Sequence record: NC_091964.1 | Strand: one strand, 5' to 3' | DNA length: 64,000 nucleotides | Part shown: in pieces, positions 1-64,000 of the stretch | Layout of the letters: every line of letters starts with the position of its first letter | Position numbering within the stretch: position 1 is the first letter of the stretch | The notes under the pieces: model-generated | The model's input: the letters and a program-made list of their open reading frames with translations, nothing else | Databases searched by the model: none | What the model was told of the DNA's origin: nothing | Made by a program: the position numbers and the translations under genes

Positions 1-1
1 G

Positions 2-730
2 CTGGGAGATTTAATCTATCGTAATGCTCACACAGCTACGATTGGTTTCCAGCAGCAGGATATCTTCTCTGCGGGTTACGTGTACGAGCATTGTAACTCC
101 AGTGATGCGCTGGTGTGGTCTGGTCTGTATGTACCGGCTCATTACTATTACGGCGTGGTTGGCGGTAACTACATTCCTCGCATTGGTGTTTCTATTCTGC
201 CAGGCGAGAATAAGTATACGGCTTCTCGTTGTCGTTATAACCAGAGTTCTTCATGGTATCATGGACAAGATCCGAATCTTGTTGTCGATACTGTGGGCCC
301 TGCATTTATTAACTTCACACTGACTCGCCAAGGCGGTGGCGCAGCTTTCTATTACCAGAAGCTGAACATCACTGACGACCCGATGTCATTCATCAACATT
401 TCGATTAGCAGTGCTGATAATGCTAACTATATCTTAGTGAGCTCGCTCGTTTCCGATGAGTTTAAGATCTACTTTACGGATGACGAGGACTCGTTAATCG
501 ATTCTGTTTACTATCTTATCAAATCAACCATCATCGATCTCGTTAACATTGACCCAAGTCCGGGCAATAAGAAGTTTTACGTCTATCTCAGTCTGGTAAA
601 TGGCGAAGTATCTTATGTTATTAGTCGTAATGCCAATGAGAACTACGATCTTTATATCGGCTATGTCGTGACCAATGACACGCAGATTATTGAGATCGAG
701 ATCGTTAAAGCGACGAAATTCGATTGGTGA
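2..730 (+). CDS. Virion/tail structural protein, 5'-truncated at the window edge
   Basis: The frame of ORF 80..730 is open from position 2 (LGDLIYRNAH...). Beta-rich, Tyr/Ile-rich, directly upstream of tail-fibre genes. Confidence 0.6.
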   Translation: MGDLIYRNAHTATIGFQQQDIFSAGYVYEHCNSSDALVWSGLYVPAHYYYGVVGGNYIPRIGVSILPGENKYTASRCRYNQSSSWYHGQDPNLVVDTVGPAFINFTLTRQGGGAAFYYQKLNITDDPMSFINISISSADNANYILVSSLVSDEFKIYFTDDEDSLIDSVYYLIKSTIIDLVNIDPSPGNKKFYVYLSLVNGEVSYVISRNANENYDLYIGYVVTNDTQIIEIEIVKATKFDW

Positions 731-746
731 CCTCAGGGAGGTTTAA

Positions 747-1808
747 ATGAAACAATCGGTGGAAAGGCTTCTTAAGTCTTTAGCCCCCGGTAGCTGGTTC
801 CAGGGATCTCATTTGTTCGGAAAGAAAACGGCAAATAGCCCTGAACTTGAGGCCGGTGAATTAGTTAACCTCAGTACAGTCATTGGTTCCCCTTCGGAAC
901 TTGACCAGATGCAGGGGATTAAGTTTAAAGATGTTTTCAGTACATGGAAACGCATTGCTTTAAACGGTAGTAACCCGAATGCGTCACCGGAGGAGCTGGA
1001 TACCTGGTCTTTCGACGATGCGACTGATACAGTTCATTGTACAGTTAACTCTGTTTCCACCGTTGGTTTCATTAGCCCGAATGCCTACGATCATTATACG
1101 TTCGAGGTAGACATCTCGAGTTCGCATGGTGACGATGACGGGATCGGGCTATGTCTCGCCTATGTAGGTGAGGGAACCTCCGCTTACTCCCTTTGCCTTT
1201 ATCGACAGGGCGGGTCAAACGTTCAACCTGCGAAAAGTCCAGTTGCACCGTTTGCGCTGGTTTATCAACCTGGTGTCGCTAATCTTCCGGGATACGATCC
1301 TACAACCCGTAAGGTTGGCGGTGTAGTAGGTAACCTCGTCTTCCCTGACGGTACGCCTATCCCAGCAGAGGGCATCAGTACCAACGGACTTAACTTGGGA
1401 TGGGATGCACTGGGAGTAGTACGCGTTAAGGTTGTCCGTGAGGGTAACGTTATTACCTGCCAAACCTCGAAGGGACGCGGTGATTTAACTTACGACCCAG
1501 CGAACAAGTTTGTTATTGATCTCAATTCGTCAGACGACTTACGGAAATTCATCCCTCCGTGTCGTGTAGGCTTTATTGCATATAGCCAGCCGAATGCGAG
1601 TTTCAAATCACTTCTGCAACCGGGAGTGAATGATCAGATCATCGATGCACGTACTAACAGTGTATGGACCTACGACGGCACTAATTGGAACAACGCCCCT
1701 TTCACCGCAGAAAATGCACCAGTAAAAGAAGGGCGTATGTACAAGAATGCAATCACGGGTTCCCTTTATTACGTCGCGGGTGGTTTCAACTTCATCCGGC
1801 TAAATTAG
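747..1808 (+). CDS. Tail-fibre-associated protein with ConA/lectin-like beta-sandwich
   Basis: SD gggagg. The FKDVFSTWKR...NSVSTVGFIS...YTFEV...DDDGIG pattern resembles phiKZ-like tail fibre domains; tail operon context. Confidence 0.55.
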   Translation: MKQSVERLLKSLAPGSWFQGSHLFGKKTANSPELEAGELVNLSTVIGSPSELDQMQGIKFKDVFSTWKRIALNGSNPNASPEELDTWSFDDATDTVHCTVNSVSTVGFISPNAYDHYTFEVDISSSHGDDDGIGLCLAYVGEGTSAYSLCLYRQGGSNVQPAKSPVAPFALVYQPGVANLPGYDPTTRKVGGVVGNLVFPDGTPIPAEGISTNGLNLGWDALGVVRVKVVREGNVITCQTSKGRGDLTYDPANKFVIDLNSSDDLRKFIPPCRVGFIAYSQPNASFKSLLQPGVNDQIIDARTNSVWTYDGTNWNNAPFTAENAPVKEGRMYKNAITGSLYYVAGGFNFIRLN

Positions 1809-1820
1809 TAGGGAATAGAG

Positions 1821-3551
1821 ATGGCTAACAATTTTATTAAGAAGTATCCGTTAGACCGGACAGCCAAAGCGGTATCGAACCGTATCGAAGACGAGCAACA
1901 TAACGTCGGCGTTCAGTTCAACCGTATTGTGGCTCCGAATGCCGGTCCGTATTACGAAGACTCCATGGTGGTCTACGATACGAACGGTAACGAACTGAAG
2001 AAGGGCATTGACTGGGATCCGCTCATGCCGTACACCGAGGCTTCGGTGACGATGGGTATTCCGGTTACTAACATGCTCGTGATTAAGAACAAAGACATTA
2101 CTGAAGTTGTTCTTAAGCGCTACCAGGTTCCGGGCGGTTTGTACCAGACCTATACCGATGCGATCATTGACCTCATCAATTCGTTGATGCAGGACAACCG
2201 TCAAGTCATGTGGGATGACCTGGGCGGCAAGCCAATCCGTTTCCAGCCAACGGCTCACCTTCATCACCTGAAGGATCTGTACGGTTACGAGTATGAAGTT
2301 CTGGCGCTGGAAGAAATTCTTCGCGCTATTCAGAACGGCGACATCGCAGCCCACGATGTAATCTATCAGTACATCGAAAACTTACGTGAATGGACGAAAG
2401 ACCAGATCGCTAAGTTACAGGCTCAGGTAGATGACCTGTACCAGCAAGTCGAGCGTCTTGATAAGCGTATCGATGGTGTTCTGGCTGACCTCGACGTAGT
2501 GCGTAAAAACTTAGCTGCTCACATTGCAGATAAAAATAACCCGCATGCGGTGACAAAAGCACAGACTGGCTTAGGTCTGGTAGAGAACTACGCGATCGCA
2601 ACCACATCGGAAGCACAGGCAGGTGTTGTTACTAATAAGTACATGACTCCTGCCTTGGTTGCTGCGTACGCTGTATCGAAGGTCTTCCCTGTCATTCAGG
2701 CCCACATCGATGACAAGAACAACCCTCATGCTACTACCAAAGCCCAAGTAGGTTTGAGTCTGGTGGAGAACTATCCTCCTGCTACTCAGGCTGAAGGTAT
2801 TGCCGGTGCACTGAGTAACCGTTACATGACGCCGCTTAACGTGGCTCAGTTCATGAACTCGAATGTCTGGCCGACAATCAACAACCATATCAACAACCGC
2901 AGTAACCCACATGGTGTTACTAAAGCGCAAGTTGGCCTTGGTTCCGTTGATAACTTCCCAACTGCATCTGTAGCGGAAGCAAACGGTGGTGGTGCTACCA
3001 ACCGCTTCATGACCCCACAGCTCACAGCCTCTCTGTGGCAGACGTTCTATAATGCTCGTCTGGCTACTGGCGGTAACGCTGCGGTGAACATGAACAAGAT
3101 CGTGACGGTGGCAAGTGACTACGCAACGCGTATCGGCCAGTACCTGTTGTTCCAGACTGCTGCGGGTGAAGTAACTCGTCTGTACTGGGACGGCGGTTCC
3201 CTGAACTGTTCAGGCAACATGAACGTTAACGATGTTTATATTCGTTCGGATATCCGAGTGAAAGACAAAGTACGTTACCTGGACGATACCAATGAGAAAA
3301 TGACTCCTAAACTCCGTAATCTGGCAACTGGCCTTGCGCGTTATGTGTATAATGCTACGCCGGATGAAGAAGAGTTAGGGATCATCGCTCAGGTTGTTCA
3401 AGAGGTCATGCCGGAGCTTACGGTAACCAACCAGGAAAGTGGTATCATCTCCCTTAAACACGCGGGGTTGATTGCTGCCCTGCTTAAAGGCTGGTCCGAG
3501 AACGACGAACGTCTGTCTAAACTCGAACAACACCTCGGTGTTACGGCCTAA
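1821..3551 (+). CDS. Tail fibre (phiKZ gp146-like N-terminus) with C-terminal peptidase S74 intramolecular chaperone
   Basis: Three HxxxxxNPHxxTKAQxGLxxVxN[YF] repeats, a coiled coil, and C-terminal RSDIRVKD...LGIIAQVVQEVMPEL plus a helical coiled-coil tail. Confidence 0.85.
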   Translation: MANNFIKKYPLDRTAKAVSNRIEDEQHNVGVQFNRIVAPNAGPYYEDSMVVYDTNGNELKKGIDWDPLMPYTEASVTMGIPVTNMLVIKNKDITEVVLKRYQVPGGLYQTYTDAIIDLINSLMQDNRQVMWDDLGGKPIRFQPTAHLHHLKDLYGYEYEVLALEEILRAIQNGDIAAHDVIYQYIENLREWTKDQIAKLQAQVDDLYQQVERLDKRIDGVLADLDVVRKNLAAHIADKNNPHAVTKAQTGLGLVENYAIATTSEAQAGVVTNKYMTPALVAAYAVSKVFPVIQAHIDDKNNPHATTKAQVGLSLVENYPPATQAEGIAGALSNRYMTPLNVAQFMNSNVWPTINNHINNRSNPHGVTKAQVGLGSVDNFPTASVAEANGGGATNRFMTPQLTASLWQTFYNARLATGGNAAVNMNKIVTVASDYATRIGQYLLFQTAAGEVTRLYWDGGSLNCSGNMNVNDVYIRSDIRVKDKVRYLDDTNEKMTPKLRNLATGLARYVYNATPDEEELGIIAQVVQEVMPELTVTNQESGIISLKHAGLIAALLKGWSENDERLSKLEQHLGVTA

Positions 3552-3559
3552 CAATTAGA

Positions 3560-3584
3560 AGGGAGGGAAACCTCCCTCTGTTTT
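3560..3584 (+). terminator. Intrinsic terminator/hairpin
   Basis: AGGGAGG-GAAA-CCTCCCT followed by CTGTTTT, after the tail fibre stop. Confidence 0.6.
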
Positions 3585-3595
3585 AGGAGAGAACA

Positions 3596-4708
3596 ATGGA
3601 TCTTTATTACCGTACTCAATTCGGTTGGTCCGGCTGGGCAGATGCCGATGGTTATCAGGCAGGTAATGCTCCTGGTACGTGGGGTGTTACGGGCGGTCCA
3701 GGATCAGAACCAGGAAGTCGTGAGTTCTACGATGATATCCAGCAGTTCTGGGCGATTGACCTTCGGTCAGTAGCTAACCCTTATCCTGACTTTAACCTCG
3801 AGTCTGTCATTGTTGAAACATGGTCGCGTAAGAAGAAACACTCTGAAGAGCATGTCGTCAAAATTGCAGATTACTTCGCAGGTAGTTGGGCGGACAACCC
3901 GGCAAGCCAACCTTATAATCAACTGGTTCCAGCAAGACCACTTGCACCTGAACAGCATGTATGGACATCTAAGAACAGCGTAACTAGCCGTACTACTACC
4001 CATAACCTGTACAGGGCAATTCCGCTTTCAACATTCCAGCGCTCTCCTCTGTTTATTAGTATCAGGGGTATGCCAAACTCCCGTCGATCTTATGGCTATG
4101 CCAAAGTCGTAGGTATCAGAGCATGGCGAGAGCGTCAGATGTTCCCAGGCTGGGCAAGTAACGTAATGCGTCAGGCAGAACGTGCAGTTCCGGGTTGGGG
4201 TTCTCAGCTCTTGGGTGGCGGTCACTGGTTGTCAGAATATCGGGCTGATCGAGAATATCTTGGTATCAGTTGGCCTCCTGTCAATCCAGATAGCTGGACA
4301 CATACAGGCGGTCGCGGCGGCGGTATCCCTGGTACTTTGTGGGGCGGTACTCGTGGTTATGCTACGTTTACTCCTCCGACGAAGCGAAATGTCATTGGCG
4401 TTAAGATAGAGTTTGACGTTAAGAAGAAACAGGGTAGCCATCACGGGCATTATGCAAGATGGCTATGTAGTGCAATTAATAATCCAGACGCTATGGATTA
4501 TAACTACGAGTACTACTATAATGACAACGGCCCTAACCCGCATACCGTAATCTTGAAAGCAGATCGGGTTATTGGTGCAGGTCAACCTATCTATGTTCAG
4601 GGTAGGAAGAACGGTGACCGTGGTGATGGTACTACCTTCAACTACGTCCGTATTACTGACATCTATTACCAAGGCGATCCTGAGCCGGTTTGGTGGCAAC
4701 GTAACTAA
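3596..4708 (+). CDS. Putative tail-fibre tip adhesin / receptor-binding protein
   Basis: SD aggaga. Trp/Gly-rich, two related beta-sandwich halves, an internal gp38-like three-Trp segment, directly after an S74-bearing fibre. Confidence 0.6.
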   Translation: MDLYYRTQFGWSGWADADGYQAGNAPGTWGVTGGPGSEPGSREFYDDIQQFWAIDLRSVANPYPDFNLESVIVETWSRKKKHSEEHVVKIADYFAGSWADNPASQPYNQLVPARPLAPEQHVWTSKNSVTSRTTTHNLYRAIPLSTFQRSPLFISIRGMPNSRRSYGYAKVVGIRAWRERQMFPGWASNVMRQAERAVPGWGSQLLGGGHWLSEYRADREYLGISWPPVNPDSWTHTGGRGGGIPGTLWGGTRGYATFTPPTKRNVIGVKIEFDVKKKQGSHHGHYARWLCSAINNPDAMDYNYEYYYNDNGPNPHTVILKADRVIGAGQPIYVQGRKNGDRGDGTTFNYVRITDIYYQGDPEPVWWQRN

Positions 4709-4720
4709 GCAGCACAAAGC

Positions 4721-4746
4721 CCCTCTCTCCCTTGCGGGAGAGAGGG
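4721..4746. terminator. Hairpin terminator between convergent genes
   Basis: CCCTCTCTCCC-TTGC-GGGAGAGAGGG, 11-bp stem. Confidence 0.75.
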
Positions 4747-4756
4747 AGTTGTGTTG

Positions 4757-5755
4757 TTAGCCTGCGACTGGGGCGGTAGTAATTGCGTTTTCGCCTTGAG
4801 CTCTGTGCTTGTGCTGATTGAGAGAAACAGTCTTCGTTTTGACATCCGCATCCGTGGTAATATCTTTAGTAACAGACAAGCCACCATTAGCCTTGCCTGT
4901 TCCTGTAAAGGTCCAGTCACCTTCGATATTAACATTACCCTTGTGATTCCAGGTAGTAGCAGAAGACTGCATCGTCTTAGCTTCGAGATAGAACTCTTCG
5001 CACTTCAAGAAGAATTGCTTGGTCTGTATTGCGATCTTCTTATCAGACTGCATGAAGATGCTATCCTCAGAACCGATCATGATGTTCTGTTTGTCCAGGA
5101 TAACATACGAACCTTCATTGTTACGCATAGCCCAGCGTTTAGCTTTGGTGTCTAGCGTTAGTTCGTTCCCTTCAGCGTCAGCAAGAGAAATAATACCGTT
5201 ACCGCCGTCCAGCAAGAGACTGTATACAGATATCTCTTTGTTAGCAGCGGCCGTCGAGATGTTAATGATGCGTTGGTGTCCAGACATCTCGATACGATAA
5301 TGTTCCTCGATGATCGCATCTTTTTCGCTTTTATTACTGTTGGGTAAATCAAGTCGACCACTCGCACCCAGGATAATGGTTTCACCGCGACGTTTACCTT
5401 TACCGTCGCCCATCTCCTTCCAGTACACTTGTACCTGGTCACCGTAACGATAAAGTTTAACCTTTTCGCCACGACGTACGTCGGGAGCAGTTAAGCGAAA
5501 ACTATCATCAGGCAGCCAGAGAGCATCGCGCGATGAGTTAGTGTATAAGGTAGCAGTCTTCTCGATGCCTTTAGAGTCTTTAAACTTACTTTCAAGGCGA
5601 AGGTTCTCAGAAACCATATCGCCAGGAGTAAGCGGGTTTTCCTCGACGGGACGATAAAGGATGACACGAGATCCAAGAGGTTTGTTCTCGGATACCGTAC
5701 CCATACCGATATAATGATAGCCACGAGGCGTCGTACTTTCTTCTGCCATTTTCAA
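4757..5755 (-). CDS. Baseplate central spike (gpV/gp5-like; phiKZ gp164-like)
   Basis: N-terminal OB-fold motif TAPDVRRGEKVKLYRYGD, beta-helix-like repeats, C-terminal HKH metal-binding apex (LNQHKHRAQG). Confidence 0.8.
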   Translation of the reverse strand: MKMAEESTTPRGYHYIGMGTVSENKPLGSRVILYRPVEENPLTPGDMVSENLRLESKFKDSKGIEKTATLYTNSSRDALWLPDDSFRLTAPDVRRGEKVKLYRYGDQVQVYWKEMGDGKGKRRGETIILGASGRLDLPNSNKSEKDAIIEEHYRIEMSGHQRIINISTAAANKEISVYSLLLDGGNGIISLADAEGNELTLDTKAKRWAMRNNEGSYVILDKQNIMIGSEDSIFMQSDKKIAIQTKQFFLKCEEFYLEAKTMQSSATTWNHKGNVNIEGDWTFTGTGKANGGLSVTKDITTDADVKTKTVSLNQHKHRAQGENAITTAPVAG

Positions 5756-5818
5756 CGCTCTCTTTTTTCAAGAAGATGTCTTATCAATTGAAGACATTTA
5801 ATTAAAGGGTTTCATAGG

Positions 5819-8281
5819 ATGCTTAAGATACAAAACGCAGAAGTCTATAAGAACTCTCGTATACTCTTAGGTGAAGACTGTCATATCCGTTACAATCCCG
5901 TATCACCTTATCAAGTGATTATCGGACAGAATGGTATTGGTAAAACTACATTCCTCACAAACCTGCTCTCATACCCTTCCTTAGGAGGAAAGGCTTTTCA
6001 TAAGGAAGGTTACTCTTCCATCAAATTTGAAAAGGATGGCAAGGAAATCAGTGTTCGTATTAGTCATGATGGCAAATACAGTTTTGTAGTTGATGGTCAA
6101 CCGGAGAACGTAGGCGGGACTCAAGCAGTACAGAAAGACATGTTCAGAGACTTTCTCGGTATCACTCCTGAGATTGAAGCTGTACTTAATCCTAATTTTG
6201 ATTTCTTGGCAATGTCTCCGCAGAAACGCCAGGAATTCCTGGCTAAGTTAACCACCGGTGATTTAGCCTTTGCACTGCAACTTTACAAGAAGCTCGAGCA
6301 ACGCGCTCGTCAACATGACGGCGTTATCAAACGTCTCGAAGCGAACCTCGTAGAACTCAAAACCAAAGCAATCCCAGAAGAAGAGTACGAAGCTTATAAG
6401 CAGCGTTTAGAGGCGTTGAACAACGATATAAGGGATTTGTATATCGAGCTCAATCAAGACGCTCAGAACGCCTCTGGTGGCTCTATAGACCGCTTCCTGC
6501 CACGTATGGAGCAACTGGAGCACAATCTTACCAAAGAGTGGGTGAAATACTACTGTTTTGGTGGGGTAGATGCAACCGATGAGCAAGACGCTGTCGATAA
6601 GTTACATGCCATGCGTAACCAGATTGCTTCTAAGGAATCTGAACTCGAAGGTCTGATGCAGCAGTTTGAAATGTTCAATGAGGTCATGACGTCTTTGTCA
6701 GGTGGCGATGGCGAGCAGGATATTGATGAACGTTTACGTACACTAAACGATCGCTTCAATCGCTTACCACCCGATGAGAACATTCTTGACATCGTCATGG
6801 ATTCGGAGCGTGATTATCGTGATGCTCATAAAGCGCTCTCACGTCTCTATGGCGAGCTCTCAATTAAGTTAAGTGAGATACAAGGTGAATGGTCGGAACA
6901 TCTCTTACAGATCGATCTAGTAGCCCTGCGTGAAGAGCATCAGGACATTGAGCGACGTATCTATAAGCTGGAGCAAGAGATCAGTCGTATCGATGGCGAT
7001 CTTGAGCATAAGCACAGCGGAGAAGTTCGCTGTCCGGATTGCGGCAAGCAGTTTACTCCTGGGTTAGATGAACGTCGCAGGGAGTCAATGATTGCTCGTC
7101 GAGAAACATTGCTCGAGTCTAAGTCACGTGGTGTTGCTATCCTTGCTGAGAAAACTAAACTCGGTAAAGAAGCTCGTACTTGTCAGGATCAGTACAATTA
7201 CATCCGTAACATGTGTAACTTACCGATTCTGTATAATACGTTCTTAGTCGTTGATAACAAAGCATCGTTATTGACGAGTCCGCAGCATTGGTTACGTGTT
7301 TGTTCAATGGCGTTGCAGACTCTGGAAATCAAAGCAGAGAAAGCCGGTATTCTGGATGATATTCATACGCTCGAAAAACAAAAGCGGATGATGGCAGAAT
7401 CCAACATTGAATCGACCCAGACCTTGGCTGATCGATTAGCAATTCTGGACGAGCGTATTTGGCGAGTTAATACCGATATCCAATCTTTACGTGACCGTGC
7501 TAACAACTACGCTGGTCGTCTGGATAAAGTGCGTAAGTTTGAGCGTTGGGCAGAAGCGCAGGAGAGAGAGTACGTTGACATTGGCGAACAGTTATTTGCC
7601 TCTGCTGAATACGAACTCGATCAGATTCGTCGCGAACTGTTAGTGACCTTACAAGCTAGTGCATCGGAACTCGCTACGTTGATTTCTAACTACGAGAAAG
7701 ATCATACTCAGTTGGAGTACCTGACAGGGATGATTGAGTCCGAGCGTGCTCAGATGGAAGCTGTTAAGATGTCTGCTGATGAACTGTCTCCTAAGACAGG
7801 GATGATCGCTGAACAGCTCTACGGTTTCATCGAGTGTTTCTTAGACGACGTAATGGAGATCTGTAATAATATCTGGACTTACAATGTTCAGATTTATCCT
7901 GCTAAAGATAGAAGTGCTGCGTTGACCTACGTGTTCCCGGTTGAGTTCAATAACTCAGACAATGCATCTGATGATATCGCAAAAACATCCGAGGGACAGT
8001 ACAGCTTAATAAACTTTGCTATTCGTATTACGGCATTGCGTTATATGGGCTACGAGAAGTCAATGCTATTTCTGGACGAGCCGGAACGTGCATTTACTCC
8101 AGTGCATAAAGTCAAAATGATGAACTTCATTCGTGACATGGTAGAATCTGGTTTGTTTAGTCAGGTCTTCATTATTAGTCACCATGAATCCGGTTGGGGT
8201 GCATTGCCTTATCCTGACATCATCGACTTTAGCTACGAGTCTAACTTACCAGGCACTAACGAAGTTATTCGATTCAAGTGA
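5819..8281 (+). CDS. sbcC: SbcC/Rad50-like SMC ATPase
   Basis: Walker A GQNGIGKT, long coiled coils, central zinc hook CPDC, signature TSEGQ, Walker B LFLDEPE, H-loop SHH. Confidence 0.88.
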   Translation: MLKIQNAEVYKNSRILLGEDCHIRYNPVSPYQVIIGQNGIGKTTFLTNLLSYPSLGGKAFHKEGYSSIKFEKDGKEISVRISHDGKYSFVVDGQPENVGGTQAVQKDMFRDFLGITPEIEAVLNPNFDFLAMSPQKRQEFLAKLTTGDLAFALQLYKKLEQRARQHDGVIKRLEANLVELKTKAIPEEEYEAYKQRLEALNNDIRDLYIELNQDAQNASGGSIDRFLPRMEQLEHNLTKEWVKYYCFGGVDATDEQDAVDKLHAMRNQIASKESELEGLMQQFEMFNEVMTSLSGGDGEQDIDERLRTLNDRFNRLPPDENILDIVMDSERDYRDAHKALSRLYGELSIKLSEIQGEWSEHLLQIDLVALREEHQDIERRIYKLEQEISRIDGDLEHKHSGEVRCPDCGKQFTPGLDERRRESMIARRETLLESKSRGVAILAEKTKLGKEARTCQDQYNYIRNMCNLPILYNTFLVVDNKASLLTSPQHWLRVCSMALQTLEIKAEKAGILDDIHTLEKQKRMMAESNIESTQTLADRLAILDERIWRVNTDIQSLRDRANNYAGRLDKVRKFERWAEAQEREYVDIGEQLFASAEYELDQIRRELLVTLQASASELATLISNYEKDHTQLEYLTGMIESERAQMEAVKMSADELSPKTGMIAEQLYGFIECFLDDVMEICNNIWTYNVQIYPAKDRSAALTYVFPVEFNNSDNASDDIAKTSEGQYSLINFAIRITALRYMGYEKSMLFLDEPERAFTPVHKVKMMNFIRDMVESGLFSQVFIISHHESGWGALPYPDIIDFSYESNLPGTNEVIRFK

Positions 8282-8285
8282 CAGC

Positions 8286-8322
8286 AAAAGAGAAGGGCCA
8301 AACGGCCCTTCTCTTTTTTTTT
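8286..8322. terminator. Bidirectional intrinsic terminator
   Basis: AAAAGAGAAGGGCC-AAAC-GGCCCTTCTCTTTT plus T-tract, between convergent genes. Confidence 0.85.
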
Positions 8323-8971
8323 ATATCTCGAACAAAATAGGCCTAAGGGACCAGTAGGTACTTGTAGTGCCCCTCGATCTCATTGCAGCAAATCGTTGAT
8401 CGCTAGAGCCGCGGAGAAGTACGTTACTAGAGTTATAGTTAGCGCAGAAAGTAGAATTAGCCTGCCTGGCAGTGATAAATCCTAAGTCCCCTGGCTGGTA
8501 CTTCCATTGATCACCATACGCCATTCCCTCTGGAGATTTCCCCGACATGTCAATAATAGGGTTGAATAGTAGGTTAAACTCGCAGAAGTTAAAGACAGCG
8601 CCTGCCGGATAAATAGTCGAGTCAGGAACAGAACCCATTTGATCTAAGGGTAACGTATTCGCTCCACGTATTAAGCGAGCAAAATAGTTCTTTCCATTGA
8701 ACGTAATATTCTTGCCCGCTACAAGCCCTGCTTGGAGTAAGGTGTTGAAAGAGATATTTACCGCAATCCCGGTCTTCGGGACAATACAGTTCTTACCATC
8801 CTCCTGACTATAATAGCGAAGGAAAGCTTGACCTGTAATTATTGTCGAACCAACTGGTAGTCCCAGAGCCTGATATAAATCAGAGTAGTTACCTATATTA
8901 CCTTCACCCAGATACTTGTACGGTCCATTGGACGAGTTGTTCTTTGTAGATCCACCCAAGGCCTCTAACAT
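8321..8971 (-). CDS. Tail-associated protein, phiKZ gp131-like family
   Basis: N-terminus MLEALGG; YFARLIRG, EFNLLF, C-terminal WSLRPILFEI; apparent paralog of 54643..55332. Confidence 0.6.
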   Translation of the reverse strand: MLEALGGSTKNNSSNGPYKYLGEGNIGNYSDLYQALGLPVGSTIITGQAFLRYYSQEDGKNCIVPKTGIAVNISFNTLLQAGLVAGKNITFNGKNYFARLIRGANTLPLDQMGSVPDSTIYPAGAVFNFCEFNLLFNPIIDMSGKSPEGMAYGDQWKYQPGDLGFITARQANSTFCANYNSSNVLLRGSSDQRFAAMRSRGTTSTYWSLRPILFEI

Positions 8972-8988
8972 TTAACCCCCTCTGAGCT

Positions 8989-9600
8989 TTAGGTCCCTTT
9001 ACTCAATTCAATATAAGCAGTCTGAAGGGATTTGATTTCCTCTTGCAATTCCCCAATGATTTTATCTTTAGCCAGCAACTGAGCATACGCGGTTGTGCGG
9101 TCTTTAATCGCTGCTTGGCGGTTGGCTTCCAGGTTCTCTGCGTTCTCGACAGACATAGCCTGAGCTTCACCGATAGAGTCGACAAAGATCTCCGGCTCAA
9201 CGCCCAGAACATCAGACAGTACTTCAGCGACTTTCTGCTTAACAAAGCTGAAATCGTAGTCGGTACGGAAAGGACCGAGCTGACCTGAGATAACGTAGTT
9301 AGCATAAGCAGGGATAGACTGCGACGGGAAACTCTGAATGTAGGTGCTCGGTACGAAGAGCATCTCGCCATCTTCAGAGTAGAGGATAACCAGCGTAGCC
9401 TTCGCTTTGTAGTCGTCCTCGTAATTAGTTTGCGTAAGGCCGAGAGGTGCGTAGTAGTCAGCAAAGATATTAACTGAACTACTTACCAACTCCATGAACT
9501 TACGCAGACCGATGACCGTATAGAGTTTGGTCGGTTCTGCCTTGAAAGGCGCCTTAAGTACAAAGCGCCCCTTCGTATCCAAAGGAGGTGCAATGGCCAT
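8989..9600 (-). CDS. Conserved phiKZ-like virion protein
   Basis: PP..KGRF.LK.PF N-terminus and C-terminal coiled coil, in the structural cluster. Confidence 0.55.
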   Translation of the reverse strand: MAIAPPLDTKGRFVLKAPFKAEPTKLYTVIGLRKFMELVSSSVNIFADYYAPLGLTQTNYEDDYKAKATLVILYSEDGEMLFVPSTYIQSFPSQSIPAYANYVISGQLGPFRTDYDFSFVKQKVAEVLSDVLGVEPEIFVDSIGEAQAMSVENAENLEANRQAAIKDRTTAYAQLLAKDKIIGELQEEIKSLQTAYIELSKGT

Positions 9601-9610
9601 CCTTTACTCC

Positions 9611-10264
9611 TTAAATATAAGTAAGCTTGAAATAGTTAATAAGGCCAACAAAGTAGTTACTTGGCGTATTTGTCCCTCTGAACAAGTTCCAAACACCCCC
9701 GCCGTTACCTATCTCTATTTCAGCAGTGCTGTGAGCCGCGATAGGCCTGGTTGAGTTCCCTCGGTAGACATTCATCCAGAACCCCGATCCGTAGGTTCGA
9801 GTAATCTCTACCTTTGTCCATTCCGGGCTATACTGCACAGGCGCATAAAGGCGATCGTACTGAGTACCCGGACCCATTAAGAAAGCCTGGAAGAAACGAT
9901 CAGGGAACTGACCAATATTCAACCCAATCCCAGAAGTGATGCCTTGGTTATAATCCCCAGTCCCTCCCAGGTTAGTAGACCCAGTCGTTTTTGGGAAAAC
10001 CTCGTACTCGATAACAAAGCTTTTCTTACTGAGGTAAAGTAGCTCAGTAATAGGCGCGGTAAAGTAAACGTCCCCGCGTGCATCGAAGACGTTTCCCTTT
10101 ACGTTATCCATGACCACTCCGGAGGCAGGATTCGCCCCGAAGCGTTGCCATAGATTCCCGCATTTATCACTGACCTCTTTACTCCCGATCGCAAGATCCT
10201 TCCAGTCGATATTAATCCCTGGACGGCGAGCTCTAGCGGACACTGGCAGTAAAGACTCGATCAT
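9611..10264 (-). CDS. ConA/LamG-like lectin-fold tail accessory protein (start revised to MIESLL)
   Basis: ATG at 10264 lies 1 nt after the upstream TAA. FVIEYEVF...WTKVEITR...YFVGLINYFKL LamG-like strands. Confidence 0.6.
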   Translation of the reverse strand: MIESLLPVSARARRPGINIDWKDLAIGSKEVSDKCGNLWQRFGANPASGVVMDNVKGNVFDARGDVYFTAPITELLYLSKKSFVIEYEVFPKTTGSTNLGGTGDYNQGITSGIGLNIGQFPDRFFQAFLMGPGTQYDRLYAPVQYSPEWTKVEITRTYGSGFWMNVYRGNSTRPIAAHSTAEIEIGNGGGVWNLFRGTNTPSNYFVGLINYFKLTYI

Positions 10265-10265
10265 A

Positions 10266-11585
10266 TTAGCTACCCAATGCGAAGTCTTTCTTAATTGGAC
10301 AGAGGAATTGGATGTTGTCGACAGTTGTTGTGAGGTAGTACACCCCATCACGAACCGTACGAGTCATATCCTGCGGGATGATCGTGTGTTCAGTTGCTTC
10401 CTCGGCAGCCTTGAAAAGTCCATTTAACTGAAGAATCATCATTTGCGTTGACGGCGGAAGTTTCCCGAAATCCGGTGCCTTGGTATCGATATCACAATAG
10501 CTCGGCCACTGCGTATCAAACGCGGTAGTAGCGCCGTAGTTATCTTTGTTCCCGCACGCAATGAAGAGCAGACACTGGTAGTTAGCGGACGAGATCGTCA
10601 CGTTATCAGCCAGGAAGTCTTTCTCGTACCCTTTGCAATACTTCTGCGCGTACTGTTGCACGACCCTGTCGCGAATAGTAGAGGAGTAGATGCCACTACC
10701 CGTTCCTTTATTAGGGAGAGCAATTCTATCCCAGAGAGGCACGACGTAGAATTCGGTAGGTACGAACAAGTCAGGGTAAATCTTGGACCAGATGTCTTCC
10801 CCATGCACGGACAGTGACAAGATAAGGTTACGTAAGTATTCCTTGATCAAGTCAATGTTTTTACTCTGCGGACCATGGCAGAGAACCGAGAACGGTGAAT
10901 CGTAGTAGATGTCGGCATTATCTTTATCATGCCAACGGAAATTCATCGTAACGAGGAATGTCTGAGGATGACCGATTGCTGCCTGATCCACTCTGGTGTT
11001 GTGATTAACAATCGTGATTGCTTTCAGCAAGGCTAAAGCTGCATCGCGATCCCCGGCCAATTTATCGATATCGATGTTGTTAATTGGCAGGATTCCGGTA
11101 TAGTCGTTATTCGGGTAGTATTTCTCTAACGAATCGTGACCGTACCAGATAAAGAGATTGTTGTCTTCACCTGCATTAGTTGCACTGAGCGTAACATAGG
11201 TGGGGAAGAGGTACGTGTCCTTGTAGATGATCTCACCGACGTCGGTGATATTGGCTACTGCACCAAACTCCGCGCGCAATGCCTGGAGCATGGTAGGGAT
11301 ATCTTTGGGAATATTCCCGCTGATAGAACGTAAATAAAGCCATTCTGTCATTTTAAGCAGAAGGTCTTGATACGTCAGCCCGACACTAACCAAATTGTCA
11401 TCGCGGGAGGAACTCAGCGAAATGAGCTGAGAGTTGGGATAGTCTTTTAAACTGTACCGCTCAATCTCATTGCTGTAGGTGTAGTTTTCTTTGGTCATTT
11501 CGCCAATTGTAGCAACCTGCCCTGGCGACTTGTTCCTGAAGTTTGGAATCTCACCGAACCCGTACAATGCGTAACTCATGTGCAT
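10266..11585 (-). CDS. Conserved virion structural protein (phiKZ gp157-like)
   Basis: Y.L.GF..I..F.N..PG.VA.IGE N-terminal motif; 439 aa; position next to the RNase H block. Confidence 0.6.
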   Translation of the reverse strand: MHMSYALYGFGEIPNFRNKSPGQVATIGEMTKENYTYSNEIERYSLKDYPNSQLISLSSSRDDNLVSVGLTYQDLLLKMTEWLYLRSISGNIPKDIPTMLQALRAEFGAVANITDVGEIIYKDTYLFPTYVTLSATNAGEDNNLFIWYGHDSLEKYYPNNDYTGILPINNIDIDKLAGDRDAALALLKAITIVNHNTRVDQAAIGHPQTFLVTMNFRWHDKDNADIYYDSPFSVLCHGPQSKNIDLIKEYLRNLILSLSVHGEDIWSKIYPDLFVPTEFYVVPLWDRIALPNKGTGSGIYSSTIRDRVVQQYAQKYCKGYEKDFLADNVTISSANYQCLLFIACGNKDNYGATTAFDTQWPSYCDIDTKAPDFGKLPPSTQMMILQLNGLFKAAEEATEHTIIPQDMTRTVRDGVYYLTTTVDNIQFLCPIKKDFALGS

Positions 11586-11633
11586 TCTCCGTTATAATTA
11601 CAATTAATCTTAAAAAAATATCAGGAGGCAGAC

Positions 11634-12158
11634 GTGGTTAGCGTCCTCTTACGCCTCATCCCATACCTCTATTCTTTCATCAAAGAAATGAATAGGAAAG
11701 ACATGGAGAGGGGGACTACACAAAAGCAGAGAGCGCGTTACCGTACGGTAATCGCTATTCTACTCTCAGCAATCTTGATGTTAGGTATTTTCTCTGGGTA
11801 CTGGATTCATCGCAAGATGAACGAAATTCACGTTCTAGAGAATACCCTCGCACGAGAAAAAGAGAGGGGATATGTAGACATGACCAAGTTCGTCCCAAGG
11901 ACGGATCACGAACAGATGGTCAGTCTCCTTGCTCATAAAATGAACCGTGCTGAGTTCATAGATGAGCTTGCTCTGGAAGAGTTAGAAGCGATATGTAAGG
12001 CGGATCCCAAGGATTGTAACCCTGGGACTCACCGTACCATAAAGCTATTAAAAGACTTTCTCGAAGTATCAGATCGCGAAAAAGACAATTTGGGGCAACT
12101 CAATGAGTCGATGGAAAAAGAGAAAGCGGAATTGCGTGAAACCTTAGATAAAAAATAA
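11634..12158 (+). CDS. Membrane protein with coiled coil (possible i-spanin-like)
   Basis: SD aggagg with GTG start; TM segment VIAILLSAILMLGIFSGYWI, then a helical coiled coil with a Cys pair. Confidence 0.5.
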   Translation: MVSVLLRLIPYLYSFIKEMNRKDMERGTTQKQRARYRTVIAILLSAILMLGIFSGYWIHRKMNEIHVLENTLAREKERGYVDMTKFVPRTDHEQMVSLLAHKMNRAEFIDELALEELEAICKADPKDCNPGTHRTIKLLKDFLEVSDREKDNLGQLNESMEKEKAELRETLDKK

Positions 12159-12209
12159 CTCACTGACTACTTCCTTTGATACTAAATAATTTATTAAAGG
12201 AAGTGCGAA

Positions 12210-13778
12210 ATGTCACTTGAGTTAGATTTAGAAGATGACGCGCAATACGGTCTTGTGCTCTACACCGATGGTGGGAAAGACACAAAGTCGAGTGCCGCCG
12301 GGTGGGGGGTTCATGGATACCTCTACCCGGTTTTCGATAAAAAAGAAAAGTTTAAGAAAGACAAGGGTGCGTTTGGGCAGTACGGTTATGTCAATGGACA
12401 GAAGACCGATAAGACCTTTAAACCAGGAGAGCGTCTGGTAGAGGCTGGTAAGCTGTATAAACTGATTGTCAACGAGCCAAACTCGATGCCTTCAGAACCT
12501 GTCACACCGACCCACTTCTTCGACTTTTACGAAGGTATCCCGGACGCCACTATATCCGTTGTTGAAATAAAAGCAATGGAGGAGGCGCTCCGCCTTATAG
12601 CATCGATACCGCAACTGAAACAAGCGGTTATCGTCGCTGATTCTGAGTACGTCTGTCTGACGCTGACAGAGTACATCTTTGCGTGGGTCAAAAACAATTG
12701 GGCACGTAAGAATAATCCGAAACCAATTGAGCATGTCGAACGTTGGAAGAGCATTTGGGAAAATCTAAATGCTATTCGTGATAAAGGCGTTACGGTGCGT
12801 ATCGGGTGGACTCGATCGCATGTGGGTGAACCTGGGAACGAAGCTGCTGATTATAACGCGACAAAAGGAAAGGTCGCCGTTCTCAATAGTTTAGAGGGGA
12901 AGAGAGATGTCATAGTCGCGAAAGACTACGGGCAGAAAAAGAAATTAAGCAACCGTCTTCTCGAACAACGTTGGTGGTACGGAATTAACAACGAGCTCAC
13001 AACCAGCTATGACGACTTTGCAGGTAAATACGTCTACTTCTTTGGGAATCACGGTAAGGCAGAAGAGGAAGACGACCTGATTGGCAAATACACCTCGACA
13101 GCTAAATTAGCTATCATGGTTAGCCCGGAGAAAGAACCTGTCCTCGAAATGCTTCATGATTATCTCTTCGATCGTTTCTACGAGGAGGTCGGGCTTGTCA
13201 CGCTCGGGTATCTGGAGCATATCACTAATACGGAGCGATACGCCCAGTTGGCGAAAGAGGGTAAGAGCGTTCTGTACCCGAAAGGTCGGGACAATTGCAT
13301 CCAAACGCCAGATGGCGTACCGGTAATGAAAGAGCTGCGTCCTACCTTCCATGGACTTCGTCTGCTGGATAGTTTGAAATGGCATCTGGGATTACTCAAG
13401 CGCTTCGTCGACGGCGATGGAAGTGTTACCGTTACTGACATTACTGATATCGTCTACGATACCGTGGATAATGGTAAGAAGGTTACGGTTAAGACTGCTG
13501 ATTGTATCAACCCGCCGAACAAGACAGTATCGCTTGAAGTCGGTTATAGCTGTATGGGCAATGTAGGGACGAAGAAGATACCGTTCAAGATGGGGTTGGA
13601 TATCCCCCTCCGTAACACCTTGAACGCCATTGCCGATGAGTCCGTTCGTGTCTACGCTATCACGTGGCAGCGTAGTAGAAATGAATTCCGTTATGGCACC
13701 ATCGTAAAATGTGGAGAAGACTTACTGTTAACTTGTTCGCTTTCGTCGAACCTCGTTACACTAGTGAGTTTGAAATGA
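12210..13778 (+). CDS. rnhA: Ribonuclease HI-like protein with C-terminal extension (phiKZ gp155-like)
   Basis: LYTDGG, VEIKA, VADSEYV, WTRSHVGEPGNEAAD catalytic motifs. Confidence 0.85.
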   Translation: MSLELDLEDDAQYGLVLYTDGGKDTKSSAAGWGVHGYLYPVFDKKEKFKKDKGAFGQYGYVNGQKTDKTFKPGERLVEAGKLYKLIVNEPNSMPSEPVTPTHFFDFYEGIPDATISVVEIKAMEEALRLIASIPQLKQAVIVADSEYVCLTLTEYIFAWVKNNWARKNNPKPIEHVERWKSIWENLNAIRDKGVTVRIGWTRSHVGEPGNEAADYNATKGKVAVLNSLEGKRDVIVAKDYGQKKKLSNRLLEQRWWYGINNELTTSYDDFAGKYVYFFGNHGKAEEEDDLIGKYTSTAKLAIMVSPEKEPVLEMLHDYLFDRFYEEVGLVTLGYLEHITNTERYAQLAKEGKSVLYPKGRDNCIQTPDGVPVMKELRPTFHGLRLLDSLKWHLGLLKRFVDGDGSVTVTDITDIVYDTVDNGKKVTVKTADCINPPNKTVSLEVGYSCMGNVGTKKIPFKMGLDIPLRNTLNAIADESVRVYAITWQRSRNEFRYGTIVKCGEDLLLTCSLSSNLVTLVSLK

Positions 13779-14134
13779 TAAATTTCATTTTAGAACAACT
13801 GAGTGGACGGTATATCAATGATAAAGGTAAGAGGATGTTGCTGTTGACATCCCTCTATGTCCTGATCATGCATATGCACGGCAAAGAGCCTAACTTGGAG
13901 AAGTTTAACCAAGAGCTCAAGCTGGTCCACGACATCAAGGGGGTTAATCTGGCGACGCTTATCTACCCAGTTATCTGGAGCGATAGGTTTAAGCATTTTG
14001 TCCAGAAAGCTCCTTCGGAGAAAGTGATCAGATATGTCAGCCTTCGTCTACCGAAATGGCTCGACTATCGAGAGTCGGACGATTATTCATTAGAATCAGA
14101 CCTGAAGACTTTAGAAGGCATTCTGCCGAAATAA
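13775..14134 (+). CDS. Hypothetical protein (start revised, ATGA overlap)
   Basis: ATG overlaps the RNase H stop; followed by a terminator. Confidence 0.6.
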   Translation: MINFILEQLSGRYINDKGKRMLLLTSLYVLIMHMHGKEPNLEKFNQELKLVHDIKGVNLATLIYPVIWSDRFKHFVQKAPSEKVIRYVSLRLPKWLDYRESDDYSLESDLKTLEGILPK

Positions 14135-14139
14135 AAGAA

Positions 14140-14167
14140 GAGGAGAGAGGCATTAGCCTCTCTCCTC
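14140..14167. terminator. Terminator between convergent genes
   Basis: GAGGAGAGAGGC-ATTA-GCCTCTCTCCTC, 12-bp stem. Confidence 0.8.
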
Positions 14168-14178
14168 TCTTTGTGTCT

Positions 14179-15033
14179 TTAGTGCTGACGTGCCAGCTTT
14201 TCTACTGCCTGCTGGAAAGTGCGCTTGTGCTCAGTGAACAGAGTCAGTACCACACCGTAGTACTCAACAGCCTGTGCAATGTTGAAAGCAACCTTCGCCA
14301 ATTGGTCCACGTTCTTACCTGACATGCGATATGAACTGTTAGGGTCTACAATCGCGTCAGAGACGGTTTCCAGCTGCCGTTTGATCTGACCAATACGTTC
14401 GGTCACCAGGTCCTGGTTAGAGCCGTAGATCTGCTCTGAGAAGCGATTGGTAAGGGTAATGGCATCGATCATATCTGCATTACGCTTAACCAATTTACCG
14501 AACGGAAGATCTGCTTTTTTACTCGAGCCACTAACATCCTTTCCTATGTTCTGGGAAAGCTTTTCGAAATCAACTTCCTGGATGTTATAGCGGCGAGCGA
14601 TCTGTTCCATCTTATCAGGAGACGTGATCACTTCGGCCAAGAAACGAGTGGTCTGGCCCAAGGTAGTGTCGTAGAAGTTAACGACAAACCCAACGCCCGG
14701 TTCGATATCAGTTAAGAAATCGCGCCACGGTACGGTAAGACCTGCTACACACGGCAAACGCAAATCCATCAGATCTGAGTAAGGCGTACGCGCCAGCATC
14801 TCTAAGACCTTACGTTCATTCTTCGTAAAGTCGTTATCCTTCTTAAGAAGGGTGTCGATCGCGCCGAGGACGTTAGTGTTCTTAAAGCCCTGAGCGACCT
14901 CTTTGATGAAACCGGAGAGCTTCTGTACAGTACCGATTAACGGTTTATGTACCGAAAGAGCTTCGGTGGAAATAACGTTGTACATAAACCGCGTCGGTAA
15001 GTTCGACTTCGGCAAACGTGCTGGATTGAACAT
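14179..15033 (-). CDS. Helical virion (head) protein, phiKZ gp153-like
   Basis: All-helical 284 aa between RNase H and RecA; N-terminal STE is a candidate protease site. Confidence 0.5.
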   Translation of the reverse strand: MFNPARLPKSNLPTRFMYNVISTEALSVHKPLIGTVQKLSGFIKEVAQGFKNTNVLGAIDTLLKKDNDFTKNERKVLEMLARTPYSDLMDLRLPCVAGLTVPWRDFLTDIEPGVGFVVNFYDTTLGQTTRFLAEVITSPDKMEQIARRYNIQEVDFEKLSQNIGKDVSGSSKKADLPFGKLVKRNADMIDAITLTNRFSEQIYGSNQDLVTERIGQIKRQLETVSDAIVDPNSSYRMSGKNVDQLAKVAFNIAQAVEYYGVVLTLFTEHKRTFQQAVEKLARQH

Positions 15034-15113
15034 AGCGTTAACCTTTTCAGATGACTTGACATAAAATTAGAGGTATCTGCCTCTTTAGATGAGAAACTTT
15101 TTGGAGAAAGAAC

Positions 15114-16550
15114 ATGTTAATGCCAGGCGACTTCTTAGACCCGGAATTTGAAGCTAAAGCAGTTACCCCACGTTTATCGGTAACTCCATTGATCGATGGG
15201 TTCAATGGAAACTACGTACGTGGCATGCAGGATGGTGACGATGGTCACATGATTCAGAACGGTGGCCGTCCAGCGACGACCGGCGTATTAGGTGGTCCTA
15301 ACCAGTTTAAGTCCACCTTCGGCGATTTGTTAACTTACACCCCGCTCGATCACTACTACGAAGACGCGACGTCGATGACCATCGATACCGAAGACTCGAA
15401 AGAGTATCAGCAACAACAACTCCGTATGCCGTATAACAAACGTATACTGGCTGACGGTGTATTCGGTAACCCGCGTATCTGGATGACTAAACAGTCAATC
15501 ATGTTCGGGGATAAATACTTCGATGATGTTCGTAAACCTTTTGGTGTAGCTAAAACAAAAGAAAAGAACTTCATGCTGGAAACCGGGTTCTTTAACAAAG
15601 GTACTAACCTGATTAAAGTCCCAACGCCGACGTTTGAATTCTACGACTCATTCAGTCGTCTGAACTTCGGTGACGTTGAGAAGAAATTCCATAACGCTGC
15701 GGTTGACTCAAAAGACCGTAACATGGAATTTACTCGTCCGGGTCTGATTAAGACTCGTATCCTGAACGAGATTCCGACCATCAACCCACAACACGGCTTC
15801 TATACAGTCATGACCGCTCACCTGGGCGAAGACATGATGTTAGACGCAGGTTATGGTGCGCAGCCGAAGAAGATCCTCGCTAACCTCGAAGCAGGTAAGA
15901 AGATCACCGGTTGTCCTCCGCAGTTCCTGTACATGCCAAACGACCTGTGGTTCTGTGCTAACCAGAAACCGCATTGGGATAAGGATATGATTCCTATCTA
16001 CGGTCGTAATGGCGAGCCAGGTAAGAAAGGCGAGAAGGACGTGGTCGAAATCAAGATCATGAACCTTCGTGGTAAAGCAGGTGCTTCCGGTGCTCCGTTC
16101 CCAATGTTGGCTTCTCAGTCGATGGGTATGCTACCTAACCTGAGCATGTTCAACTACCTGCGTGCTGACCAGGGTTACTTCGGTATGGCTGCTGGTAACA
16201 ATACAACGATGGCACTGGACTTCTGTCCGGATATCAAGATGACCCGTAATAAGGTATGGGAAATCGTTGATAGCGACTATCGTGTACAGCGTGCTCTGGA
16301 ACTCCTGACCGGCCTTTGTCAGATTCGTAATACCATGTGGCACTTAGGTAACGTTGTCCATACCCCACCGGCCGAAATCTTCAATCGTCTTAAAGAGAAA
16401 GGATACGACTGGGATGTTATTCTGGGCGAAACACGTTCCTGGTGGCAGTTCACTCACCGCAAAGAAGAGAAACACTACCTCTCGGCATTAGACCTGTTGC
16501 GTATGTATCAGGGCGAATGGATGCCGCAGTGGTTAGGTAAAAGTCACTAA
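15114..16550 (+). CDS. uvsX: RecA/UvsX-like recombinase (phiKZ gp152-like)
   Basis: P-loop GGPNQFKST, DTE, Walker B-like FEFYDSFS, VMTAH, NLRGKAG. Confidence 0.75.
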   Translation: MLMPGDFLDPEFEAKAVTPRLSVTPLIDGFNGNYVRGMQDGDDGHMIQNGGRPATTGVLGGPNQFKSTFGDLLTYTPLDHYYEDATSMTIDTEDSKEYQQQQLRMPYNKRILADGVFGNPRIWMTKQSIMFGDKYFDDVRKPFGVAKTKEKNFMLETGFFNKGTNLIKVPTPTFEFYDSFSRLNFGDVEKKFHNAAVDSKDRNMEFTRPGLIKTRILNEIPTINPQHGFYTVMTAHLGEDMMLDAGYGAQPKKILANLEAGKKITGCPPQFLYMPNDLWFCANQKPHWDKDMIPIYGRNGEPGKKGEKDVVEIKIMNLRGKAGASGAPFPMLASQSMGMLPNLSMFNYLRADQGYFGMAAGNNTTMALDFCPDIKMTRNKVWEIVDSDYRVQRALELLTGLCQIRNTMWHLGNVVHTPPAEIFNRLKEKGYDWDVILGETRSWWQFTHRKEEKHYLSALDLLRMYQGEWMPQWLGKSH

Positions 16551-16564
16551 CCGAGAAAAAATAA

Positions 16565-16852
16565 ATGGTCCGTAATGATGCACGTTTTCATCTGGTGATG
16601 TTAATCTCCGAGTTTTCCCATGCACGGGCTAATGCATTCGAGGATATGTTTGAGCACGCTGAAAAACAGCGTAGCTCTGACCGAGCCGAGATGCAGGAGA
16701 TTAACGAGTTCTTCGGGCGCGAATTGCGCCCTTTCACTCGTGTCGGCGCAGATGTAGCTTTAAGTCTTGAAACTGAAAAGGGAATTGATTATTGGTTGCG
16801 CGAATTCAGAAGGAAGATGATGAACTATATCCTGAAGGACTGGAGGCCGTAA
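16565..16852 (+). CDS. Hypothetical protein
   Basis: 95-aa ORF tightly packed in the operon. Confidence 0.6.
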   Translation: MVRNDARFHLVMLISEFSHARANAFEDMFEHAEKQRSSDRAEMQEINEFFGRELRPFTRVGADVALSLETEKGIDYWLREFRRKMMNYILKDWRP

Positions 16853-16853
16853 T

Positions 16854-17345
16854 ATGGCGGGTAATGGACATGTCATAGTCGTCGTCGGCCCGAGTAATTA
16901 TCGGTCCTACTTCAAGTTCGCAAAATCAATGGATCGGATACTGGGGCGGATGGCTAAGAGTGACATAACCATTATCACGGGCAATGGGAATGGTTCCGAC
17001 TATGTCGCATTCCTTTATGCTCTCCGCCGTGGGCTCTGTCATGTTGAGTTCGAACCCAAGCGCCTTGACTTCGAGGCCGCTGTCTATCGTATGCAAGAGA
17101 GAATGATGGTTGAGGCAACTGGACTAGTAACGGTCGTAGATGGTTATGACCGCTACGTTGCACAAGCTACTCGTATCGCCTCTTCCCAAAATATTCCTCG
17201 TCGCTTGATAAGCGTGAACTCGGAGCAGAAAAATGCCAAAGAACAGAAAGAAAGCCACGGAAGTATGCGTCGGCTTAATATCCGAACTTTATCCCGGTAC
17301 AGAGAACGCCGATCTCACTCGCCGTTTCCTGGAGTCGATGAGTGA
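16854..17345 (+). CDS. SLOG/YspA-like (DUF2493-like) protein
   Basis: VIVVVGPSNYRSY...MDRIL...IITGNGNGSDYVAFLYA matches the SLOG Rossmannoid pattern. Confidence 0.6.
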   Translation: MAGNGHVIVVVGPSNYRSYFKFAKSMDRILGRMAKSDITIITGNGNGSDYVAFLYALRRGLCHVEFEPKRLDFEAAVYRMQERMMVEATGLVTVVDGYDRYVAQATRIASSQNIPRRLISVNSEQKNAKEQKESHGSMRRLNIRTLSRYRERRSHSPFPGVDE

Positions 17346-17910
17346 TAAAGAATTCGATCAGTACATGGAAGATCTGCGTAGCGGTAAATCAATTGTTACC
17401 GTGACGATCCCTAACTTCGCCAAAACTAAATTCAACGAAGAGCACTTCTTGAAGTTTGGTAAAAAGCACAAGATCGAGTTCTTCCACCACCTCAAGGTAA
17501 CTGACCCTGACACAGGACGTATCTTTACTACGCCTTTGCGTTACATGGTCATTCGCGATCGTGTAAACCGCCTTCAGCAGATGCTGGAAGATAAGACAAG
17601 TTTCCCGCTGGATAATAACCATGTCGATGAACTGTCTGGTCAGGTAACGAACGAGTCTAAAGGTGCTCGACTGTCTTTCCCTGAAACGAACAACCTGAAC
17701 GGTAAAGGCTTCCGTGCCTTTATTGCAGAAGCTATAGGTGTGCGCGGAGGTAATGCTAAAGCTTTGCGCATGTTCGAAGATGAGATTCGTCGTACAGGCG
17801 TAGGTCATATCAGTCCAGCACTTGAAGCATCCGATGGGGCGAAAGCTAACCATACCTTAGCCGCATATCTGCGCGCTATGGGCTTCTCTACTACATTGGA
17901 TCGGAGATAA
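17233..17910 (+). CDS. Virion RNA polymerase beta subunit, C-terminal part (phiKZ gp149-like)
   Basis: RLQQMLEDK...SGQVTNESKGARLSFPE...GVRGG corresponds to the beta C-terminal switch region. Confidence 0.8.
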   Translation: MPKNRKKATEVCVGLISELYPGTENADLTRRFLESMSDKEFDQYMEDLRSGKSIVTVTIPNFAKTKFNEEHFLKFGKKHKIEFFHHLKVTDPDTGRIFTTPLRYMVIRDRVNRLQQMLEDKTSFPLDNNHVDELSGQVTNESKGARLSFPETNNLNGKGFRAFIAEAIGVRGGNAKALRMFEDEIRRTGVGHISPALEASDGAKANHTLAAYLRAMGFSTTLDRR

Positions 17911-17912
17911 CG

Positions 17913-18470
17913 ATGTCTAATTCCAATATTACCTTGGAGTTCATTGGCCGCTCGATGGATTATGTCCGTCGACAACTTGAACTCTTGGAGTGGTCGCGTA
18001 ACGTAGTAACCGCTGATAAAGATAAGACGCCGCTGGAGTTTGTTCACGTTGAGCGCTCTATCGATTTCCTTGCACGGTTCATGGAAGGTTCGTCTACGTT
18101 TGAAATCTTCACCATGCAAGAGATCAACCGCTTTGTAGCCGATGTAGTGGCCGCTAACGCTTGGCGTTTCATCCAGGGACTCCAACAGTACGTCTTCGTT
18201 GCCTTCAGCCCTACAGAGCTTGTAGAGGTTGCTAAGGCCCTCTCGTTTAGTATTGCACCTAATAAGCTACTTGACGAGAAAGGCGTTGCTGAGCGTAACA
18301 ATAACGATTACGCACAAAGTCCGGCAGGGACAGAGAGTTATGATAATACACCAGATAACATTCTGGATTATCTATTTGCTAACCCGTGGTTAATGCCGCT
18401 GGTTGCTCTCGGTATGTCCCGTGAAATCCCAACCATTGATGACGGAGAGGAGCCACGTAAAAATGAGTGA
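17913..18470 (+). CDS. Conserved hypothetical protein
   Basis: 185-aa ORF 2 nt after the upstream stop. Confidence 0.6.
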   Translation: MSNSNITLEFIGRSMDYVRRQLELLEWSRNVVTADKDKTPLEFVHVERSIDFLARFMEGSSTFEIFTMQEINRFVADVVAANAWRFIQGLQQYVFVAFSPTELVEVAKALSFSIAPNKLLDEKGVAERNNNDYAQSPAGTESYDNTPDNILDYLFANPWLMPLVALGMSREIPTIDDGEEPRKNE

Positions 18471-19263
18471 TGCTTCGCCCTTAGCCGATGAGATAAAGAT
18501 ACTCACCTGGATGGACGATCTGTTAGACACTCGCCTGTCAACGATGTTACGATACGACATCGTAAAAACTCTGGATTTAATTCCCCAGGGTTATGACTTG
18601 CGTACGGCAGATAACTTCATTTGGGAAGGTCTTGGTATCTCAGAAAAGGTTTGGCACCAGCTGTGGGATAACCGCGATGACGAGATCCTGTATAAGTCTC
18701 GTCGTACAGGCGTACCTGATTTCATCCGTGAGCTGTTAGCCGAACAAATGCGCGAGCCGATTTCTACGCCGCACAAAATCCCGGTCAGCCTGACAATCAA
18801 CACCTATCCTTATTACCTGACGAAGGAAGTAAAGGATGCGTGGCGTGATGTCTACAAAGAGATGATACATCCACTCTTAGAAGTGAAGTTCATCCGTAAA
18901 TCCTACAATACGTTGAGCCCTGGTTTTGTAATCAGTAACTACAACTATCTCATTCACTACGATTGGGAGAAATGGGCGGCGGAGATTGGGAACTCGCCTG
19001 AGAAGGCATCGCTGACTATGCTGACTGTGATTGGTCCGCGTATTTGGAAGACAGCGCCTGATGAGAAGGAGTTGGAACAGTACAAAGAGTTCCTGGAGGG
19101 ATTTGATGTGCATATGCTCGGGGAAATAGCCGCAGCATTAGTGTTTCAGCTACGACTAGTTCCCGTTGACATGTGGGTAGCATTTAAAGACAACCACGGG
19201 TTTAGCGATAATCAGCGACTGGATACTGAAGTTGAATCTGGCGTACCCAGAGCAGCTGATTAG
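18463..19263 (+). CDS. HAD-like fold protein (start revised)
   Basis: ILTWMDDLLDTR resembles HAD motif I; SD ggagagg upstream of ATG 18463. Confidence 0.45.
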   Translation: MSDASPLADEIKILTWMDDLLDTRLSTMLRYDIVKTLDLIPQGYDLRTADNFIWEGLGISEKVWHQLWDNRDDEILYKSRRTGVPDFIRELLAEQMREPISTPHKIPVSLTINTYPYYLTKEVKDAWRDVYKEMIHPLLEVKFIRKSYNTLSPGFVISNYNYLIHYDWEKWAAEIGNSPEKASLTMLTVIGPRIWKTAPDEKELEQYKEFLEGFDVHMLGEIAAALVFQLRLVPVDMWVAFKDNHGFSDNQRLDTEVESGVPRAAD

Positions 19264-19784
19264 AAATCGTCTTCCTCGTCGTCAGTAGCACTACCTGTGA
19301 GAAGCTCTGGGTGTTCTCGCTCAACACGAGTGAAGAATTCATCCGGAGTTTCTTGTTGGTTGTCTGTATTGAGTTCGCCTGACATGACTGTTGGTGAAGG
19401 TAAGAAGTTACCGCTAAGAGCATCGATGCGTGACATAGCTTTCGGAGAAGGAGTAACATCAATTTCGATGTGCTCACCGGAGTTACGTCGTCTGGATATT
19501 TCTTCCAGTACCTTAGCAACCTGCTCATTAGACTTACTGTCTTTGCGGGCGATCTTAATACGCTGCTTTGCAACAGCCTGTCGGTCAACACCATCAAGGA
19601 ACATGGCGAGGATTTGCGCACCTTCTTTATCGGTTGGTACATCCCCCATGTTTTGCTCGATGAGCTTTTGAATGACTTTCTTACGCAGCTCTTGCGTATA
19701 ATCCATATCAGGATCTTTGTCATCTAAGCCAGCATCGGGATTCCCTGGGATGTCGACAAGTTCTGTGTTGTCATCATCTTCCAT
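19260..19784 (-). CDS. Acidic hypothetical protein
   Basis: 174 aa with acidic termini and a helical core; SD agagg. Confidence 0.6.
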   Translation of the reverse strand: MEDDDNTELVDIPGNPDAGLDDKDPDMDYTQELRKKVIQKLIEQNMGDVPTDKEGAQILAMFLDGVDRQAVAKQRIKIARKDSKSNEQVAKVLEEISRRRNSGEHIEIDVTPSPKAMSRIDALSGNFLPSPTVMSGELNTDNQQETPDEFFTRVEREHPELLTGSATDDEEDDF

Positions 19785-19862
19785 AGAGGCCTCTTCTAAA
19801 TAGGGTTCGAATATACATCATAACTATGGAGTAGCTAAATTAAAAATGCGAGAGGTACACTC

Positions 19863-20384
19863 ATGCAACTGTTCTCTTTCCTAACGGCTAAAGGACGGGC
19901 TTGTAACAAAGCACGTAAGCTGTTTAAGGGCAAAGAAGAAGTGCCGGTGAATGTGGATAACGCGTTAATTTGCGTAGCTGGTATCCGCAGCATCTATTTA
20001 AATAAGAAACTAATGGCGGCTACTTACCCCACTACTCTTTTCGGTTTGTACTTCACACCGGAGAAGTTAGAGAAGGAGTTCGAGAGCGCTATTCAACTCA
20101 TCCTGAGCGAAGATCAGCCCGAGCGTCGGCGTTACCCCCCTCAATTAACCCGCACCAAGTTAGACAATTGGCTGTGGACCGATAAAGGCGATAAGCCTAT
20201 CGAGTGGGAGCAATACATTGTAGGGCTCTTGGCAAAAGCCGAGAACTTTCTCTGCATGTTGCGTGATTCTTACGAAATCGAAGGTAAAGCCATCGCTGGT
20301 TACAGACTGGAGCAAATGTATTATCCATTATGTGATATTATCTCAATAGCTGAAGCGTTCTTTAACGAAGTCGCTAAAAAGTGA
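19863..20384 (+). CDS. Hypothetical protein
   Basis: SD gagagg; 173 aa. Confidence 0.6.
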   Translation: MQLFSFLTAKGRACNKARKLFKGKEEVPVNVDNALICVAGIRSIYLNKKLMAATYPTTLFGLYFTPEKLEKEFESAIQLILSEDQPERRRYPPQLTRTKLDNWLWTDKGDKPIEWEQYIVGLLAKAENFLCMLRDSYEIEGKAIAGYRLEQMYYPLCDIISIAEAFFNEVAKK

Positions 20385-20394
20385 GTCATTAGCC

Positions 20395-21165
20395 ATGCGG
20401 GAAATCCCATTACGATTTAGACGCTTGACTCAACCTGAACCCGCTGGGGAGCCGGAGAAGGATTACGAGCAAGTTAACTTATTATCACTACTGTTTCGAC
20501 AAACGAGAGCGGACCTCTTCATTTCGTCGAGATTGTGGTCTAGTCTGATGTCTACTTACCTGAAAGATCCACGCAGTCAGGTGAAGCAAACATCTAAAGC
20601 CCGTTCATCTGAACAATCAAACGTAAAGCGAGGTTTAGCCCATCCTGGCATGACCGTGAAGAACTTCACCAAAGGTCTTCGTGTCATCCGTCCGTTACAA
20701 ATCAAATTCAAGCTGCTTTTAGAATTACGCGATGGCGTTACAATAAAGGCAACTGTCAATTACGACCAAGACAAACTGTTCTCGGTCTTCAATAACAAAG
20801 AAGCACCCGATAACCATAATTTCCTCAGGGAGCTTTGGGACAACGTATACACGGTTCTCGGTTTTACCGAGGCATCATGGAAGACTGCCGTCACCAAATA
20901 CCTTGACAACCCAATCAACGGTTATGACGGTCGCCGTAATATTAAGTCCTCTGAACGTTCCAACCTTCGTCGTGGCCTGGCTTGCCCTAACATGACGATT
21001 GAGAACTTCACTAAAGCTATTCGGGTTCTCGACCCAAGTAAGATTACTCTTGAGATGCACCTTCAGTTAGATAGCGGCGCGTGGTCCAAACATGTCGCAA
21101 TCATGGAAGGTAGTTCGTTCGCTAACTCTATCTTCGATGAGGAGGACAGTAATGGAAATGCCTGA
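20395..21165 (+). CDS. Tandem-duplicated-domain protein (HTH-like)
   Basis: Two copies of SSExSNxxRGLAxPxMTxxNFTKxxRVxxP. Confidence 0.65.
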   Translation: MREIPLRFRRLTQPEPAGEPEKDYEQVNLLSLLFRQTRADLFISSRLWSSLMSTYLKDPRSQVKQTSKARSSEQSNVKRGLAHPGMTVKNFTKGLRVIRPLQIKFKLLLELRDGVTIKATVNYDQDKLFSVFNNKEAPDNHNFLRELWDNVYTVLGFTEASWKTAVTKYLDNPINGYDGRRNIKSSERSNLRRGLACPNMTIENFTKAIRVLDPSKITLEMHLQLDSGAWSKHVAIMEGSSFANSIFDEEDSNGNA

Positions 21166-22246
21166 TATGGCAGCAGTGAAAGCAAGCGCATCTTCCGCGA
21201 TGTCGTCTGCTAAAGCACTGGGTCAATCTGCCACAGCGAAAGCTAACTCCGGTGTATCGATTCTGTCTACCTCTGTTAAAGACGGTATTCAGGCTGTCGA
21301 CGGATTCGGTAAAAAGGTATCGGATGTTCTGACTGAAACCAAGTCTACGCTCTCGGCTAAGATTGCAGAGGCAAAGTCCTGGTTGACTGAAACTAGCATA
21401 GGGGATTTAGGTTCCCTCAAAGACATGTTAGCGAAAGCAGCAGAACTGAAGAAAGATGCCCAGGCCCTACAGAACCAGATCACCACCGCAATTACTGACG
21501 GTATCGGTACTGTACGTGGCCTAACGGATTCTGTACTCGGTCCAGCAGAAGAAGCGTTGTGGAAGCTCCAGCAAATTCCTTTCGATAAGATCACCGATGG
21601 GAAGTATTGGCTAAATCTCGCGATAGGTTCATCTGTGAGTGAGGTCAATTCGCTGGGTAACCTGACTAAACGTCTTCTGGGCGACGTAGACGGTATCATC
21701 GACGGCTATAAGGATAAGTATGCTGAGCTGTCACTTGCAATCGGTATATCTGATCATGCAGTGACTCTCGGTGATTCTTCTGTAGTAGGTGCAGTAATTG
21801 ATAAGTACGGTTCTGAAGCAGCTTTACGCGAATCGATTATCAACCGTTTCCCTGATGCAATTATGCAGGGTAACACTGCAATGCTTAAGACGATCATCGA
21901 GAAGTTCGGTCCGGCGTATGTGTTGGTGAAGTATCCAACTGCCGTGCAACTTATCCTGACCGGCTACCGCATGCCCGTAGGATCAACCGTGAACGATTTC
22001 CCCGCTCTCGGTGAGACATTGTTAGAAGTCCTTACCATGTTGGATCCTCAATGGGCGAATCTTAAGACAGTACCGAACGCACAGCATAACCTGAAGGTGT
22101 TCACAAACTCCTCAGTGTCCGCTCAGCGCGTTTTAGCAGGTGTTCCCGGCTTAGGGTATGTCTTGAAGATTGCGTTGAACTACCCGAACTCTGACGTCCT
22201 CTCTGTTGCTCGAAACCATTATCCCATGGCAGGGTTTAATAGTTGA
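21152..22246 (+). CDS. Virion structural protein (start revised)
   Basis: SD gaggagga before ATG 21152; Ala/Ser/Lys-rich amphipathic N-terminal half. Confidence 0.55.
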   Translation: MEMPDMAAVKASASSAMSSAKALGQSATAKANSGVSILSTSVKDGIQAVDGFGKKVSDVLTETKSTLSAKIAEAKSWLTETSIGDLGSLKDMLAKAAELKKDAQALQNQITTAITDGIGTVRGLTDSVLGPAEEALWKLQQIPFDKITDGKYWLNLAIGSSVSEVNSLGNLTKRLLGDVDGIIDGYKDKYAELSLAIGISDHAVTLGDSSVVGAVIDKYGSEAALRESIINRFPDAIMQGNTAMLKTIIEKFGPAYVLVKYPTAVQLILTGYRMPVGSTVNDFPALGETLLEVLTMLDPQWANLKTVPNAQHNLKVFTNSSVSAQRVLAGVPGLGYVLKIALNYPNSDVLSVARNHYPMAGFNS

Positions 22247-22252
22247 CAGCAC

Positions 22253-22298
22253 AAACCCCTCTTCTCCTTTCGGAGAAGAGGGTGTTATTTTTTTTTTT
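22253..22298. terminator. Terminator between convergent genes
   Basis: CCCTCTTCTCC stem with TTCG-containing loop, GGAGAAGAGGG, long T-tract. Confidence 0.85.
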
Positions 22299-22303
22299 GC
22301 TTC

Positions 22304-23080
22304 TTACCAGTTTTCCAGAGAAGACTGGCGACGGTCGAGGAGTTTACCGTAGCGATGTTCGAAAGCGTCGATCGATGCTTCTACTGATACGCGGTAGGCT
22401 GATTCCATACCGATGCCTTTCAGTGCCTGTTCATCTTTCAGCGTCTGCATAAGAGTAGACGTTGCCGGAATACGAACCAGCTCCAGAACATCAGCAGACT
22501 CGCAACTCGGGGAGTTGAACTTGTTAGCCGGACTTAACCCTGGTTCGTTTACCACGTCCCACGTGATGATGTTGTCGAAGAACTTACGACGTACACCACC
22601 GACAATACGGTCATTGGTTAAGGAACGTACAGAGAACGCAAGGTTCTCGTGAGGGTTGTTCAGCGCACGTTCAACGACGCCTGCATGAGGACCTGACGGA
22701 GCAACTTCGCCAAGGATAGCGATAATCTTTTTACCGTCCGGACCAACGTAGGCACGATCAATCCAAACACGACGGATATGGATTGCAACGTTACGCTCAT
22801 CGATAGTGTGGATACGACGAACGAAGTCATTGTAGTCACGACACTCACGCTCTACCGGATGTCCTAACTCACCGCGCAGATAAGAGTCTTTCATACGGCG
22901 GTTAAAAGTCTGGGACTTTTCGATAATGCGAATTGCTGATTCTAAATCGTAAACGGACCCGGTGGAGTTTGGATATTCGAGCGCACCGAGAACAACCTGA
23001 CAATAGTTGTTATCAAGGCGCTTAACATTTCCTTGCCCAGAGTAGCCGCGCTGTACGGTAATCTCAAAGTTATTTTTCAT
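22304..23080 (-). CDS. Prohead protease (phiKZ gp175-like, T4 gp21 clan)
   Basis: LRGELGHP (catalytic His), AFSVRS (catalytic Ser), TWDVVNEPG; C-terminal S/G-x-E candidate autocleavage sites. Confidence 0.88.
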   Translation of the reverse strand: MKNNFEITVQRGYSGQGNVKRLDNNYCQVVLGALEYPNSTGSVYDLESAIRIIEKSQTFNRRMKDSYLRGELGHPVERECRDYNDFVRRIHTIDERNVAIHIRRVWIDRAYVGPDGKKIIAILGEVAPSGPHAGVVERALNNPHENLAFSVRSLTNDRIVGGVRRKFFDNIITWDVVNEPGLSPANKFNSPSCESADVLELVRIPATSTLMQTLKDEQALKGIGMESAYRVSVEASIDAFEHRYGKLLDRRQSSLENW

Positions 23081-23087
23081 GGTATCC

Positions 23088-23804
23088 TCATTCCCATGCT
23101 AAGAAGGCAGGCGGTGTATAAGACAACAGGTCTGCTTTTACTTTCTTCGCCGTTAGATATTGACCAAGCGGGATGGTTTTACTAGACCGCACGCGAGTAG
23201 TTACACCTTTACGGTAATAGGCGTCCAAATCGGAAACCACAACGGAGTGACAGCCCTTACCTAGAAGGACGTTCTCAGTAAAAGGTACAAGACCTTTAAC
23301 ATCTTCCGTTATCTGGATGTATATCTCTACTTCAGCAAAGACATCACCTCTGGCCGTACGATAGAACATCTGCCCAATCACCTTACCGGGATACTTCTGC
23401 CCTTTCTGCTTGTAGTCAATCAACCACCGCTCATCACACCATTTGGCTATAGGTGCCAGCTTTTCCGTGATCTTTATATTCAGGTCAGCAGGAATAGCAT
23501 AGATGTAATAACCACCACGCCATTCACCGCCACCTGCACACCCAGCTTCACCTTCCAAAAAATCCCGCACAGTAACAGCATAGCCGCGTATACAGTCGAG
23601 AACAGTGGGGGCCGTACAGACCCGCGCCACTGTGTTATCTTCCCCTGGCATTGCACGCTGAACTACACGCGGAACGAACTCCGCAATCTCATCCGTCGGT
23701 GAGATGTGGTATAGCATTTCAGGCTCATGCACGATAATGGTGTTCTCGAGAACCTTCGGAGAATAACGCATAAGCGTGCGCATGGCTAATACATCATCAT
23801 CCAT
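23088..23804 (-). CDS. Putative ADP-ribosyltransferase-fold protein
   Basis: LYHIS...FVPR...ED...RVCTAPT..DCI.GY...YYIY...DERWL; His / strand-2 / Glu spacing of an ART fold. Confidence 0.45.
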   Translation of the reverse strand: MDDDVLAMRTLMRYSPKVLENTIIVHEPEMLYHISPTDEIAEFVPRVVQRAMPGEDNTVARVCTAPTVLDCIRGYAVTVRDFLEGEAGCAGGGEWRGGYYIYAIPADLNIKITEKLAPIAKWCDERWLIDYKQKGQKYPGKVIGQMFYRTARGDVFAEVEIYIQITEDVKGLVPFTENVLLGKGCHSVVVSDLDAYYRKGVTTRVRSSKTIPLGQYLTAKKVKADLLSYTPPAFLAWE

Positions 23805-23805
23805 A

Positions 23806-24531
23806 TCACACCCTCAGCAGTTTCTCTACAGGTTGCTCTTCTTCAGTCGGGTTAACGATCGCAGAATCAAGACCTTCAGCAATGTTGGACCCACCAATTT
23901 TCGACACGGTATCTGTTGCACCGTATTCAACGTTACGCATTGGGATGTAAGTGAAGTCCAGACCAGCAACATCACTCGGCTTCTCAACAGAATGACGAAT
24001 AGGGATATTACGATCCTTATTGTCACGAGCCTGTTGTGCAATTACCATCTCGAACACAGACGGTGTTGCGTACAGACTTGTACCCGTGTATTCACGAGCA
24101 TTACTGAAGAAGCTACCCATTTGCTCGTAAGTGTAATACCACACGGTACGAGCACGAGCGATAACATCCTCAAACAGCGGATAAAGCGTTAACTGGTCTA
24201 CCAATAAATCAGTGGACTTAGCTACGCGTGCGCCTTTCGGATAGTGCAACTCGTAATACATCTTCCCGTCGATTTCGACGTTGTGAATGTCATCCGGCAT
24301 GGTGCGAATCATGGAAGGGACTTTCCACGTGCAGTAGTTGCCGTCCGGAGTAATCATGGCAAAGTAGCCAATAAAGGAAATCTCTTTCCCTAACGAGATC
24401 AGCTGCTTTGCACGGAAAGACTCGGGTACGTGAATAACGCACCCGGTCTTGGTGACTAATGCTCCGTCGGGTAATTCTGCCAAGGTTGACAACACGGCTT
24501 CCACATTACGTTTAAGCTTTGTGACATCCAT
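23806..24531 (-). CDS. Virion RNA polymerase beta' subunit, C-terminal part (phiKZ gp176-like)
   Basis: EMVIAQQAR...PMRNVEYGATDTVSKIGGS..AEGLDSAIVNP.E...VEKLLR matches the beta' C-terminal region. Confidence 0.75.
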   Translation of the reverse strand: MDVTKLKRNVEAVLSTLAELPDGALVTKTGCVIHVPESFRAKQLISLGKEISFIGYFAMITPDGNYCTWKVPSMIRTMPDDIHNVEIDGKMYYELHYPKGARVAKSTDLLVDQLTLYPLFEDVIARARTVWYYTYEQMGSFFSNAREYTGTSLYATPSVFEMVIAQQARDNKDRNIPIRHSVEKPSDVAGLDFTYIPMRNVEYGATDTVSKIGGSNIAEGLDSAIVNPTEEEQPVEKLLRV

Positions 24532-24543
24532 GGCCTAACCCCC

Positions 24544-26031
24544 TTAGACTTCGTCGTTACTGATGTGGAAGTTCGCAACCATCCAACGTGCCAGGTACAG
24601 GACCTCAGCGTAGTAGGCGGCGTAACGCGGTTCGATTTCTTCTTCGAGAACGATCTCTTCCATCGTTTCGAGAATCATCAGCGCATCAGTGAACGGGAAG
24701 ACCAGCTGACAGATCACGCGGGTTAACAGATCGTGAATACGGATCTCTTCGCTCGAATCCCACTTAGCGAAATAAACCTTCAGCACGTCAGTGACTTTAG
24801 CGATGTTTGCAATCGCGGCAGTACGATCGAAGTCCGCAGGGAACTTATCTTCCGGCATCTCTTCCAGAGTCGCATTCAGAACAATGCGCAGAGCATCATT
24901 AATGCGGTCGATCATCGTGAGGCTGGTCTGAGTCTGACGATGTTTGTCCATCGCCTGATACACGGCCAGACACTCTTTCTGAATCGGCAGAAGATCCGCG
25001 AGCTTAAAGAGTTTCTTGGTTGGGTGGATTGCACCGCCAATTACTTGCTCAGCTACCAGGCCTTTTTCCAGCGCCTGACGGAAGGTCGTCTTCATGACCA
25101 GAATACGGCCCATACGGTCATCGAAGAAGATGCCGCGCGCAGTCGGCTTACGCAGATACAGAACGCCAGACTCAACGTCTTTGATGTACTGGTCTGCCAG
25201 ACGACGGATAGAACCACCGAGGTTGTTCATGGTCTGTTTCAGGTAAGTACGGTACTCATCCAGAGACAAGCCAGTGCCGTCGATCGGGTTATCCAGATAA
25301 CCGTCAACGATGAAGTAAGCCAGCGCCAGCAGTTCGATTTCATCCAGGCTATAAGTGCCCAGAGTATAACCGTCCGGAGTACGTACAATCAGGCGACGTA
25401 CCAGGTCAGTTACGGCAGTTTCGTTCTGAGGGCGAATATCGCGGAAGATAGCGTTGTAGATATCCACAACTGCTTGCTGCCCCAGGTTACCGATGATGTC
25501 ACCAATAGCCCCATCGATCTCAGGAATGTTCGTCGCGATTTCCTGCATGATGGTCGGTGCATCTTTCTCAGTACCGCCCTTAGACACTTTGTAGTAATTC
25601 GCAGGTGGAACGTTTTTGAATACGTTACCCGCTACTTCAGAGGTCAGGAAAGGTGAAATCTCAAACTCAGAGATGTGATACTCGGAAGGAGTTGAAGACT
25701 TCATGCGGTCCAGCAGACGGTTGGTCGCTGTAGAGATGAACGGTCGCACCGTGTTACGCACGTAGTCGAACTGGTTAGTAATACCGACCAGCAGGACTTC
25801 TACGGCGTTGTTCGTCGCGGACTCGTGTTGAGACAGACCTTCAGATTCAATAACGATATCGGCAGTGCGCTCAATTTCGCCAGCGGCATCTTCCATGGAG
25901 ATACCTTTGCGGTTGACCAACGGCATGGAATAGCGAATAGCATCAGTAAAGATGTTGTGGTTCGCTTCGAGACTTACGTTGGTCTGCTTGACGATTGCCT
26001 GAGCAAGGCGGATGGAGTGTTTACTGAGCAT
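24544..26031 (-). CDS. Virion head protein (phiKZ gp177-like)
   Basis: 495 aa, helical, located between vRNAP subunits; candidate S-x-E sites (SLE, SME) near the N-terminus. Confidence 0.55.
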   Translation of the reverse strand: MLSKHSIRLAQAIVKQTNVSLEANHNIFTDAIRYSMPLVNRKGISMEDAAGEIERTADIVIESEGLSQHESATNNAVEVLLVGITNQFDYVRNTVRPFISTATNRLLDRMKSSTPSEYHISEFEISPFLTSEVAGNVFKNVPPANYYKVSKGGTEKDAPTIMQEIATNIPEIDGAIGDIIGNLGQQAVVDIYNAIFRDIRPQNETAVTDLVRRLIVRTPDGYTLGTYSLDEIELLALAYFIVDGYLDNPIDGTGLSLDEYRTYLKQTMNNLGGSIRRLADQYIKDVESGVLYLRKPTARGIFFDDRMGRILVMKTTFRQALEKGLVAEQVIGGAIHPTKKLFKLADLLPIQKECLAVYQAMDKHRQTQTSLTMIDRINDALRIVLNATLEEMPEDKFPADFDRTAAIANIAKVTDVLKVYFAKWDSSEEIRIHDLLTRVICQLVFPFTDALMILETMEEIVLEEEIEPRYAAYYAEVLYLARWMVANFHISNDEV

Positions 26032-26254
26032 CGATTACTCCTTCAACTGCTTTCTTTTCGTTAATGGCACGCACTAACGCCGCAGCCACGTCTTCAGATA
26101 CACGCTGACCGAGGTCGACGTTCATACCCTCGACAAAGTCGCCAGGGTTGCACGGAGGAATCTGAATTGACTCAGACTTCTGTCGAAGAATAACACGCTT
26201 GCTAATCTCGACCAGGTTTGCCATAGTGGCTACCTGTTTAGTTTGTTTTTCCAT
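26021..26254 (-). CDS. Small hypothetical protein (start revised to ATG 26254)
   Basis: SD aaggtg; stop overlaps the next gene's start region. Confidence 0.55.
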   Translation of the reverse strand: MEKQTKQVATMANLVEISKRVILRQKSESIQIPPCNPGDFVEGMNVDLGQRVSEDVAAALVRAINEKKAVEGVIDAQ

Positions 26255-26283
26255 TTTTAAGGTCACCTTAATAGTTGAAACTA

Positions 26284-26301
26284 GGGGGAGGGCCCTCCCC
26301 C
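26284..26301 (-). terminator. Hairpin after the vRNAP betaN gene
   Basis: GGGGGAG-GGCC-CTCCCCC; weak T-tract. Confidence 0.45.
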
Positions 26302-26307
26302 GTCAAA

Positions 26308-29300
26308 CTACGAATCGTACGCCTGTACCATTGAGAACCCGATGAATTCCTGGCAGATGATAGACATTCCCGCCATGATCGAGCTATGTACAATACGCGC
26401 CTCTTCCGCACGATAAGAGAACTCCAGATCGATCTTACGAACGCCACTACCCGGCCAAAGTTCTGACGCTGTATAGGTCGGTCCACGCTGCTCGCCTGCG
26501 GATACAGATTTCAGCTGGTTAGACAATACCAACTTGTCGCCACCTGACATAATACGTTCTTCGGTAATGAATATCCGAATTGCCATCATATCAATGTCGA
26601 CAGAAATCCCATCCACTCGGGCAGGGGTCGTTATTTCCCCTGTGGTTGCATCGCCATTATTAAGTTCTCTTGCCAACTGACCACGAACGCGATCGTACTT
26701 GTCAGCTACTTTACGGACGGACGGAGACATGTCGTCTTTGTCGCCGAAGTAGATAACCTGAATCTCTTCGACCTTACCTGAGTTATTAGCTCGAGGAGTA
26801 GGACGGGATAACAGGTTTAGTGCATCGAGGTTATCGGAACCAACCCCTGCTGACACTTTGTCTTCGATTACCGCAAGAACAGTATCGATATCAACTTCTT
26901 CACCGACAGACACGAGGTTGTGAATGGCGTTGTCGAAGCGGACAAAGAGTGTACGAATATGGGTTACGTTTGCACGCATCTTGTAAGCCAGTTCCGGTGA
27001 CATCAAGGAACTATCTTCCCATGTTTCGTTCTTCTCGATCAGCACGGTATAAGGGTAGCACCCTTGTTTCAATGCTGACGAGGTTGGGTCACGGCGGTCT
27101 GGCGTGTAGAAGCCTTCGTTGTGGCAGATAACCGCACCCTTCTTAAAGCTGTCGCCAGCTTTCATCCGAGGAACGATGTTGTGCGGTACAACGTGACCGG
27201 TCACTACGCCGAAGCGACGACCAATCTGGAAGGCTTTCTGTTTACCGTTCTTGTACTGGACCGTGATAACACGATCAGTAACGGAAACAACCTTACCGTC
27301 ATCTTTAGCAGTTACCGAGAATAGATCATCGGTACGATGTGCAACTACCTGGTCATAGCCTGTACGTACGGCCATTTCCTGAGATTCAGCAATTGCAACA
27401 ACGTGGTCCTGCTGGATGTTGATAAAGTTTACACGCTTACCATCATCGTACTCTGCAAAGGGAGACATGAGCATCGACGTAGATACCAACTGAGTAGGCG
27501 ATACCTTCTCAGGGTCAACGGTCTGCACTGTACCACGCAGGGAAGTGATGTTTGGATCAGGCGGCATGAACATGTTGATACCAACGTCACCGGAGTCAAC
27601 ACCTGCCTCTGAGCGTACGCCTAAATCGGTTTTGTGGAAGGCACGAGTACGTCGAGTCATCGCCACCTTAGAACGACCACCTGTTCCCGAATACGTCATG
27701 TTCTCTTTTTCTTTCAGGTTATGGATTACGTTAGAATCCTCAACCAAGCTAACAGACGGATCTTTCTGGATCGAAGTAAGAACTTCAAACGGGTTCAGGT
27801 CCACCGACGTTTTAACAGACACTGGCTTATTACGATAGTTACGCACGGAGTCAACGATGGCTTTATAGACAGCACCGGACATACGCTCGTAACCTTTCAC
27901 TAACATCAGTGAAGTATCGAGGTCAGACTTGTAGTTGTCATCCACCAACATATCCGCAGCTCGAATGAACAAGTCGCGCATGTTAGTAGGTTCTTTCATC
28001 ATCGTCAAGTTTTCGATTGCGATAGGATCTAAGAACATATCTTCGATCAGACCGATCTCGTTCAAGTGACGATTGCCTAACCCGTTAGCCATAAACATCG
28101 GGGTGTAATACGCTTTGTCATTCAGCTCTGCAACCTGGATGGTACGAAGCTGTTTCTTCCACTGGTTTAGTGAAGCGAAGATTAATGAAGCGTAAGACTG
28201 GTCTTTCGGTAATACCCAGACCTCATCAGCAAACACGATTTCGAACTCGTTAGGAGCAGTATCCTTCTTCGCACCTTTAATACGGCGACGCGGATAGACA
28301 CCATTAGGAACGGTATTGTCATGCTCGAAACTAATATAACCGTATTGCTCCGAATAATACTCGGAATAGCTCTCGGTAGAAACCGGAGAACCATAGAGGC
28401 GGTTAGCGAGTTTGTTCAACCCGAACATATAGGCAAGGACGATGCCCAACGGAATCTCATGGCCCATCACACGCAGGACAACAATCTCAGCAGGGGCTGT
28501 ATTATCATCCAGGTCGATCAGGCTAGGGATTGTACCGATGTCCTGACCTTTGACCTTCAGTCTGCCATTACGGTCCATATAGACAATCTCATTGCCTTTA
28601 CGTCCAACCGGCCAGTCCTGATTCTTCGTTTTCGGTAGCGCTACGCCAGGGAAGTTCTTCTCCATTCCTTCATAATCGAAATGGAAGTGAATATCCCCAA
28701 TCTGCATTTCCAGATAACTCTGGGCGATGGCAGAGTAGATGCGTGGCACTGGTTGCTGTTCACCATAAGAGTTACCGTAAACAACACCCTTTACTCGTGA
28801 ACCATCTAAGATTTCAGAGGTCAGAGCAGAGAGGATCCAGTTGTCGAAACTTGCCACTTTCTTCTGCGAACGCTCAACGAACAACTTACCGTAGTAAGAA
28901 GTCAACGCGACAGTGTGAGTATTGATCTTACGGATCGGCATATCCGCACGGAGCTTACGCATGTAATAGCGTACACCGTTGATCATGTACTTACCGTTCT
29001 CATCGATTTTCGGTAACTGGAAGGAGAGAGTAGACTCTTTCCCATGAACCGGTGTTACCTTAACGCGGTAGTCAATAGTTTTCGACAATGCGTCGCTGAA
29101 CTCTTCCCGCTCGAAGCCAGTCACTGCGATACCTGCTTTTTGAATCGCCAGTACCATATTTGCAGTATCCTTCGGCATCACCTTCTCAACGTATTCAGTA
29201 TCGAAGTTAATGAGTGAGGACTGAAGCATCCCTTTGTCGACAACGTTAGGGATATCCGGGATCTGAGCAGGTTTAAAGTTCCAGATGTCCTGGATAGGCG

Positions 29301-30918
29301 GTTTAGCCGCTTCTTCCAGTGTAACACCATCGACCTTTATTTCCTTATACTTGCGACTCAAGCGGATATGGCGCTCGTGCTCTTGGCGAGAGATTACGCC
29401 TTTACGCAGAAGTTCCGCTGACTTAACAGCCACACCTGCTTCCAACGGGTTAGACGTATCGACGTTGATGACCGCGGGCAGGTCTTCTTTCACCGGTTTA
29501 TTCACAACACGAGCAGAGCGCTCAGGTGGAAGTTCCGGTACGTCTTCATCGGTGACTTCAGTAATGTCCTGGTTGTCCAGTTCATTTAGATCCATCACTT
29601 TATCCGTTAATGCAAGCTGTCGTCCACCTGCAAATTGAGGTGCAACCATACCCAAAGCACCACGGCGATCGGTCTGGCGCTCTTCCCCCTGCTCAGGAGC
29701 TTCTGTATCGTCCTCTACGACGCTCGCATCACTATCCCCTGCCGTTACCATACCGATAGTTTCAGGCTTGTCAGCTTCGCTCTCAGGCACGGTTTCAAGG
29801 ATAACATCACGCTGATCTAACTGGCGAAATGCCATCATGTTTGACAGGTAGTTGTGGAAACGCTGAGTCATGGTTTGAATACCAGACTTCTCACGCCACT
29901 CGTTCAACTTGGCCATAGACAGGACGTTGTACCGACCACCCACTGTAAAGACGAAGAATACTTTTTCGTAGTGGGCAGGATCGATAGCGTTCAGCTTAGA
30001 GTCTTCCCGCTTCTCGCCTAACCAACGCCACAGATCGACTAACTGCAACGAGTCGTCGTCAGGGAACCAACCAATCGTTACACGGGTCCAGGCTTCAAAG
30101 CCAAGATCACAATCGCAACCTTCCAGATCTATTTCAGCGTCATCGGACCAACCGAGCGTAGCTTCATCGAAAGATTCAAAACCTTCGTTCAGTTCCTTAA
30201 CAGCAGCATCACCCAGAATACGATCGAGGTTGTCTGCTAACGGGGCGAAAAGCTCGCGGAAAGAAGTGATACGTGTTTCATCAGCACGCAACTTACCTTC
30301 AAAGAACTCGGGGCGCTGAGTTCCATCCACGCCATGTGCATGCGCCGCCTGTTCGTATTCTTCCACCGCGTGGAACTTGTTACGAGGGGGCAACACTTCC
30401 GGCAGGTTGAAGAAGATCAGGTGGTTACGAGTAGACTCCTTCGCAACAGCCGCTACCGTATCGCAGAGTGTACCATAAAGGTTATTCCAGCGTTGGATAC
30501 GCGCCCAGGCTGTTGGGAGGTAACGCCAGCGAAGAGGGATCATCGCATAGTTGAACACGATAGGATAGCGCTTATCCATCAGCGCTAATGGTAGCTTCGT
30601 TACCCGTTTTACCTTACGGTTCTTCTGGTAATAGAAGCGAATCATGTTCTTGATCTGGAAGGCAGGGATAAAGCGTGGGTTACCATCTTTCTGCGTCATG
30701 TCCTCAACGTGGTGAACATAATGCTGACGATTAAACCCGCGGGTAGGGAAGTAATCCTCTTCCGGGCCCAGGTCTTGTGCTGCGATGGGTAAGTAGTGCA
30801 ACGCTACGTTCTTCGGCAGATTCCAGTTATCGGATTCGAATGCTTTCGGATTAGGTAGGTTACCTTCTGTTCGAGCTGAATAGCGGTATAACCACGTTTC
30901 AAGTTCGAGTTCGGTCAT
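26308..30918 (-). CDS. Virion RNA polymerase beta subunit, N-terminal/main part (phiKZ gp178-like)
   Basis: PFAEYDDGKRVNFINIQQDH, EKNETWEDS, GGDKLVLSNQLKS double-psi barrel motifs. Confidence 0.9.
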   Translation of the reverse strand: MTELELETWLYRYSARTEGNLPNPKAFESDNWNLPKNVALHYLPIAAQDLGPEEDYFPTRGFNRQHYVHHVEDMTQKDGNPRFIPAFQIKNMIRFYYQKNRKVKRVTKLPLALMDKRYPIVFNYAMIPLRWRYLPTAWARIQRWNNLYGTLCDTVAAVAKESTRNHLIFFNLPEVLPPRNKFHAVEEYEQAAHAHGVDGTQRPEFFEGKLRADETRITSFRELFAPLADNLDRILGDAAVKELNEGFESFDEATLGWSDDAEIDLEGCDCDLGFEAWTRVTIGWFPDDDSLQLVDLWRWLGEKREDSKLNAIDPAHYEKVFFVFTVGGRYNVLSMAKLNEWREKSGIQTMTQRFHNYLSNMMAFRQLDQRDVILETVPESEADKPETIGMVTAGDSDASVVEDDTEAPEQGEERQTDRRGALGMVAPQFAGGRQLALTDKVMDLNELDNQDITEVTDEDVPELPPERSARVVNKPVKEDLPAVINVDTSNPLEAGVAVKSAELLRKGVISRQEHERHIRLSRKYKEIKVDGVTLEEAAKPPIQDIWNFKPAQIPDIPNVVDKGMLQSSLINFDTEYVEKVMPKDTANMVLAIQKAGIAVTGFEREEFSDALSKTIDYRVKVTPVHGKESTLSFQLPKIDENGKYMINGVRYYMRKLRADMPIRKINTHTVALTSYYGKLFVERSQKKVASFDNWILSALTSEILDGSRVKGVVYGNSYGEQQPVPRIYSAIAQSYLEMQIGDIHFHFDYEGMEKNFPGVALPKTKNQDWPVGRKGNEIVYMDRNGRLKVKGQDIGTIPSLIDLDDNTAPAEIVVLRVMGHEIPLGIVLAYMFGLNKLANRLYGSPVSTESYSEYYSEQYGYISFEHDNTVPNGVYPRRRIKGAKKDTAPNEFEIVFADEVWVLPKDQSYASLIFASLNQWKKQLRTIQVAELNDKAYYTPMFMANGLGNRHLNEIGLIEDMFLDPIAIENLTMMKEPTNMRDLFIRAADMLVDDNYKSDLDTSLMLVKGYERMSGAVYKAIVDSVRNYRNKPVSVKTSVDLNPFEVLTSIQKDPSVSLVEDSNVIHNLKEKENMTYSGTGGRSKVAMTRRTRAFHKTDLGVRSEAGVDSGDVGINMFMPPDPNITSLRGTVQTVDPEKVSPTQLVSTSMLMSPFAEYDDGKRVNFINIQQDHVVAIAESQEMAVRTGYDQVVAHRTDDLFSVTAKDDGKVVSVTDRVITVQYKNGKQKAFQIGRRFGVVTGHVVPHNIVPRMKAGDSFKKGAVICHNEGFYTPDRRDPTSSALKQGCYPYTVLIEKNETWEDSSLMSPELAYKMRANVTHIRTLFVRFDNAIHNLVSVGEEVDIDTVLAVIEDKVSAGVGSDNLDALNLLSRPTPRANNSGKVEEIQVIYFGDKDDMSPSVRKVADKYDRVRGQLARELNNGDATTGEITTPARVDGISVDIDMMAIRIFITEERIMSGGDKLVLSNQLKSVSAGEQRGPTYTASELWPGSGVRKIDLEFSYRAEEARIVHSSIMAGMSIICQEFIGFSMVQAYDS

Positions 30919-32552
30919 TTAGTCGGTCCCCCGGTAATTTGTAACAGTAACAATTCGATGTTGTCGTTTGCTGCTGACAGTACGAGTTTGTTATCTGCCC
31001 CCACATACCAGTCACGTTTTGACTTAAGGCGTTGATATTCATCACGCGCCTCTTTCGACATCGCTCCGATACAAGATTCACGGTCACCATCGAAGTCACC
31101 GCCCTGAGCTTTAATACGCGCGGTATGCGGAGACATTGTTTCTACAAATGGTGAATCGAGATCCTGATCAGGGAAGAACGGTGCAATATGGTCCGGTCCG
31201 ATAGGCATCCAGTCGTCGCCAAGTTCTGGCAGTTCACGGCTATTCACCGTGGTACGCATGAAGATATTTCCTATGTACGTAGACCCATCCCCTGCTACGG
31301 GATAACGTGTGGCACTGGCAATGTTGTTGTTCCAGTCGCGATACCCTGATACGTAAAACAGAGTTGCGAGGTTTAATGGATAGACTTTCTTAGGGTCTTT
31401 CCCTTCAGGGAGTTCGTCAATGTCAGCGAAGATACGGAACCCATCGTCACCGGCGTAGACTAATCCTAAGTAGCACCCATCTATATTTATAGGACGGTTG
31501 CGTAAACGTTTTTTACTAAAGCGTTTTACTAAGGAGTTAAAGCCTTCGGTGGTAGTCCAGAGTTCACGTTGATCCGCACTGAGCTCTACGAGTTTACGCT
31601 TGAGCGTCTTACGGTCTGTCAGGTAGATCTCCTGGGCAGCTGATGCACCGAAGATGTTACCTACCCAACCACTGCGTAAATAATACTCAACCAGCGGCTT
31701 AAACATTACAATGGTTTGAAGCATACCCGTTTGGATCGTGTTGATACCAGGGGTTTGCTTAGAGCCGATACGCGGAGAACTCAGCGTCATTGGCGAAATT
31801 ACGTTAGCAGTACCGTAGACAACAGTACGACTTGCCCATTTACCCAGGATGAATCCACGCTTTCCTTTAATAATGCTAAAGAAGTAGTCGAAGATTTGCT
31901 CGGAGGTTTTCTGTAAAGAGGCACGAGCGGGGTTAAGGATGGGATCGTTACGACCGGCAGAAGTAGAGGAGATGGTAGACGCAGATGCAATCAGACTACG
32001 ATACATCCCGTTTACTTCATCTTCTGTCCCTCTGCCAGTTTCTGACGTGGTGTAATCACGTAGACCAGCGGGCAGCACGAGGTATTTATCATGCAGCGCT
32101 TTACTTTTGTTTTCCTCTATAAGACGAATACGCAGTGAGCGCAGCGATGAGTCTGTACGCGGGAGCTGTAGCTCTTCGAAGTGCTCGACGAAGAACGCAA
32201 ATCCTGTGTTCCCTTCGGCAGGTGAAGATGCAACGAAGTCTTTCGTCTCTTCATCCCAAATCGCGTAGCGAGTACCAAGGATAATACCGCGGTACAAATC
32301 TTTCAACGTTGACAAACGTTTGAATATCAGTGAATGGAAGATTTTGGTATTAAGTTCAATATACCCGAATCGCCGGTCACGTTCTTCGGACCCAACTGGT
32401 CCAAATATTTCAGCACTGAATAACCCGTTCTGATTAAAGATGCTTGTACCACTTTCGAAGATCTCGTTAGTTGTACAGCGCCCCATCTGACGAACGAGTT
32501 CCGCATTCGGTTGCAGTATTGAAATATTGAAAGGTATTTCTTCAATCCGCAT
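30915..32552 (-). CDS. Virion RNA polymerase beta' subunit, N-terminal catalytic part (phiKZ gp180-like)
   Basis: GLFSAEIFG...FGYIEL, LVLPAGLRD, KGKRGFI, RYPV, catalytic GGDFDGD. Confidence 0.92.
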   Translation of the reverse strand: MRIEEIPFNISILQPNAELVRQMGRCTTNEIFESGTSIFNQNGLFSAEIFGPVGSEERDRRFGYIELNTKIFHSLIFKRLSTLKDLYRGIILGTRYAIWDEETKDFVASSPAEGNTGFAFFVEHFEELQLPRTDSSLRSLRIRLIEENKSKALHDKYLVLPAGLRDYTTSETGRGTEDEVNGMYRSLIASASTISSTSAGRNDPILNPARASLQKTSEQIFDYFFSIIKGKRGFILGKWASRTVVYGTANVISPMTLSSPRIGSKQTPGINTIQTGMLQTIVMFKPLVEYYLRSGWVGNIFGASAAQEIYLTDRKTLKRKLVELSADQRELWTTTEGFNSLVKRFSKKRLRNRPINIDGCYLGLVYAGDDGFRIFADIDELPEGKDPKKVYPLNLATLFYVSGYRDWNNNIASATRYPVAGDGSTYIGNIFMRTTVNSRELPELGDDWMPIGPDHIAPFFPDQDLDSPFVETMSPHTARIKAQGGDFDGDRESCIGAMSKEARDEYQRLKSKRDWYVGADNKLVLSAANDNIELLLLQITGGPTK

Positions 32553-32577
32553 GGGTTGTCCTCACAAGGGTGGACTT

Positions 32578-35500
32578 ATGGCTAAAGAAAAAATCGACTT
32601 CGATGATGGACTCAACGATTTCGACATGAATATGGACGGGTTCGACGATGATCCGTTTAACCCCCGAGAGTCCTCGGGCGGAAGTCGAAGCCCTGTTACG
32701 AAGGTTGGTAAGTCCATGTTGTCTGGCGCTGGCCAGGAAACCAAGAACCCTACCTTCTATAAAAACGTATTGAAAGCAGCGATGCCGGATTCCTTCAGTG
32801 TAATGCTCGACAATGTCGACACCACGATGGATATCACCTCGCGTACTTATAATCAGGCGATGCGTGAAGCACGTCCGATGATGGTGCAGGCTCGCAGAGT
32901 TGCGGGCTCTATTAACCGTCTCGTTCCTTCTCCCTTCCAATCTAAGATTGATGCATATCTTAAGTCAAAAGATAAGAAAGGCTTAGATAACGTAGAAGTT
33001 GACATGGAGGAAGCGGGTGTTGCTCAGGGCATGGGTGACATCTTTGCTGAGAAGGAAAACGATGATCAGAAGCTTGAAAAAGCCGAGAAGCTCATCGAGT
33101 TCGTTAACGAAAAAGAATATCGTCAAAACGTACTTGGTCAACTTCAATCGATCAACCGTCAGCTTTCAATCCAGACACAAAACCAACTGCGCGTACAACG
33201 TGCATGGCAGCAGAAGTCTCTTGAAGTCCAGTTACGTCAGCTTTATGTTAGCCGTCGTACAATGGAAATCACTAAACAAGGCATGGAAGAAAACTCAGCT
33301 CTGTTACGTGACATCGTCAAGAACACCGGTCTTCCTGATATTCAGAAAGAACAGCAATCTGAAACACTCGCTCGTTTAACGCGTGAACGTGTCTTCGGTG
33401 CTGCTCAATCTAAAGTCGCTGACTGGGCACGTCAAAACCAATACCTGCGTGCAGTAGGTAAACGTGCGACCGATGCTATTCGCAGTAAAGTAAACGAGTT
33501 CCAGTTCGCATTCCAGTCAGCCGCTGATATGTTCGAGTCAGCTGAAGAGCAAATGGCGGCTGCCAGAGAATACGGCATCGACACCACTCAGATGGCTGGG
33601 GAACTCGCCGGTGCTAACGTAGCAAATCGCATTGGTGGTTGGTTTGGTAAGAACGTCGGTAAACGTCTGAAGTTAGACCGCGCTGATAACTTCTTCCGTA
33701 CCATTAACCACAAAACAGCGAATGTTGCTCATGTTGGCTCTCGTTTTGGGAAAAAGTTAAAACGTGGCGACAGTCGTGTTGGTCACTGGATTGGGGATAT
33801 CCTGGATGTTCCTTTCCGTGCCGATACAACGGTAGCCCAGGGCGGGTTAGCTAACCTTGAGATGGACCCTGGCCGTATGGGGACTGAGAACCGCAAGCTG
33901 CGTGCGTTAGAGGAAACCTTACCAGGTTACCTTAGCCGTATTCTGCAAGAGGTCACTGGTATCCGTACAGGCGAGCTTCCTGAACGTTTGGTTGTCGATC
34001 CACAGCGCGGGACTTTTATGGCGCTGAAGGAATCTACTGCTAACTTAGCTCAACGTGTTCTGTCTGATGGGGCTATTGAGAGTTCTCAGAACAACCTTAA
34101 TAGCCTTATTAAAGATATGGGTGGCGATAAGCTTTCCAGAAAAGACAGAGTCGAATTGGCCAAGTACCTACGTGAGAAATCGAAAGATCAAACGTGGGGG
34201 TTTTCACCAGAAGCTTTACTGGATGAGAATAATGGTCTTTCTGGCAGACTGCGTGGTAGACTAGGGGATTCCCTTTCTGCTCGCTATGGCCTCGTCAAGG
34301 ATGAGAATGGTAAGTGGAAAGCACCATTGTCGGGAATGTCTGGTATTCGTTCTCTTGAGCGTGATGCTAAGTCTTACGGCAATTTCCGTGATTATAGCTC
34401 CGAGGTTTACCGGAACGTAAAAGCGATTCATTCACTCGGCGGTATCGAACAACTCTTGGAAGCTGGGTTAGTCAGATGGGACGACGATACTCAGACCTAT
34501 GAGCTCGATTCCAATTACGTTGAGAGACGCAGCAATGCAAAATACAGAAAGCTCCAAAGAAGAGGAAAGCTATCTGGGGACAGTGAAGTGGGGGCTGGCA
34601 ATAACGGCCCTCGGCCTGGTGGTGATAACCCTGGGACTCCGAAGCCTGGGCCGCTCCCTATGGGATCTCCCCTCGGAGGTGGTGAAGAAGGTGATCAAGG
34701 CTCTAGGATAAGTCGTTGGTTTGGGCGTGGAGGTGGTGGGGGTGGCAGCGATAAAGCTATCATCCGTGCTATCCGTGATCAGACCGAGTCTATCTTGGAC
34801 GCTTTCGATAACATGCCAGTACGTGATATCCAGGAAGAACAAGCCGATTACTTGGCGGATATTCTGGAACGTCTCGAAGCGGGCGTATCAACGTTCGGCG
34901 GAGCTGGTTCTCCCCCACCTCGCAAAGGCCTACTGCGTCGTGGCGCGGGTCTTGCGAAGAGCGCGGTTAAGGGCATGTGGAAAGCGGGTGCTTACCCGTT
35001 CAAATTTGCTCGTGTTATGGCTAAACAAGCTTTCCGTCCCGTTAAGTGGCTTGGGAAGAAATCGTTCAAACGCATTAAAGGCTTAGGGGAGAAAGCCTGG
35101 GGTAAAGCATCTGCTCTTGTAACCGATGTTTACATCAAGGGACAGGACGGACTTAAGCGTGCTCTTGAACGCGGCGTCATGATTGCCGGTGGTTACACCG
35201 ATGTGAATACGGGGAAAATCATTAAGTCCATCAAGGACATTACCGGACCCGTTATTAACAATGCAACTGGTGCTATTGTCCTCACTCAAGAAGACTTTGA
35301 TAATGGATTGATGAACTCTTTGGGTAAACGACTTAAGGTTGGATTGATCGGCGGCATTAAGTCAGCCATCAAACGAGCAGCTGGGATAATCGCATCGCCG
35401 ATTACTAAGCCGCTTGGTTGGGTGAAGTCAGGCATCGCACTAGCGAAGAAAATGCTCCTCACCCCTCCTGATGTCTATTTACGTGGCCAGATGGATAAAC

Positions 35501-38500
35501 CTGTTCTGTACGGTCAGCAAATGTACAACGGCATGTACTGGTCGGCTGCTACTAATAAAGTAGTACGCTACATCGGTGACATCGACGGTGACATTTATAC
35601 CTGGGATCGAGAGACAATGCAGAAACGTATTGTCTTGACTGCGCAGCAGATCCAAGATCCAGGGTTAGTTGACTACGCAGGTAAACCACTCAAAGGTTTC
35701 ATGAAGAAATGGAAAGACCGTATTGGCGGCGCTATTGACTTCTTGAAGAAAAACCTTAACCCGATGAACTGGATTCGTCGTGGTAAAGATCTGGTTAAGA
35801 AAGGACTTGGCTTTGTAGGTGGGGCGTTTGGTAAAGTTGGTAAGGCTCTCGGTCTTAAGGGAATCGAATCCGGCGGTTGGACCAAGCGTATCTATCGTCT
35901 GCTTTGGAACAAGTTTAACGACCTCCCGTTAAACACAGGTCTTAAAGCAGCAACAAGTCAACTGGGTGAGGCAGCAGGTAAAGCCGGAAGTCGAATCAAG
36001 GATTGGTGGGCTAACCGGAAAGGCTTTGGTCTAAAAGGCAAGTTAGGCGGGTCTAAGATCGGTATGCTGTTGTCAGGGCTCTGGAGTAAGAAGGGTAACT
36101 GGCGAGACTTGTTCAAACGCGATTCTCTCAAAGACCGTTTGGACGAAATGCGTGACCGTGAAGGTTCCTGGGTAAACCGTGCAGCCAAAGCAGCAGGGCG
36201 AATCAAGGAGTCTGTAAAAGACAAAGCTGACAAAGCCAGGAAGTTCCCATGGCTTGCTACAGTTATGGGCGGGTTCGGAATTGTTAGAGGCGCATTGAAT
36301 GTCCTCAAGGATAAACTCCTTGGTGGTATTGGCGCCTGGATTCCGAAGATCCTCACTGCTATTAAGAACACTAAGCTCGCTCAGTCTGGTATGAGCATGT
36401 TGGGTGATCTGTTAGGTGGCGGTGGAGGAAGAGGACGTGGCGGATTTATCCGACGTGGGGCGAGATGGTTAGGTAAGGCTGCATGGAACACTGTACGCCA
36501 TCCAATCAAAACGCTGGGCAAAGTCATCAAGTCTCCGTTTAAACTTGCTGGCGGTGCCTTACGTCTCGGTATGAAGGCACTCCCTTGGGTAGCTCGCGGT
36601 GCAATGATGTTATTAACCAGTCCTGTTGCATGGGCAGTTGCTGCCGCGGCAGGTGCAGGTTACCTCATCTATAAAGGCTACAAAGCGTATCAGGGACGTA
36701 TCACATCTGTACGTGAGATGCGTCTTGCCCAGTATGGTTTTGCTAAAGGCGAAGACAGTGATAAACTGGGTAAAGTATTAGCGCTTGAAGAGGCTGTCCT
36801 GAAGGCAGTGAAATGGGATCAGAACGGTGTCCCATCCCTGGGTCCAATCAAGTACCCGGAACTGATTCAGGCATTCGGTATTCAGATGACAGCTGAGAAA
36901 TCAGTTATGTCATGGGCGAACTGGTTTGCTAACCGCTTCCGTCCAGTGTTCTTAAAGAACATTCAGGAGATCCGTCGCCTTGACGAGAAAGCTACTATTC
37001 TGGATGCGAACACCTCTCTTGCTAAAGGGCAGTTACCGTCGTATGCGTTAGCAACACGTTTACCGGATACTAACCCTGATGGTAGTAAGGGTCCGTACTT
37101 CATCGAAGATTCTCCGTTCCAGAACCACTCCTGTATTATCGGAACAGATATTGTTGATTCTACCATCCAAGCAGTTGTGGGTGAGTACAGCAAAGATGCG
37201 AAGAAGTTCAAGGAGAAAGCTCGTACTGATGCGGGCTTAGCGAATGCGAAGAACGTACAGCTTACACCGACTAACGGTAAGAACATGAAGGCTGGGTTAC
37301 AGCTTCAGAAAGACGACCGTGTGTTTGGTGCAGGTGACGTTAAAGCAAACGTTGGTAAAATAACGGGTGATCCAGATAAAGACCTGAAGATCATTCAAAA
37401 CAACCTGATCGATGACGTGACTGCGATCCGTATGAAGTTATACGGTATGTTGGAACTGTCAAAGTCCCAGGTTAATATCATCTGGCGTTTAGAAGACCAG
37501 TTACTCAAGGACCAGAACATTGTTGTTCGGAACAAGGTAGCGGAATTCACGGGTGATAAGAATAAGATCGTTCAGGCATGGGCTCCGGTGTTTGGCGTAA
37601 GCCTTGGCGTAGCCGCTGACGTTAATGACTGGCAGTTCTGGTTCGATCGTCGTTTCTTACCAGTCTTCCTGAACTTTGTAACACGCGGTTCTAAATGGCT
37701 GGGCACGGATAACCTTCTCACGAAGATTCGTTCTGCTCACCCTGAAGTACAGTACAGCGTAGCAGAGTTTATGTCTGTCGCTAAGACAGAAGTCAACGGT
37801 CAGTCGACTTCAGTGTGGTCTGTTAATGCCTATCCGTTCCCGATGGAATCTGCTAACACGGATTCGTTGGTGATCAAAGGCAACATGGACTCGCTGAAAG
37901 AGCGTATTAAGGATGAGAAGTACGCAGAGCAGTTAGCTAAGAAGAACCCGAGTCTTAAGTACGACAAGAACGGGAAGTTGTTGAGTGACGCGGAGTACAT
38001 GAAGAAACTGGCGCAGATGCCTGGTAGCCCTCTGGCAACCAACGCAGCTAACGCAGCCTTCTTGGCTCAGCAAGGTGGTAACAGCATGCTTAACGGCGGC
38101 GGTGGCCTCCAGTCCTTCGACAACGACAAGTTCGCGTCTGTTGCTGAAATTACCCCTAACGGCGGTAAGGCTTCGGATCTTCCTCAGGTAGATGGCGGTG
38201 CAGTTGCCGCTGAAAGATCTCCTGAGAAGCGCTTTGCGATGTTGCGACCTCTGTTTGAGGCAGTGGCAAAAGCGATTGGTGTGGACGTCCCGACTCTAAC
38301 GGCGTTCGCAATGCAGGAATCGGCATTTAACCCGCTAGCTGCGGCGAAAGGTTCAAGTGCGAAAGGCTTGTTCCAATTCATCGACGGTACATGGCAGGGC
38401 TATGTAGGTAAGCTGAAAGAATTCGGGTTCAGTAATCCTCAGGTGACCGACCCTGTAGCTAACACGGTGGCAGGAGCAATGTTCATCCGTGATAACATCA

Positions 38501-39402
38501 ACGCATTGAAAGGTACTATCGGGCGTATGCCTAACGTACCGGAACTTTACCTGGCACACTTCTTGGGCCCAGGCGGCGCTCGTCGTGTTCTCTCCCAGCC
38601 TGACAACGCAAGTATCATGACTGGGGTTAACAACGATCAGATCGCGGCTAACCAATCTGTGTTTAAGAACATTTCTACCATTGCTGATATTAAGTCGTGG
38701 GCTGCACGTATGATGCAGAAAGGAATCGTCTTTGCCAGCAAGAATGCTCCAGGAGGGATTCCTTCATCGGGAACCTTCTCTACTAACCTTGGTCCTTCAC
38801 CGACTGAGGCAGGTAGTATTGTTAACACCGCTCAAATGGGTACTCCTACTCCTGCGAGCAGTGGAGGCGGTGCTGGGGCGATGCCTGCTATGGCTCCTTC
38901 TATTAGTGTGGGCGGCGGTTCTCCTGCCCCTGTCAGTAATTCAGAAGTCTTGGCAGGCGGAATGCGTAAGGTAAGTTCACCATCTCCAGTAGCATCGAGT
39001 GCTGTTCCAGCAGTCCCGGTTCCACCGAATCGTGAAGGCGTTGAGAAACAGCGCGAAGTACAAGCAGAGACGCAGGCGGTACGTGTTCAAACCGAACAGG
39101 TTAATGCAGCTACGGCTCAAGCGCGTGCTCGTGCAACTGGCGCAACAATGCAACAGGCTCGTCAGACTCATGACGTTCAGGTTGAAATCCGTGATGCTGT
39201 ACAAGGTAGCGAATCGATCCTCGGTGAGATCCGCGATTTCCTCAAGGGTAGTAGCGGCGGTCCAAGCCAGCAGAATTCTCCTCCGCCTAATGGGCAAGAG
39301 CAGCAGAAGGAAGCTATGCTGAAGAACGCTTCGATGAACCCTCCCGTAGGCCAGAAGCCAGGGAACCAAAGGCCTTTTAATAGTAGTAGAAGGCCTGCGT
39401 AA
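32578..39402 (+). CDS. Tape-measure-like tail protein with lytic transglycosylase domain (phiKZ gp181-like; start revised)
   Basis: About 2270 aa, Lys/Gly-rich helical. SLT motifs AMQES, AKGLFQFIDGTW, LYLAHFLGPGG at ~38250-38590. Confidence 0.88.
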   Translation: MAKEKIDFDDGLNDFDMNMDGFDDDPFNPRESSGGSRSPVTKVGKSMLSGAGQETKNPTFYKNVLKAAMPDSFSVMLDNVDTTMDITSRTYNQAMREARPMMVQARRVAGSINRLVPSPFQSKIDAYLKSKDKKGLDNVEVDMEEAGVAQGMGDIFAEKENDDQKLEKAEKLIEFVNEKEYRQNVLGQLQSINRQLSIQTQNQLRVQRAWQQKSLEVQLRQLYVSRRTMEITKQGMEENSALLRDIVKNTGLPDIQKEQQSETLARLTRERVFGAAQSKVADWARQNQYLRAVGKRATDAIRSKVNEFQFAFQSAADMFESAEEQMAAAREYGIDTTQMAGELAGANVANRIGGWFGKNVGKRLKLDRADNFFRTINHKTANVAHVGSRFGKKLKRGDSRVGHWIGDILDVPFRADTTVAQGGLANLEMDPGRMGTENRKLRALEETLPGYLSRILQEVTGIRTGELPERLVVDPQRGTFMALKESTANLAQRVLSDGAIESSQNNLNSLIKDMGGDKLSRKDRVELAKYLREKSKDQTWGFSPEALLDENNGLSGRLRGRLGDSLSARYGLVKDENGKWKAPLSGMSGIRSLERDAKSYGNFRDYSSEVYRNVKAIHSLGGIEQLLEAGLVRWDDDTQTYELDSNYVERRSNAKYRKLQRRGKLSGDSEVGAGNNGPRPGGDNPGTPKPGPLPMGSPLGGGEEGDQGSRISRWFGRGGGGGGSDKAIIRAIRDQTESILDAFDNMPVRDIQEEQADYLADILERLEAGVSTFGGAGSPPPRKGLLRRGAGLAKSAVKGMWKAGAYPFKFARVMAKQAFRPVKWLGKKSFKRIKGLGEKAWGKASALVTDVYIKGQDGLKRALERGVMIAGGYTDVNTGKIIKSIKDITGPVINNATGAIVLTQEDFDNGLMNSLGKRLKVGLIGGIKSAIKRAAGIIASPITKPLGWVKSGIALAKKMLLTPPDVYLRGQMDKPVLYGQQMYNGMYWSAATNKVVRYIGDIDGDIYTWDRETMQKRIVLTAQQIQDPGLVDYAGKPLKGFMKKWKDRIGGAIDFLKKNLNPMNWIRRGKDLVKKGLGFVGGAFGKVGKALGLKGIESGGWTKRIYRLLWNKFNDLPLNTGLKAATSQLGEAAGKAGSRIKDWWANRKGFGLKGKLGGSKIGMLLSGLWSKKGNWRDLFKRDSLKDRLDEMRDREGSWVNRAAKAAGRIKESVKDKADKARKFPWLATVMGGFGIVRGALNVLKDKLLGGIGAWIPKILTAIKNTKLAQSGMSMLGDLLGGGGGRGRGGFIRRGARWLGKAAWNTVRHPIKTLGKVIKSPFKLAGGALRLGMKALPWVARGAMMLLTSPVAWAVAAAAGAGYLIYKGYKAYQGRITSVREMRLAQYGFAKGEDSDKLGKVLALEEAVLKAVKWDQNGVPSLGPIKYPELIQAFGIQMTAEKSVMSWANWFANRFRPVFLKNIQEIRRLDEKATILDANTSLAKGQLPSYALATRLPDTNPDGSKGPYFIEDSPFQNHSCIIGTDIVDSTIQAVVGEYSKDAKKFKEKARTDAGLANAKNVQLTPTNGKNMKAGLQLQKDDRVFGAGDVKANVGKITGDPDKDLKIIQNNLIDDVTAIRMKLYGMLELSKSQVNIIWRLEDQLLKDQNIVVRNKVAEFTGDKNKIVQAWAPVFGVSLGVAADVNDWQFWFDRRFLPVFLNFVTRGSKWLGTDNLLTKIRSAHPEVQYSVAEFMSVAKTEVNGQSTSVWSVNAYPFPMESANTDSLVIKGNMDSLKERIKDEKYAEQLAKKNPSLKYDKNGKLLSDAEYMKKLAQMPGSPLATNAANAAFLAQQGGNSMLNGGGGLQSFDNDKFASVAEITPNGGKASDLPQVDGGAVAAERSPEKRFAMLRPLFEAVAKAIGVDVPTLTAFAMQESAFNPLAAAKGSSAKGLFQFIDGTWQGYVGKLKEFGFSNPQVTDPVANTVAGAMFIRDNINALKGTIGRMPNVPELYLAHFLGPGGARRVLSQPDNASIMTGVNNDQIAANQSVFKNISTIADIKSWAARMMQKGIVFASKNAPGGIPSSGTFSTNLGPSPTEAGSIVNTAQMGTPTPASSGGGAGAMPAMAPSISVGGGSPAPVSNSEVLAGGMRKVSSPSPVASSAVPAVPVPPNREGVEKQREVQAETQAVRVQTEQVNAATAQARARATGATMQQARQTHDVQVEIRDAVQGSESILGEIRDFLKGSSGGPSQQNSPPPNGQEQQKEAMLKNASMNPPVGQKPGNQRPFNSSRRPA

Positions 39403-39406
39403 ACGT

Positions 39407-39428
39407 GGGGGACTTCGGTCCCCCTTTT
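39407..39428 (+). terminator. Intrinsic terminator (UUCG loop)
   Basis: GGGGGAC-TTCG-GTCCCCC-TTTT. Confidence 0.85.
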
Positions 39429-39447
39429 ATTCCATGCTGGAGGCATA

Positions 39448-41802
39448 ATGGCTACCGAAGCTATTTTGGATAAAGATTGGGTACGCCAAGCTAACTTGTT
39501 ACCAAAGCGAGTGGCTGACGGACCCAAAGGCTTAAACCAAGTCTCGATGACAGTCGAGCAGTTACAGTTACGTCGTTATACGTCTGCATCGTTTAAGTTC
39601 ACGAACGGCACTCTCGGCGGTAACTTCGCATTGAACATGCCACCGCAACCCTGTCGTTTTGCTGACCCGGTTCCACCGCGTTACGTCGTACCAAAAATAC
39701 CAGGCGGTGGTAAACCAGAATGGGGTATGTCTCGTTGGTATTCTGAAAACATCGACGACTTCTCCACTTTACTCCATATGCGTTTCGGCGTTCCTGCTTA
39801 TAACTCGCTATGGGGTTTCTTTAGTAACTTCTACAACCCCGATGATTCGCGGTTGATTCGTACCGGCCGTGACTGGTCTATCGGATCATTCATTGGCCGT
39901 GCACTGGGCTGGGTGTTCTCTATTCGTCTTCTTCCGTTCATTTGGACAGGTCAGGCAATCAAGTACTTCACTGCGGTAACATCTACTCGCTTTGCGTACC
40001 TGAAGCCGACAATGGGCCTGTACTGGAAGTACGTGAATGACGTGGCTAACACCTTGGCGGCTAACCTCGACATGACTGCTGAAGCCGATGCGTCCTACAT
40101 GCAGTTGGCAGAGAACTATCAGCGTCGTCCTGACAGCACAACCGAAGCTACTAGCGCTCAGCAGGAAGCGAACAGTTCGCCTGCTGGTAATCCTGGACAG
40201 ATATATCAGGTAACGGAAGAAACGGTTGGTCAGGCATTTGAGACTAATCTTTCTGCGGTCAATGACTCAGGTGCTAACAAAGCTGCGCGTTCCTTGTTTG
40301 TATTGGATGACAACACGAAGAACTATTACCGTGAACGTTTACCAGAGATCTATCAGTCAGATGGCTTGATCGGTATTAACGTCTATGCTGTAGTGCTCCG
40401 TGCTCAGTCTTTAGCAGATGCCTGGAACACAGCGGTAATGGAGAAGCAAGAAGCAGCGATGAATGCCGGTCAGACCAATGCTGGTTTACTGGAAACGATT
40501 CGTTCGTGGATTCTCGATGGCGGTGCTACCCAGACGCTCAACCAGCATCTTAATGGCCGTAGCTCTTCTATCGAAGCCTTCTTGACGACCCAGTATTTCC
40601 CAAGCCGTTATGGTGGAATGTCTAAGCCAGCTTCCCCTGGAGGTACTCAGGCTAGTACCGCGGGTAATCCTGGACAGACTCAGACGGAGATCATCACTCA
40701 GGTACAGCAGACACAGTCTCAGGATGAGAAGAATGAGGCTCAGACAAGCGACGGGAAGCCAGAAGCAACGTCTAACCAGTCTGAACAAGGCCTGATGGAT
40801 ATGTTAGGCAAATACGCAACGCAGGCCTATGAGTCGGTGATGTATTTGTGGGATGCGAGTGCGGATAACTTCAACTCGCTGAAGAAAGTATTCAAGGCAG
40901 CTCAGCACGATGGCTCGCAGTTCCTTACATTGCGTGTTAACGGCCGTGACAGCGCTTCTGAGAGCTTTTCTAACAGCACCCGTCAGTCTGACATTGCTAA
41001 CATGATGAACTCCGCCTCGGCGACTGCACGTAACATGTTTATTAACATTGCGGACGGTAATTTAGCGGGTATCCCTTTACTTGGTCAAATCACCGGGTTC
41101 TTGGGAAGTATCATGTCGGGTATGGCAGATAGCTTGCGTATATCGGGGGTTGGTGCGTTAGCAGGTAATGCGTTTGCGGACATCCCGGAGCACTATGATT
41201 CGTCACAGGCTCAGTTCAACCAGATGTCCTACACGATACACCTCCGTGCGCCTTATGGGAACGACCACAATCGCTTCCAGAACGAACTCCTCCCGTTAGC
41301 CTGTCTTTTAGCTGCGGTCTTACCACGGTCCGCTGGTGTCGCCTCCTACGGTTTCCCGTTCCACTGTGAAGCTTATTGTCGTGGACGTAGTCAGATTCGT
41401 TTCGGTATCCCTGTTCAGTTGGATATCACTCGTGCTACTGCGAACATGCCGTGGACAGCTGATGGACGTTTCCGTGGGATTGACGTGCGTCTTACTCTGA
41501 AAGACCTAACGTCGGTCATGCATATGTCCATGAACGAGGTTTCCGGTTGGCGTGCAATTGACCCTACTCGTTGGGGTAACTTGCTGTTCCCGCAGGATTC
41601 TGCGTTCAGCGACTACATGGCGGTTCTGTCTTCCTTAGGTTTAGGTGATCAGATCTACCGTATGCGTAAGTTGAAACGTAACTTGAAAGCGCTGGAAGGT
41701 AGCTTCGAGAAATGGTTCTCTCCTCAGGCTCGTTCTGTATCCCTGTTCTCAGGCTTTACAGGTCAGGTTCTGTCGGCGTTTAGTCATGGTGTCAAAAACT
41801 AA
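39448..41802 (+). CDS. Tail tip / baseplate hub protein (phiKZ gp182-like)
   Basis: Follows the tape measure gene; ...LRAPYGN...LAAVLPRS...RGRSQIRFGIP..LDITR hub-like C-terminus. Confidence 0.65.
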   Translation: MATEAILDKDWVRQANLLPKRVADGPKGLNQVSMTVEQLQLRRYTSASFKFTNGTLGGNFALNMPPQPCRFADPVPPRYVVPKIPGGGKPEWGMSRWYSENIDDFSTLLHMRFGVPAYNSLWGFFSNFYNPDDSRLIRTGRDWSIGSFIGRALGWVFSIRLLPFIWTGQAIKYFTAVTSTRFAYLKPTMGLYWKYVNDVANTLAANLDMTAEADASYMQLAENYQRRPDSTTEATSAQQEANSSPAGNPGQIYQVTEETVGQAFETNLSAVNDSGANKAARSLFVLDDNTKNYYRERLPEIYQSDGLIGINVYAVVLRAQSLADAWNTAVMEKQEAAMNAGQTNAGLLETIRSWILDGGATQTLNQHLNGRSSSIEAFLTTQYFPSRYGGMSKPASPGGTQASTAGNPGQTQTEIITQVQQTQSQDEKNEAQTSDGKPEATSNQSEQGLMDMLGKYATQAYESVMYLWDASADNFNSLKKVFKAAQHDGSQFLTLRVNGRDSASESFSNSTRQSDIANMMNSASATARNMFINIADGNLAGIPLLGQITGFLGSIMSGMADSLRISGVGALAGNAFADIPEHYDSSQAQFNQMSYTIHLRAPYGNDHNRFQNELLPLACLLAAVLPRSAGVASYGFPFHCEAYCRGRSQIRFGIPVQLDITRATANMPWTADGRFRGIDVRLTLKDLTSVMHMSMNEVSGWRAIDPTRWGNLLFPQDSAFSDYMAVLSSLGLGDQIYRMRKLKRNLKALEGSFEKWFSPQARSVSLFSGFTGQVLSAFSHGVKN

Positions 41803-41806
41803 CTGA

Positions 41807-41837
41807 GAGTAGGGGCATGATGCCCCTACTCTTTTTT
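41807..41837 (+). terminator. Intrinsic terminator
   Basis: GAGTAGGGGCA-TGA-TGCCCCTACTC-TTTTTT. Confidence 0.85.
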
Positions 41838-41878
41838 GATGGCTTCCTGTGTAAATATGACAAAGAGGAGTTTTTCAG

Positions 41879-42571
41879 ATGGCAATTACAAACCCAACCC
41901 CGCTCGTATACGACGACCCGAAGCTTGCTTGTATTGCACAGCAGGTTGTATTTGCTGTACCATGGGTAACTCAACCCACCGTAAAAGATTTCCCGTTGAA
42001 GTCAATGCCGCGTATGGAAGTACCGGTTCTGTCTTGGGTAGTTCAGGACAGCGAACTCAACTGGCGTGAAAAATTAATCACCTATCTTAATAGTTTGTTA
42101 GGGGATAATTTCGCAACTCGCATCAACGCGCTTCCCGGTAACTATATTACCGCGATTCTCTCTAACATCTTCTATAACAGCCGTGCCTACGTGGATTGCG
42201 TATTCCCGCCACGTCTGGAAGAAGAAATGTCAAACAACAGCTACGCTGCTAGCGCCTACTGGGTAGCTTATCATGTTTGCGGAATGTTACTGGCTGACAT
42301 TACCGTTAATAAGATTGACGATGCGGCGTATCGCACAAAACAGCTTTCTGACCTGCAACGTGTTATTGCGTTCTGTCTGGGTCAGGTACTTACCGACAAT
42401 CCGGTTGTTAAACGTAGTAATAAAGTTATCGTCGCTGCAACGAACAATACAGCTGAACGTAACACAATCTACGTTGATGCAGATAACCTGGACCGTTACT
42501 TTAACCAGGGTCACACCATCGATCAACTCTGTACTGGTTGGTTGATGTCGAAGACCAATCCTTCCGTTTAA
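41879..42571 (+). CDS. Conserved hypothetical protein
   Basis: SD gaggag; 230 aa. Confidence 0.65.
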   Translation: MAITNPTPLVYDDPKLACIAQQVVFAVPWVTQPTVKDFPLKSMPRMEVPVLSWVVQDSELNWREKLITYLNSLLGDNFATRINALPGNYITAILSNIFYNSRAYVDCVFPPRLEEEMSNNSYAASAYWVAYHVCGMLLADITVNKIDDAAYRTKQLSDLQRVIAFCLGQVLTDNPVVKRSNKVIVAATNNTAERNTIYVDADNLDRYFNQGHTIDQLCTGWLMSKTNPSV

Positions 42572-42580
42572 GGCGAAAAG

Positions 42581-43420
42581 ATGAATCAAGAAAAATTGGA
42601 GCAGCAAGTAGAAACAGCTATCGGACGCGAACTTGAGAAACATCCGGAGCTTAATCAAACGCTGCTTACTGGTATTCACAGTTCCGAAAACGATGCGCTC
42701 GTAGTAGCTCGTATTGCTCAGAACATGTACCCGCTGAACATGGGGTTCTTCAGCCTCATGTACGATCATCTGGTAATTGAAGAGCTGGCGGCTGGCCCGT
42801 TCGTTGATACCGACGGCAAAACGCGCGAAATCTTCCTGTCGGCCGATGCGACTGAACCGGCTACTGTTGATGGCAATAACCTGATTCTTTCCAACGACTT
42901 CTGGGAAAGTAAAGACATCCAGGCGCATGCACTGAAAGACATTCTCGGTCGCTGGTTCCTGGGTCTGCACGTTAAGGTTGATGGTAAGCTTTCTCAGAAA
43001 CACCAGAAAGCAATCCAGACTCGCCTGTCCCTGGAAGTCACCGCATTCAGTGACCTGATGAACAAGTCGTTCTACGGTTACACTGAAGAGAAGTTACGTG
43101 CACTAGCACTAACTATCGTTGAGCTGGGTTATAACTTCATTACCCCGCTTTGTCCTAACTACTGCACGAGCGAAGAATATAGCCGCATGTTTAACTTTGC
43201 CTGCGATGCTATCTTCGAGACAATGGATATCCCTAGCGATAAACCGTTGATTCGTGCATTCAACACTGCGCTGCCTAACGCATTGTTCCTGGACGATCGC
43301 GCTGCTAACATCCGCCGTATCTTCTCAGGTATCGCTGCACAGGCAGAACAGAACCCTGCACTGAAAGAAGCGTTGCCTTTGGACTACATGGCCCAATGTA
43401 TGTCCCTGGTACGTTTTTAA
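42581..43420 (+). CDS. Conserved hypothetical protein
   Basis: 279 aa, codon usage like neighbouring genes. Confidence 0.65.
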   Translation: MNQEKLEQQVETAIGRELEKHPELNQTLLTGIHSSENDALVVARIAQNMYPLNMGFFSLMYDHLVIEELAAGPFVDTDGKTREIFLSADATEPATVDGNNLILSNDFWESKDIQAHALKDILGRWFLGLHVKVDGKLSQKHQKAIQTRLSLEVTAFSDLMNKSFYGYTEEKLRALALTIVELGYNFITPLCPNYCTSEEYSRMFNFACDAIFETMDIPSDKPLIRAFNTALPNALFLDDRAANIRRIFSGIAAQAEQNPALKEALPLDYMAQCMSLVRF

Positions 43421-43428
43421 AAAATCCA

Positions 43429-43453
43429 CAGTTATACATTACTTAAGTGAATA
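43429..43453 (+). promoter_or_regulatory. Putative early promoter motif, copy 1
   Basis: CAGTTATACATTACTTAAGTGAATA; identical copy at 59625, variant at 45701; intergenic, upstream of a small-gene operon. Confidence 0.7.
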
Positions 43454-43513
43454 GTTACCTTATTCAATTTCACTAAGAACCTATAACATTCTGTTAGAAA
43501 GGAAAAGAACCAA

Positions 43514-43954
43514 ATGTCTGATAAAGAAATCAAAGGCGTAATCTCCGCTGAAGTTGTTACCCTGTCCAAGTCACTGGAAGACCATATCTCAATTGATGAC
43601 GAAGGCGTAGTCGCCATCAGTGAAAACGCATTCAACGATTCTCTGCCGGAAAACCTGCGCGAACACGTCGAGCCGATTCAGCGTCATACCGCTCTGTTCA
43701 ACACTGCGCTGCTGGACGCGACTGGTCGTAAAGCTCTGCCGGTAATGAAAGAAAAAGGTCTGAAGCGCGTTAGCGGTTCTACCCGCGTTGGCCTGGACAC
43801 CACTTCCGTAAACATCACTGCACCGACCGGCCGCAAAGCTGACGGTTCAATGAAAGATCCGGTCGTGACTGTAATCAGCCGTCGTGCTGAACACTCTGAC
43901 CACGGCGCGGTGCGTCAGAGCATCTATGATTCTTACCGTTCCCTGAACGACTAA
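43514..43954 (+). CDS. Hypothetical protein, probably early
   Basis: First gene after promoter motif; SD aagga. Confidence 0.7.
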   Translation: MSDKEIKGVISAEVVTLSKSLEDHISIDDEGVVAISENAFNDSLPENLREHVEPIQRHTALFNTALLDATGRKALPVMKEKGLKRVSGSTRVGLDTTSVNITAPTGRKADGSMKDPVVTVISRRAEHSDHGAVRQSIYDSYRSLND

Positions 43955-43993
43955 GATCGACACCGGCAGGTGAGTTAAAACGTTTTAATTCAT

Positions 43994-44020
43994 AGGGGAC
44001 TTAGGTCCCCTTTTATTTTT
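43994..44020 (+). terminator. Intrinsic terminator
   Basis: AGGGGAC-TTAG-GTCCCCT-TTTATTTTT. Confidence 0.8.
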
Positions 44021-44038
44021 GTGGGATTGAAAGGCAAA

Positions 44039-44581
44039 ATGAAAGAAAAGAATCCGGTAGTAGAAGAGGCTATTGCAGCTGCTCGTGAAATCGGCGACAA
44101 AGAAGCTGTAGGTCAGATTAAGTTCGACGGTAACGGTGTGGAACCTACTGCTCCGGTATTACCGAAAATGATCGATGATGAAGGTCGCCCGTATCCGCAG
44201 AAAGAAGTGGATCGTCAGGTCGATGAATTCATCCGTCGTCAATCCTTGGGTATGTTAACGCACAGCCTGATGATGGCGATGGGCGCTGACATGCCGACCG
44301 GTTATACTCTGACGTTGGCCGCAGCTGAAGCTCACCTGAAAGAGCTGGGCTATGTTGTTAAACGCGATGGCGGCGAGTTCGCTGTAACCGTTGAAGTACT
44401 GAACGGTACTTACATCATCCGCGATAAAGATCGTCATCACGCAGTAATGCGCGCACTGCACTTCAAAGCACTGCGTCACGATCCGGACTCAACCGAGTTC
44501 ATCAAGCGTCGTCTGTTTGCCGAACTGACCAAACGCGATGGTACTAAAGTACCTGAAGCAGATAACGGCCAGGTCCATTAA
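44039..44581 (+). CDS. Hypothetical protein (start revised to ATG 44039)
   Basis: SD aagg; clean ORF. Confidence 0.65.
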   Translation: MKEKNPVVEEAIAAAREIGDKEAVGQIKFDGNGVEPTAPVLPKMIDDEGRPYPQKEVDRQVDEFIRRQSLGMLTHSLMMAMGADMPTGYTLTLAAAEAHLKELGYVVKRDGGEFAVTVEVLNGTYIIRDKDRHHAVMRALHFKALRHDPDSTEFIKRRLFAELTKRDGTKVPEADNGQVH

Positions 44582-44643
44582 TTCCATGCTCCCTAGGCGA
44601 TGCCTAGGGAGTTTGTGCTCTCTCAATTAGAAGGATAATAAAA

Positions 44644-45222
44644 GTGTCAATCCCATTTGATCTTGTTAAGAAAATGATTCTCGATATCGCCCGTGGTGTA
44701 ACTCTTACCGAAGCTGCTGAAGCAACGGGTTACCCTATGGAAGCAATTGAGAAGTTCTTCCATGAAGAAGTTGGTTATAGCTACCACGAGTACGAAGGTG
44801 CTGAAGGTATTATGGCCACAACGATGGCTCCGTACTACGACGCTGTTGCTCCGGTTGTACTTAACTACGACATGCGTCGTGTTATCTGCAACGAGATTGA
44901 CAGCTACGGTCAGGTTCTGAAAGACGCTGAAGTTGTTCAGAACGCGGAAGGCATTTGGATCAACGATTCGAAGATGAACGTTGTTGCGTACCATACCTAC
45001 GACAATACCAATCAGCTGGGCGTTATTCACTACGCTGTTAATGGTTTCTATCCCGACGGTTCCGGCGTCCTCCACGAACTGGACGTTTACGGTCAGCTTC
45101 GTCTGACTGAAGAGAACTCTTTCGACCTGGTTGGCGACAGCGCATTAGTCGTTACCTCCGACGAACACATCAACGCCTTTAAGGTTATCTTCAAGGCAAT
45201 CCACAACGACTACCGTGTATAA
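44644..45222 (+). CDS. Hypothetical protein with N-terminal HTH-like segment
   Basis: GVTLTEAAEATGYPMEAIEKFF resembles an HTH; SD aagga with GTG start. Confidence 0.6.
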   Translation: MSIPFDLVKKMILDIARGVTLTEAAEATGYPMEAIEKFFHEEVGYSYHEYEGAEGIMATTMAPYYDAVAPVVLNYDMRRVICNEIDSYGQVLKDAEVVQNAEGIWINDSKMNVVAYHTYDNTNQLGVIHYAVNGFYPDGSGVLHELDVYGQLRLTEENSFDLVGDSALVVTSDEHINAFKVIFKAIHNDYRV

Positions 45223-45232
45223 GGATAATAAG

Positions 45233-45643
45233 ATGACAAACGTAACAATCCCTGCTGCGACGGATGCAAAAATCAAATCTCAACAATGGGTTCAGGCTCG
45301 TGTTGAGATCTCCGGTAAGCTGGTTAGCATCATCGGTCAGGAATGGTTCGACCGTATCGATGTGACGCTCTCTTCGCGTCCTCTCAAAGACTACGGTGAG
45401 TGGGAACACATCCAGCTCGACCAGACTGTTCGTTACCTGGAAAGCCTCCAGTTCGGCCCGTACCAGAACATCGGTGAACCAGACTATGAAGCGGCTGTTA
45501 CTACCGCTGCTGAAAAGCTGCAAGTTCTCATTCTGCGTTTCCGCGATCATTATAACGACGCGGCAATGAAAAACAAAACACACTTCGTCTTCTGCGAAGA
45601 CCATGATGAATTCTCCATTATCATCACGGTCAAAGAAGGTTAA
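45233..45643 (+). CDS. Hypothetical protein (start revised)
   Basis: SD aagga before ATG 45233. Confidence 0.65.
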   Translation: MTNVTIPAATDAKIKSQQWVQARVEISGKLVSIIGQEWFDRIDVTLSSRPLKDYGEWEHIQLDQTVRYLESLQFGPYQNIGEPDYEAAVTTAAEKLQVLILRFRDHYNDAAMKNKTHFVFCEDHDEFSIIITVKEG

Positions 45644-45649
45644 TCACTC

Positions 45650-45684
45650 AGAGAGTACGGCCGGTTGGCCGTACTCTCTTTTTT
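45650..45684 (+). terminator. Intrinsic terminator
   Basis: AGAGAGTACGGCC-GGTT-GGCCGTACTCTCT-TTTTT. Confidence 0.9.
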
Positions 45685-45700
45685 GTTTCTAATTTGGTTT

Positions 45701-45725
45701 CAGATATATATCACTTAAGTGAATA
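45701..45725 (+). promoter_or_regulatory. Putative early promoter motif, copy 2
   Basis: CAGATATATATCACTTAAGTGAATA; contains the perfect palindrome TCACTTAAGTGA. Confidence 0.65.
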
Positions 45726-45764
45726 AACCTATTCAATTTTACAATCAATCTACTAGAGGTACTC

Positions 45765-46397
45765 ATGGCGAGGAAATATGACATTCGTCCTGGTCAAGTT
45801 TATGGTAGACTAACTGTCGTATCGTACGCAGGAAGGAATTCAGCTTGTATAAAAATGTGGGAGTGTAGATGCGAGTGCGGTAACCGCGTCGAAGTAAATA
45901 TTTACTCGATGGTTTCTGGGAGAACTTCCTCATGTGGCTGCAAGAACCGGGAACCTAGTCCGGGTAGACTTAAGCACGGTAAATACAAACATCCGCTGTA
46001 TCCTACATGGAACGGGATGATGAACAGATGCTTTAATGAAAAACATAAGTCATTCAAAAATTATGGAGGGAGAGGGATTACCGTGGAGAAGTCCTTTAGA
46101 ACATTCGATGGGTTTCTCCGGGGCATTCCTAAAGGTTGGAAGAAAGGCCTTCAGATGGATAGGATCGATAATGATGACAATTACGGTCCTGGTAATATTA
46201 AGTGGAGTACTTCAAAGGAGCAAGCTCACAACGGGAGATTGTCGAGACTATCGGCAAGTAAAGTGAGAGAAATAAAAAGAGCTTTATGGTATCACGATAC
46301 TTTCGAAACTTCTGTTTTGTGCAATGTTCCACGTAGAATCGTCGATGACATTCTGTCAGGCGATAAATATACTGAAATAAACGAATATGAGGATTAA
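45765..46397 (+). mobile_element. Free-standing HNH homing endonuclease
   Basis: GRLTV...WECRCECG...SSCGC zinc module, TWNGMMNRC...NYGGRGITV, MDRIDNDDNYGPGNIKWST; more AT-rich than neighbours. Confidence 0.85.
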
Positions 46398-46401
46398 TAC
46401 A

Positions 46402-46968
46402 ATGAGACTTGATACTTTTAAAACCAACGAAGTTAAAGATGCTGCTGCTCTGGCCGAACTGCTGAAAAGCAAAGGTATTGAGAACGAAGAACGTGAGCCT
46501 CAATCACTGGTTATCCTTACCGGTAATAAAAAGAAAGATAATAAGAAAGAGGACCCGAGTCTGCGCACTCAGATGCTGCGTTGGTATAACGCTAATCCCG
46601 ATATGCTGGCGGTTGCCGTAAACAACCTGCTCCGCATCACCCGTGAAAAAGCTGTAGAGGGTGAGCTGATTAACTACGCGATCGAATTCCGTAGCCAGGA
46701 TACCACGCTGTCCAAACAAGCAGAAAACCAGGAAGTCATCGGCATCACTCTGCTCGAAGATTTCCTGTTTGTAAACTACTCCGTGTTCGAAGCACTGGCG
46801 CGCATCAGTCGCCCAGCTGAAGCTAAAGTCCGTCACCTGATCACTGAAGATCTGGAGAAGCTGGACATTTACAAGCTGACTAACGCGCTGGTTGTTGAAA
46901 GCCGTAAAGATAAATCTCCGTACAAACGTTACGACTACGTTGATTTCCTGGACGTGCTTACCTGTTAA
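46402..46968 (+). CDS. Hypothetical protein (start revised)
   Basis: SD gagga before ATG 46402. Confidence 0.65.
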   Translation: MRLDTFKTNEVKDAAALAELLKSKGIENEEREPQSLVILTGNKKKDNKKEDPSLRTQMLRWYNANPDMLAVAVNNLLRITREKAVEGELINYAIEFRSQDTTLSKQAENQEVIGITLLEDFLFVNYSVFEALARISRPAEAKVRHLITEDLEKLDIYKLTNALVVESRKDKSPYKRYDYVDFLDVLTC

Positions 46969-46977
46969 GATGTTCTT

Positions 46978-47023
46978 GCCCGTGCCCATTACAGATTTCC
47001 CCTGGGATAACGCGGGCTTTTTT
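46978..47023 (+). terminator. Long-loop terminator-like hairpin
   Basis: GCCCGTG/CGCGGGC outer stem, inner CCCA/TGGG stem, then TTTTTT. Confidence 0.55.
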
Positions 47024-47053
47024 ATTCTACCGTTAACAAGGAAATAATTAGAA

Positions 47054-47653
47054 ATGAGCTCTATTACAAATAACGTTGTTAATACCGTAACACTGACCGA
47101 TGAAAAATCCTTCAGTGCTGAATTTATCTTCTCTAATAAAGAGACTGCGCTGCACGGCGTACATACTGCGCTGCTAACCATTCTGGCCGGTGCGGCGGTG
47201 GAGCAGGAGTTCAATCGCTCCAATATCTTCTCCTGTAAATACAACGACGTTTTCACCGGGAACGTTACCATCGGTACTCGCGGAGATCGCATCATTATTT
47301 CTGATGGGAATAGCGAGTTTGATATCAGCTGCTACGAAGCTCAGACGTACATCCTGGAACCATTCGGGTTGTTCATGCCGGACTTCGTTCCAATGATCAA
47401 TGAACATCTCTTCGGTTGTGAAGGCATAACCTGCTGGATGATTGAAGAACTTGGCGGGTATTACAGTGGCCAGGATTCTGATCTCTGGATCCTTACCAGT
47501 CAGGGTATGTTGATTGCTACTGAAGAACTACGCAAGGAAGATATGTCCACGTACCTTTCTCCGGTAGCTGTATACGACCTTAATCACCAATGGACAGAAG
47601 AGGAGGTAAAGAATAGCGAACAAATCAAAGCGATCATTGCAGCATCCTATTAA
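47054..47653 (+). CDS. Hypothetical protein
   Basis: SD aagga; 199 aa. Confidence 0.65.
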   Translation: MSSITNNVVNTVTLTDEKSFSAEFIFSNKETALHGVHTALLTILAGAAVEQEFNRSNIFSCKYNDVFTGNVTIGTRGDRIIISDGNSEFDISCYEAQTYILEPFGLFMPDFVPMINEHLFGCEGITCWMIEELGGYYSGQDSDLWILTSQGMLIATEELRKEDMSTYLSPVAVYDLNHQWTEEEVKNSEQIKAIIAASY

Positions 47654-47670
47654 TTTTTAGGTAAGCCTAC

Positions 47671-47806
47671 TATAGTTTGACAACCCACTCCATTTAACCC
47701 CTTGTGCTCGGTCAATGGAACATTCCAGGAAAATAAGACACTCCGGGTTGTCAGCTATAAGAGGTGGGGGATGGAAATCCCCCGTACCTCCCACCTTTTA
47801 TTTTTT
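47671..47806 (+). ncRNA. Candidate structured small RNA ending in a terminator
   Basis: About 15-bp closing stem 47671-47686/47745-47759, internal TCCATT/AATGGA stem, a GGAA-loop hairpin and a U-tract. Confidence 0.4.
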
Positions 47807-47821
47807 GTTCGGAAGAAAAAG

Positions 47822-48103
47822 ATGATTTACATGAACAAGCCGGGTGAATACATTATCGACCGCGATCATTGCGCTATGCGCGTGGTGGATGGTCGACTGG
47901 AGATTGCTACTAAGGATCGTACTTTCTCTTTCGCCAAAGGTGATTCTATTAACCCGCGCGTCATTGTACTTTCCGTACAGGGCGAGCGTATCGTCAACCT
48001 GCAATTTGTACCTGTCGCTGATCAGACTAAATCTGTCTACATGCCTGATTACGATACCGCCGAGAAGTTCTTAACGTTTGTTGAGCACTTCATTAACAAC
48101 TAA
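47822..48103 (+). CDS. Small hypothetical protein (start revised)
   Basis: ATG 47822 after GGAAG. The ORF-track 5' extension runs through the structured intergenic region. Confidence 0.6.
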   Translation: MIYMNKPGEYIIDRDHCAMRVVDGRLEIATKDRTFSFAKGDSINPRVIVLSVQGERIVNLQFVPVADQTKSVYMPDYDTAEKFLTFVEHFINN

Positions 48104-48119
48104 GTAAGGATAAGAATAA

Positions 48120-49019
48120 GTGGAACTTAAACTGATCGATAAAGAAGAATGTGCTTCTCGCGCCAGTGAGATTTTGGGCATGGCGATGTTCCGCCCGGCT
48201 CATCGCGTCGTTAACTTCTTCGATAAGAAGAACGGTCGCATTTACCTTACGGAGTTTCAGGACTTCATGGCTCCGAAGAAAGAAGACTTCAATATCCAAA
48301 CCCAGAAGAGCCTGGCTATTGAGATCGACGCTCCGGATATTGCAGCGCTGCTACCGGATGGAATCGATCTGGAGTTTGCTATTGTTTACTGCGTTCAGCC
48401 GACTCTGTATTTCGTTCAGGTGAAAGATCGCTTCTTCGCCGTGGGACAGCGCCTTAATCATCAGCGTATGTCTGAAGAACGCGCAGATGGCCTCGAGCTC
48501 ATTGAAGAAGTTGGGCTTGATGGCGAATTCCGTTTTGTGTTCCTGCCGCGTGTCGGTATGTGTATCCGCGGTCTTTCTCGTTATGATTACCGTGGTCGCC
48601 GTCACGACTTTGAATTCGCTGCCGACGAAGAGGAAATGAATCGCGTCAGTTTCAGCGGTCTTTTCCATCTGGTTCGCTCTACTGGTATTCCGGTACTGGA
48701 AGAGTTTGGCGAAGACGAAGACCTGGTCCGTAAATTCCTGGGCGCCACTGTTGGCGGCGATGAAGAATCCGCATGGCGTCTGCGTAACTGGACTTACCCT
48801 ACCTTCTGGGATGGCGATAACGAACCACGCCGTCGCTGGGGCAAAGGCGAACTGCTTCGTGGGCGTGGTCGTTTTGCTAACGCGGCGCGCGCCAAAGACG
48901 TATCATTTGAGGCAGGTTCTGGCAAAGTAACCGTCCAACAATTCGAGGGCGAAGATCGGGTGGAAACCTGCACGCCGTGGCTCGAATATTCATTCGCAGA
49001 AACTTTTTACGGAAGCTAA
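48120..49019 (+). CDS. Hypothetical protein
   Basis: SD aagga with GTG start; 299 aa. Confidence 0.65.
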   Translation: MELKLIDKEECASRASEILGMAMFRPAHRVVNFFDKKNGRIYLTEFQDFMAPKKEDFNIQTQKSLAIEIDAPDIAALLPDGIDLEFAIVYCVQPTLYFVQVKDRFFAVGQRLNHQRMSEERADGLELIEEVGLDGEFRFVFLPRVGMCIRGLSRYDYRGRRHDFEFAADEEEMNRVSFSGLFHLVRSTGIPVLEEFGEDEDLVRKFLGATVGGDEESAWRLRNWTYPTFWDGDNEPRRRWGKGELLRGRGRFANAARAKDVSFEAGSGKVTVQQFEGEDRVETCTPWLEYSFAETFYGS

Positions 49020-49023
49020 AAAA

Positions 49024-49173
49024 ATGACACAGCCAAAAGATGATTTCGATATCGATGCACTCGCTAACGTTGACTTCGACGCCGTTGATAAACGCGTAGA
49101 AGAAATGCAAGCGGGCGGCGGAGAAGTGCTCGAGCCGAGCAATAAATGCGAATCAGGCGCATGTGAAATCTAA
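49024..49173 (+). CDS. 49-aa acidic miniprotein ending in the NrdA-tail-like motif CESGACEI (not in ORF track)
   Basis: MTQPKDDFDIDALANVDFDAVDKRVEEMQAGGGEVLEPSNKCESGACEI*; starts 4 nt after the upstream stop and fills the gap to a terminator. Confidence 0.75.
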   Translation: MTQPKDDFDIDALANVDFDAVDKRVEEMQAGGGEVLEPSNKCESGACEI

Positions 49174-49180
49174 AGTAATT

Positions 49181-49212
49181 GAGGGGTCTTCGGACCCCTC
49201 TTTTATTTTTTT
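49181..49212 (+). terminator. Intrinsic terminator (UUCG loop)
   Basis: GAGGGGTC-TTCG-GACCCCTC-TTTTATTTTTTT. Confidence 0.9.
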
Positions 49213-49271
49213 GTCTTTATCAGTTGGTGCTGCCGTTTCCTATGGACCGCAAACTAACCAAGGAACCTCCG

Positions 49272-50207
49272 ATGCTCGAGTCAATATTGTCAGCATTAAA
49301 CAAACCTTCAAGGCAACCGGGGGTAATAACTGGTGTGTATGAAGCACAGCCTATTATCACTTCGGGGGACTTTAACTTCTATAACGTTGTAGGGGCGTCA
49401 GTAAGGGTAGGAGATTATCTCTACATTGCACCTGGTAACTATTCTACCGGTGGCAGTTACGTTCTTACAAATAACTTCTACCGCTACAATCTTAAGACCT
49501 TTAAGCTAGAGCAGCTAAGTGCTGCACCTAAAGCAGTCTCCTTTGCGTCGCTGTGTCATGACAACGGAAAGATATACATGTATGCAGGCATACCCGCAAG
49601 CGGCAGTAACAGTCCGCTTTGTATATATGACATTGCATCAGGGACATGGACTAACACTGGGCTAGCTAACCAGGCCCGAAAAAACTGCCGGACCTTTGTA
49701 TACAACGGACGGTTATACACCGTTGGCGGCGGTTTGTCTTCGGGTGGTGTTTATTACGATGTCATCTCGTACGACCTTAAAGATTATTCATCTATTAACC
49801 ACGGTAACTTCCTGAACCAAACAGGTGCTGGATATTTATTCAGCGAAGGCGCTGGGGTACTAATTGACTCGAAGTTCTATTTCTCGCGAGGCGGTAATAC
49901 GAGTAACGATGCGTGGATGGTATTTGATGCCGCTAAACTGACTCTCAAGGTACTGACAATGAACCCTGCGGCGGTGGCCGGGGGAGTACCGGTCTTGTTC
50001 GGCGACAAGATTGTCATGCGTAACGGTAACGCTTCTATCTCCCTGTACGAACCATCAACGGACAAGTGGACGGTCGTTCAGGCTGAAACTAACGCATCAT
50101 ACTCAGGTAATGGTCAGTCATTACATTTTGAGTACGATGGTTCTCTTTGGACTAAATACTTGCAAAGTAACGATAATACCGCAAGACGGTTCTGGCGAAT
50201 TAATTAA
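49272..50207 (+). CDS. Kelch-repeat beta-propeller protein (start revised to MLESILS)
   Basis: SD aagga; repeats such as GDYLYIAPG...YRYN, GKIYMYAG...IYDIASGTW, GRLYTVGGG...SYD. Confidence 0.8.
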   Translation: MLESILSALNKPSRQPGVITGVYEAQPIITSGDFNFYNVVGASVRVGDYLYIAPGNYSTGGSYVLTNNFYRYNLKTFKLEQLSAAPKAVSFASLCHDNGKIYMYAGIPASGSNSPLCIYDIASGTWTNTGLANQARKNCRTFVYNGRLYTVGGGLSSGGVYYDVISYDLKDYSSINHGNFLNQTGAGYLFSEGAGVLIDSKFYFSRGGNTSNDAWMVFDAAKLTLKVLTMNPAAVAGGVPVLFGDKIVMRNGNASISLYEPSTDKWTVVQAETNASYSGNGQSLHFEYDGSLWTKYLQSNDNTARRFWRIN

Positions 50208-50213
50208 TAGGGT

Positions 50214-50240
50214 AGGGGACTTCGGTCCTCTATTCTTTTT
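50214..50240 (+). terminator. Intrinsic terminator (UUCG loop)
   Basis: AGGGGAC-TTCG-GTCCTCT-ATTCTTTTT. Confidence 0.7.
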
Positions 50241-50275
50241 TGCTGTCTGGTTCTATTGGTATAGGAGGAACCAGC

Positions 50276-50629
50276 ATGTTATCTCGAAATGGTAAACACC
50301 AATATATCTGTCCTCATTGTCACAATCCGGACATTAAACAAATTCACATGTACGGCCAGAAGTCCATCGAATGTCGTAAGTGCAATCGTTGGTTCGCATG
50401 GTCGCTGAAAAAAGAAATTCCTGTCGGGGAGGAAAGAATGTTACGCGAAGATTATATGTTTACAGTGGGTATGGGCATAGGCATGTTACTGGCCATGTTG
50501 TTTATGGTAGTAATCTTTACCTTTACAACAACGAGGATTGAAGTCCTCCTCTGGACGGGGTCTATCGTAGCAGTATTCTCCGCAGTAATGTTGGTATGGG
50601 TCAATTTGAAATTCAGGGGGATCATTTAA
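50276..50629 (+). CDS. Zn-ribbon protein with two C-terminal TM helices (start revised)
   Basis: SD aggagg; CPHC...CRKC; two hydrophobic segments. Confidence 0.65.
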   Translation: MLSRNGKHQYICPHCHNPDIKQIHMYGQKSIECRKCNRWFAWSLKKEIPVGEERMLREDYMFTVGMGIGMLLAMLFMVVIFTFTTTRIEVLLWTGSIVAVFSAVMLVWVNLKFRGII

Positions 50630-51093
50630 TGCTACTACTCAATAAAGAACGTTTTCTCAAGCTCCCTGCCGGTATCTTCTATATTGAGGTTAGCAGCAGA
50701 GATTGCGACCCATCAACTGCGATGGTAAGTAACCCTATCAAAATTAAAGGCAATACCTTCGAGGATTTCGATGCCCAAGAAGGTAACCTTTCTTTCGCCC
50801 CTACGCCGGAAGATAACGGTCAGGAAGACTGGCCTTGTATTGGTAATGTATACGATGAAGAGAAAGGTTTCTCGGATTCGATGGATTTAACCTTAACTCT
50901 CACCCGTGGTGGTCTTATCGGAAGTGATGATTCTCGATTTATCGTCTTTGAACCTTCTGACATCAATACCATGAAGGAATGGATGGAAAAGGCATTTATT
51001 GCTATGGCTGCTTGGTTAAAAGAGCAGCCCGCTAAATACCCTGAATTAATGAAGGCTGTCGATAACACCTACAACGATAAGGATTTTAATTAA
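50629..51093 (+). CDS. Hypothetical protein (start revised, TAATG coupling)
   Basis: Stop/start overlap at both ends. Confidence 0.65.
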   Translation: MLLLNKERFLKLPAGIFYIEVSSRDCDPSTAMVSNPIKIKGNTFEDFDAQEGNLSFAPTPEDNGQEDWPCIGNVYDEEKGFSDSMDLTLTLTRGGLIGSDDSRFIVFEPSDINTMKEWMEKAFIAMAAWLKEQPAKYPELMKAVDNTYNDKDFN

Positions 51094-52067
51094 TGGAAGT
51101 ATCTAAAGTAAAACCTATGCAGGCCGATATCATCTACTACCACGGTGATTGTGTTGATGGTATGGCAGCTGCCTGGGTAGCGTGGCGATGGGCGCGGAAA
51201 CACCGTCCGGACAGCCTTGTGCATCTTTTAGAGGCTCATTACGGGAAGCCGTTGGACATCCCGGAAAACTGGTATAATACCGAGGACGATGTAGTTATGC
51301 ACGTCCTGGACTTCAGTATCCCGGTGGAAGACCTGAAAGAAGTCTGTAAGAAGTGTAATGTCAAGACACTTTACTATATCGATCATCATCCTACCGGTAA
51401 GAGCCAGATTGAAGCTGCTGTTGCAGAAGCGTCAGACTGGGGCGTTGATATGGCGGCATGGTTCGATAATGGTCCCGGTAAAAGCGGCGCGTCGCTGGCG
51501 TGGGATAACTACTTCCCTAACGAGCCTGTTCCGTTATCGATTTTACGTGTTGCTGATCGCGATACCTGGACCTTTAAGTATCTTGATTCCAAGACCTTCC
51601 ATGCGTACGCTGCGCTGTTCTTAAAAGATGAAACGCGTTGGGATAGCGTGTTTGAGAACGATAAGTTTAACGAGAACATTGTTAAGGGTTCGGCTATCCG
51701 TTTGCAGATCGAATCTATCGTTAACAAATATACTCAGCCTGAGTTACATCAGAACGTTGTTTACGGCGAATATAAGGGCGTCGCGGTTAACGTCGGTCGT
51801 GAGTTCGTATCCGAGGTGTGTAATAACATCCTGGAGTCTAATCCGCAGATCGATTTCGTTCTGGGTTATCAAATCCATCCGATGCACGTCAAGTTCGATT
51901 TCCGTGCAAGGCAAAGTGACGACATCAATGTTGGGACGATTGCTAAGTACTGGGGCGGGGGCGGACATCCGGCAGCTGCGGGGCTGTTAATTCCTAAAAC
52001 CCATTGCTATTCTTCGGGTACTCGCCTACAGGACTTCTTGAAGAAAGTTAAACTAAATCTTTTCTGA
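51093..52067 (+). CDS. DHH/DHHA1 family phosphoesterase
   Basis: YHGDCVDG, LDFS, IDHH, SGASLAW, DRDTW, GGGGHPAAAG. Confidence 0.88.
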   Translation: MEVSKVKPMQADIIYYHGDCVDGMAAAWVAWRWARKHRPDSLVHLLEAHYGKPLDIPENWYNTEDDVVMHVLDFSIPVEDLKEVCKKCNVKTLYYIDHHPTGKSQIEAAVAEASDWGVDMAAWFDNGPGKSGASLAWDNYFPNEPVPLSILRVADRDTWTFKYLDSKTFHAYAALFLKDETRWDSVFENDKFNENIVKGSAIRLQIESIVNKYTQPELHQNVVYGEYKGVAVNVGREFVSEVCNNILESNPQIDFVLGYQIHPMHVKFDFRARQSDDINVGTIAKYWGGGGHPAAAGLLIPKTHCYSSGTRLQDFLKKVKLNLF

Positions 52068-52071
52068 CAGC

Positions 52072-52104
52072 AAAAGAGAGGGCCGTTTGGCCCTCTTTTT
52101 TTTT
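52072..52104 (+). terminator. Intrinsic terminator
   Basis: GAGGGCC-GTTT-GGCCCTC with flanking A- and T-tracts. Confidence 0.85.
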
Positions 52105-52145
52105 ATCTATGTAGTACATAACGACGACCTGCCCAAAGGTGACGT

Positions 52146-52352
52146 ATGATTGAAAATCTTCTTGGCTCTGGTAAAGCGACTGTTAATGGATTATTAGTAT
52201 CTACAAATGGTGCGGCTATATTTAGACCGGTATACTCTGGGCTCATACCGTTAACAACGGGTGCTGCCCTTTTCACTACTCCTTATTGCGGTTTAATACC
52301 TTTAGTTACAGGCGCCGCGATCTTTAAGAAAGGAACAGTAAATGGCAATTGA
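52146..52352 (+). CDS. 68-aa protein with MIENLL N-terminus and 17-aa repeats
   Basis: SD aaggtg; GAA[IL]F x3 and GLIPL x2 with a 17-aa period. Confidence 0.6.
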   Translation: MIENLLGSGKATVNGLLVSTNGAAIFRPVYSGLIPLTTGAALFTTPYCGLIPLVTGAAIFKKGTVNGN

Positions 52353-53454
52353 TTACATGCAAGGCTGGCAGGGAGTGGACCCTAAGCAAGTGGCCGTTGG
52401 CGGTTCTGCTAGCGTAGAAACATGGTTGAATAATCTGACTACTCCTCGAGGGACACTTAAGTCCATTCGAGATTTAACGATATACAGTTTATCCAACGGG
52501 GGATTACGTCATAATTTCGAGAACGGCGCTGATGGTCAGGTGCAGTTAGCGACTTACGCAACTTCGGGCTACCCTTATACAGTAGCAGCACGTTTCTTCG
52601 TGGCGGCCCAAGAAACTGGGATATCTACTTTCGGTGCGAGACTCAAGAGAAACGGAAACACAAGTGCTCAATGTGTAAGAATAATCGGTGCGCTCAGTAC
52701 TAGCGCAGGTAATACAGGATCTGCTTACATAGGCGGAACAAACAGCCTGTTGGAGGTTTATGTAGAGGTATTGATTAACTGGGACGCTAAGACCTTTAGT
52801 ATCTATCTTAATGATACGTTGCAGACTACGATGAATTTCACGTCCCTTACTGAAATTTATATCGGATCGTTGGCAAGCTATCCCCTTTATCCGCCAGGTA
52901 ACACGTCTGGTAGTACATCTTGGGCTTTCTCTGCTAGCAACGGAAAACAGAACATTAGCGACATCTACGCTAACTACGATGCTCCTGGCGATGAGAACCC
53001 GATAGGTAGACTTGGTCCTATTATTATTAGACCAATCCCCATTGTCGATGTTTCGATTGCAAACGGTTCATTCTCCGGCACGTCCAAAGAAGAATGGATG
53101 GCAAATAAATCTGTCTATAACACCAATCCTAATAAAGGCATCCGTACGGCAGGAGATGGGAAGAAAACCATTGCTACGTTCGATGATGTTACTAAGTATA
53201 GGAAAGAAGGCGAAGAGATAGTCGGGTTCGGTATTACCCAGACGTTCACTAACTTCGATCCTGTCAAGCCTACCAAATTCGTCGGTAACGTTTCAGGTCC
53301 TAGCGGTACTGATTACTCAGGTAAATTAGAGAGGCTATCTGGTGGTTCTTCTTATTCATCTCCATTATGGTTCACTTTCGCAGTGAGTGGAATGAGTGAA
53401 GAAGACCTGAAAGGGCCGCGTTTCTATATGGATATGTTGCGGGCTGCTGATTAA
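52342..53454 (+). CDS. Putative virion lectin-like (jelly-roll) protein
   Basis: SD aggaa; Ser/Thr/Gly-rich beta protein; YVEVLINW...ISDIY..D...GRLGP pattern. Confidence 0.55.
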   Translation: MAIDYMQGWQGVDPKQVAVGGSASVETWLNNLTTPRGTLKSIRDLTIYSLSNGGLRHNFENGADGQVQLATYATSGYPYTVAARFFVAAQETGISTFGARLKRNGNTSAQCVRIIGALSTSAGNTGSAYIGGTNSLLEVYVEVLINWDAKTFSIYLNDTLQTTMNFTSLTEIYIGSLASYPLYPPGNTSGSTSWAFSASNGKQNISDIYANYDAPGDENPIGRLGPIIIRPIPIVDVSIANGSFSGTSKEEWMANKSVYNTNPNKGIRTAGDGKKTIATFDDVTKYRKEGEEIVGFGITQTFTNFDPVKPTKFVGNVSGPSGTDYSGKLERLSGGSSYSSPLWFTFAVSGMSEEDLKGPRFYMDMLRAAD

Positions 53455-53460
53455 CGATGC

Positions 53461-53496
53461 AAAGAGAGGGCCCGAAGGCCCTCTTCTTTTTTTTTT
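53461..53496. terminator. Terminator between convergent genes
   Basis: GAGGGCC-CGAA-GGCCCTC plus long T-tract. Confidence 0.85.
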
Positions 53497-53499
53497 GCT

Positions 53500-53898
53500 T
53501 TATGACTGTTCGGTAGCGGGAAGATCCAATACCGTCATCTTCTGCGGTTCATCCTGGCGACGCTCGTAATGAGACTTACCGCCAATACGAACAGCTAAGT
53601 ACATGAGCTGTGCACGCAGCTTCGAAATACGAAGACGTTTAAGGTTCTTCAGGAACAACTGATCAGCTCGCTTGCGAGGAAGCTCTCCGCCGTAACAGTA
53701 GTCGTGTACTAACGCTGCCGGTAGCGTACGACCATAACGAGGGAAAATCCAACGCGCCCACCAGGGCGAGCTTACTCCGTCAGATAAGAAGTCTTTAGGT
53801 ACGATGATTTCCGGGGTAACAAAATCCGTGAGTAGTTGTACCTTATTAGGGAAACTAAGGAACTTCACTTCTGGATCGGGTAACTTATAAGTTCTCAT
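53500..53898 (-). CDS. DUF1353 family protein
   Basis: VPKDFLSDGVSSP...AALVHDYCY...RKRADQLF...MYLAVRIGG. Confidence 0.8.
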   Translation of the reverse strand: MRTYKLPDPEVKFLSFPNKVQLLTDFVTPEIIVPKDFLSDGVSSPWWARWIFPRYGRTLPAALVHDYCYGGELPRKRADQLFLKNLKRLRISKLRAQLMYLAVRIGGKSHYERRQDEPQKMTVLDLPATEQS

Positions 53899-53931
53899 GT
53901 CTAAATCCTTCGCTGTCTGATTAATTCATTG

Positions 53932-54633
53932 TTATACTACTAAACTCCCTTTATTCGGCGTGAAGTTAGCGTTATATTTAGCGCCAATCCAAATAGCAAA
54001 TTCCGGGATGTAGACGTTGTATGCGTTTCCTCCTATTAATAGCTTAGTGATTGATTTTAATACGTACTGGGAAACATCCACTGAAGATGCGCCGTACGAT
54101 GAACCGGTTCCAGCAGCTAGCGGTTGTAACTGCCCATCGTAATAGATTCGCCCTTTACCGTTATCACGGACAACGGCTACATGGTGCCATCCACCTGAGA
54201 AAGTAGTGCGGTTAATTGGCGTACTCCAGTTAGCCCCGAGTATAGCAGCGTACAAAGAGAACTGAAGTCTATTACCAAAACCACTATCGGCAATACGAAT
54301 AGGAAATGTTCTTCCATTGTCATATTCGATAGTTAAGAAGGTGGTATAGCCAGCAGGACCTGGATCGACATAGACCCAGAACTCAACGGTGAAGTTTTCC
54401 GTTTCCATAAAGGAGAGTGCAGCCATTGGGGTTATCGTAATGGCTTTATTGTAAAGCGACAACCCCTTTGCATAACCTGCTGACTTATCACCGTAGTTAA
54501 CGACGTCGGTCGATAGATTACTACTTACGGTTTGAGTTGACCCAGTACTGACGCCTTTATTGTAGTCGAAGCCTAATACAGGCTTATCGCTAGGCGGTAG
54601 TGGCTTTCTACCTGTTAACATTGCCTCAAGCAT
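53932..54633 (-). CDS. LamG/ConA-like lectin tail accessory protein
   Basis: MLEAML N-terminus; NFTVEFWVY, GWHHVAVVR.NG..RIYYDG, YIPEFAIW..AKY. Confidence 0.8.
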   Translation of the reverse strand: MLEAMLTGRKPLPPSDKPVLGFDYNKGVSTGSTQTVSSNLSTDVVNYGDKSAGYAKGLSLYNKAITITPMAALSFMETENFTVEFWVYVDPGPAGYTTFLTIEYDNGRTFPIRIADSGFGNRLQFSLYAAILGANWSTPINRTTFSGGWHHVAVVRDNGKGRIYYDGQLQPLAAGTGSSYGASSVDVSQYVLKSITKLLIGGNAYNVYIPEFAIWIGAKYNANFTPNKGSLVV

Positions 54634-54642
54634 ATAACCTAC

Positions 54643-55332
54643 CTATGGAATAAGTTCCAGGACGGGTCGCCAGCCGACGTTGGGATTAGCGGACGTACGT
54701 CCCAAGGACGAAGGTGTTTTGATAGACTCATAACCGATACAGTTAGCATTCCCTGTTGCCGTAGCGGGTACTTGTGCTGTCATACAGTGATGCCCTGGCG
54801 TACCGGTGTTGATGGTTGCCCATTTGGTTCCAGCTTCTGTATCGCTTGCTGCTGTGTTTCTATCGATCGTCCACATGAGTCGCGCCCATTCGGATTCGGG
54901 CATATCAGCAGCAGTATAGGTATCTTTTAATGATATCCGTGGTAAACGCACGAGGTAAGTATATCCGTTTACAACGAGCTTTTTATTCTGCAATACGTTC
55001 GCCCCATCCGGGTATCCACCGAAATCATCTCGGCCGTATACAAGTCCTTTTTGGTACATCGTGGAACGAGCAATGCCATCTACTAATGTAGTGGTTGGGA
55101 TATATAAAACTTTCCCGTCTAGGGCAAACTTCATCCAGGTAGGTGTTGCTACCGTCCAGCCCGTCAGTGCTTTAAGGTCGTTTGCAGTGGCTACTTCCGT
55201 TGCGTCTAGGGTTCCAAAGAAACCCGACTCTTTACCGTCCGTTCTTTTAAAGAACTTGTCTGTAGTTTGTGGTCCAGGCCCGAGAGCTAACCCGCTACCT
55301 AAAGATTTCTTACTGGTAAGTATCTCTAGCAC
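54643..55332 (-). CDS. Tail-associated protein, phiKZ gp131-like family (start revised to GTG, MLEILT)
   Basis: SD gaggag before GTG 55332; WMKFALDGKVLYIP, YLVRLPR, SEWARLM, GWRPVLELIP. Confidence 0.7.
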   Translation of the reverse strand: MLEILTSKKSLGSGLALGPGPQTTDKFFKRTDGKESGFFGTLDATEVATANDLKALTGWTVATPTWMKFALDGKVLYIPTTTLVDGIARSTMYQKGLVYGRDDFGGYPDGANVLQNKKLVVNGYTYLVRLPRISLKDTYTAADMPESEWARLMWTIDRNTAASDTEAGTKWATINTGTPGHHCMTAQVPATATGNANCIGYESIKTPSSLGRTSANPNVGWRPVLELIP

Positions 55333-55351
55333 GGTTCTCCTCCTCAACAAA

Positions 55352-55388
55352 TAAAAAAATAAAGGAGGAGGGAACCGAGGTTCCCTCC
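55352..55388 (-). terminator. Intrinsic terminator (minus strand)
   Basis: GGAGGGAAC-loop-GTTCCCTCC with an A-tract on the + strand side. Confidence 0.75.
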
Positions 55389-55395
55389 GACGTTA

Positions 55396-56061
55396 TTAAG
55401 CTACTTCAATGAAATCCGGGATAGTAGGCAGATCAGAGAGCTTGGTAGCGCTATTGATCTCGTCCATGTAATCCCAGAGTTGATTCAGGACAGCGACGGT
55501 ATATTCCATCACGCTTTTACCGAGGACTTTCATATCCTCGACAGAATACTGAACCGTGGTGTTATCGAAAGTACGCAGGCGGAACTTACGAGTCGCATCA
55601 GTTTCGTCCTGAGCCAGAAGATAAAGGCCAGTGATTAACTGACGGTTATCTGCGGTCAGAGAGAACTTCTCGTCCCCGTCGTTGTGCTTGTGCACATAGC
55701 CGCGATCATAAGTGGATTGCAGGACAGAGTCCAAACGCCACATCAGATTCTGCTGTTCGTTCGCCAGCGCAGCAGCGGCTTCTTCCGGAGTATAATCACG
55801 GGTAGACCACTGCTGTACATAACCTGTGCCTTCTACTAACAGAGGCTCAGTTTTCTCAACTACATCACCCGCAGGTTTTTCGCTGGGGTGAATAGGGTAG
55901 ATACCCATAGGGGCGAGAACTTCTTCCGGCTGACGATCCTGGAAACTCGTGTTCGGGAAGTAGCGGTTCAGTTCGTAGAAAGAAACCGGCCATACGGGAT
56001 CGGCTACACCCTCAAGGCCGTGACCTGCTAAGATAAGCGGGGTAGAACCATCGCACATCAT
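55396..56061 (-). CDS. Tail fibre assembly-like protein with DUF4376-like C-terminus
   Basis: FPNTSF...QQWSTRDYT.EE, then RLRTFDNTTVQYSVEDMKVLG; follows the fibre gene. Confidence 0.65.
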   Translation of the reverse strand: MMCDGSTPLILAGHGLEGVADPVWPVSFYELNRYFPNTSFQDRQPEEVLAPMGIYPIHPSEKPAGDVVEKTEPLLVEGTGYVQQWSTRDYTPEEAAAALANEQQNLMWRLDSVLQSTYDRGYVHKHNDGDEKFSLTADNRQLITGLYLLAQDETDATRKFRLRTFDNTTVQYSVEDMKVLGKSVMEYTVAVLNQLWDYMDEINSATKLSDLPTIPDFIEVA

Positions 56062-56081
56062 AATCGTTTACTCCAATGGAA

Positions 56082-56108
56082 AGAAAGGAGGGGAGGTTTC
56101 CCTCCCCT
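56082..56108 (-). terminator. Hairpin/terminator after the collagen fibre gene
   Basis: On the minus strand AGGGGAGG-GAAA-CCTCCCCT-CCTTTCTT. Confidence 0.6.
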
Positions 56109-56114
56109 TACCTA

Positions 56115-59100
56115 TTAGTACGACTGGCTCAGAGAACCGGTCAGGAACTCACCGTCCCAGGTGAAGACCAGCAACGTCATCGTGTCGCCGAACGGAGGCT
56201 GAGAACCACCGGACCATTTCAGGTTAGACGGCCAGTTAAACATACCGCCTTTGCCTTTAATCGTCATCGGGATGGTGGTTGCGCGGTTGCTACCAGCGGC
56301 AGGCAGGTTATTGAATGCTACGGTCGTAGCTTTCGTTCCGTCTACCTTGAACCACTGTGCTTTAGAGCAGTCGCACTTACCATCGGTCACGGTAATTACC
56401 TTGACGTCGTACATGTCAAAGATTTCCCACGCCCCATCCTTACGGAAGTAACGATGACCATCGATTGGAGCTTCCTGTACGGCAGGCTCGGTGTACTCAA
56501 CCCAGTTGCCGTAGACCTTCAGGTACTTCTTACCGTCTTTCGGACATTCGTAGACGTTACCGCCACCGAAGGTGCCCAGGTATGCCCATGCAGTGTCAGA
56601 AGTTTTACGGTACAGCTTCTGATCTACAGTAGACATGAAGTAGTCGTTGATACGACCGTCGATGGCAGTTGGGTCACGGTCGAGGATAATGATGATAGTG
56701 CCTTGTTCGCCCTTCTCACCTTTATCGCCCGGATCGCCCTTCTCACCTTTCAGGCCCTGAATACCACGCAGACCCTGGTCGCCTTTCGGCCCTCTGATCT
56801 GACCAACATCGATATACTCGGTGCCGTCCCAGACCCAGAAGTTAACGCCGATCATGTAACCGTCGCCAACCTCGCCGGTAGCGGGCAGATCGCCTTGAGA
56901 GGCTTTCTTACCAAGGATCTTAATCCCGGCACCCATCTCACCCTGAGGACCCTGTTCACCTTCTGGACCAACGAAGTCGCCGAGACTAACCCAGGTAGTA
57001 CCGTCCCACATCTGAAGTTCGGTTTCGACGAATACGCCGTTACCTACAGCCGGATTGGCCGGACGATCTGCTTCGGTTGCAACACGGCCGACGATGGTGA
57101 ATGAAGTACCATCCTTACCGTTCTGGCCATCAGCACCGTCAACACCAGGTTCACCTTTAGGTCCCTGGATACCCTGGATACCACGTACCTCACCGCAATC
57201 GACCCATGCAGCGCCGTTACGGATGTACATGTGACCGTTCTCTTCGACGTTGTACAGCCAACCGTTAGACGGGCTAACAACAGCGTTAAGATCGGCGAGG
57301 GTAGCGAGAACGCCCTTAGCCTGTACCGGTGCACCTACCAGAGATTTGAGCCATGCAGCTTCATCACCCTGGAAACCACCTGCTACAGCTACCTGATAAG
57401 CGGACTTACCGTCAGGACCGATCGGACCTTGCTTACCTTGTGGACCTTCGTCGCCTTTGAGTCCCTGGAAGGAACCACAGTCGATCCAGCTAGCGCCCTG
57501 CCATACGTACAGGTGAGTGCCAACGAAGTATGCGTCAGATACCAGGTTACCGGCAGTAGGGAGGCTCGGAACATCAGCGACCACGCCTTTGAAGTTTACA
57601 GCGCCTGCGGTTTTACCCTGCTCGCCCTGCTTACCTTCTTTACCCTGAATACCGCGCAGATCGCCCATGTCGATCCAGTCGGAACCGTTGTAAACGAACT
57701 GATGACCAGCATCGTCTCCGCCAGTTACGCCATAGGTCCAACCAGCAACCGGGTTCTGGATAGCCAGAAGATCGTTAGAGTCAGCAACTGTTCCTTTCGG
57801 AATCAGAGACGGACCTGGTTTACCTTCAGCCCCTGGATCACCTTTATCGCCTTTAGGTCCACGTGCACCGCGGATGTCACCCATGTCAACGAAGTTAGTA
57901 CCATCGTAAACATATTGGTGGCCAATCTTATCGCCGCCGAGAACGTTATAGGCGTAGCCTGCTTTCGGGCTAGTGACGTTCTGGAGATCAGCAACATCAG
58001 CAACCGTACCACGAGCAGTGATGCCCGGACCGATTAAGGTAGCCAGCCATTCGATGTCAGTGCCCTGGAAGCCCGCTGCTTTAGCGAGTTCGTAGGCGGA
58101 CTTACCATCAATACCGTCTTTACCTGGTTTGCCCTGAGGACCTTCGTCACCCTGGTCACCCTTCTCGCCCTTAGCAGTAAAGACGCCGGTGTCGTACCAG
58201 GTAGAACCAGTCCAGACAAACAGGTGACCTACATCTTCAACCATATAGGCATCAGATACAGTATTACCGGTAGCAGGAAGTGCGGTTTGGGTAGCGATAC
58301 CGCCTTTGAACATAACGGAGCTTGCGTTAGTTCCCGGATCACCTTTTTCACCCTTCTCGCCAGGGTCACCCTTCTCACCCTTAACTTTCAGCGAGAGAAG
58401 CCACTCATCGCGAGTACCGCGGAAGCCCTGGTCGATTGCGATTTCGTACGCATCTTTACCAGCTTTACCTTCCGGACCAACCTGACCAACAGTTGACCAT
58501 GCGGAACCATCCCATACGTACATCTTCTCATCATCACGAATGATGTAAGAGTCGCCGTTGAACTCAGCCTGTTCAGGCAGAAGAGTTTTAGTGTCCAGAG
58601 AACCGATGATACGCAGACCGATGCCGTCAGCCCCTTTCAGGGATTTCAGCCACTCGACTTCAGTACCAACGAAACCATTCAGGACAGCGATCTGGTAAGC
58701 ACTGTTACCGTTAGGACCAGTAAAGTCACCGATGTCAACCCATTCCACACCGATCTTCATGTGGAAGTGTTTACCGACGATATAGGTATCGCCGATTTCG
58801 AAATCAACCGGATCTGGCAGATCTTTCTCGTCGTCGATCAAACCAACGACTTTCATACCTACTGAGTTCTTACCGTCTTCACCTTTCGGACCAGGTTCTC
58901 CTTTGTCACCTTTTTCCGAAGTCGTATAACTCAGGAAGACAGGGACGCCAGTGGAATCGGGAACGTAGATAACGGCAGTGGAGTGGCTATCAGCACCCAG
59001 TGCTTTATAACCAGCAGCCCAGACGTAACGACCTTTCTCGGTCGGCATGACGGAAACGTTACCCTTGGAGGTTTTAGTTGCGTCGATGCGAACGTCGTAG

Positions 59101-59585
59101 GTTTCACTTACGGTCTTAGTGGGTTTAACCCCACTGATTGCGTCGGTGACTTTACTCTGGAAGTCGACTGCGCTGATTTCACCGACTACGGTGTTATCAA
59201 CATCTGGCAGCATCCCGTCTTTACCGTCGTTACCGTCGGCACCGGGATCGCCATCTTTACCTTTATCCCCAGGTTTACCCTGTGGACCTTCATCGCCTTT
59301 CGGCCCAAGGAAGCTGCCTAAGTCATTCCACTTAAGCGTACCGGGATTCTGTGGGTCCTCGCCATACGCCCAGAAATGGCTATCGATCACATAGATCTCG
59401 CCACGCTTGGAATCGGCAGGTGCAGGCAAATCGCCTACAGTGGGCAGAATCCCCTTGAAGTTAGGTCCCAGTGACTCAATCAGTGCGGAGACGGCAATGC
59501 TATAGTTCTTGCCAGCTTTGGCCAGAGCAATAACCTCGTCACCTACTAATTTAGCCAAGGGGGTAAGAGCTGAAATTTTAGCCAT
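56115..59585 (-). CDS. Collagen-like (Gly-X-Y) segmented tail/whisker fibre
   Basis: About 11 Gly-X-Y runs alternating with ~45-aa KG.VA...DLP...WxDxG modules; four AY..A...GF.G...EWLxSL-like units; C-terminal WP..LKWSGG..P domain. Confidence 0.85.
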   Translation of the reverse strand: MAKISALTPLAKLVGDEVIALAKAGKNYSIAVSALIESLGPNFKGILPTVGDLPAPADSKRGEIYVIDSHFWAYGEDPQNPGTLKWNDLGSFLGPKGDEGPQGKPGDKGKDGDPGADGNDGKDGMLPDVDNTVVGEISAVDFQSKVTDAISGVKPTKTVSETYDVRIDATKTSKGNVSVMPTEKGRYVWAAGYKALGADSHSTAVIYVPDSTGVPVFLSYTTSEKGDKGEPGPKGEDGKNSVGMKVVGLIDDEKDLPDPVDFEIGDTYIVGKHFHMKIGVEWVDIGDFTGPNGNSAYQIAVLNGFVGTEVEWLKSLKGADGIGLRIIGSLDTKTLLPEQAEFNGDSYIIRDDEKMYVWDGSAWSTVGQVGPEGKAGKDAYEIAIDQGFRGTRDEWLLSLKVKGEKGDPGEKGEKGDPGTNASSVMFKGGIATQTALPATGNTVSDAYMVEDVGHLFVWTGSTWYDTGVFTAKGEKGDQGDEGPQGKPGKDGIDGKSAYELAKAAGFQGTDIEWLATLIGPGITARGTVADVADLQNVTSPKAGYAYNVLGGDKIGHQYVYDGTNFVDMGDIRGARGPKGDKGDPGAEGKPGPSLIPKGTVADSNDLLAIQNPVAGWTYGVTGGDDAGHQFVYNGSDWIDMGDLRGIQGKEGKQGEQGKTAGAVNFKGVVADVPSLPTAGNLVSDAYFVGTHLYVWQGASWIDCGSFQGLKGDEGPQGKQGPIGPDGKSAYQVAVAGGFQGDEAAWLKSLVGAPVQAKGVLATLADLNAVVSPSNGWLYNVEENGHMYIRNGAAWVDCGEVRGIQGIQGPKGEPGVDGADGQNGKDGTSFTIVGRVATEADRPANPAVGNGVFVETELQMWDGTTWVSLGDFVGPEGEQGPQGEMGAGIKILGKKASQGDLPATGEVGDGYMIGVNFWVWDGTEYIDVGQIRGPKGDQGLRGIQGLKGEKGDPGDKGEKGEQGTIIIILDRDPTAIDGRINDYFMSTVDQKLYRKTSDTAWAYLGTFGGGNVYECPKDGKKYLKVYGNWVEYTEPAVQEAPIDGHRYFRKDGAWEIFDMYDVKVITVTDGKCDCSKAQWFKVDGTKATTVAFNNLPAAGSNRATTIPMTIKGKGGMFNWPSNLKWSGGSQPPFGDTMTLLVFTWDGEFLTGSLSQSY

Positions 59586-59624
59586 GGTTACCTTTCCTTA
59601 CTACGTGGGGTATTAAACAGTTTT

Positions 59625-59649
59625 CAGTTATACATTACTTAAGTGAATA
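59625..59649 (+). promoter_or_regulatory. Putative early promoter motif, copy 3
   Basis: CAGTTATACATTACTTAAGTGAATA, identical to 43429..43453. Confidence 0.7.
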
Positions 59650-59667
59650 AACATCAGGAGTCAAGCT

Positions 59668-60072
59668 ATGTATCCCTCACCTAAGACACAACGCTTTTTG
59701 GTTCGGCTCCATAAAGTGGTCAGTAAAACAAATACAGATCTGCCGGGTAAAAAAGGACTACTCGAATTTCTCGAATCAGTAGAATTTTCAGCTGAGAAAC
59801 TCTACGAGAAATACAATGTCCCAGAAATCGACAGAGGTATTGTAGAACGCTCCTTGGAGTATTTATCCCGCAACAGAACGAGTACTCAACATAGAAGACG
59901 AGAGATTAATGCGTTGGATATGTCTGAATACGAAAAAGCTGTTTACAACGCAATCAACAATGGTGCGACCAGGGATGATCTAATGATTACTCTGAACTTC
60001 GCATTAAAAGAAGACTTGTATAACAGCATCAAACACCAGGAACTAAAAACAATCGTTATGGAAATGCAGTGA
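59668..60072 (+). CDS. Hypothetical protein, probably early
   Basis: SD aggag; first gene after the promoter motif. Confidence 0.65.
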   Translation: MYPSPKTQRFLVRLHKVVSKTNTDLPGKKGLLEFLESVEFSAEKLYEKYNVPEIDRGIVERSLEYLSRNRTSTQHRRREINALDMSEYEKAVYNAINNGATRDDLMITLNFALKEDLYNSIKHQELKTIVMEMQ

Positions 60073-60138
60073 AAAAATAAACAATAAACTCTTTGTTTGA
60101 AATTAACCAGTTTCTTGACCAAGAAGGTAAAATTAGAA

Positions 60139-60933
60139 ATGACTTACAACGAAATTCAAATCAGTGAAGATGGTTTTGTTACTCTTTTAGATAAGGGTGC
60201 TGACGCTATTAAGAGCAGCGCTTTCCTGGTGATCACTCCGGCGATGGTCATTAAGACTCGAGTTCCGGGTCGTAACGACAGCGGTAAGTGCAGCATCATC
60301 ATCAAATCTGCTGGCGAAGAGCACGAAGTTACATATCAGGATCGCACTGCTATGGAACTGGCGGCGGAAGATCTGCGTGAAGCAATGATGGATCGTATCT
60401 GTAGCCTTCGTCGCACTCCGCGCCGCGAGCGTCTGCGTTCAGTGGAAATGGTTCTGCTGAATCCGAACTGCATGCCTACTCAGGGCACTGAAGGTTCTGC
60501 CGGTTACGATTGCTTCATCGATGTAGAAGCAGCCAAGGGCGACTCGAGCCTTAATATCAAGGAAGATACTCTGATCCTTGATCCCGGTCAGGTTGCTCTT
60601 ATCCCTCTTGGCTTTAAGCTGCTCATTGGTAACCCGGACTACGAAGCACGTCTGGTGCCGCGCAGTGGTAAAGGTCACAAGGGACTGGTGCTCGGTAACA
60701 TGACGGGTACAATTGACAGCGACTACGAAGGCGTCTGGAAGATGTCTATGTGGAACCGTACCGGTGCTCCGCTGCATGTCAACCTGAAAGAAGCAGTTTG
60801 TCAGATGGTCTTTGACCGTGTTGAACATCCTCGCTTTATGCTGGTCGATGAGTTTGATTCTTCCAAATCAACGGATCGCGGTGATGGTGGTTTCGGTTCT
60901 ACTGACGCCAAGCGCATCCTGGCTAAGGACTAA
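60139..60933 (+). CDS. dut: Trimeric dUTPase with ~100-aa N-terminal extra domain
   Basis: Motifs AGYD, PRSG, GTIDSDYEG, VCQ, RGDGGFGST. Confidence 0.9.
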   Translation: MTYNEIQISEDGFVTLLDKGADAIKSSAFLVITPAMVIKTRVPGRNDSGKCSIIIKSAGEEHEVTYQDRTAMELAAEDLREAMMDRICSLRRTPRRERLRSVEMVLLNPNCMPTQGTEGSAGYDCFIDVEAAKGDSSLNIKEDTLILDPGQVALIPLGFKLLIGNPDYEARLVPRSGKGHKGLVLGNMTGTIDSDYEGVWKMSMWNRTGAPLHVNLKEAVCQMVFDRVEHPRFMLVDEFDSSKSTDRGDGGFGSTDAKRILAKD

Positions 60934-60935
60934 GC

Positions 60936-61214
60936 ATGAAAAAGCTGCTCGTTAATGCACCAGGCGTAAAAGGCGTGTTCCTCATCACTGCCCCTAGCGG
61001 ATTGTCTACAGAGAATCTGGAAGCTGCCAGTATGATGATCACCGAAGGTAAAATCTACGACGGCTTTAAGAGCTACACTGACGTCGATAATTACCGCCTT
61101 CATACGCTGAAGCCTAACGAACTTCGCGATCTTCGTAAGTTCATCAAAACCACATCGATGGTTGCCCGTAAGATCTCTGCTGACAAACTTCCTGTTTGCT
61201 GGCGTAACCTTTAA
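60936..61214 (+). CDS. Small hypothetical protein
   Basis: 92 aa, 2 nt after the dut stop. Confidence 0.6.
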   Translation: MKKLLVNAPGVKGVFLITAPSGLSTENLEAASMMITEGKIYDGFKSYTDVDNYRLHTLKPNELRDLRKFIKTTSMVARKISADKLPVCWRNL

Positions 61215-61219
61215 TATCG

Positions 61220-61249
61220 GAAGGAGCCTTCGGGCTCCTTCTCTTTTTT
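61220..61249 (+). terminator. Intrinsic terminator (UUCG loop)
   Basis: GAAGGAGCC-TTCG-GGCTCCTTC-TCTTTTTT. Confidence 0.85.
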
Positions 61250-61262
61250 GTCCGGAGTTAAA

Positions 61263-61592
61263 ATGCAACCACGTAAACCTTCACACCCAGGACTGATCTT
61301 AAAAGAAGAGTTCATGGTTCCCCTGGGCATTGACGAGCGCGAGCTCGCACAAATTCTCGGCGTTGTTGAAACTACTATTCAGCAACTTGTTAAGGAAGAG
61401 ACTAAGTTAGGTATTAGTCTCGCTGGTCGTTTAGCGACTTGTTTCGAAACCAGCATCGAGTTCTGGATGAATCTCCAGCACAATCTCGATATCTGGGAAA
61501 TGATGAATGATGGTTCTGTCCAGGCTGCTTGGAAGAAAATCATCACGGCTAAAAATTACGTAGAAACGAGGAATGGAAATGAAAGAACTTAG
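61263..61592 (+). CDS. higA: HigA-family (Xre HTH) antitoxin-like protein (start revised)
   Basis: SHPGLILKEEFMVPLG...LAQILGV...RLATCFETSIEFWMNLQ..D matches the HigA signature; SD ggag. Confidence 0.85.
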   Translation: MQPRKPSHPGLILKEEFMVPLGIDERELAQILGVVETTIQQLVKEETKLGISLAGRLATCFETSIEFWMNLQHNLDIWEMMNDGSVQAAWKKIITAKNYVETRNGNERT

Positions 61593-62001
61593 CGGATGTG
61601 TAAAAGACATTATGTTGGCATTGGCTTTAATTGTCGCTGGTTTGGTAATCTCCAGCGCTAATGCAGATGCTGCTCAGATCGTAGACCAAAACGATCATCT
61701 GGTCTGCCAGAATTGTTACGCTGGCAAAAACATCCTTCTGAACAACGCAGATGAGTCCTACATCTATAACCAGATCGTAGAGACGCCGAACTTTGCCTTC
61801 ATCAAGGAAGATCAAGGTAGTTCTTGCTACGGTGGCGGCTGGAACATTGTTGACAAACGTGTTCCTGAACCGGCGTTGGTTCCTATCGATACTGACTGTA
61901 AAGAGATTACGAAAGCAACTGCTTTTGAATCGGGTAAAACAGTCTTCTTCAAAGTCACGTACTACGGCGGTAAGTCTGTCGTATACGAATATAAAATGTA
62001 G
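61573..62001 (+). CDS. Exported/periplasmic protein with signal peptide and Cys pairs
   Basis: Hydrophobic core LALALIVAGLVI, A-x-A sites (ANA, ADA), four Cys in the mature part. Confidence 0.65.
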   Translation: MEMKELSGCVKDIMLALALIVAGLVISSANADAAQIVDQNDHLVCQNCYAGKNILLNNADESYIYNQIVETPNFAFIKEDQGSSCYGGGWNIVDKRVPEPALVPIDTDCKEITKATAFESGKTVFFKVTYYGGKSVVYEYKM

Positions 62002-62010
62002 GGTGGAGTA

Positions 62011-62262
62011 ATGGAAAGAGATGTTCTGAAGGCATGGGACAATCGTATTGAGATTACGTTTATCTCTGATCCCGGTATGGCCCCTCATCGCGGTACTGAG
62101 CACCGTACTACCACCATCATTTCTCAGTACAAGGATGGGCTTCTAGCACTGGAGAAGAAAGAAGAGGAAGTTACTAATTTCTCTCCTCGTTCTCCTTACC
62201 AATCGCTGGATGAATTACTGGTTAGTCGTTTCCCCGTTATCTCGGAAGGAAGAGTAGAATGA
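62011..62262 (+). CDS. Small hypothetical protein
   Basis: SD ggag; ATGA overlap with the next gene. Confidence 0.6.
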   Translation: MERDVLKAWDNRIEITFISDPGMAPHRGTEHRTTTIISQYKDGLLALEKKEEEVTNFSPRSPYQSLDELLVSRFPVISEGRVE

Positions 62263-62696
62263 GAGACTATCGTCAGATGCTGTTCCAGTTAACGCTCATC
62301 GTTAACGCTATTCGTTACTTCCGCGGAGAATTAATTGGCGCTTGCTTCGAAAGTAGAATCGGTCACCACACCCTAACCGATGTTCCTGGTTATTACGGTG
62401 TGGCACTTAACCCTTCTCTTGGCGATATGCTTCCGCCACTGCCGCCTAATGATAGCGCGCTTTTCAACCGGATAACCATTCACGACAAGACCGGCCTTAA
62501 TTTAAAGACGGAACATCTATTCGGTGGTGGTAATCGTAACGATATCAGCGAACAGGATGCTTTGTGGTGGTGGGGTCAAATTCGTGAATATGTCCTGGCA
62601 AAAGACACACCTTACCCTCGGCTGACGTCCATGTGTGATCTGTACATGGATTATATCGACGGCATTGAAGAAAAATGGCAAGCTATTAATCAATAA
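62259..62696 (+). CDS. Hypothetical protein
   Basis: 145 aa; followed by a terminator. Confidence 0.6.
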   Translation: MRDYRQMLFQLTLIVNAIRYFRGELIGACFESRIGHHTLTDVPGYYGVALNPSLGDMLPPLPPNDSALFNRITIHDKTGLNLKTEHLFGGGNRNDISEQDALWWWGQIREYVLAKDTPYPRLTSMCDLYMDYIDGIEEKWQAINQ

Positions 62697-62728
62697 AAAC
62701 AGGGGCTTCATGCCCCTGTTTTTTTTTT
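62697..62728 (+). terminator. Intrinsic terminator
   Basis: AAACAGGGGC-TTCAT-GCCCCTGTTT-TTTTTTT. Confidence 0.85.
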
Positions 62729-62782
62729 GACATTATTAGAACATCTTATGCTAATACCCATTAACTTTACACGGACACAGCC

Positions 62783-63889
62783 ATGCAATACAGCACTTTT
62801 GACCAACGTAAAAATGACCCATTAAAAGAACCAATGTTCTTTGGTCAGTCAGTCAACGTTTCACGCTATGATCAGCAGAAGTACGAGATCTTCGAAAAGC
62901 TGATTGAAAAACAACTTTCCTTCTTCTGGCGCCCGGAAGAAGTAGATGTCTCTCAGGACCGTATCGACTTCAATGCGTTACCGGACCATGAGAAACACAT
63001 CTTTATCTCCAACCTGAAGTACCAAACTCTTCTGGACTCCATTCAAGGCCGTAGTCCTAACGTCGCGTTGTTACCGTTAGCGTCTCTGCCGGAACTGGAA
63101 ACGTGGATTGAAACCTGGGCGTTCAGTGAAACTATTCACAGCCGTTCCTACACTCACATCATCCGCAACATCGTAAACGACCCGGCACTGATCTTCGATG
63201 ATATCGTTGTCAACGAACATATCCTGGCGCGTGCTAAGCCAATCGCTAAGTACTACGACGACCTGATCGAAATGACGCAGCGCTACAACCTCGATGGTGA
63301 GATGACTGGCGTTAAGCTGCGTGATATCAAAAAGCAGCTCTACATCTGCCTGATGTCAGTTAACGCATTGGAAGCAATTCGCTTCTACGTTTCCTTCGCA
63401 TGTTCGTTCGCGTTCGTTGAACGTAGTCTGATGGAAGGTAACGGTAAGATCATTAAGTTGATCGCTCGCGATGAAGCACTGCACCTGACCGGTACTCAAC
63501 ACATGCTGAACCTACTGCGCAGCGGTGCTGATGATCCTGAAATGGCAGAGATCGCTAAAGAGTGCGAACAGGAATGCTATGATCTGTTCCTGGAAGCAGC
63601 TAATCAGGAAAAAGAGTGGGCCGATTATCTCTTTATCGACGGTTCAATGATCGGTCTGAACAAAGATATCCTGCACAAGTACATCGAGTACATTACGAAC
63701 ATCCGTATGCAGGCTGTAGGGCTCGCTCTGCCGTTTAAAACCAAAGAGAACCCTATCCCATGGATTAACGCTCACCTCGTGTCAGACAACGTACAGGTCG
63801 CACCACAGGAGGTTGAAGTTTCATCCTATCTGGTAGGTCAGATCGATGCTGATGTCAACACAGAAGACTTCGGTGACTTCCAACTATAA
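62783..63889 (+). CDS. nrdB: Class Ia ribonucleotide reductase beta subunit
   Basis: [25 protein letters not shown] (radical Tyr), LEAIRFY, RDEALH, C-terminal [13 protein letters not shown]; closely follows E. coli NrdB. Confidence 0.97.
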
Positions 63890-63898
63890 GGAGGCGTT

Positions 63899-64000
63899 AT
63901 GGAACAGACCAGACTTCCGACGATGCGTATGTATCGTCACTATAAGGGCGGCGAATATCTTCTGATTGCTATTGCTAACGAAGGTTCTGATCGCGAGGGG
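63899..64000 (+). CDS. DUF1653-like protein, 3'-truncated at the window edge
   Basis: SD aggagg; MEQTRLPTMRMYRHYKGGEYLLIAIA contains the YRHYKG..Y signature. Confidence 0.65.
   Translation, partial: MEQTRLPTMRMYRHYKGGEYLLIAIANEGSDREG

What the first reader, a model, noticed from the sequence alone, without database searches (positions are those of the whole stretch)
3596..4708. Two-headed adhesin with an internal T2-gp38-like three-Trp attachment module
Seen: the gene follows a fibre with a C-terminal S74 chaperone. Residues 182-220 (nt ~4139-4255) read MFPGWASNVMRQAERAVPGWGSQLLGGGHWLSEYRADRE. On each side is a related beta-rich domain (W..TGG.G..PG, a KKK..H..H-like strand, and a terminal aromatic-x-[KR]-[VI] strand pair). 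Established: in T2/S16-type phages, S74-processed gp37 is capped by adhesin gp38, whose N-terminal helical tripod (VPGWIG...RWMSQ...CWMSQFAGRSRE in T2, from memory) docks through three Trp. Inference: the docking module here is central and carries two binding heads, a bivalent fibre-tip adhesin I do not know from phiKZ-like phages. The in-frame ATG at 4139 could also give a shorter single-headed form.
Basis: partly seen in the sequence, partly recalled or inferred. Interest (0 to 1): 0.75.

Follow-up and report, generated by a model that had tools for sequence, protein, structure and literature searches.

The report
Two-domain jelly-roll protein after phage fibre
This gene of the jumbo Serratia phage PCH45 encodes an uncharacterised protein with two lectin-like beta-sandwich domains joined by a flexible tryptophan-rich helical loop; it is probably an accessory tip protein of the neighbouring tail fibre, but the proposed kinship with the T2/S16 gp38 adhesin rests on a ten-residue motif and on gene order only.

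Summary
The window is Serratia phage PCH45. The ORF at 3596-4708 is its 61st CDS (QFP93093.1, "hypothetical"). The quoted peptide and the upstream S74 fibre (gp60) are real.

The Trp segment is not an ancestral central hub. It is the C-terminal excursion of a conserved ~220-aa module, and single-domain relatives (SPLA10, Goslar gp87) end right after it. The C-terminal domain is a separate mobile module. In phages whose fibres lack S74 it is encoded on its own, behind a different N-terminus.

AlphaFold predicts two jelly-roll sandwiches with parallel strand order. The Trp segment has low confidence, with a short helix predicted right after each of the first two Trp.

In favour of a gp38-like role:
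- The gp60 C-end is 36% identical to gp37 of gp38-bearing T-even phages.
- The gene order matches g37-g38.
- A 10-column motif matches Gp38_N (hhalign P 3e-4).

Against:
- There is no Pfam, HMM, PDB or Foldseek hit to gp38.
- The Trp residues are only 8-11 of 12 conserved.
- Three-Trp clusters are expected by chance in this Trp-rich protein.
- Three relatives are not fibre-linked.

Verdict: a probable fibre-tip adhesin and a new variant of a known kind. Homology to gp38 is unproven.

The parts
1821..3551 (+). gp60, a 576-aa tail fibre (phrog_2163) with a C-terminal S74 intramolecular chaperone. It is the presumed partner of gp61.
   Evidence: A PCH45 Tn-seq and proteomics preprint names gp60 an essential virion tail fibre. 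The gene number follows CDS order, anchored by gp33 = PhiKZ_MCP and gp50 = thymidylate kinase.
3156..3245 (+). gp60 aa 446-475: the last ~30 residues of the presumed mature fibre, homologous to the gp37 tip just before the cleavage site.
   Evidence: BLASTP against the RB16 gp37 C-end gives 36% identity, E 8e-20, starting in this stretch. See also alignment A7.
3246..3548 (+). gp60 aa 476-576: the S74 chaperone domain. Ser476 and Lys481 are invariant in 8 fibres. Release by autoproteolysis is inferred from the family.
   Evidence: Pfam PF13884, E 5e-6, at aa 476-533. Invariant I-R-S-D...K columns in A7. Weak hit to S16 gp37, 6f45_A.
3560..3577 (+). GC-rich hairpin followed by a short T run, between the gp60 stop and the gp61 Shine-Dalgarno. 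It may be an attenuator.
   Evidence: A hairpin of different sequence lies at the same place in SPLA10 and in L013.
3596..4708 (+). gp61 (QFP93093.1), 370 aa: the gene of the finding.
3596..4138 (+). N-terminal jelly-roll domain, aa 1-181. With the next two parts it forms the family-defining module.
   Evidence: pLDDT is mostly 75-96. It is shared by SPLA10 gp64, Goslar gp87, P0004, P0006, P0009-P0011, P0013, P0015 and P0016. No close PDB fold relative was found; the best hits are viral jelly rolls and CBM16, with TM <= 0.5.
4139..4246 (+). Trp-rich helical excursion, aa 182-217. W186 and W201 each sit just before a predicted short helix (W211 only marginally). This is the candidate docking element.
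   Evidence: pLDDT is 38-56 in both models. Helices are predicted at 187-193 and 202-206; after W211 DSSP marks only three helical residues, in the full-length model alone.
4247..4261 (+). Return strand, aa 218-222, predicted to pack back on the N-terminal sandwich. Single-domain relatives end here.
   Evidence: Strand 217/218-221 is predicted, and the last block has pLDDT 86. The ends of SPLA10, P0004 and Goslar gp87 fall here.
4262..4669 (+). C-terminal jelly-roll domain, aa 223-358. It is a mobile module that also occurs at the C-end of unrelated small proteins.
   Evidence: pLDDT is 77-89. Homologues P0007, P0008, P0012, P0014, P0017, P0018 and P0022 carry other N-termini. BFVD hits include proteins of Serratia phage Yaphecito and Erwinia phage pEa_SNUABM_47.
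4670..4705 (+). C-terminal tail, aa 359-370, with a WW pair. It is present only in the closest relatives.
   Evidence: Alignments. pLDDT is low at the very end.
4720..4747 (.). Bidirectional terminator-like hairpin between gp61 (+) and the convergent baseplate gene gp62 (-).

Best explanation
gp61 is an accessory tip protein, most likely an adhesin, of the gp60 tail fibre.

Shown:
- It has two predicted jelly-roll (lectin/CBM-like) domains.
- The first domain ends in a flexible ~36-residue excursion. W186 and W201 each immediately precede a predicted short helix (W211 only marginally), and the excursion returns to the domain as a final strand.
- This N-terminal module is the conserved unit of a small family confined to PCH45/SPLA10/Goslar-like jumbo phages.
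- The second domain is an exchangeable add-on.
- In five loci the gene sits directly behind a fibre gene that ends in an S74 chaperone of the same type as in gp37 of gp38-bearing T-even phages.

Inferred:
- gp60 trimerises and its chaperone is cut off at Ser476.
- gp61 docks on the exposed tip. The low-confidence Trp/helix excursion may be the docking element and may fold only on binding.
- The one or two jelly-roll domains bind a surface saccharide of the host. PCH45 is known to need flagella and LPS O-antigen.
- The similarity to Gp38_N may be distant homology or convergence. It is not established.
For: - Identity and family.
- Architecture: single-domain relatives end just after the Trp segment. 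P0006 and P0011 carry other C-domains. P0007, P0008, P0012, P0014, P0017 and P0018 carry the C-domain behind other N-termini.
- Synteny: the gene follows an S74 fibre in PCH45, SPLA10, L004, L012 and L013.
- Converse case: fibres of the same phrog_2163 family without S74 (L006, L037) are followed by a C-domain protein that lacks the N-module.
- Fibre homology: the gp60 C-end matches gp37 of RB16 and many T-even phages, whose next gene is a Gp38_N protein.
- Folds.
- Motif match to Gp38_N: hhalign prob 41%, P 2.8e-4, score 21.1 against a shuffle null of 9.4 +/- 2.5.
- Some true Gp38_N members also lack all three Trp, so Trp loss in SPLA10 is not decisive.
- gp60 is reported as an essential virion fibre.
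- The receptors are flagella plus LPS.
Against: - No significant sequence or fold match to gp38 or Gp38_N was found.
- The motif match covers 10 of 43 profile columns and was examined after the idea had been raised.
- The Trp positions are less conserved than the neighbouring Pro, Gly, Ser and Gln.
- P0010 has none of the three Trp.
- Goslar-type genes, P0010 and P0013 are not next to an S74 fibre, and two of them lie among non-structural genes.
- Neither complex prediction nor virion data for gp61 could be obtained. gp61 is not mentioned in the main text of the proteomics preprint, and its tables are not held.
- No sugar-binding site was tested.
Confidence: 0.45

Rival explanations
1. gp61 is a virion structural protein with jelly-roll domains (a baseplate, fibre-shaft or decoration protein) that does not cap gp60. 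On this view its place after the fibre gene only reflects clustering of tail genes. The Trp segment would be a flexible surface loop or interdomain linker of the N-terminal domain.
For: - Goslar-type homologues sit in another tail module, between a gpS-like fibre with its assembly protein and an 870-aa DUF7941/NCTSP protein, far from the S74 fibre gp25.
- The segment's two ends are anchored in the N-domain.
- Three-Trp clusters occur elsewhere in the protein.
- gp38 membership tests failed.
Against: - Five of eight examined loci place the gene directly after the S74 fibre.
- S74-less fibres have a different partner.
- The Pro/Gly/Ser/Gln pattern is more conserved than expected for a plain linker.
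- The motif match to Gp38_N exceeds the shuffle null.
Confidence: 0.28
2. gp61 is a non-virion assembly factor for the fibre, in the manner of T4 gp38 or Tfa proteins. It would be needed transiently and then discarded.
For: - It occupies the position immediately after the distal fibre gene, as T4 g38 does.
- The hairpin before the gene suggests lower expression.
- gp61 is not named among the virion proteins in the main text of the preprint.
Against: - gp60 carries its own intramolecular chaperone.
- No Caudo_TAP or other chaperone family hit was found.
- Two well-predicted jelly-roll domains, plus an exchangeable C-terminal domain, are the pattern of receptor-binding proteins rather than chaperones.
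Confidence: 0.1
3. The N-module family is not tail-associated at all. It could be, for example, a secreted or cell-surface-acting lectin used during infection. Its adjacency to fibres in the PCH45 clade would then be incidental.
For: P0010 and P0013 lie among nucleotide-metabolism and small early-type genes: DHH phosphoesterase, Macro and thymidylate synthase.
Against: - No signal peptide or enzymatic domain was seen.
- Most loci are in tail modules.
- The C-domain recurs at the ends of fibre-adjacent proteins.
Confidence: 0.07

Closest known systems
T2/S16-type gp38 adhesin (Pfam Gp38_N PF21721 plus GP38; PDB 6F45)
   Same: - It is encoded directly after a distal fibre gene whose product ends in a homologous S74-type chaperone.
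- One chain would have to sit on a trimeric tip.
- It has a short helical element with Trp at helix starts.
- gp61 198-207 aligns with Gp38_N positions 32-41.
- The three conserved apex Trp of S16 gp38 are documented in PMC6851490.
   Different: - There is no significant profile, HMM, PDB-sequence or Foldseek match.
- The element is not N-terminal. It follows a 181-aa domain.
- The Trp spacing is 15 and 10, against 13 and 15 in RB16 gp38.
- The heads are jelly rolls, not a beta-helix with a polyglycine-II sandwich.
RB16-type and Bragavirus-type gp38 (174 and 197 aa; Gp38_N plus other heads)
   Same: They show that the Gp38_N attachment element is combined with unrelated heads, as the gp61 family combines its module with different C-domains.
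   Different: BLASTP of gp61 against RB16 gp38 gives only E 0.6-0.8 over 8-22 residues. The domain order is the opposite.
Goslar gp87 (QBO63880), SPLA10 gp64 (WNT47125) and metagenomic relatives P0004-P0016
   Same: They are true homologues of gp61 aa 1-222 at 24-53% identity. Foldseek TMt is 0.70 for Goslar gp87.
   Different: They are uncharacterised. Most are single-domain. Goslar's copy is not next to its S74 fibre.
Galactose-binding-domain-like / discoidin / CBM jelly rolls (DDR1 4ag4, neuropilin b1b2 4qdr, CBM16 2zew, CBM22 4xup)
   Same: The predicted fold class of both domains matches, and so does the tandem arrangement.
   Different: TM-scores are low (0.2-0.5) and identity is 8-13%. 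No ligand site was identified.
S74 intramolecular-chaperone fibres (endosialidase type; gp37 of gp38-bearing T-even phages)
   Same: gp60 has the invariant Ser/Lys cleavage motif and 31-36% identity to the C-end of RB16 gp37.
   Different: This concerns gp60, not gp61. The shaft of gp60 belongs to phrog_2163 of jumbo phages.

Membership tests
Gp38_N / T2-S16-type gp38 adhesin | Significant match to the Gp38_N profile (PF21721) or to solved S16 gp38 | tested here: not met
   Pfam gives no hit at E<=1. An own HMM of 16 gp38 N-termini gives <=5.9 bits. A PDB search of the segment finds nothing at E<=10, while the control RB16 gp38 finds 6f45_D at 5e-6. hhalign gives only 10 columns, prob 41%.
Gp38_N / T2-S16-type gp38 adhesin | Attachment element at the N-terminus, followed by the head | tested here: not met
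   The segment is at aa 182-217, after a 181-aa domain. In single-domain relatives it is C-terminal.
Gp38_N / T2-S16-type gp38 adhesin | Three helices, each with a conserved apex Trp | tested here: inconclusive
   Helices are predicted at 187-193 and 202-206; after W211 there are only three helical residues, in one model. pLDDT is 38-56. Trp is kept in 9, 8 and 11 of 12 relatives. Some true Gp38_N members also lack the Trp.
Gp38_N / T2-S16-type gp38 adhesin | Encoded directly downstream of a distal fibre gene with a gp37-type C-terminal chaperone | tested here: met
   This holds in 5 of 8 loci of the family (against 47, 53, 83).
Gp38_N / T2-S16-type gp38 adhesin | Beta-helix plus glycine-rich (polyglycine II) receptor-binding head | tested here: not met
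   Both domains are predicted as jelly rolls. No gp38 hit appears in Foldseek against PDB or BFVD. There is no Pfam GP38 hit.
Gp38_N / T2-S16-type gp38 adhesin | One monomer bound to the trimeric fibre tip in the virion | not testable with these tools
   No multimer prediction is available. The virion MS table of the PCH45 preprint is not held.
Galactose-binding-domain-like / CBM jelly roll | Eight-stranded beta-sandwich fold | tested here: met
   AlphaFold2 pLDDT is 75-96 (N) and 77-89 (C). Foldseek prob is 0.97-1.0 to discoidin/CBM tandems but TM is low. The N-domain alone gives E >= 1.5e-3.
Galactose-binding-domain-like / CBM jelly roll | Identifiable sugar- or metal-binding site | not tested
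Tail fibre assembly proteins (Caudo_TAP, T4 gp38 type) | Match to a chaperone family profile | tested here: not met
   No hit in Pfam, PHROGs or NCBIfam.
Unnamed family of Goslar gp87 / SPLA10 gp64 | Homology over aa 1-222, including the invariant F-P-G, P-G, S-Q, G and L columns of the tail | tested here: met
   E-values run from 1e-9 to 1e-109.

The most novel reading that the evidence does not exclude
A jumbo-phage counterpart of the gp38 principle with reversed polarity. On this reading a single chain docks on the S74-processed trimeric gp60 tip through a post-domain three-helix Trp tripod, either distantly related to or convergent with Gp38_N. It presents two different lectin-like heads, which could serve the two known receptors of PCH45 (flagellum and LPS). 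The second head would be a cassette that other phages encode on a separate tip protein.
Probability: 0.2. Interest if true: 0.75.

Novelty: new variant of a known kind. Interest (0 to 1): 0.5.

Why it matters
Receptor-binding proteins of nucleus-forming jumbo phages are largely unassigned. PCH45 is a model phage with known receptors (flagella and LPS), genome-wide essentiality data and virion proteomics. If gp61 caps the essential gp60 fibre, it becomes the prime candidate for the receptor-recognising element. It would also show that capping an S74-processed trimer with a monomeric adhesin is not restricted to T-even phages. The modular pattern would then give a rule for annotating fibre-tip proteins in this clade: the N-module goes with S74 fibres, and the C-domain travels between proteins. 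If it does not cap the fibre, the family is still a new pair of jelly-roll modules in tail gene clusters, but of ordinary interest.

Tried and rejected
Searches without a hit:
- Pfam, PHROGs, NCBIfam and PDB sequence searches of gp61 and of family profiles gave no informative hit. The only PHROG hit (phrog_28186, E 0.026) and the antibody light chain 6wds_L (E 0.32) were treated as chance.
- BLASTP of N half against C half found nothing. The first hhalign gave prob 0.4%.
- Representative-library hits P0019-P0021 are Ig/PKD repeat proteins that match a short Asp/Gly stretch. They were rejected as spurious.
- The Met182 internal start was rejected for lack of conservation and of a ribosome-binding site.

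Tool refusals:
- The SPLA10 protein later came back by itself from the protein search as P0005, and a Goslar-like representative came back as P0015. These were then used in A4 and A6. I state this so that it can be judged.
- Structure prediction was not ready twice.

Not obtainable:
- The supplementary tables of the PCH45 Tn-seq/proteomics preprint are not held.
- The receptor-prediction preprint that includes Goslar says nothing on gp87.
- No multimer prediction is offered, so the docking itself could not be modelled.

Full report
**Identity of the locus**

A tblastn search places the window in Serratia phage PCH45 (MN334766.1), with window position = record position minus 62000. PCH45 is a nucleus-forming jumbo phage. 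The ORF at 3596-4708 is QFP93093.1, annotated 'hypothetical protein'.

Counting CDS in record order makes it the 61st gene. The count is anchored by two checks:
- The 33rd CDS is a PhiKZ-type major capsid protein.
- The 50th CDS is a thymidylate kinase, as named in a PCH45 Tn-seq/proteomics preprint.

In that preprint gp60 is an essential tail fibre detected in virions. gp61 is not mentioned in the main text, and the tables are not held.

**The observation**

The ORF, the quoted residues 182-220, the three Trp (186, 201, 211) and the ATG at 4139 are all there. The upstream gene (1821-3551) is a phrog_2163 fibre with Peptidase_S74 at aa 476-533.

The Trp cluster by itself means little. The protein has 17 Trp, three Trp within 26 residues occur six times along the chain, and almost every shuffle of the sequence gives such a cluster.

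**The family and its architecture**

Two protein searches and one exhaustive profile search found only about 18 relatives, all from jumbo-phage-like contigs. They resolve gp61 into two modules.

Module 1 is aa 1-222, made of a domain plus the Trp segment plus a short final strand.
- It occurs alone in SPLA10 gp64, P0004, P0013, P0016 and Goslar gp87/P0015. These proteins end one to three residues after the position of gp61 L222.
- It occurs with the gp61-type C-domain in P0001-P0003, P0009 and P0010.
- It occurs with unrelated C-domains in P0006 and P0011.

Module 2 is aa 223-358.
- It also occurs at the C-end of small proteins with a different N-terminus of ~50-60 aa (P0007, P0008, P0012, P0014, P0017), and of P0018 and P0022.

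So the Trp segment is not an ancestral central hub. It is the tail of module 1, and gp61 is module 1 with a mobile second domain fused on.

Within the segment, the best-kept columns are Phe183, Pro184, Pro199, Gly200, Gly209 and Leu212 (12/12) and Ser203 and Gln204 (11/12). The Trp are kept in 9, 8 and 11 of 12. P0010 has none of them, and SPLA10 has only the third.

**Predicted structure**

AlphaFold2 on a 20-sequence alignment gives mean pLDDT 79.6.
- Both domains are beta-sandwiches of good confidence.
- Their strands follow the same order of lengths.
- The KKK-containing hairpin and the long final strand pair fall at equivalent places.

Residues 182-217 have pLDDT 38-56 in both the full-length and the module-1 model. 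Short helices are predicted at 187-193 and 202-206, directly after W186 and W201. After W211 only three residues are marked helical, and only in the full-length model. Residues 218-221 return as a strand to the first sandwich.

Foldseek results:
- The full model matches tandem galactose-binding-like/discoidin/CBM proteins at prob 0.97-1.0 but TM about 0.2.
- In BFVD it matches itself, Goslar gp87 and stand-alone C-domain proteins of other jumbo phages.
- Module 1 alone has no hit at E<=1e-3. The nearest are viral jelly rolls and CBM16.
- No gp38 structure appears in any list.

At sequence level the two domains are not demonstrably related. BLASTP finds nothing, and hhalign gives P 0.003, prob 10% with the larger profiles, although the alignment is colinear.

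**Test of the gp38 idea**

The established part holds. In S16 the N-terminal three-helix bundle of gp38 docks on trimeric gp37 through three conserved apex Trp (PMC6851490).

The last 143 aa of gp60 find 821 phage records, mostly gp37 of T-even phages.
- Against RB16 gp37 the identity is 36% (E 8e-20). The match begins about 30 residues before the invariant I-R-S-D...K motif.
- In RB16 and in a Bragavirus the next gene is a gp38 with Pfam Gp38_N (E 6e-22 and 1e-15).

So the fibre end and the gene order are the same as in gp38-bearing phages.

For gp61 itself the result is weaker.
- Pfam gives no Gp38_N hit.
- An HMM built from 16 gp38 N-termini fetched from viral contigs gives at most 5.9 bits.
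- A PDB search with the segment finds nothing, whereas the control finds S16 gp38.
- Profile-profile comparison aligns only gp61 198-207 with Gp38_N positions 32-41: prob 41%, P 2.8e-4, score 21.1 against 9.4 +/- 2.5 in column shuffles, reached by 1 of 600.

This is more than composition explains. But it is one of three helices, and the comparison was made after the idea had been raised. Several genuine Gp38_N sequences lack all three Trp, so Trp loss in SPLA10 neither supports nor refutes the idea.

**Genomic context as a test**

- The module-1 gene follows an S74 fibre directly in PCH45, SPLA10, L004, L012 and L013.
- In L006 and L037 the fibre of the same PHROG lacks the S74 domain. There the next gene encodes the C-domain behind another N-terminus, without module 1.
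- Against a strict link, Goslar-type genes lie in another tail module far from the S74 fibre gp25.
- P0010 and P0013 lie among non-structural genes.

**Expression signals**

A GC-rich hairpin followed by a T run lies between gp60 and the Shine-Dalgarno of gp61. Hairpins of different sequence lie at the same place in SPLA10 and L013. A bidirectional terminator follows gp61. Met182 is Ala or Gly in relatives and lacks a good ribosome-binding site, so a short form is unsupported.

**Conclusion**

The most likely reading (about 0.45) is a fibre-associated tip protein with one conserved and one exchangeable lectin-like domain. It would dock on the processed gp60 end, possibly through the flexible Trp/helix excursion. 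PCH45 needs flagella and LPS O-antigen (PMC11797060), which would suit saccharide-binding heads.

Membership of the gp38 family is not established, and two of its defining features were tested and not met. 'Works like gp38' remains open and testable by descriptive means: the existing virion proteomics table, complex prediction, and structures of the fibre end.

Noticed in passing
window 3560-3577; L002 ~5975-5990; L013 ~581-597: A GC-rich hairpin lies between the S74 fibre gene and the following gene, just 5' of the Shine-Dalgarno. It is present in three phages with different stem sequences; two have a TTCG loop. It may be an attenuator or an mRNA-processing signal.
   Followed up: partly
L006 8001-8552; L037 1698-2228 (P0007, P0012; also P0008, P0014, P0017): Stand-alone homologues of the gp61 C-domain begin with two or three short Gly-Gly-x-Trp-type strand repeats. 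They follow phrog_2163 fibres that lack the S74 domain. This may be a second, different way of attaching the same head.
   Followed up: partly
L006 5079-6815 and 6828-7991: Two adjacent S74-less fibre proteins (578 and 387 aa) end in a similar short aromatic Gly-Tyr...Gly-His...Trp C-terminal motif.
   Followed up: no
window 747-1808 (gp59) and 1-730 (C-end of gp58): gp59 (353 aa; phrog_21285/36886/33406) has no counterpart at the syntenic place in SPLA10, where the 906-aa protein is followed directly by the S74 fibre. The preprint reports gp58 as a virion fibre that is not essential.
   Followed up: no
L003 6596-9208 (Goslar gp86) and L039-L043: The gene after Goslar gp87 encodes an 870-aa protein with DUF7941 plus NCTSP_N and NCTSP TIM-barrel domains. 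DUF7941 proteins also occur near the fibre genes in L004 and L006.
   Followed up: no
window 5819-8281: An 820-aa SbcC/SMC-like ATPase gene sits between the baseplate gene gp62 (4757-5755, minus strand) and further virion genes. The arrangement is conserved in SPLA10, L006 and L013.
   Followed up: no
L010/L011 6001-7035 (P0010): This two-domain relative has lost all three Trp (Lys, Ala, Arg in their place). It lies between small unknown genes and a DHH phosphoesterase, not in a tail module.
   Followed up: partly
window 4670-4705 (gp61 aa 359-370): A short C-terminal tail with a Trp-Trp pair is present only in PCH45 and its two closest relatives. It is predicted as a small helix of low confidence.
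   Followed up: no
window 2400-3100 (gp60 aa ~220-410): There are three tandem copies of a ~60-aa fibre repeat (Asn-Pro-His ... Thr-Lys-Ala-Gln ... Arg-[Tyr/Phe]-Met-Thr-Pro). The Goslar-type fibre in L004 has five.
   Followed up: no

Follow-up and report, generated by a model that had tools for sequence, protein, structure and literature searches.

Why should a group of small and otherwise unrelated phage proteins, all of sugar-binding type, begin with the same six to seven residues? This question is raised by a 64-kb stretch of DNA (the window), which corresponds to positions 62001..126000 of MN334766.1, the record of the jumbo phage Serratia phage PCH45. A sequence-only reading had collected six such proteins and proposed that their common start (the tag) lets different receptor-binding domains occupy the same tail or baseplate sites.

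All six ORFs are present at the positions claimed, with the N-termini claimed, but the set was incomplete. The genome-wide scan brought the PCH45 total to ten, consisting of nine annotated genes plus an unannotated 68-aa ORF, and four of the annotated genes are located outside the window (record positions 2666+, 4339+, 6239- and 34531+). Five of the six starts (8971-, 10264-, 49272+, 54633- and 55332-) match GenBank CDS starts; they are the depositors' own and are therefore not products of free start-picking.

Tagged genes and their neighbours in the window

The gene gp64 (QFP93150.1, 216 aa; 8321..8971, minus strand; phrog_1062/16120) shares an operon with baseplate genes. From its GenBank start it encodes the tag (codons 1-7, 8951..8971, minus), a short Gly/Ser/Asn linker and a phiKZ-gp083-N-like body that aligns with gp109 and its relatives. 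The product of gp66 (QFP93149.1, 217 aa; 9611..10264, minus; phrog_6011, 'virion structural protein') likewise carries, from the GenBank start, the tag (codons 1-7, 10244..10264, minus), a linker and a LamG-type body; with the tag removed, it is a paralogue of tagged gp34 (BLASTP, 6e-23). Interleaved with these two genes are gp65 (8989..9600, minus; DUF7194) and gp67 (10266..11579, minus), and gp66 starts 1 nt past the gp67 stop codon. They are homologues of phiKZ gp161, the baseplate 'horn', and of gp157, the outer-baseplate brace, respectively (PMC13250141). Both gp65 and gp67 are candidate attachment partners for the tag.

On the plus strand, gp102 (QFP93108.1, 311 aa; 49272..50207) encodes the tag (codons 1-7, 49272..49292, plus), a linker and a Kelch beta-propeller. 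Compared with its counterpart in the relative L027, 215 of 936 nucleotides differ, as against 3-6% for the neighbouring genes, and yet the first seven residues are identical; the body diverges fast among relatives while the tag is retained. Hairpin/T-run sites flank this gene (49181-49200 and 50209-50236). The proposal that several tagged genes are bounded by terminators holds for gp102, as it does for several neighbours.

The unannotated 68-aa ORF (52146..52352, plus) is preceded by the Shine-Dalgarno sequence AAAGGTGA, shares 11 nt with the start of gp106, and encodes the tag (codons 1-7, 52146..52166, plus), a Gly/Ser linker and a hydrophobic Gly/Ala-rich repeat that is present twice. It is a real gene: two relatives (L026 and L027) have a called gene at the corresponding position, with 6 and 7 nucleotide differences from PCH45, every one of them synonymous. 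The phage collection searched contained no homologue beyond PCH45.

The remaining two tagged genes belong to the operon gp107-gp111. The product of gp108 (QFP93136.1, 233 aa; 53932..54633, minus) consists of the tag (codons 1-7, 54613..54633, minus), a Pro-rich linker and a Laminin_G_3 body. That of gp109 (QFP93138.1, 229 aa; 54643..55332, minus) consists of the tag (codons 1-7, 55312..55332, minus), a linker, GPGP and a phiKZ-gp083-N-like body; its start codon is GTG, read as Met, with the Shine-Dalgarno sequence GAGGAGGAG located 5' of it. Directly upstream (55396..59585) are gp110 (55396..56061, minus; DUF4376) and gp111 (56115..59585, minus), a fibritin-like tail fibre with collagen repeats that is homologous to phiKZ gp145/146; these two are further candidates for the attachment partner. 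The last gene of the operon is gp107 (53500..53898, minus), of the DUF1353 / 'tail assembly chaperone' family.

The bodies of gp64 and gp109 had been taken for gp131-like, which is wrong. They belong to the family of phiKZ gp083, EL gp155 and PhiPA3 gp080-083, and the gp131-family (phiKZ gp131/133/134/135) fibre gene of the window is gp60 (1821..3551, plus), which is untagged.

A tag conserved at the protein level

The tag opens with Met and has a large hydrophobic residue at position 2, Glu at position 3, any residue at position 4, a hydrophobic one at position 5 and, as a rule, Leu at position 6; after it come small residues, then basic ones, then a Gly/Ser/Pro linker of 8-20 residues. Given a composition-based probability of 0.00147 for an M-[LI]-E-x-[LIM] start, 0.33 such starts are expected among the 225 PCH45 CDS and 9-10 were observed (Poisson p 1e-10 to 3e-12). 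At the same per-gene probability, the 64 CDS of the window should contain 0.09 and contain five annotated ones. The motif is also far commoner at annotated starts than at the remaining in-frame start codons (odds ratio 20.6, p 4e-9).

The motif might nevertheless lack a function of its own, being an initiation context that acts at the level of nucleic acid, an artefact of start choice, or the relic of an ancestral leader spread by recombination. Short motifs are prone to over-reading, and an ordinary Shine-Dalgarno sequence is found just 5' of the start of every carrier. However, synonymous codons vary freely between tag copies (TTA, CTT, CTC or CTA for Leu, ATC or ATT for Ile, GAA or GAG) while the residues are fixed, so selection acts on the peptide. 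Chance at p of about 1e-10, the depositors' own choice of starts, and retention of the tag across phage families, in orthologues whose bodies share 14-48% identity, argue in the same direction. M1 and E3 are among only five invariant columns in each of two alignments with this range of overall identity (A2 and A3). We therefore regard an absence of function as extremely improbable.

Once residues 1-12 were removed, the proteins sorted into five or more families with no relationship to one another (phiKZ-gp083-N-like, two LamG groups, Kelch, phrog_6409 and the repeat peptide), and similarity persisted within classes only. The profile-profile alignment of the gp083-like and LamG families covers just the first ~27 columns. 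The claim that different bodies stand behind a common tag is thereby borne out, and the data support a module that is real at the level of protein, well past what chance would give, on unrelated bodies. Among the best 150 representatives of the gp109 body family, 48 begin with the tag; other members carry the same body under quite different N-terminal modules.

Across 76 tagged sequences, residues 1, 2, 5 and 6 are hydrophobic and residue 4 often is, with Leu or Phe in column 2 of 68 sequences and Leu in column 6 of 54, although column 6 was not a selection criterion; positions 9-12 are rich in Lys/Arg. A hydrophobic hexapeptide followed by basic residues could be a membrane- or surface-active amphipathic start, directed to the host envelope at adsorption or to an intracellular membrane at assembly rather than to the virion. 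In many members of the families the start keeps just a looser pattern, hydrophobic and then basic, and one homologue, the LamG protein of Ralstonia RSL2, has Ser in place of Glu3, as such an activity would allow. On the other hand, a peptide of this length could neither cross a bilayer nor bind one firmly, such helices do not usually have a near-invariant Glu of buried type, the carriers fall into virion-protein families and into baseplate and fibre operons, and lectin-type bodies need anchoring to the particle if they are to help adsorption. A membrane target is thus very unlikely.

In single-chain AlphaFold2 models, which have no bearing on docking, the body of gp109 is predicted with a pLDDT of 94, residues 1-10 average 53, and there is no secondary structure before residue 26; in gp108, residues 1-7 score under 50 and residues 2-6 are modelled as a short helix. 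The models support a tag that would be free of the folded body, with low confidence in its own structure. No PDB relative of the gp083-like body family was found.

Carriers in other phages, in virions and in adsorption

The cross-phage search for tagged starts returned tagged proteins in phiKZ (gp083 and gp298), PhiPA3 (gp080-083), PhiEaH1 and pEa_SNUABM_37. In Deimos-Minion, tagged gp166 adjoins the tail fibre gp168. On two uncultured jumbo contigs, 20 kb contains 3-4 tagged genes. The rV5-like phages have a single tagged gene sited among replication genes. Comparison of the sequences supports conservation of the tag in orthologues across genera, i.e., in phages of Serratia, Erwinia and Pseudomonas.

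Several carriers are connected with the particle. The tail-fibre operon gp107-gp111, with tagged gp108 and gp109, has been reported to be essential and was detected in PCH45 virions by proteomics; documented virion presence in PCH45 is that of this operon only. In phiKZ, the tagged gp298 has been described as a virion protein of low abundance that the phage needs in order to adsorb to two wild isolates; its gene lies away from the tail genes. GenBank labels phiKZ gp083 a 'structural head protein', a label that carries little weight since gp29, gp27, gp128 and gp157, now placed in the tail or baseplate, share it. Both phiKZ proteins, gp083 and gp298, are absent from all solved structures. As the bodies of tagged proteins also match 'virion structural protein' families, the evidence supports the view that the carriers are virion or adsorption proteins.

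The tag could instead be a signal to an assembly chaperone or to quality control (e.g., a latent N-degron that keeps down the number of unassembled copies), outside the final virion interface. The chaperone-type genes of the DUF1353 and DUF4376 families flank gp108 and gp109, and the bacterial N-end rule adaptor ClpS recognises exposed Leu or Phe, the residues that prevail in column 2. However, methionine aminopeptidase keeps Met before Leu, Phe, Ile and Met, so that no N-degron would be exposed by the usual route, and an acidic residue beside the N-terminal residue weakens ClpS binding. Most tagged genes have no chaperone-type neighbour, and conservation across Pseudomonas, Serratia and Erwinia hosts argues for a phage-encoded partner. 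We consider such a signal quite unlikely.

Comparison with known systems and a proposed model of attachment

Short N-terminal addresses on unrelated phage proteins have a precedent in the capsid targeting sequence of T4 internal proteins, which directs them into the prohead and is cut off by the prohead protease. It is aimed at a virion compartment, as the tag would be, but acts in the prohead interior, whereas in PCH45 the carriers function in adsorption and there is no sign that the tag is cut off.

Closer parallels come from tail proteins. The two tailspikes of K1E/K1-5/SP6-like podophages have conserved N-terminal peptides of 7 and 11 residues, which attach to the adaptor gp37 (summarised in PMC6872550). 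As in PCH45, a very short conserved peptide precedes a variable receptor-binding body and is taken to attach exchangeable proteins to one adaptor. The peptide sequences differ, however, and the podophage proteins are trimeric enzymatic spikes with a known adaptor containing a T4gp10-like domain, whereas the PCH45 bodies are small domains of LamG, Kelch or gp083-like type, and a genome encodes as many as ten. A search of PCH45 for an adaptor or a T4gp10-like domain found none. In Klebsiella phages (the KP32, KP34, Menlow and PhiK64-1 groups) and in G7C (gp63.1), a 'conserved peptide' of the secondary receptor-binding proteins docks on a T4gp10-like branching domain (PMC6872550, PMC13352976). 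The logic, in which an anchor, a branching domain and a docking peptide go together and a virion has several receptor-binding proteins, would be the same, and the peptide can be as short as seven residues. Those peptides differ between phage groups and are conserved within each, whereas the tag spans chimalliviruses from Pseudomonas to Serratia/Erwinia as well as rV5-like phages; their genes lie beside the primary receptor-binding gene, whereas the tagged genes are scattered.

Chimalliviruses themselves offer two comparisons. DUF7941 is an N-terminal module common to them (Goslar gp22/gp23 and relatives), followed in some members by carbohydrate-binding domains and proposed to be a host-recognition hanger on the peripheral baseplate (PMC13742148). 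It is a globular domain with a linker that polymerises head to tail, unlike a tag of only 6-7 residues; none of the tagged proteins or scanned neighbours had a Pfam match to a module of this type. The PCH45 homologue of phiKZ gp127 (record 46697..47566) is untagged. The second comparison is phiKZ gp131/133/134/135, paralogous fibre proteins of the outer baseplate which share an N-terminal attachment part and differ distally (PMC13250141). The common part in phiKZ is a domain with a fold of its own, a few hundred residues long, which forms a hetero-hexamer, and the proteins lack the tag.

The phiKZ fibre base has been described as hetero-hexameric and as containing a six-helix bundle, so mixed bundles exist in these baseplates. 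The tag might be a self-association element, whose short helices or strands would bundle carriers with each other into homo- or hetero-oligomers, giving multivalent lectin clusters with no socket protein. The short helix predicted in gp108, the hydrophobic positions of the tag and the presence of several tagged genes per genome are compatible with this. However, the phiKZ bundle is assigned to the untagged gp131-family proteins and phiKZ has just two tagged proteins; besides, six hydrophobic residues are too few to hold a stable bundle together unaided, and attachment to the particle would be left unexplained. We regard self-association as unlikely.

The tag is probably a peptide by which accessory host-binding modules are attached to the virion through their N-termini. 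Against this stand its length, since 6-7 residues are very short for a stable interface, the exceptions to Glu3 and the looser starts in the families, and the siting of the rV5-like gene among replication genes. Of the modular host-recognition system first proposed, the protein-level tag, its conservation across genera and its carriers in virions and adsorption stand; docking of the peptide, a common socket and the location of that socket are what we infer. The tag sits on small, mostly single-domain bodies of lectin or propeller type, encoded by genes scattered over the genome. Before docking it would have no structure; it would then enter a conserved site at the periphery of the baseplate or in the network of tail fibres, either as a short helix or as an additional strand. 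Accessory host-binding modules could thereby be mounted on the particle with no covalent bond to a fibre, and duplication, exchange and diversification of the bodies could proceed behind an unchanging address. If this is true, these phages combine a fixed docking address with interchangeable receptor-binding bodies.

Tagged starts in PCH45

The window corresponds to positions 62001-126000 of the Serratia phage PCH45 record (MN334766.1), and its bases 48000-56000 match record positions 110000-118000 at 100% identity. PCH45 is a jumbo phage of 212.8 kb that forms a nucleus, belongs to the Chimalliviridae and uses flagella and LPS as receptors. Its genes are numbered here by their order in the record, which agrees with the numbering of a Tn-seq/proteomics preprint (10.64898/2025.12.19.695335) for the capsid protein gp33, the protease gp81, the virion RNA polymerase gp87/88, the fibre gp111 and the tail protein gp141. 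The sequence-only reading had listed six proteins in the window that begin with a common peptide of six to seven residues (the tag; strict pattern M-[LI]-E-x-[LIM]), and all six ORFs were confirmed to begin in this way. Five of the starts are the CDS starts chosen by the GenBank depositors, namely those of gp64 (8321..8971, minus strand), gp66 (9611..10264, minus strand), gp102 (49272..50207, plus strand), gp108 (53932..54633, minus strand) and gp109 (54643..55332, minus strand), the last of which is a GTG preceded by GAGGAGGAG. The sixth belongs to a gene for 68 amino acids (52146..52352, plus strand) that has no GenBank annotation, possesses a good Shine-Dalgarno site and occupies an otherwise empty 274-nt gap. 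This gene was called at the same place in two close relatives of PCH45, a 179.6-kb contig of the NCBI assembly GCA_015253905.1 and a contig from the Logan metagenome collection (L027), with 6 and 7 nt differences from PCH45, every one of them synonymous. As it is called in both relatives with synonymous changes only, we accept it as a gene. In its product a hydrophobic Gly/Ala-rich repeat occurs twice, and no further homologue was found in the phage collection searched. The first of these relatives (AAXBXN010000010.1, 179,610 bp) is a PCH45-like jumbo phage genome residing inside an NCBI genome assembly, and it differs from PCH45 by 3-6% of nucleotides over five syntenic genes (window positions of about 49-55 kb).

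When the search was extended to the whole genome, a six-frame scan outside the window revealed four more annotated genes with the tag: gp4 (record position 2666, plus strand), gp8 (record 4339, plus), gp10 (record 6239, minus) and gp34 (record 34531, plus). The start of gp52 (record 53999, plus) also fits the strict pattern, but the columns that follow do not and there is no family match, so that this case is probably due to chance. Based on composition, a start shows the pattern with a probability of 0.00147, which gives 0.33 expected genes among 225, as compared to 9 or 10 observed (Poisson p of 1e-10 to 3e-12). Annotated starts were also compared with every remaining in-frame start codon that is followed by at least 40 codons, yielding an odds ratio of 20.6 for the tag (p = 4e-9). 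The synonymous codons used for the conserved residues vary freely from one PCH45 copy to another, which argues that selection acts on the peptide and not on the DNA or mRNA.

The columns of the tag were counted in 76 tagged sequences from PCH45, its relatives and database representatives, all chosen on columns 2, 3 and 5 only. Column 2 is occupied by Leu (52), Phe (16), Ile (7) or Met (1), and column 4 most often by Leu (22), Met (13), Ser (10) or Ala (9). Leu is found at column 6, which lies outside the selection criteria, in 54 of the 76. Columns 7-9 are for the most part Gly, Ser, Ala or Thr, and Lys, Arg and Gly are frequent at columns 9-12. In the tagged proteins resembling phiKZ gp083, a Gly-Pro-Gly-type motif follows downstream of the tag at a median position of 20. 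In alignments whose identity is 14-48%, just five columns are invariant, and Met1 and Glu3 belong to them. Glu3 is typical without being universal, as a LamG homologue of Ralstonia phage RSL2 has Ser at this position. This homologue of gp108 (AP014693.1; L013:8001-8672) is an intact 223-aa ORF for which the annotation gives no more than a fragment of 35 aa (ORF002).

A scan of IMG/VR with the tag written as a degenerate DNA pattern returned 64 matches that came mostly from an unrelated family with the peptide at an internal position, and the scan was thus uninformative on the tag. That family (L029-L091) is a widespread viral protein in which the tag-pattern peptide lies about 27 codons into the ORF with 149 residues downstream. 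A search of an incomplete collection of papers yielded none that uses the tag strings.

Different bodies behind the tag

The tag is conserved independently of the body that it precedes. With residues 1-12 removed, BLASTP paired only gp34 with gp66, gp108 with gp4, and gp109 with gp64, and a profile-profile alignment between the gp083-like family (66 sequences) and the LamG set covered only the first 27 or so columns. By these comparisons the bodies of different families are unrelated. A search of PCH45 for paralogues of the tagged bodies that lack the tag found none.

Five of the bodies belong to a LamG set. Laminin_G_3 is assigned to gp108, gp4 and gp34, with Pfam scores of 54.3 bits for gp108 and 27.7 for gp34 against a gathering cut-off of 27.6; gp8 and gp66 enter the set via phrog_6011, and for gp66 a resemblance to gp34 adds to this. 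The proposal that two of the proteins in the window carry LamG/ConA domains therefore holds directly for gp108 and indirectly for gp66, which is a phrog_6011 member and a gp34 paralogue with no direct Pfam match. The body of gp10 belongs to phrog_6409, and that of the 68-aa product is the repeat peptide. For gp102, the predicted Kelch propeller was borne out by Pfam (Kelch_6, 41.5 against a gathering score of 25.3; Kelch_KLHDC2_KLHL20_DRC7, 50 against 50). Compared with its counterpart in L027 (7322-8257), the Kelch body differs at 215 of 936 nt (23%), as opposed to 3-6% in neighbouring genes, while the first seven residues are identical. Between these close relatives, the gp102 gene (window 49272-50207) is thus a local hotspot of divergence. 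Rapid divergence of the body is typical of receptor-binding proteins.

The remaining two bodies, those of gp64 (8321..8971) and gp109 (54643..55332), had been labelled as gp131-like. This label was wrong, as neither protein gave a match in phiKZ by local tblastn, and only gp60 (1821..3551, plus strand) matched phiKZ gp131/133/134/135. The phiKZ proteins gp131-135 have different starts that lack the tag. The PCH45 member of that fibre family, gp60, ends in a Peptidase_S74 intramolecular-chaperone domain. The gp64 and gp109 bodies, for which there is no Pfam entry, instead form an alpha/beta domain resembling the N-terminal domain of phiKZ gp083. The annotations of their PhiPA3 homologues name phiKZ gp083 and EL gp155, and tblastn gave matches in 121 phage records. 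Searched against BFVD with Foldseek, the AlphaFold2 model of gp109 matched 'virion structural proteins' of PhiEaH1, Rebecca, Phabio, Noxifer, EL, PhiPA3, RSL2 and 201phi2-1, with E values down to 4e-19 and TM scores up to 0.83. Their resemblance along the entire body, in sequence as well as in predicted fold, places both proteins in the N-terminal-domain family of phiKZ gp083, EL gp155 and PhiPA3 gp080-083. Against the PDB, the gp109 model gave only weak FGE/C-type-lectin-like matches (TM 0.25-0.39, E of at least 0.008), which we do not rely on. When the PDB was searched by sequence, the queries gp109, gp34, phiKZ gp083, phiKZ gp298 and two profiles of the families returned nothing relevant, and gp109 as a query found no relatives in IMG/VR. 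The note 'structural head protein' in the phiKZ record (AF399011.1) is no guide to the location of gp083, because it is also attached to gp27, gp29, gp128 and gp157, which have since been assigned to the tail or baseplate.

Carriers in other phages

A search across phages, which the sequence-only reading had proposed, found carriers in Erwinia, Pseudomonas, uncultured jumbo and rV5-like phages. Among the first are PhiEaH1, with two tagged LamG proteins, pEa_SNUABM_37, and Deimos-Minion, whose tagged gp166 is the second gene downstream of its tail fibre gp168. In PhiPA3 the tag is present on gp080, gp081 and gp083, and also on gp082 (NC_028999.1; L012:5905-6576) when this gene is read from an upstream start. 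The annotated gp082 start, which gives 168 aa, has probably been set too far into the gene: the ORF continues upstream to an ATG preceded by GAGGAG, and the 223-aa protein read from there starts with the tag. The sole two carriers in the phiKZ genome, gp083 and gp298, are identical in their first seven residues. Two uncultured jumbo-phage contigs hold four and three tagged genes per 20 kb, with bodies that include Gly_rich_2, LamG, phrog_6409 and phrog_6011, and the rV5-like phages PcCB7V and SPLA5a are tagged as well.

The gp109 body family gave 713 matches at E <0.001, and the tag stands at the start of 48 of the 150 best representatives; other members among these best 150 of 713 carry very different N-terminal modules on the same body. 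This is what would be expected if the N-terminus determines where the body is mounted.

Proposed attachment of accessory host-binding modules

The carriers have the character of virion or adsorption proteins; for the gp083-like family, the evidence for presence in virions is the database label 'virion structural protein' and a preprint statement that the gp107-gp111 operon of PCH45 is essential and detected in virion proteomics (10.64898/2025.12.19.695335). Within that operon, gp108 and gp109 come after the fibre gp111, a homologue of phiKZ gp145/146, and gp110 (DUF4376), with gp107 (DUF1353) next. The genes for gp64 and gp66 alternate with those for gp67 and gp65, homologues of phiKZ gp157 and gp161, of which the former makes up a ring of dimers that braces the outer baseplate and the latter is the baseplate 'horn' (PMC13250141). 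The Kelch-domain protein gp298 of phiKZ is present in virions at low abundance, is dispensable on PAO1 and is needed for adsorption to two wild isolates; its gene is located away from the tail genes (10.1101/2025.11.23.690004). Two recent chimallivirus atlases make no mention of gp083 or gp298, and leave the outer baseplate/fibre region largely unmodelled.

Several other features of these regions were recorded. The fibre gp111 (window 56115-59585, minus strand) contains collagen triple-helix repeats and a fibritin-like region. Strong intergenic G+C hairpins followed by T-runs number 25 between 48.5 and 60 kb, as compared to 10.7 expected; such sites lie at window positions 49181-49200, 50209-50236, 52072-52101, 53464-53485, 55367-55388, 56089-56108 and 8286-8317. 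One hairpin is located between gp110 and gp109 and another between gp111 and gp110, that is, within what the literature describes as a single operon. PCH45 also has homologues of phiKZ gp26, gp27, gp127, gp130 and gp139; nothing connects the tag to these outer baseplate proteins or to DUF7941 filaments.

In the AlphaFold2 model of gp109 (pLDDT 93.8, pTM 0.90), the body exceeds 93, residues 1-10 have a mean pLDDT of 53 with residues 1-3 below 50, and the first 25 residues show no secondary structure. The gp108 model (pLDDT 72, from a shallow alignment) shows residues 1-7 below 50, a short helix at 2-6 and coil to residue 17. In neither predicted fold is the tag packed on its own body. No solved structure containing a tagged protein was found, and neither was a partner for the tag. 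The best-supported reading is that the tag is an N-terminal attachment peptide, mounting accessory host-binding modules on the particle. It would do so by docking into a shared socket, which may be located on the baseplate periphery or on the fibres. Rival readings are that the peptide serves self-association, that it is a chaperone or quality-control signal, that it provides a membrane-active start, or that it has no function.

The logic of a short attachment peptide is known from other phages. In K1-5/SP6-like podophages, N-terminal peptides of 7 and 11 residues attach exchangeable receptor-binding proteins to the adaptor gp37, and in Klebsiella phages and G7C a 'conserved peptide' acts on a T4gp10-like branching domain (PMC6872550, PMC13352976). 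These systems share with PCH45 a short conserved N-terminal peptide on host-recognition proteins with different bodies. However, peptide, bodies, spread and gene layout differ: the PCH45 peptide has another sequence; it is conserved between genera and reaches a second group of myoviruses; its carriers (Laminin_G_3, Kelch, gp083-N-like and phrog_6409 proteins and the 68-aa peptide) have small bodies of lectin or propeller type, and are not trimeric spikes or fibres, which in K1-5/SP6 and G7C/KP32 usually have an enzymatic beta-helix; and the tagged genes are scattered. Pfam scans of nine proteins from the tail, fibres and baseplate of PCH45, and of neighbouring gene products, gave no match to the T4gp10-like branching domain, in a search that may miss remote copies. 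The tag is also unlike the folded N-domains shared by phiKZ gp131-135, and it differs from the DUF7941 module of Goslar, for which the tagged proteins gave no match in a Pfam set that may not include this family.

A stronger form of the attachment reading is that a start of about seven residues plus a flexible linker constitutes a portable virion address defined by its sequence, sufficient for one conserved chimallivirus baseplate/fibre socket that is used by all tagged proteins and shared with rV5-like myoviruses. We advance this only tentatively, and consider it less likely than not.

The annotations can be corrected in three places, a missing PCH45 gene, a mis-set PhiPA3 start and an unannotated RSL2 ORF. 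The outer baseplate and fibres are the least resolved virion region of the nucleus-forming jumbo phages, and phiKZ gp298, a host-specific adsorption factor from a recent screen, is without a known attachment route or tail-gene neighbourhood (10.1101/2025.11.23.690004). This protein follows the tag pattern of ten PCH45 proteins. With a tag common to gp298, gp083 and the PCH45 proteins, it would therefore follow that: a simple sequence rule is available by which candidate accessory adsorption proteins can be picked out from the genome of any chimallivirus; it can be predicted what to seek in unassigned density; and a lectin-type repertoire can diversify with the core fibres untouched. If the portable-address reading is true, the tag marks in each genome a complete and previously unlisted accessory adsorption set, ten proteins in PCH45 and two in phiKZ, one of them the host-range factor gp298, and it explains how genes dispersed among non-structural genes come to have a role in host recognition.

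Follow-up and report, generated by a model that had tools for sequence, protein, structure and literature searches.

Gene X, an open reading frame of the Serratia jumbo phage PCH45, belongs to a protein family which, in our assessment, has about an even chance of being a very divergent group of enzymes with the ADP-ribosyltransferase (ART) fold, built into the heads of chimalliviruses at approximately a dozen copies and delivered together with the DNA. Within this explanation, the use of NAD, catalysis, packaging in PCH45, ejection and the target are what we infer. A preliminary description of the same DNA, made from the letters alone, had proposed that the gene encodes a possibly packaged and ejected ART, an interpretation that, taken as a whole, is partly supported by the present analysis.

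Gene X and its surroundings

The window, i.e., the whole stretch of DNA that was analysed, comprises 64,000 nucleotides of record NC_091964.1. The 8 kb surrounding gene X are 100% identical to the PCH45 record MN334766, whose coordinates equal those of the window plus 62,000, and the gene product is QFP93133.1 (100% identity), a hypothetical protein of this nucleus-forming phage. Gene X is present as a single copy in PCH45 and is gp82 by position, the downstream protease being gp81 in the accessible text of a Tn-seq preprint (bioRxiv 10.64898/2025.12.19.695335). The main features of the region are as follows.

22257..22282, no strand assigned: perfect hairpin of 11 GC-rich pairs with T-runs on both strands
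22304..23080, minus strand: S80 prohead (head-maturation) protease of the phiKZ gp175/SPN3US gp245 type (PF20034, E 7e-64)
23088..23804, minus strand: gene X, open frame with ATG start, 238 aa, PHROG 5043
23806..24531, minus strand: homologue of the virion RNA polymerase (vRNAP) beta'C or fifth subunit (head, ejected), 241 aa; phiKZ gp176, SPN3US gp244
24544..26031, minus strand: homologue of phiKZ gp177; the matching place in the gene order is that of SPN3US gp243, a head protein and ejection-protein candidate
26021..26266, minus strand: small conserved ORF at the position of phiKZ gp177.1, SPN3US gp242 and Goslar_00227
26308..30918, minus strand: vRNAP large subunit, homologous to phiKZ gp178 (1085 residues at 32% identity); the tightly packed block was examined from this gene onwards

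Both neighbours named in the preliminary description could be confirmed, namely the prohead protease by its PF20034 match and the vRNAP beta'C subunit by the homology of the 241-aa product to phiKZ gp176 (E 6e-48) and SPN3US gp244 (E 3e-22), the latter of which is tabulated as 'Head ejection, vRNAP beta'C' (Ali et al. 2017, PMC5694885). The label of this neighbour in PHROGs is just "virion structural protein". The idea that gene X is a duplicate of the 241-aa neighbour or of phiKZ gp176 was rejected because similarity is absent.

The tight coupling of gene X to its neighbours also holds: 1 nt separates it from the upstream gene (end at 23806) and 7 nt from the downstream gene (start at 23080). 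The sequence GAGGGTG precedes the ATG of gene X, and ribosome-binding sites of the GAGG type are found both at gene X and at the gene that follows it. Throughout the block, intergenic gaps are 1-53 nt or the genes overlap. The hairpin at 22257-22282, located where the protease gene and a plus-strand gene ending at 22246 converge, probably terminates transcription in both directions and closes the block; the minus strand showed no terminator-like site in the 22300-26500 region. Because of the spacing, the ribosome-binding sites and the single closing terminator, the genes from the vRNAP large subunit to the protease may be read as one late transcription unit, and these features, together with the gene order, fit the earlier placement of gene X in a late head/vRNAP operon. 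The small ORF at 26021-26266 encodes 81 aa (77 aa annotated), shares 11 nt with the start of the gp177-like gene, and has additional positional counterparts in RAY gp166 and FBKp24 327.

Gene order across phages

The synteny of the family was assessed by comparing the tblastn coordinates of X and the protease in the phages for which both were listed. Members of the family adjoin the S80 prohead protease gene in 23 of the 23 phages checked. X is located directly upstream of the protease in all 14 phages of the PCH45, Goslar and RAY types (PCH45, PhiEaH1, Moabite, ParM-25, FBKp24, KpLz-2_45, KpYy_2_45, Eowyn, pEa_SNUABM_37, Ea35-70, Bosolaphorus, Deimos-Minion, SA002 and Goslar), and the full gene tables of Goslar, RAY and FBKp24 confirm this order. 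In the SPN3US-type phages checked, the family is found directly downstream of the protease (nine of nine), and weak X matches were detected just 3' of the protease in IMG/VR loci from SPN3US/CR5-type phages. Genes of the gp246 type, gp246 being the SPN3US member, occur in 71 further records. In total, approximately 130 of the 252 protease-bearing records have the X family beside the protease, on either side, and Noxifer and seven IMG/VR metagenomic loci carry it elsewhere, with no protease nearby.

In phiKZ and SPN3US, nothing lies between the protease gene and the gp176/gp244 gene, and the phiKZ gene table bears out the adjacency of gp175 (protease) and gp176 given in the preliminary description. 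The term 'insertion' used for gene X is appropriate in the sense that it is an extra gene relative to phiKZ, a difference that either gain or loss could have produced. It had also been considered that the gene might turn out to be a universally conserved structural gene that is already characterised; phiKZ is without X at the protease, and the SPN3US member is a published but unexplained head protein.

Predicted fold of the gene product

A structure model based on 142 sequences reached a pLDDT of 93.6 and a pTM of 0.89, and an earlier model based on 20 sequences (pLDDT 81) gave the same fold-match picture. In a fold search against 48,161 chains, which was independent of Foldseek, 17 of the top 18 rows belonged to the ART superfamily, all of them over residues ~21-170; the top matches include AvrPphF, Scabin, Tpt1, TreX, NatT, pierisin, PltA and pertussis S1, as well as MTX, diphtheria toxin, ParT and RES toxins. 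Rows 1-31 of a second structure search were all ART-superfamily proteins. A non-ART fold, which the preliminary description had kept in view, is not what the searches with the predicted structure returned over this region, and we regard it as quite probable that residues ~21-170 of gene X adopt a very divergent ART-superfamily fold.

In the model, the core is a split beta-sheet of six strands in the order b1-b2-helix-b3-b4-b5-b6, which would form the NAD cleft. Two helices and a short strand at the N-terminus are followed by strand 29-35 with H33, a long loop with P45, R50, E55 and D56, strand 61-65 with R61 and C63, two helices ending at G74-Y75, strands 99-106 and 109-112, a short helix, strand 126-128 directly after E125, and strand 141-152, after which three more strands and a helix make up the C-terminus. 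The C-terminal part, for which no informative fold match was obtained, is reduced in length in SPN3US gp246 and missing from phiKZ gp283:

23091..23384, minus strand: C-terminal part of gene X, residues ~141-238, four strands and a helix, with conserved G184, K220, L227 and W237

When residues 21-170 were analysed independently with a protein language model, all 30 nearest named clusters were Arr-type rifampin ARTs (score 0.94, 156-158 shared features), a resemblance that should be taken as a lead and not as proof. Profile scans of gene X and the 142 members detected no ART family even at E up to 10, and hhalign comparisons of the family with E. coli KptA and with an 86-sequence KptA alignment gave probabilities of <1%; a greedy hhalign alignment (probability <1%) sets LLHIS on FLYHGT of KptA. 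Because there is no profile link, no strand-2 Tyr as in the H-Y-E group and no Q/E-x-E as in the R-S-E group, gene X is placed in the ART superfamily at the level of the predicted fold and in no described family. The ART-like identity proposed earlier thus finds support in the predicted fold, H33 and E125, but not in a match to any curated ART sequence family.

Family conservation and putative active site

Gene X matches phrog_5043 (function unassigned) at E 2.3e-38, and a profile search against 1.84 billion representatives yielded 550 clusters at E <= 0.001, mostly of ~240 aa. No relevant match was found in Pfam, NCBIfam or PADLOC for gene X or family members (Pfam/PADLOC-type scans of 20 and 142 members), PDB sequence-profile searches with two family alignments returned noise or nothing, and close-family patterns detected no relatives in 185,579 bacterial and archaeal genomes. 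As far as these sequence searches indicate, the family is large, unnamed and confined to phages.

The motifs quoted in the preliminary description are all present in the translation (LYHIS 31-35, FVPR 43-46, ED 55-56, RVCTAPT 61-67, YYIY 99-102 and DERWL 124-128). Over 151 clusters, conservation is 99% for H33, 100% for P45, 98% for E55, 99% for R61, and 100% for both E125 and W127; other near-invariant positions are G98 (97%), G184, K220, L227 and W237, and further conservation is seen at D56 (87%), G74 (91%), Y75 (88%) and Y102 (87%). Since the motifs are near-invariant over these 151 clusters, the alignment indicates that they exceed chance. The family motifs hYHxS, E-D, P-R-[IV]-[CST]-x-A-P and E-x-W are present in gene X, and the motifs are kept in Goslar_00224, RAY gp169, NOXIFER_128, FBKp24_324 and SPN3US gp246. 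The elements of the putative site are located as follows.

23700..23714, minus strand: LYHIS, strand 1, residues 31-35; H33 is the proposed NAD-site His
23637..23642, minus strand: E55-D56, loop between strands 1 and 2 (E 98%, D 87%)
23607..23624, minus strand: RVCTAP, strand 2, residues 61-66 (R61 99%)
23580..23585, minus strand: G74-Y75, end of the helix after strand 2; candidate nicotinamide-stacking Tyr
23499..23516, minus strand: GGYYIY, strand 3, residues 97-102
23421..23435, minus strand: DERWL, start of strand 5, residues 124-128; E125 is the proposed catalytic Glu

The cores of ARTs are built on H/R...Y/S...E residues, and the His/Arg exchange on strand 1 separates the two big ART clades. 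The ranges of the structural alignments set H33 on position 9 of pertussis toxin, 7 of cholera/LT, 21 of diphtheria toxin and 18-19 of Arr, which are the strand-1 Arg or His of these proteins. On indirect evidence from the model, H33 is proposed to be the strand-1 NAD-contacting His of the ART fold and E125 the strand-5 catalytic Glu, the loss of which is confined to degenerate duplicate copies. In one NUDIX-fused member (P0162), Arg replaces His at residue 33. Strand 2 reads R-[IV]-[CST]-x-A-P, with Cys, Ser or Thr at residue 63 in most members. The S-T-S motif of R-S-E ARTs has a small nucleophilic/hydroxyl residue at that place, and the family is S-T-S-like there without being canonical. 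Tyr is absent from strand 2 of the family, and G74-Y75 comes 11 residues later.

In four clusters, the X module is duplicated in a tandem fusion. In the metagenomic proteins P0138 (471 aa) and P0141 (476 aa), the first copy is without H33, E55, R61 and E125 and retains P45, W127 and G184, and the second copy is intact; both copies are intact in P0021 and P0027. The pattern in P0138 and P0141 reads as an enzyme beside a pseudo-enzyme, and the joint loss of H33, E55, R61 and E125 with structural residues kept is typical of a catalytic or ligand site. The fusion partners observed in the family are GNAT, which was seen too among viral predicted structures, Pol-beta nucleotidyltransferase, NUDIX and HNH. 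In the X-family genes P0065 (388 aa) and P0080 (376 aa), HNH endonuclease domains are attached at either end, which suggests homing-endonuclease insertion at the X locus in some phages. Short stand-alone relatives of the X core were found in phiKZ (gp283, 154 aa; L007:3086-3550) and as a second ORF in RAY (186 aa; L018 ~1400-1960, record 59.8-60.4 kb); both share YHIS, E-D, PRICVAPS and E-x-W and are situated in early/accessory regions, away from the head genes.

We consider it somewhat more likely than not that X is an active NAD-using enzyme. The main alternative, which we consider unlikely, is a role for X in the head or its assembly without catalysis, for instance as a partner, a regulator or a hitch-hiker of the protease, in which an ART-like beta-sandwich is kept and the polar residues serve binding. 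Such a role does not sit well with the 98-100% conservation of the His, the two Glu and the Arg and their joint loss in degenerate copies that retain structural residues, with the occurrence of the His/Arg exchange at the strand-1 position, with fusions to enzymes (NUDIX, GNAT and nucleotidyltransferase) instead of structural modules, or with the seven IMG/VR loci and Noxifer, which carry X without a nearby protease.

Probable packaging in the virion

SPN3US gp246 is a member of the X family (hhalign probability 99.1%, E 9.5e-19, 173 columns). This protein of 23.9 kDa is among the 86 proteins of CsCl-purified SPN3US virions and is marked 'Head' (Ali et al. 2017, PMC5694885, Suppl. Table 1). 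It was detected with 13 unique peptides, 22 spectra, 61% coverage and an SC/M of 0.92, the corresponding SC/M values being 0.93 for the 12-copy portal and 0.81 for the protease gp245 (PMC5694885). In 244(am84), 218(am101) and 47(am1) particles, 52, 66 and 67 spectra of gp246 were recorded, respectively (PMC5694885, Suppl. Table 3); 244(am84) and 218(am101) particles are without the whole vRNAP, and the persistence of gp246 in them implies that its incorporation is independent of the polymerase. gp246 is outside the eight protease-processed SPN3US head proteins (PMC5694885). The same data give similar spectral abundance for gp246 and the protease gp245, both of which persist in vRNAP-less particles, and the two may be incorporated together. 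Given that the SPN3US relative is a low-copy head protein, X is probably an enzyme carried in the capsid to the next host.

No conserved cleavage or targeting signal was found in the X family, and no [A/G/S]-x-E site is conserved; the sole GGE site (residues 92-94) is not a conserved one, and the N-terminus is modelled with confidence within the fold. The earlier suggestion of a possibly packaged protein agrees, for the homologue gp246, with the published mass spectrometry of purified virions (PMC5694885), but no conserved leader or cleavage of the Alt type was found.

Both a Tn-seq map and a virion proteome (90 proteins) have been published for PCH45 (bioRxiv 10.64898/2025.12.19.695335), and gene X is not mentioned in the accessible text of that preprint. 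Mass spectrometry of RAY was carried out on crude lysate and confirmed that 27 hypothetical proteins are produced (44 proteins for RAY and Deimos-Minion); because of the crude lysate and the shallow depth, it is uninformative on X. Our literature search found no paper that assigns a function to gp246 or its relatives or an ART of its own to SPN3US, and the X family is not named in the main text of reviews on viral NAD/ADP-ribose systems and jumbo phages. Reviews of viral NAD systems predict frequent packaging of ARTs in the virions of myoviruses and describe ARTs as most common in those jumbo phages that have no RNA polymerase of their own.

By analogy with gp246, we tend to favour the packaging of X in PCH45 heads. 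It is also conceivable, if quite unlikely, that X of PCH45 is an unpackaged ART-fold enzyme which acts late in the producing cell on host, capsid or nucleic-acid targets, and that only the shorter gp246 subgroup is located in the head. This subgroup is distant (209 aa, no C-terminal helix, on the other side of the protease), the RAY, Noxifer and FBKp24 homologues are annotated as hypothetical only, and the lack of a conserved cleavage or targeting signal is consistent with such a view. However, the annotations in RAY, Noxifer and FBKp24 were not based on deep virion proteomics, and every other gene of the block encodes a head or ejected protein.

Proposed mechanism and comparison with known systems

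In the packaged-enzyme explanation that we prefer, X would be made late with the head genes in the single tightly spaced block that runs from the vRNAP large subunit to the protease, and approximately a dozen copies would enter the head and reach the next host along with the DNA and the virion RNA polymerase. The active site would consist of H33 on strand 1, R61 and Cys/Ser/Thr63 on strand 2, and E125 at the start of strand 5, with Tyr75 or Tyr102 as an aromatic lid, and the enzyme would bind NAD+ and transfer ADP-ribose to a protein or nucleic-acid substrate. That X is ejected and acts on the host is a possibility which we place slightly below an even chance. It is improbable that X merely hydrolyses or sequesters NAD+ or an ADP-ribose-derived molecule (as an NADase, an NAD phosphorylase or an immune-signal sponge) with no transfer to a macromolecule, as the fold searches match true transferases (Scabin, pierisin, Tpt1 and toxins) at least as well as proteins with such activities, a dozen copies per head would be little for a sponge, and a late head-module gene would be an odd place for one.

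SPN3US gp246 is closest to X among the systems compared: both are proteins of chimallivirus-type jumbo phages and belong to the same family, gp246 keeps the H, E-D, R-I-C and E-x-W elements, and its gene touches the protease gene. It differs from X in having 209 aa, in being without the last helix and W237, and in the location of its gene downstream of the protease; moreover, the proteomic evidence for a head location concerns gp246.

T4 Alt is a head-packaged and injected R-S-E mono-ADP-ribosyltransferase that modifies host RNAP. It resembles the proposed X as a phage ART-fold enzyme that is present in the head in low copy, delivered with the DNA and encoded in a late-gene setting. Yet no sequence similarity is detectable between the two, and X, with 238 aa, is far smaller than Alt and has His instead of Arg on strand 1 and a single Glu instead of E-x-E. 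A further difference is that T4 Alt is cut at both ends by the prohead protease (PMC5694885), whereas X has no conserved cleavage motif and gp246 is not one of the eight processed head proteins of SPN3US.

Compared with the R-S-E group of pierisin, Scabin and cholera-pertussis toxins, X usually has a strand-1 His, is without the Q/E-x-E and any Pfam match, and adds N-terminal helices and a C-terminal beta domain. As for the minimal H-type ARTs, i.e., Tpt1/KptA and Arr, their families PF01885 and PF12120 are unmatched by X and the hhalign probability to KptA is <1%; X is without the RNA-binding lobe of Tpt1 and has Glu at the place where Arr carries Asp.

Head-packaged phage ARTs are already known as a kind from T4 Alt. 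What is new, judging by the literature and databases searched, is the family itself, the proposed arrangement of its catalytic residues and its occurrence in nucleus-forming phages. A broader proposal, which remains doubtful, is that the X family represents the first known enzymatic effector in the capsid with the vRNAP of nucleus-forming jumbo phages, and that, once ejected, it would modify a macromolecule of the host or the phage with NAD+ when infection has only just begun, in or near the early infection vesicle, by means of a His-[Cys/Ser/Thr]-Glu site outside both the H-Y-E and the R-S-E clades. In nucleus-forming jumbo phages, a bolus of proteins accompanies the DNA on ejection, and almost none of these besides the vRNAP has a known activity. 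If X is an active NAD-using enzyme, a function would be gained for a conserved head protein (gp246 and its relatives, in approximately half of the protease-bearing jumbo phage records), together with a distinct new branch of the ART superfamily and a direct handle on what the phage does in the cell before its own genes are expressed. Two genetic systems are ready for this purpose, the SPN3US amber mutants and the transposon and Cas13 tools of PCH45.

Occurrence in public sequence data

Sequence corresponding to 22200-26300 was found in the public runs X1, X2 and X12-X16. Two of the libraries, RNA libraries labelled 'seed metagenome', contain an assembled contig of 21 kb from a relative with ~95% identity to PCH45, and several other runs contain near-identical phage DNA; the assembled contigs speak for presence only, and the IMG/VR contig L021 is 100% identical across gene X.

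Follow-up and report, generated by a model that had tools for sequence, protein, structure and literature searches.

The redox-active C-terminal tail of the α subunit of ribonucleotide reductase (RNR) is reduced by thioredoxin or glutaredoxin, and it then reduces the disulfide in the active site. In Escherichia coli the α subunit, NrdA, is a protein of 761 aa ending in CESGACKI, the two cysteines being residues 754 and 759. The yeast protein Sml1 is an RNR inhibitor that does not copy the Cys pair, and it was reportedly found by Zhang and colleagues in 2007 to interfere with the C-terminal domain of R1. In mouse RNR the oxidised tail must leave for re-reduction, and activity increases up to 3-fold if the active site is meanwhile reduced directly by a second reductant (PMC4078304). 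E. coli Grx1 reduces RNR via a specific protein-protein interaction (PMC11567954). Redoxins encoded beside or within RNR genes reduce the tail; these thioredoxin-fold CxxC proteins include glutaredoxins of the T4 NrdC/NrdH type and, in Facklamia ignava, a Grx domain joined to NrdB (PMC6187632). The α subunit itself can be divided between polypeptides: in Aeromonas phage Aeh1, nrdA is split, and its two halves, which together make up the complete gene, reassemble (PMC3045599).

The window analysed here, a stretch of 64,000 nucleotides, corresponds to bases 62001-126000 of the Serratia jumbo phage PCH45 (MN334766.1; 100% identical), a nucleus-forming chimallivirus (PMC11797060). It encodes a 49-aa protein, gp101, that can be set beside each of these systems. 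Like the tail of E. coli NrdA, it has an acidic, flexible segment ahead of a terminal motif, and the last 12 residues of the two align, with the C-x4-C pair, the Gly and the terminal Ile in common and the C-terminus equally distant in both. Unlike NrdA, the miniprotein is free-standing, with its own start codon, putative ribosome-binding site and terminator, and it has neither the catalytic barrel nor the ATP cone. Sml1 is likewise small and is reported to act at the tail-dependent regeneration of RNR, where the miniprotein may act as well, but no sequence relationship between the two was detected in Pfam and PDB searches of the miniprotein. As with the NrdC/NrdH-type glutaredoxins, gp101 would represent an alternative wiring of reducing power to class I RNR; whereas those redoxins reduce the tail, the miniprotein appears to imitate the tail itself, without a thioredoxin fold. 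The split nrdA of Aeh1 is similar in that part of an α subunit is a separate phage polypeptide, and differs in that no α subunit was found in the carrier genomes checked. A further point of comparison is phrog_10239, a family that is unannotated and takes in just part of the miniprotein family.

Results

A 49-codon gene precedes an intrinsic terminator in PCH45

The gene is already in GenBank, as hypothetical protein QFP93264.1; the numbers gp100, gp101 and gp119 used here are positional CDS counts anchored on the published gp107-gp111 operon and the tail fibre gp111. The original prediction, made from the DNA letters, was of a stand-alone 49-aa open reading frame starting 4 nt after the upstream stop and ending ahead of a UUCG terminator, and its coordinates and translation were reproduced exactly. 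The features around the gene, in positions of the window, are as follows.

48120-49019, plus strand: upstream gene gp100 (299 aa), a near-ORFan
49011-49015, plus strand: putative Shine-Dalgarno-like GGAAG, read from the sequence, 8 nt 5' of the gp101 ATG
49024-49173, plus strand: miniprotein gene gp101, ATG start, 49 codons plus stop; QFP93264.1
49051-49110, plus strand: acidic segment (residues 10-29), helices predicted at 10-13 and 18-29; not related to NrdA or to the NrdB tail
49114-49125, plus strand: linker G31-G32-G33-E34, with E34 invariant in a 12-sequence alignment
49135-49170, plus strand: residues 38-49, copy of the NrdA redox tail, with Cys42 at 49147-49149, Cys47 at 49162-49164 and a terminal Ile49
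49181-49210, plus strand: intrinsic terminator with an 8-bp G+C-rich stem, UUCG loop and T run

The stop codon of gp100 (49017-49019) is separated from the gp101 ATG by a gap of 4 nt, and the two genes are probably co-transcribed. Beginning 8 nt past the gp101 stop, the terminator hairpin GAGGGGTC-TTCG-GACCCCTC (49181-49200), followed by the T run, folds with -21.2 kcal/mol (z = -6.9), and none of 200 shuffles was as stable. A run of seven A residues at 49018-49024 (TAAAAAAATG) spans the gp100 stop and the gp101 start, the two frames being offset by +1. Beyond the terminator lie a gene for a Kelch-repeat protein (49272-50207), related to a virion-structural PHROG, and, two kb further on, a DHH/DHHA1 phosphoesterase gene (51093-52067; phrog_4771, E 4.5e-58). 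Elsewhere in the window, large open reading frames encode an SMC/AAA-like protein of 820 aa (5819-8281), a protein of 522 aa with an RNase H domain (12210-13778), and proteins of 1536 and 2291 aa (26308-30918, minus strand, and 32527-39402).

We considered gp100 as a conserved partner of the miniprotein and rejected it: it has one relative only (98% identical), and the upstream genes differ among lineages. Searches with gp100 gave no Pfam, PHROG or NCBIfam match and no similarity to the upstream genes or fused partners of other members, and its single-sequence AF2 model (pLDDT 37) was unusable.

For gp101 itself there was no match in Pfam or NCBIfam. Pfam, NCBIfam and the AF2 model gave no sign of a thioredoxin fold or a CxxC site, the cysteine spacing being C-x4-C. 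The catalytic body of NrdA is absent as well: gp101 has 49 aa as against about 760 aa, and the ten-stranded barrel was not matched by Pfam. An AF2 model built with the family alignment (mean pLDDT 63) consists of two short helical segments (residues 10-13 and 18-29) and a flexible tail. The N-terminal part had been described as acidic and probably amphipathic; it is acidic, and helicity is predicted for part of it, at the low confidence of this model. Mimicry of the NrdB C-terminal tail by the acidic N-terminal motif was a separate candidate that we discarded, since comparison with composition-preserving shuffles gave mostly p 0.3-0.6, i.e., was not significant.

The C-terminus of gp101 matches the tail of host NrdA

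To obtain the NrdA sequence, E. coli nrdB was located in genomes with phage nrdB DNA and the nrdAB operon was then fetched. Compared to the NrdA ending CESGACKI, gp101 ends in CESGACEI, i.e., seven of the eight residues are identical, each at the same distance from the stop codon, and, as in the NrdA tail, the C-x4-C pair stands two residues from the C-terminus. The C-terminal octamer of NrdA was invariant in 80 of 80 Enterobacterales species, and the family member of phage Alexandra has exactly the NrdA ending. When the last 20 residues of five family members, from five lineages, were compared with the NrdA tail, p values of 0.0002-0.0034 were obtained against composition-preserving shuffles. 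Alignment of the family with NrdA tails by hhalign gave a probability of 93.7% and E 1.9e-7 over 12 columns (residues 38-49), C-terminal in both, and nothing was aligned upstream of residue 38. In a search of the PDB with the family profile, positions 35/37-49 matched residues 745/747-761 of E. coli R1 at E 0.2-0.45, values that are weak because the match is short; the E. coli R1 chains were the only natural PDB proteins matched through to the C-terminus of both partners. A single-sequence PDB search with gp101 matched nothing. The pattern C..G.C.[ILVM]-stop ends one of 1059 open frames in the window, with 0.02 expected from shuffles, and in a further 651 kb of phage DNA (715 kb in total) it ends 11 family members only.

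Within the octamer, positions -7, -6, -4 and -2 are variable in the family and invariant in NrdA, which suggests that the determinants common to the family and NrdA would be C, G, C and the terminal Ile. For the tail serine, PCH45 and Yen9-02 use TCA, whereas nrdA and the other five members compared use AGC; since the same serine is reached through unrelated codons, selection is likely to have acted at the level of the protein. A recent capture of the 3' end of nrdA was thus rejected: identity at third codon positions is merely 2-6 of 8, and this, together with TCA versus AGC, argues against a recent remnant of nrdA DNA. Register, shuffle p values, PDB profile and hhalign all agree on the likeness to the NrdA redox tail that had been proposed for this peptide, and confirm that the gp101 C-terminus is, at the level of sequence, a precise mimic of the host RNR α tail. 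The motif string was not found in any open paper.

gp101 belongs to a conserved family of phage proteins

A profile search of 5.8 billion proteins yielded 71 clusters, and an exhaustive HMMER scan of 1.84 billion representatives yielded 65 clusters at E <= 1e-3, with matches that end no more than one residue short of the C-terminus. Full-length NrdA was not returned at E 1e-3 in the HMMER scan, in keeping with the roughly 15 bits that the tail contributes. The question posed at the outset of whether homologs conserve the Cys pair can be answered: C42 and C47 are invariant, and G45 and I49 occur in 90% or more of sequences. The ending C-x-x-G-x-C-x-[ILVM] is present in 67 of the 71 clusters, the remaining four having a C-x3-C variant, and 70 of the 71 terminate in Ile. 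Within the last 49 residues, each of the 71 clusters contains exactly two Cys, where a zinc-ribbon or DksA/TraR protein would have four metal-binding Cys/His. The GGG linker noted ahead of the Cys motif is kept, as GGGE, in 48 of the 71 clusters. Free-standing members have 45-60 aa, and the median net charge of the family is -10. Among described families, phrog_10239 (of unknown function) gave a weak match to gp101 (E 4.6e-4, residues 6-38); two of the relatives also match it, at E 1e-4 to 8e-4 and reaching the C-terminus, and four others do not. Judged by these profiles, gp101 belongs to a real, conserved phage family that is uncharacterised and in no curated library by name; no published function was found for any of its members.

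The tblastn search that had been suggested for relatives gave matches in enterobacterial jumbo phages and beyond. Jumbo-phage carriers include SA002, fHe-Yen9-02, the Alexandra/AD1/pEa_SNUABM group, the JA11 group, the Miami/phiKp_32 group and others; JA29 is syntenic with Alexandra and was therefore not counted as an independent lineage. Carriers were also found among the Chaseviridae, phages of ~52 kb, phiEcoM-GJ1 (GJ1), ST32 and the PYps phages among them. Klebsiella lambdoid prophages carry the gene between the antiterminator Q gene and the holin/lysozyme genes, and a scan of species-representative genomes for this prophage variant found nothing. No isolate phage with the P0046 variant (~105-kb, NrdD-bearing) was found. 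The hosts of the listed carriers are Enterobacterales, with the exception of one Stenotrophomonas phage, BUCTxx100.

Four carrier genomes have no class I α subunit by tblastn

With E. coli NrdA as the tblastn query, a search that may miss class II or III enzymes, no class I α subunit was found in the whole 212.8-kb genome of PCH45. The complete genome of GJ1 gave no NrdA either; one of the weak matches to this query there (NrdA residues 742-761, E 0.74) coincides with the ORF of the miniprotein. Erwinia phage Alexandra (99.3% of the genome) and Klebsiella phage phiKp_32 of the Miami type (99.1% of the genome) had neither NrdA nor NrdB. phiKp_32 carries DHFR, thymidylate synthase, thymidine kinase and MazG, and the published Miami genome note gives no RNR information; the phiKp_32 genome also has two annotated IS200/IS605 TnpB genes (L126:20198-21334 and 47337-48473). 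Four independent lineages are therefore without class I α, two with an orphan β subunit and two without class I RNR; the count covers PCH45, GJ1, Alexandra and phiKp_32, with SA002, Yen9-02 and the P0046 group standing outside this genome-wide comparison.

This result decides the first half of one option in the original prediction, namely a split RNR whose NrdA, encoded elsewhere in the phage genome, would lack its CxxxxC tail and have the peptide in its place. Split phage nrdA genes do exist, as in Aeh1 (PMC3045599), but tblastn searches with the E. coli protein found no nrdA at all in the four carrier genomes. Without a phage α subunit the split-enzyme reading fails; it is refuted for PCH45, GJ1, Alexandra and phiKp_32, and we give it practically no credence.

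The host-like nrdB without an adjacent nrdA that had been noted in the window was found again, and in PCH45 the absence of α extends to the whole genome. The gene is:

62783-63889, plus strand: gp119, orphan host-like class Ia β subunit NrdB (Pfam 3e-49), 80.6% identical to E. coli NrdB

The PCH45 protein keeps W48, D84, E115, H118, Y122, E204, E238, H241 and Y356, all iron ligands included, and its NrdA-binding tail is host-like. The GJ1 NrdB, 80% identical to that of E. coli, keeps the same residues, and among the Chaseviridae all records listed with the miniprotein were also listed with a PCH45-like NrdB. An intact orphan NrdB with a host-like NrdA-binding tail suggests that PCH45 and the Chaseviridae use host NrdA, and we infer a link between gp119 and gp101. 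Since two carrier lineages have no RNR gene of any kind, the link to an orphan NrdB is partial. A PCH45 Tn-seq preprint reports gp112-gp151 as non-essential except gp139 (10.64898/2025.12.19.695335); by positional count gp119 lies inside this block, and the RNR accessory genes are thus dispensable in the laboratory.

The same observations bear on whether the phage might slow the host enzyme. As a competitive decoy, a free tail would block the entrance to the NrdA active site or compete for reductant. All of the evidence for tail mimicry (identity, shuffles and hhalign) would serve this reading equally, the reported interference of yeast Sml1 with the RNR tail is a precedent for a small protein acting in this manner, and RNR-less carriers with thymidine kinase, dCMP deaminase or thymidylate kinase may not need de novo reduction. 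If PCH45 and the Chaseviridae use host NrdA, however, an inhibitor of that enzyme is improbable in those phages, where an intact NrdB would be useless were host NrdA blocked, and the strict conservation of both cysteines suggests redox chemistry over mere occupancy. Taken together, we consider a competitive decoy unlikely.

Host reductants are a second conceivable target. In PCH45 infection, host trxB is reported to contribute (log2FC 2.74, q 0.0086; PMC11797060), and the redoxins Trx and Grx1 of E. coli have the NrdA tail as a natural substrate (PMC11567954; PMC4078304). A strongly acidic peptide (median net charge -10 across the family) that copies this substrate might bind or trap host thioredoxin or glutaredoxin, redirecting reducing power or denying thioredoxin to competing phages, and the position of prophage copies in a moron slot would fit such a role. 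Against this, a substrate that switches reversibly between dithiol and disulfide is no trap for a redoxin, and titrated reductants would starve the RNR that PCH45 and GJ1 appear to need, so that we hold this reductant-directed mimicry to be distinctly improbable.

Host-like NrdB proteins similar to that of PCH45 are also encoded by Ea35-70, RAY, OBP, pEt-SU, AH04/06, Kc263, N1M2 and Aeromonas phages LAh10/D6, and these NrdB jumbo phages (Ea35-70, OBP, LAh10/D6, etc.) are missing from the list of phage NrdA proteins at 60% identity or more. By tblastn the miniprotein was not seen in many jumbo phages with a host-like NrdB, i.e., Ea35-70, RAY, OBP, pEt-SU, AH04, Kc263 and N1M2. Among Vibrio phage NrdA proteins (MW073017.1, HQ316582.1, MG592662.1 and MG592672.1), several matches end at residue 744 of the 761 of E. 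coli NrdA, and the C-terminal tails of these proteins may differ or be missing. A record labelled 'Staphylococcus phage Pel53' (PP952070.1, 53.7 kb) has a Chaseviridae-type NrdB, 73% identical to that of PCH45; its host label seems doubtful.

The miniprotein gene is often found among nucleotide-metabolism genes, and the module is fused to unrelated domains

In GJ1 the miniprotein gene lies 1.6 kb before the gene for thymidylate synthase (ThyA), in Alexandra two genes after that for dCMP deaminase, and in ~105-kb contigs next to genes for DNA polymerase A (PolA), NrdD/NrdG and ThyX; thymidine kinase is near it in further contexts. The gene is therefore often found among genes of nucleotide metabolism or replication. 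Neighbours vary between all lineages, and there is no recurrent maturase-type gene of the kind that would accompany a RiPP precursor.

Anti-defence genes are rarer neighbours. An Acb2/Tad1-like gene (L028:11855-12091) stands behind the lysis cassette of one miniprotein-bearing Klebsiella prophage, and in a 142-kb contig an Acb1 gene (L039:12088-12555) lies 2 kb downstream of the miniprotein. These two contexts are compatible with a decoy: some host factor for defence or quality control would recognise the C-terminus of NrdA and be misled by the peptide. Small acidic phage proteins are often mimics; no factor is known to recognise the NrdA tail. Defence systems have been found to respond to phage NrdAB activity, which would favour a defence decoy, but the DRT systems concerned sense dNTP levels and not the NrdA tail (preprint 10.64898/2026.10.27.754916). 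As neighbours from nucleotide metabolism also outnumber those from anti-defence, we judge a defence decoy to be very unlikely.

About 13 clusters consist of fusions, in which the module is attached to unrelated domains lacking conserved cysteines. The upstream genes concerned belong to at least four unrelated families, each of which occurs as a stand-alone gene in one genome and as an in-frame fusion with the module in another. In SA002 (L002:3665-4156), for example, the module is fused in frame to an upstream domain of ~110 aa that is a separate gene in a related contig (L041:9629-10183), and in a metagenomic protein, P0111 (228 aa), it forms the C-terminus behind a circularly permuted YpsA (cpYpsA) SLOG domain (Pfam 5.7e-14). 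The two main fused-partner domains have no conserved Cys, and HMM searches with them in PCH45, GJ1, Alexandra and the other loci compared gave no matches. On this evidence, the module appears to behave as a portable C-terminal tail on a flexible linker.

Such portability could also mean that the module serves disulfide-linked dimerisation, metal binding or a redox switch outside RNR altogether, its likeness to NrdA being convergent. This is favoured by the fusions, which involve the cpYpsA SLOG domain besides at least four unrelated families of N-terminal domains, and by the confinement of the NrdA similarity to 12 residues. Convergence would, however, have to account for a match in spacing, Gly, terminal Ile and distance to the C-terminus, often in all eight residues; for listed hosts that, one Stenotrophomonas phage excepted, are the Enterobacterales in which the octamer is invariant; and for a motif found nowhere else in 715 kb of phage DNA. 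A module independent of RNR is, in our assessment, rather improbable.

Discussion

We tentatively propose that gp101 is a diffusible surrogate of the host RNR α tail that re-reduces host NrdA. A booster of host NrdA re-reduction, which had been put forward as the second half of the option that included the split enzyme, is the best-supported of the readings considered, at a likelihood that we place somewhat below even. As a trans-acting copy of the redox tail, gp101 could be a portable electron shuttle, speeding or re-tuning host NrdA in phages that rely on the host α subunit, and in this capacity it would probably plug into the host's supply of DNA precursors.

In the mechanism that we envisage, gp101 would be made in the cytoplasm, and its Cys42/Cys47 pair would be reduced by host thioredoxin or glutaredoxin, like that of the NrdA tail. 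The reduced gp101 tail would then enter the active site of host NrdA and re-reduce the catalytic disulfide, acting while the tethered tail of NrdA is away for recycling and so providing a second route of re-reduction. The output of deoxynucleotides for phage DNA synthesis would thereby be raised. The acidic, partly helical N-terminal part may contribute solubility or docking.

Several lines of evidence argue for the surrogate tail: the identity and register of the ending, its significance against shuffles and a profile match to NrdA that is confined to the C-terminus; the conservation of C, G, C and I in the family, with the serine under selection at the protein level; and the absence of class I α from PCH45, GJ1, Alexandra and phiKp_32. 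Consistent with this, the orphan NrdB proteins of PCH45 and GJ1 are intact, implying a need for active host NrdA, the Chaseviridae records listed with the miniprotein all carry NrdB too, the gene often lies amid nucleotide-metabolism or replication genes, and host trxB contributes to PCH45 infection.

Other observations weigh against it. The tethered tail is already present at high local concentration, so that it is not evident what a free one would add. In many jumbo phages that encode a host-like NrdB, tblastn did not detect the miniprotein, two carrier lineages are without any RNR gene, the trxB phenotype is pleiotropic, and NrdB lies within a block reported to be non-essential in the laboratory. 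A pure RNR shuttle does not explain the fusions to unrelated domains in about 13 clusters, and the prophage copies occupy a moron slot, with an anti-defence gene nearby in one prophage and in one other contig. It is these fusions and the moron slot of the prophages that the surrogate-tail reading accounts for least well.

RNR sets the rate of DNA-precursor supply, and re-reduction by way of the α tail is part of every catalytic cycle. While the redox tail of RNR is known, its detached, virus-encoded form, as read from these sequences, is new. If the surrogate-tail reading is true, gp101 would be the first virus-encoded free enzyme tail of its kind and a new way to manipulate a central host enzyme with fewer than 50 residues. 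Together with the orphan NrdB it would make up a minimal 'RNR booster kit', which would help to explain the long-noted phages that carry nrdB alone (PMC3653736), and RNR enzymologists would have in it a natural trans-acting tail. More generally, phage open reading frames under the usual length cut-offs can encode precise mimics of the termini of host proteins.
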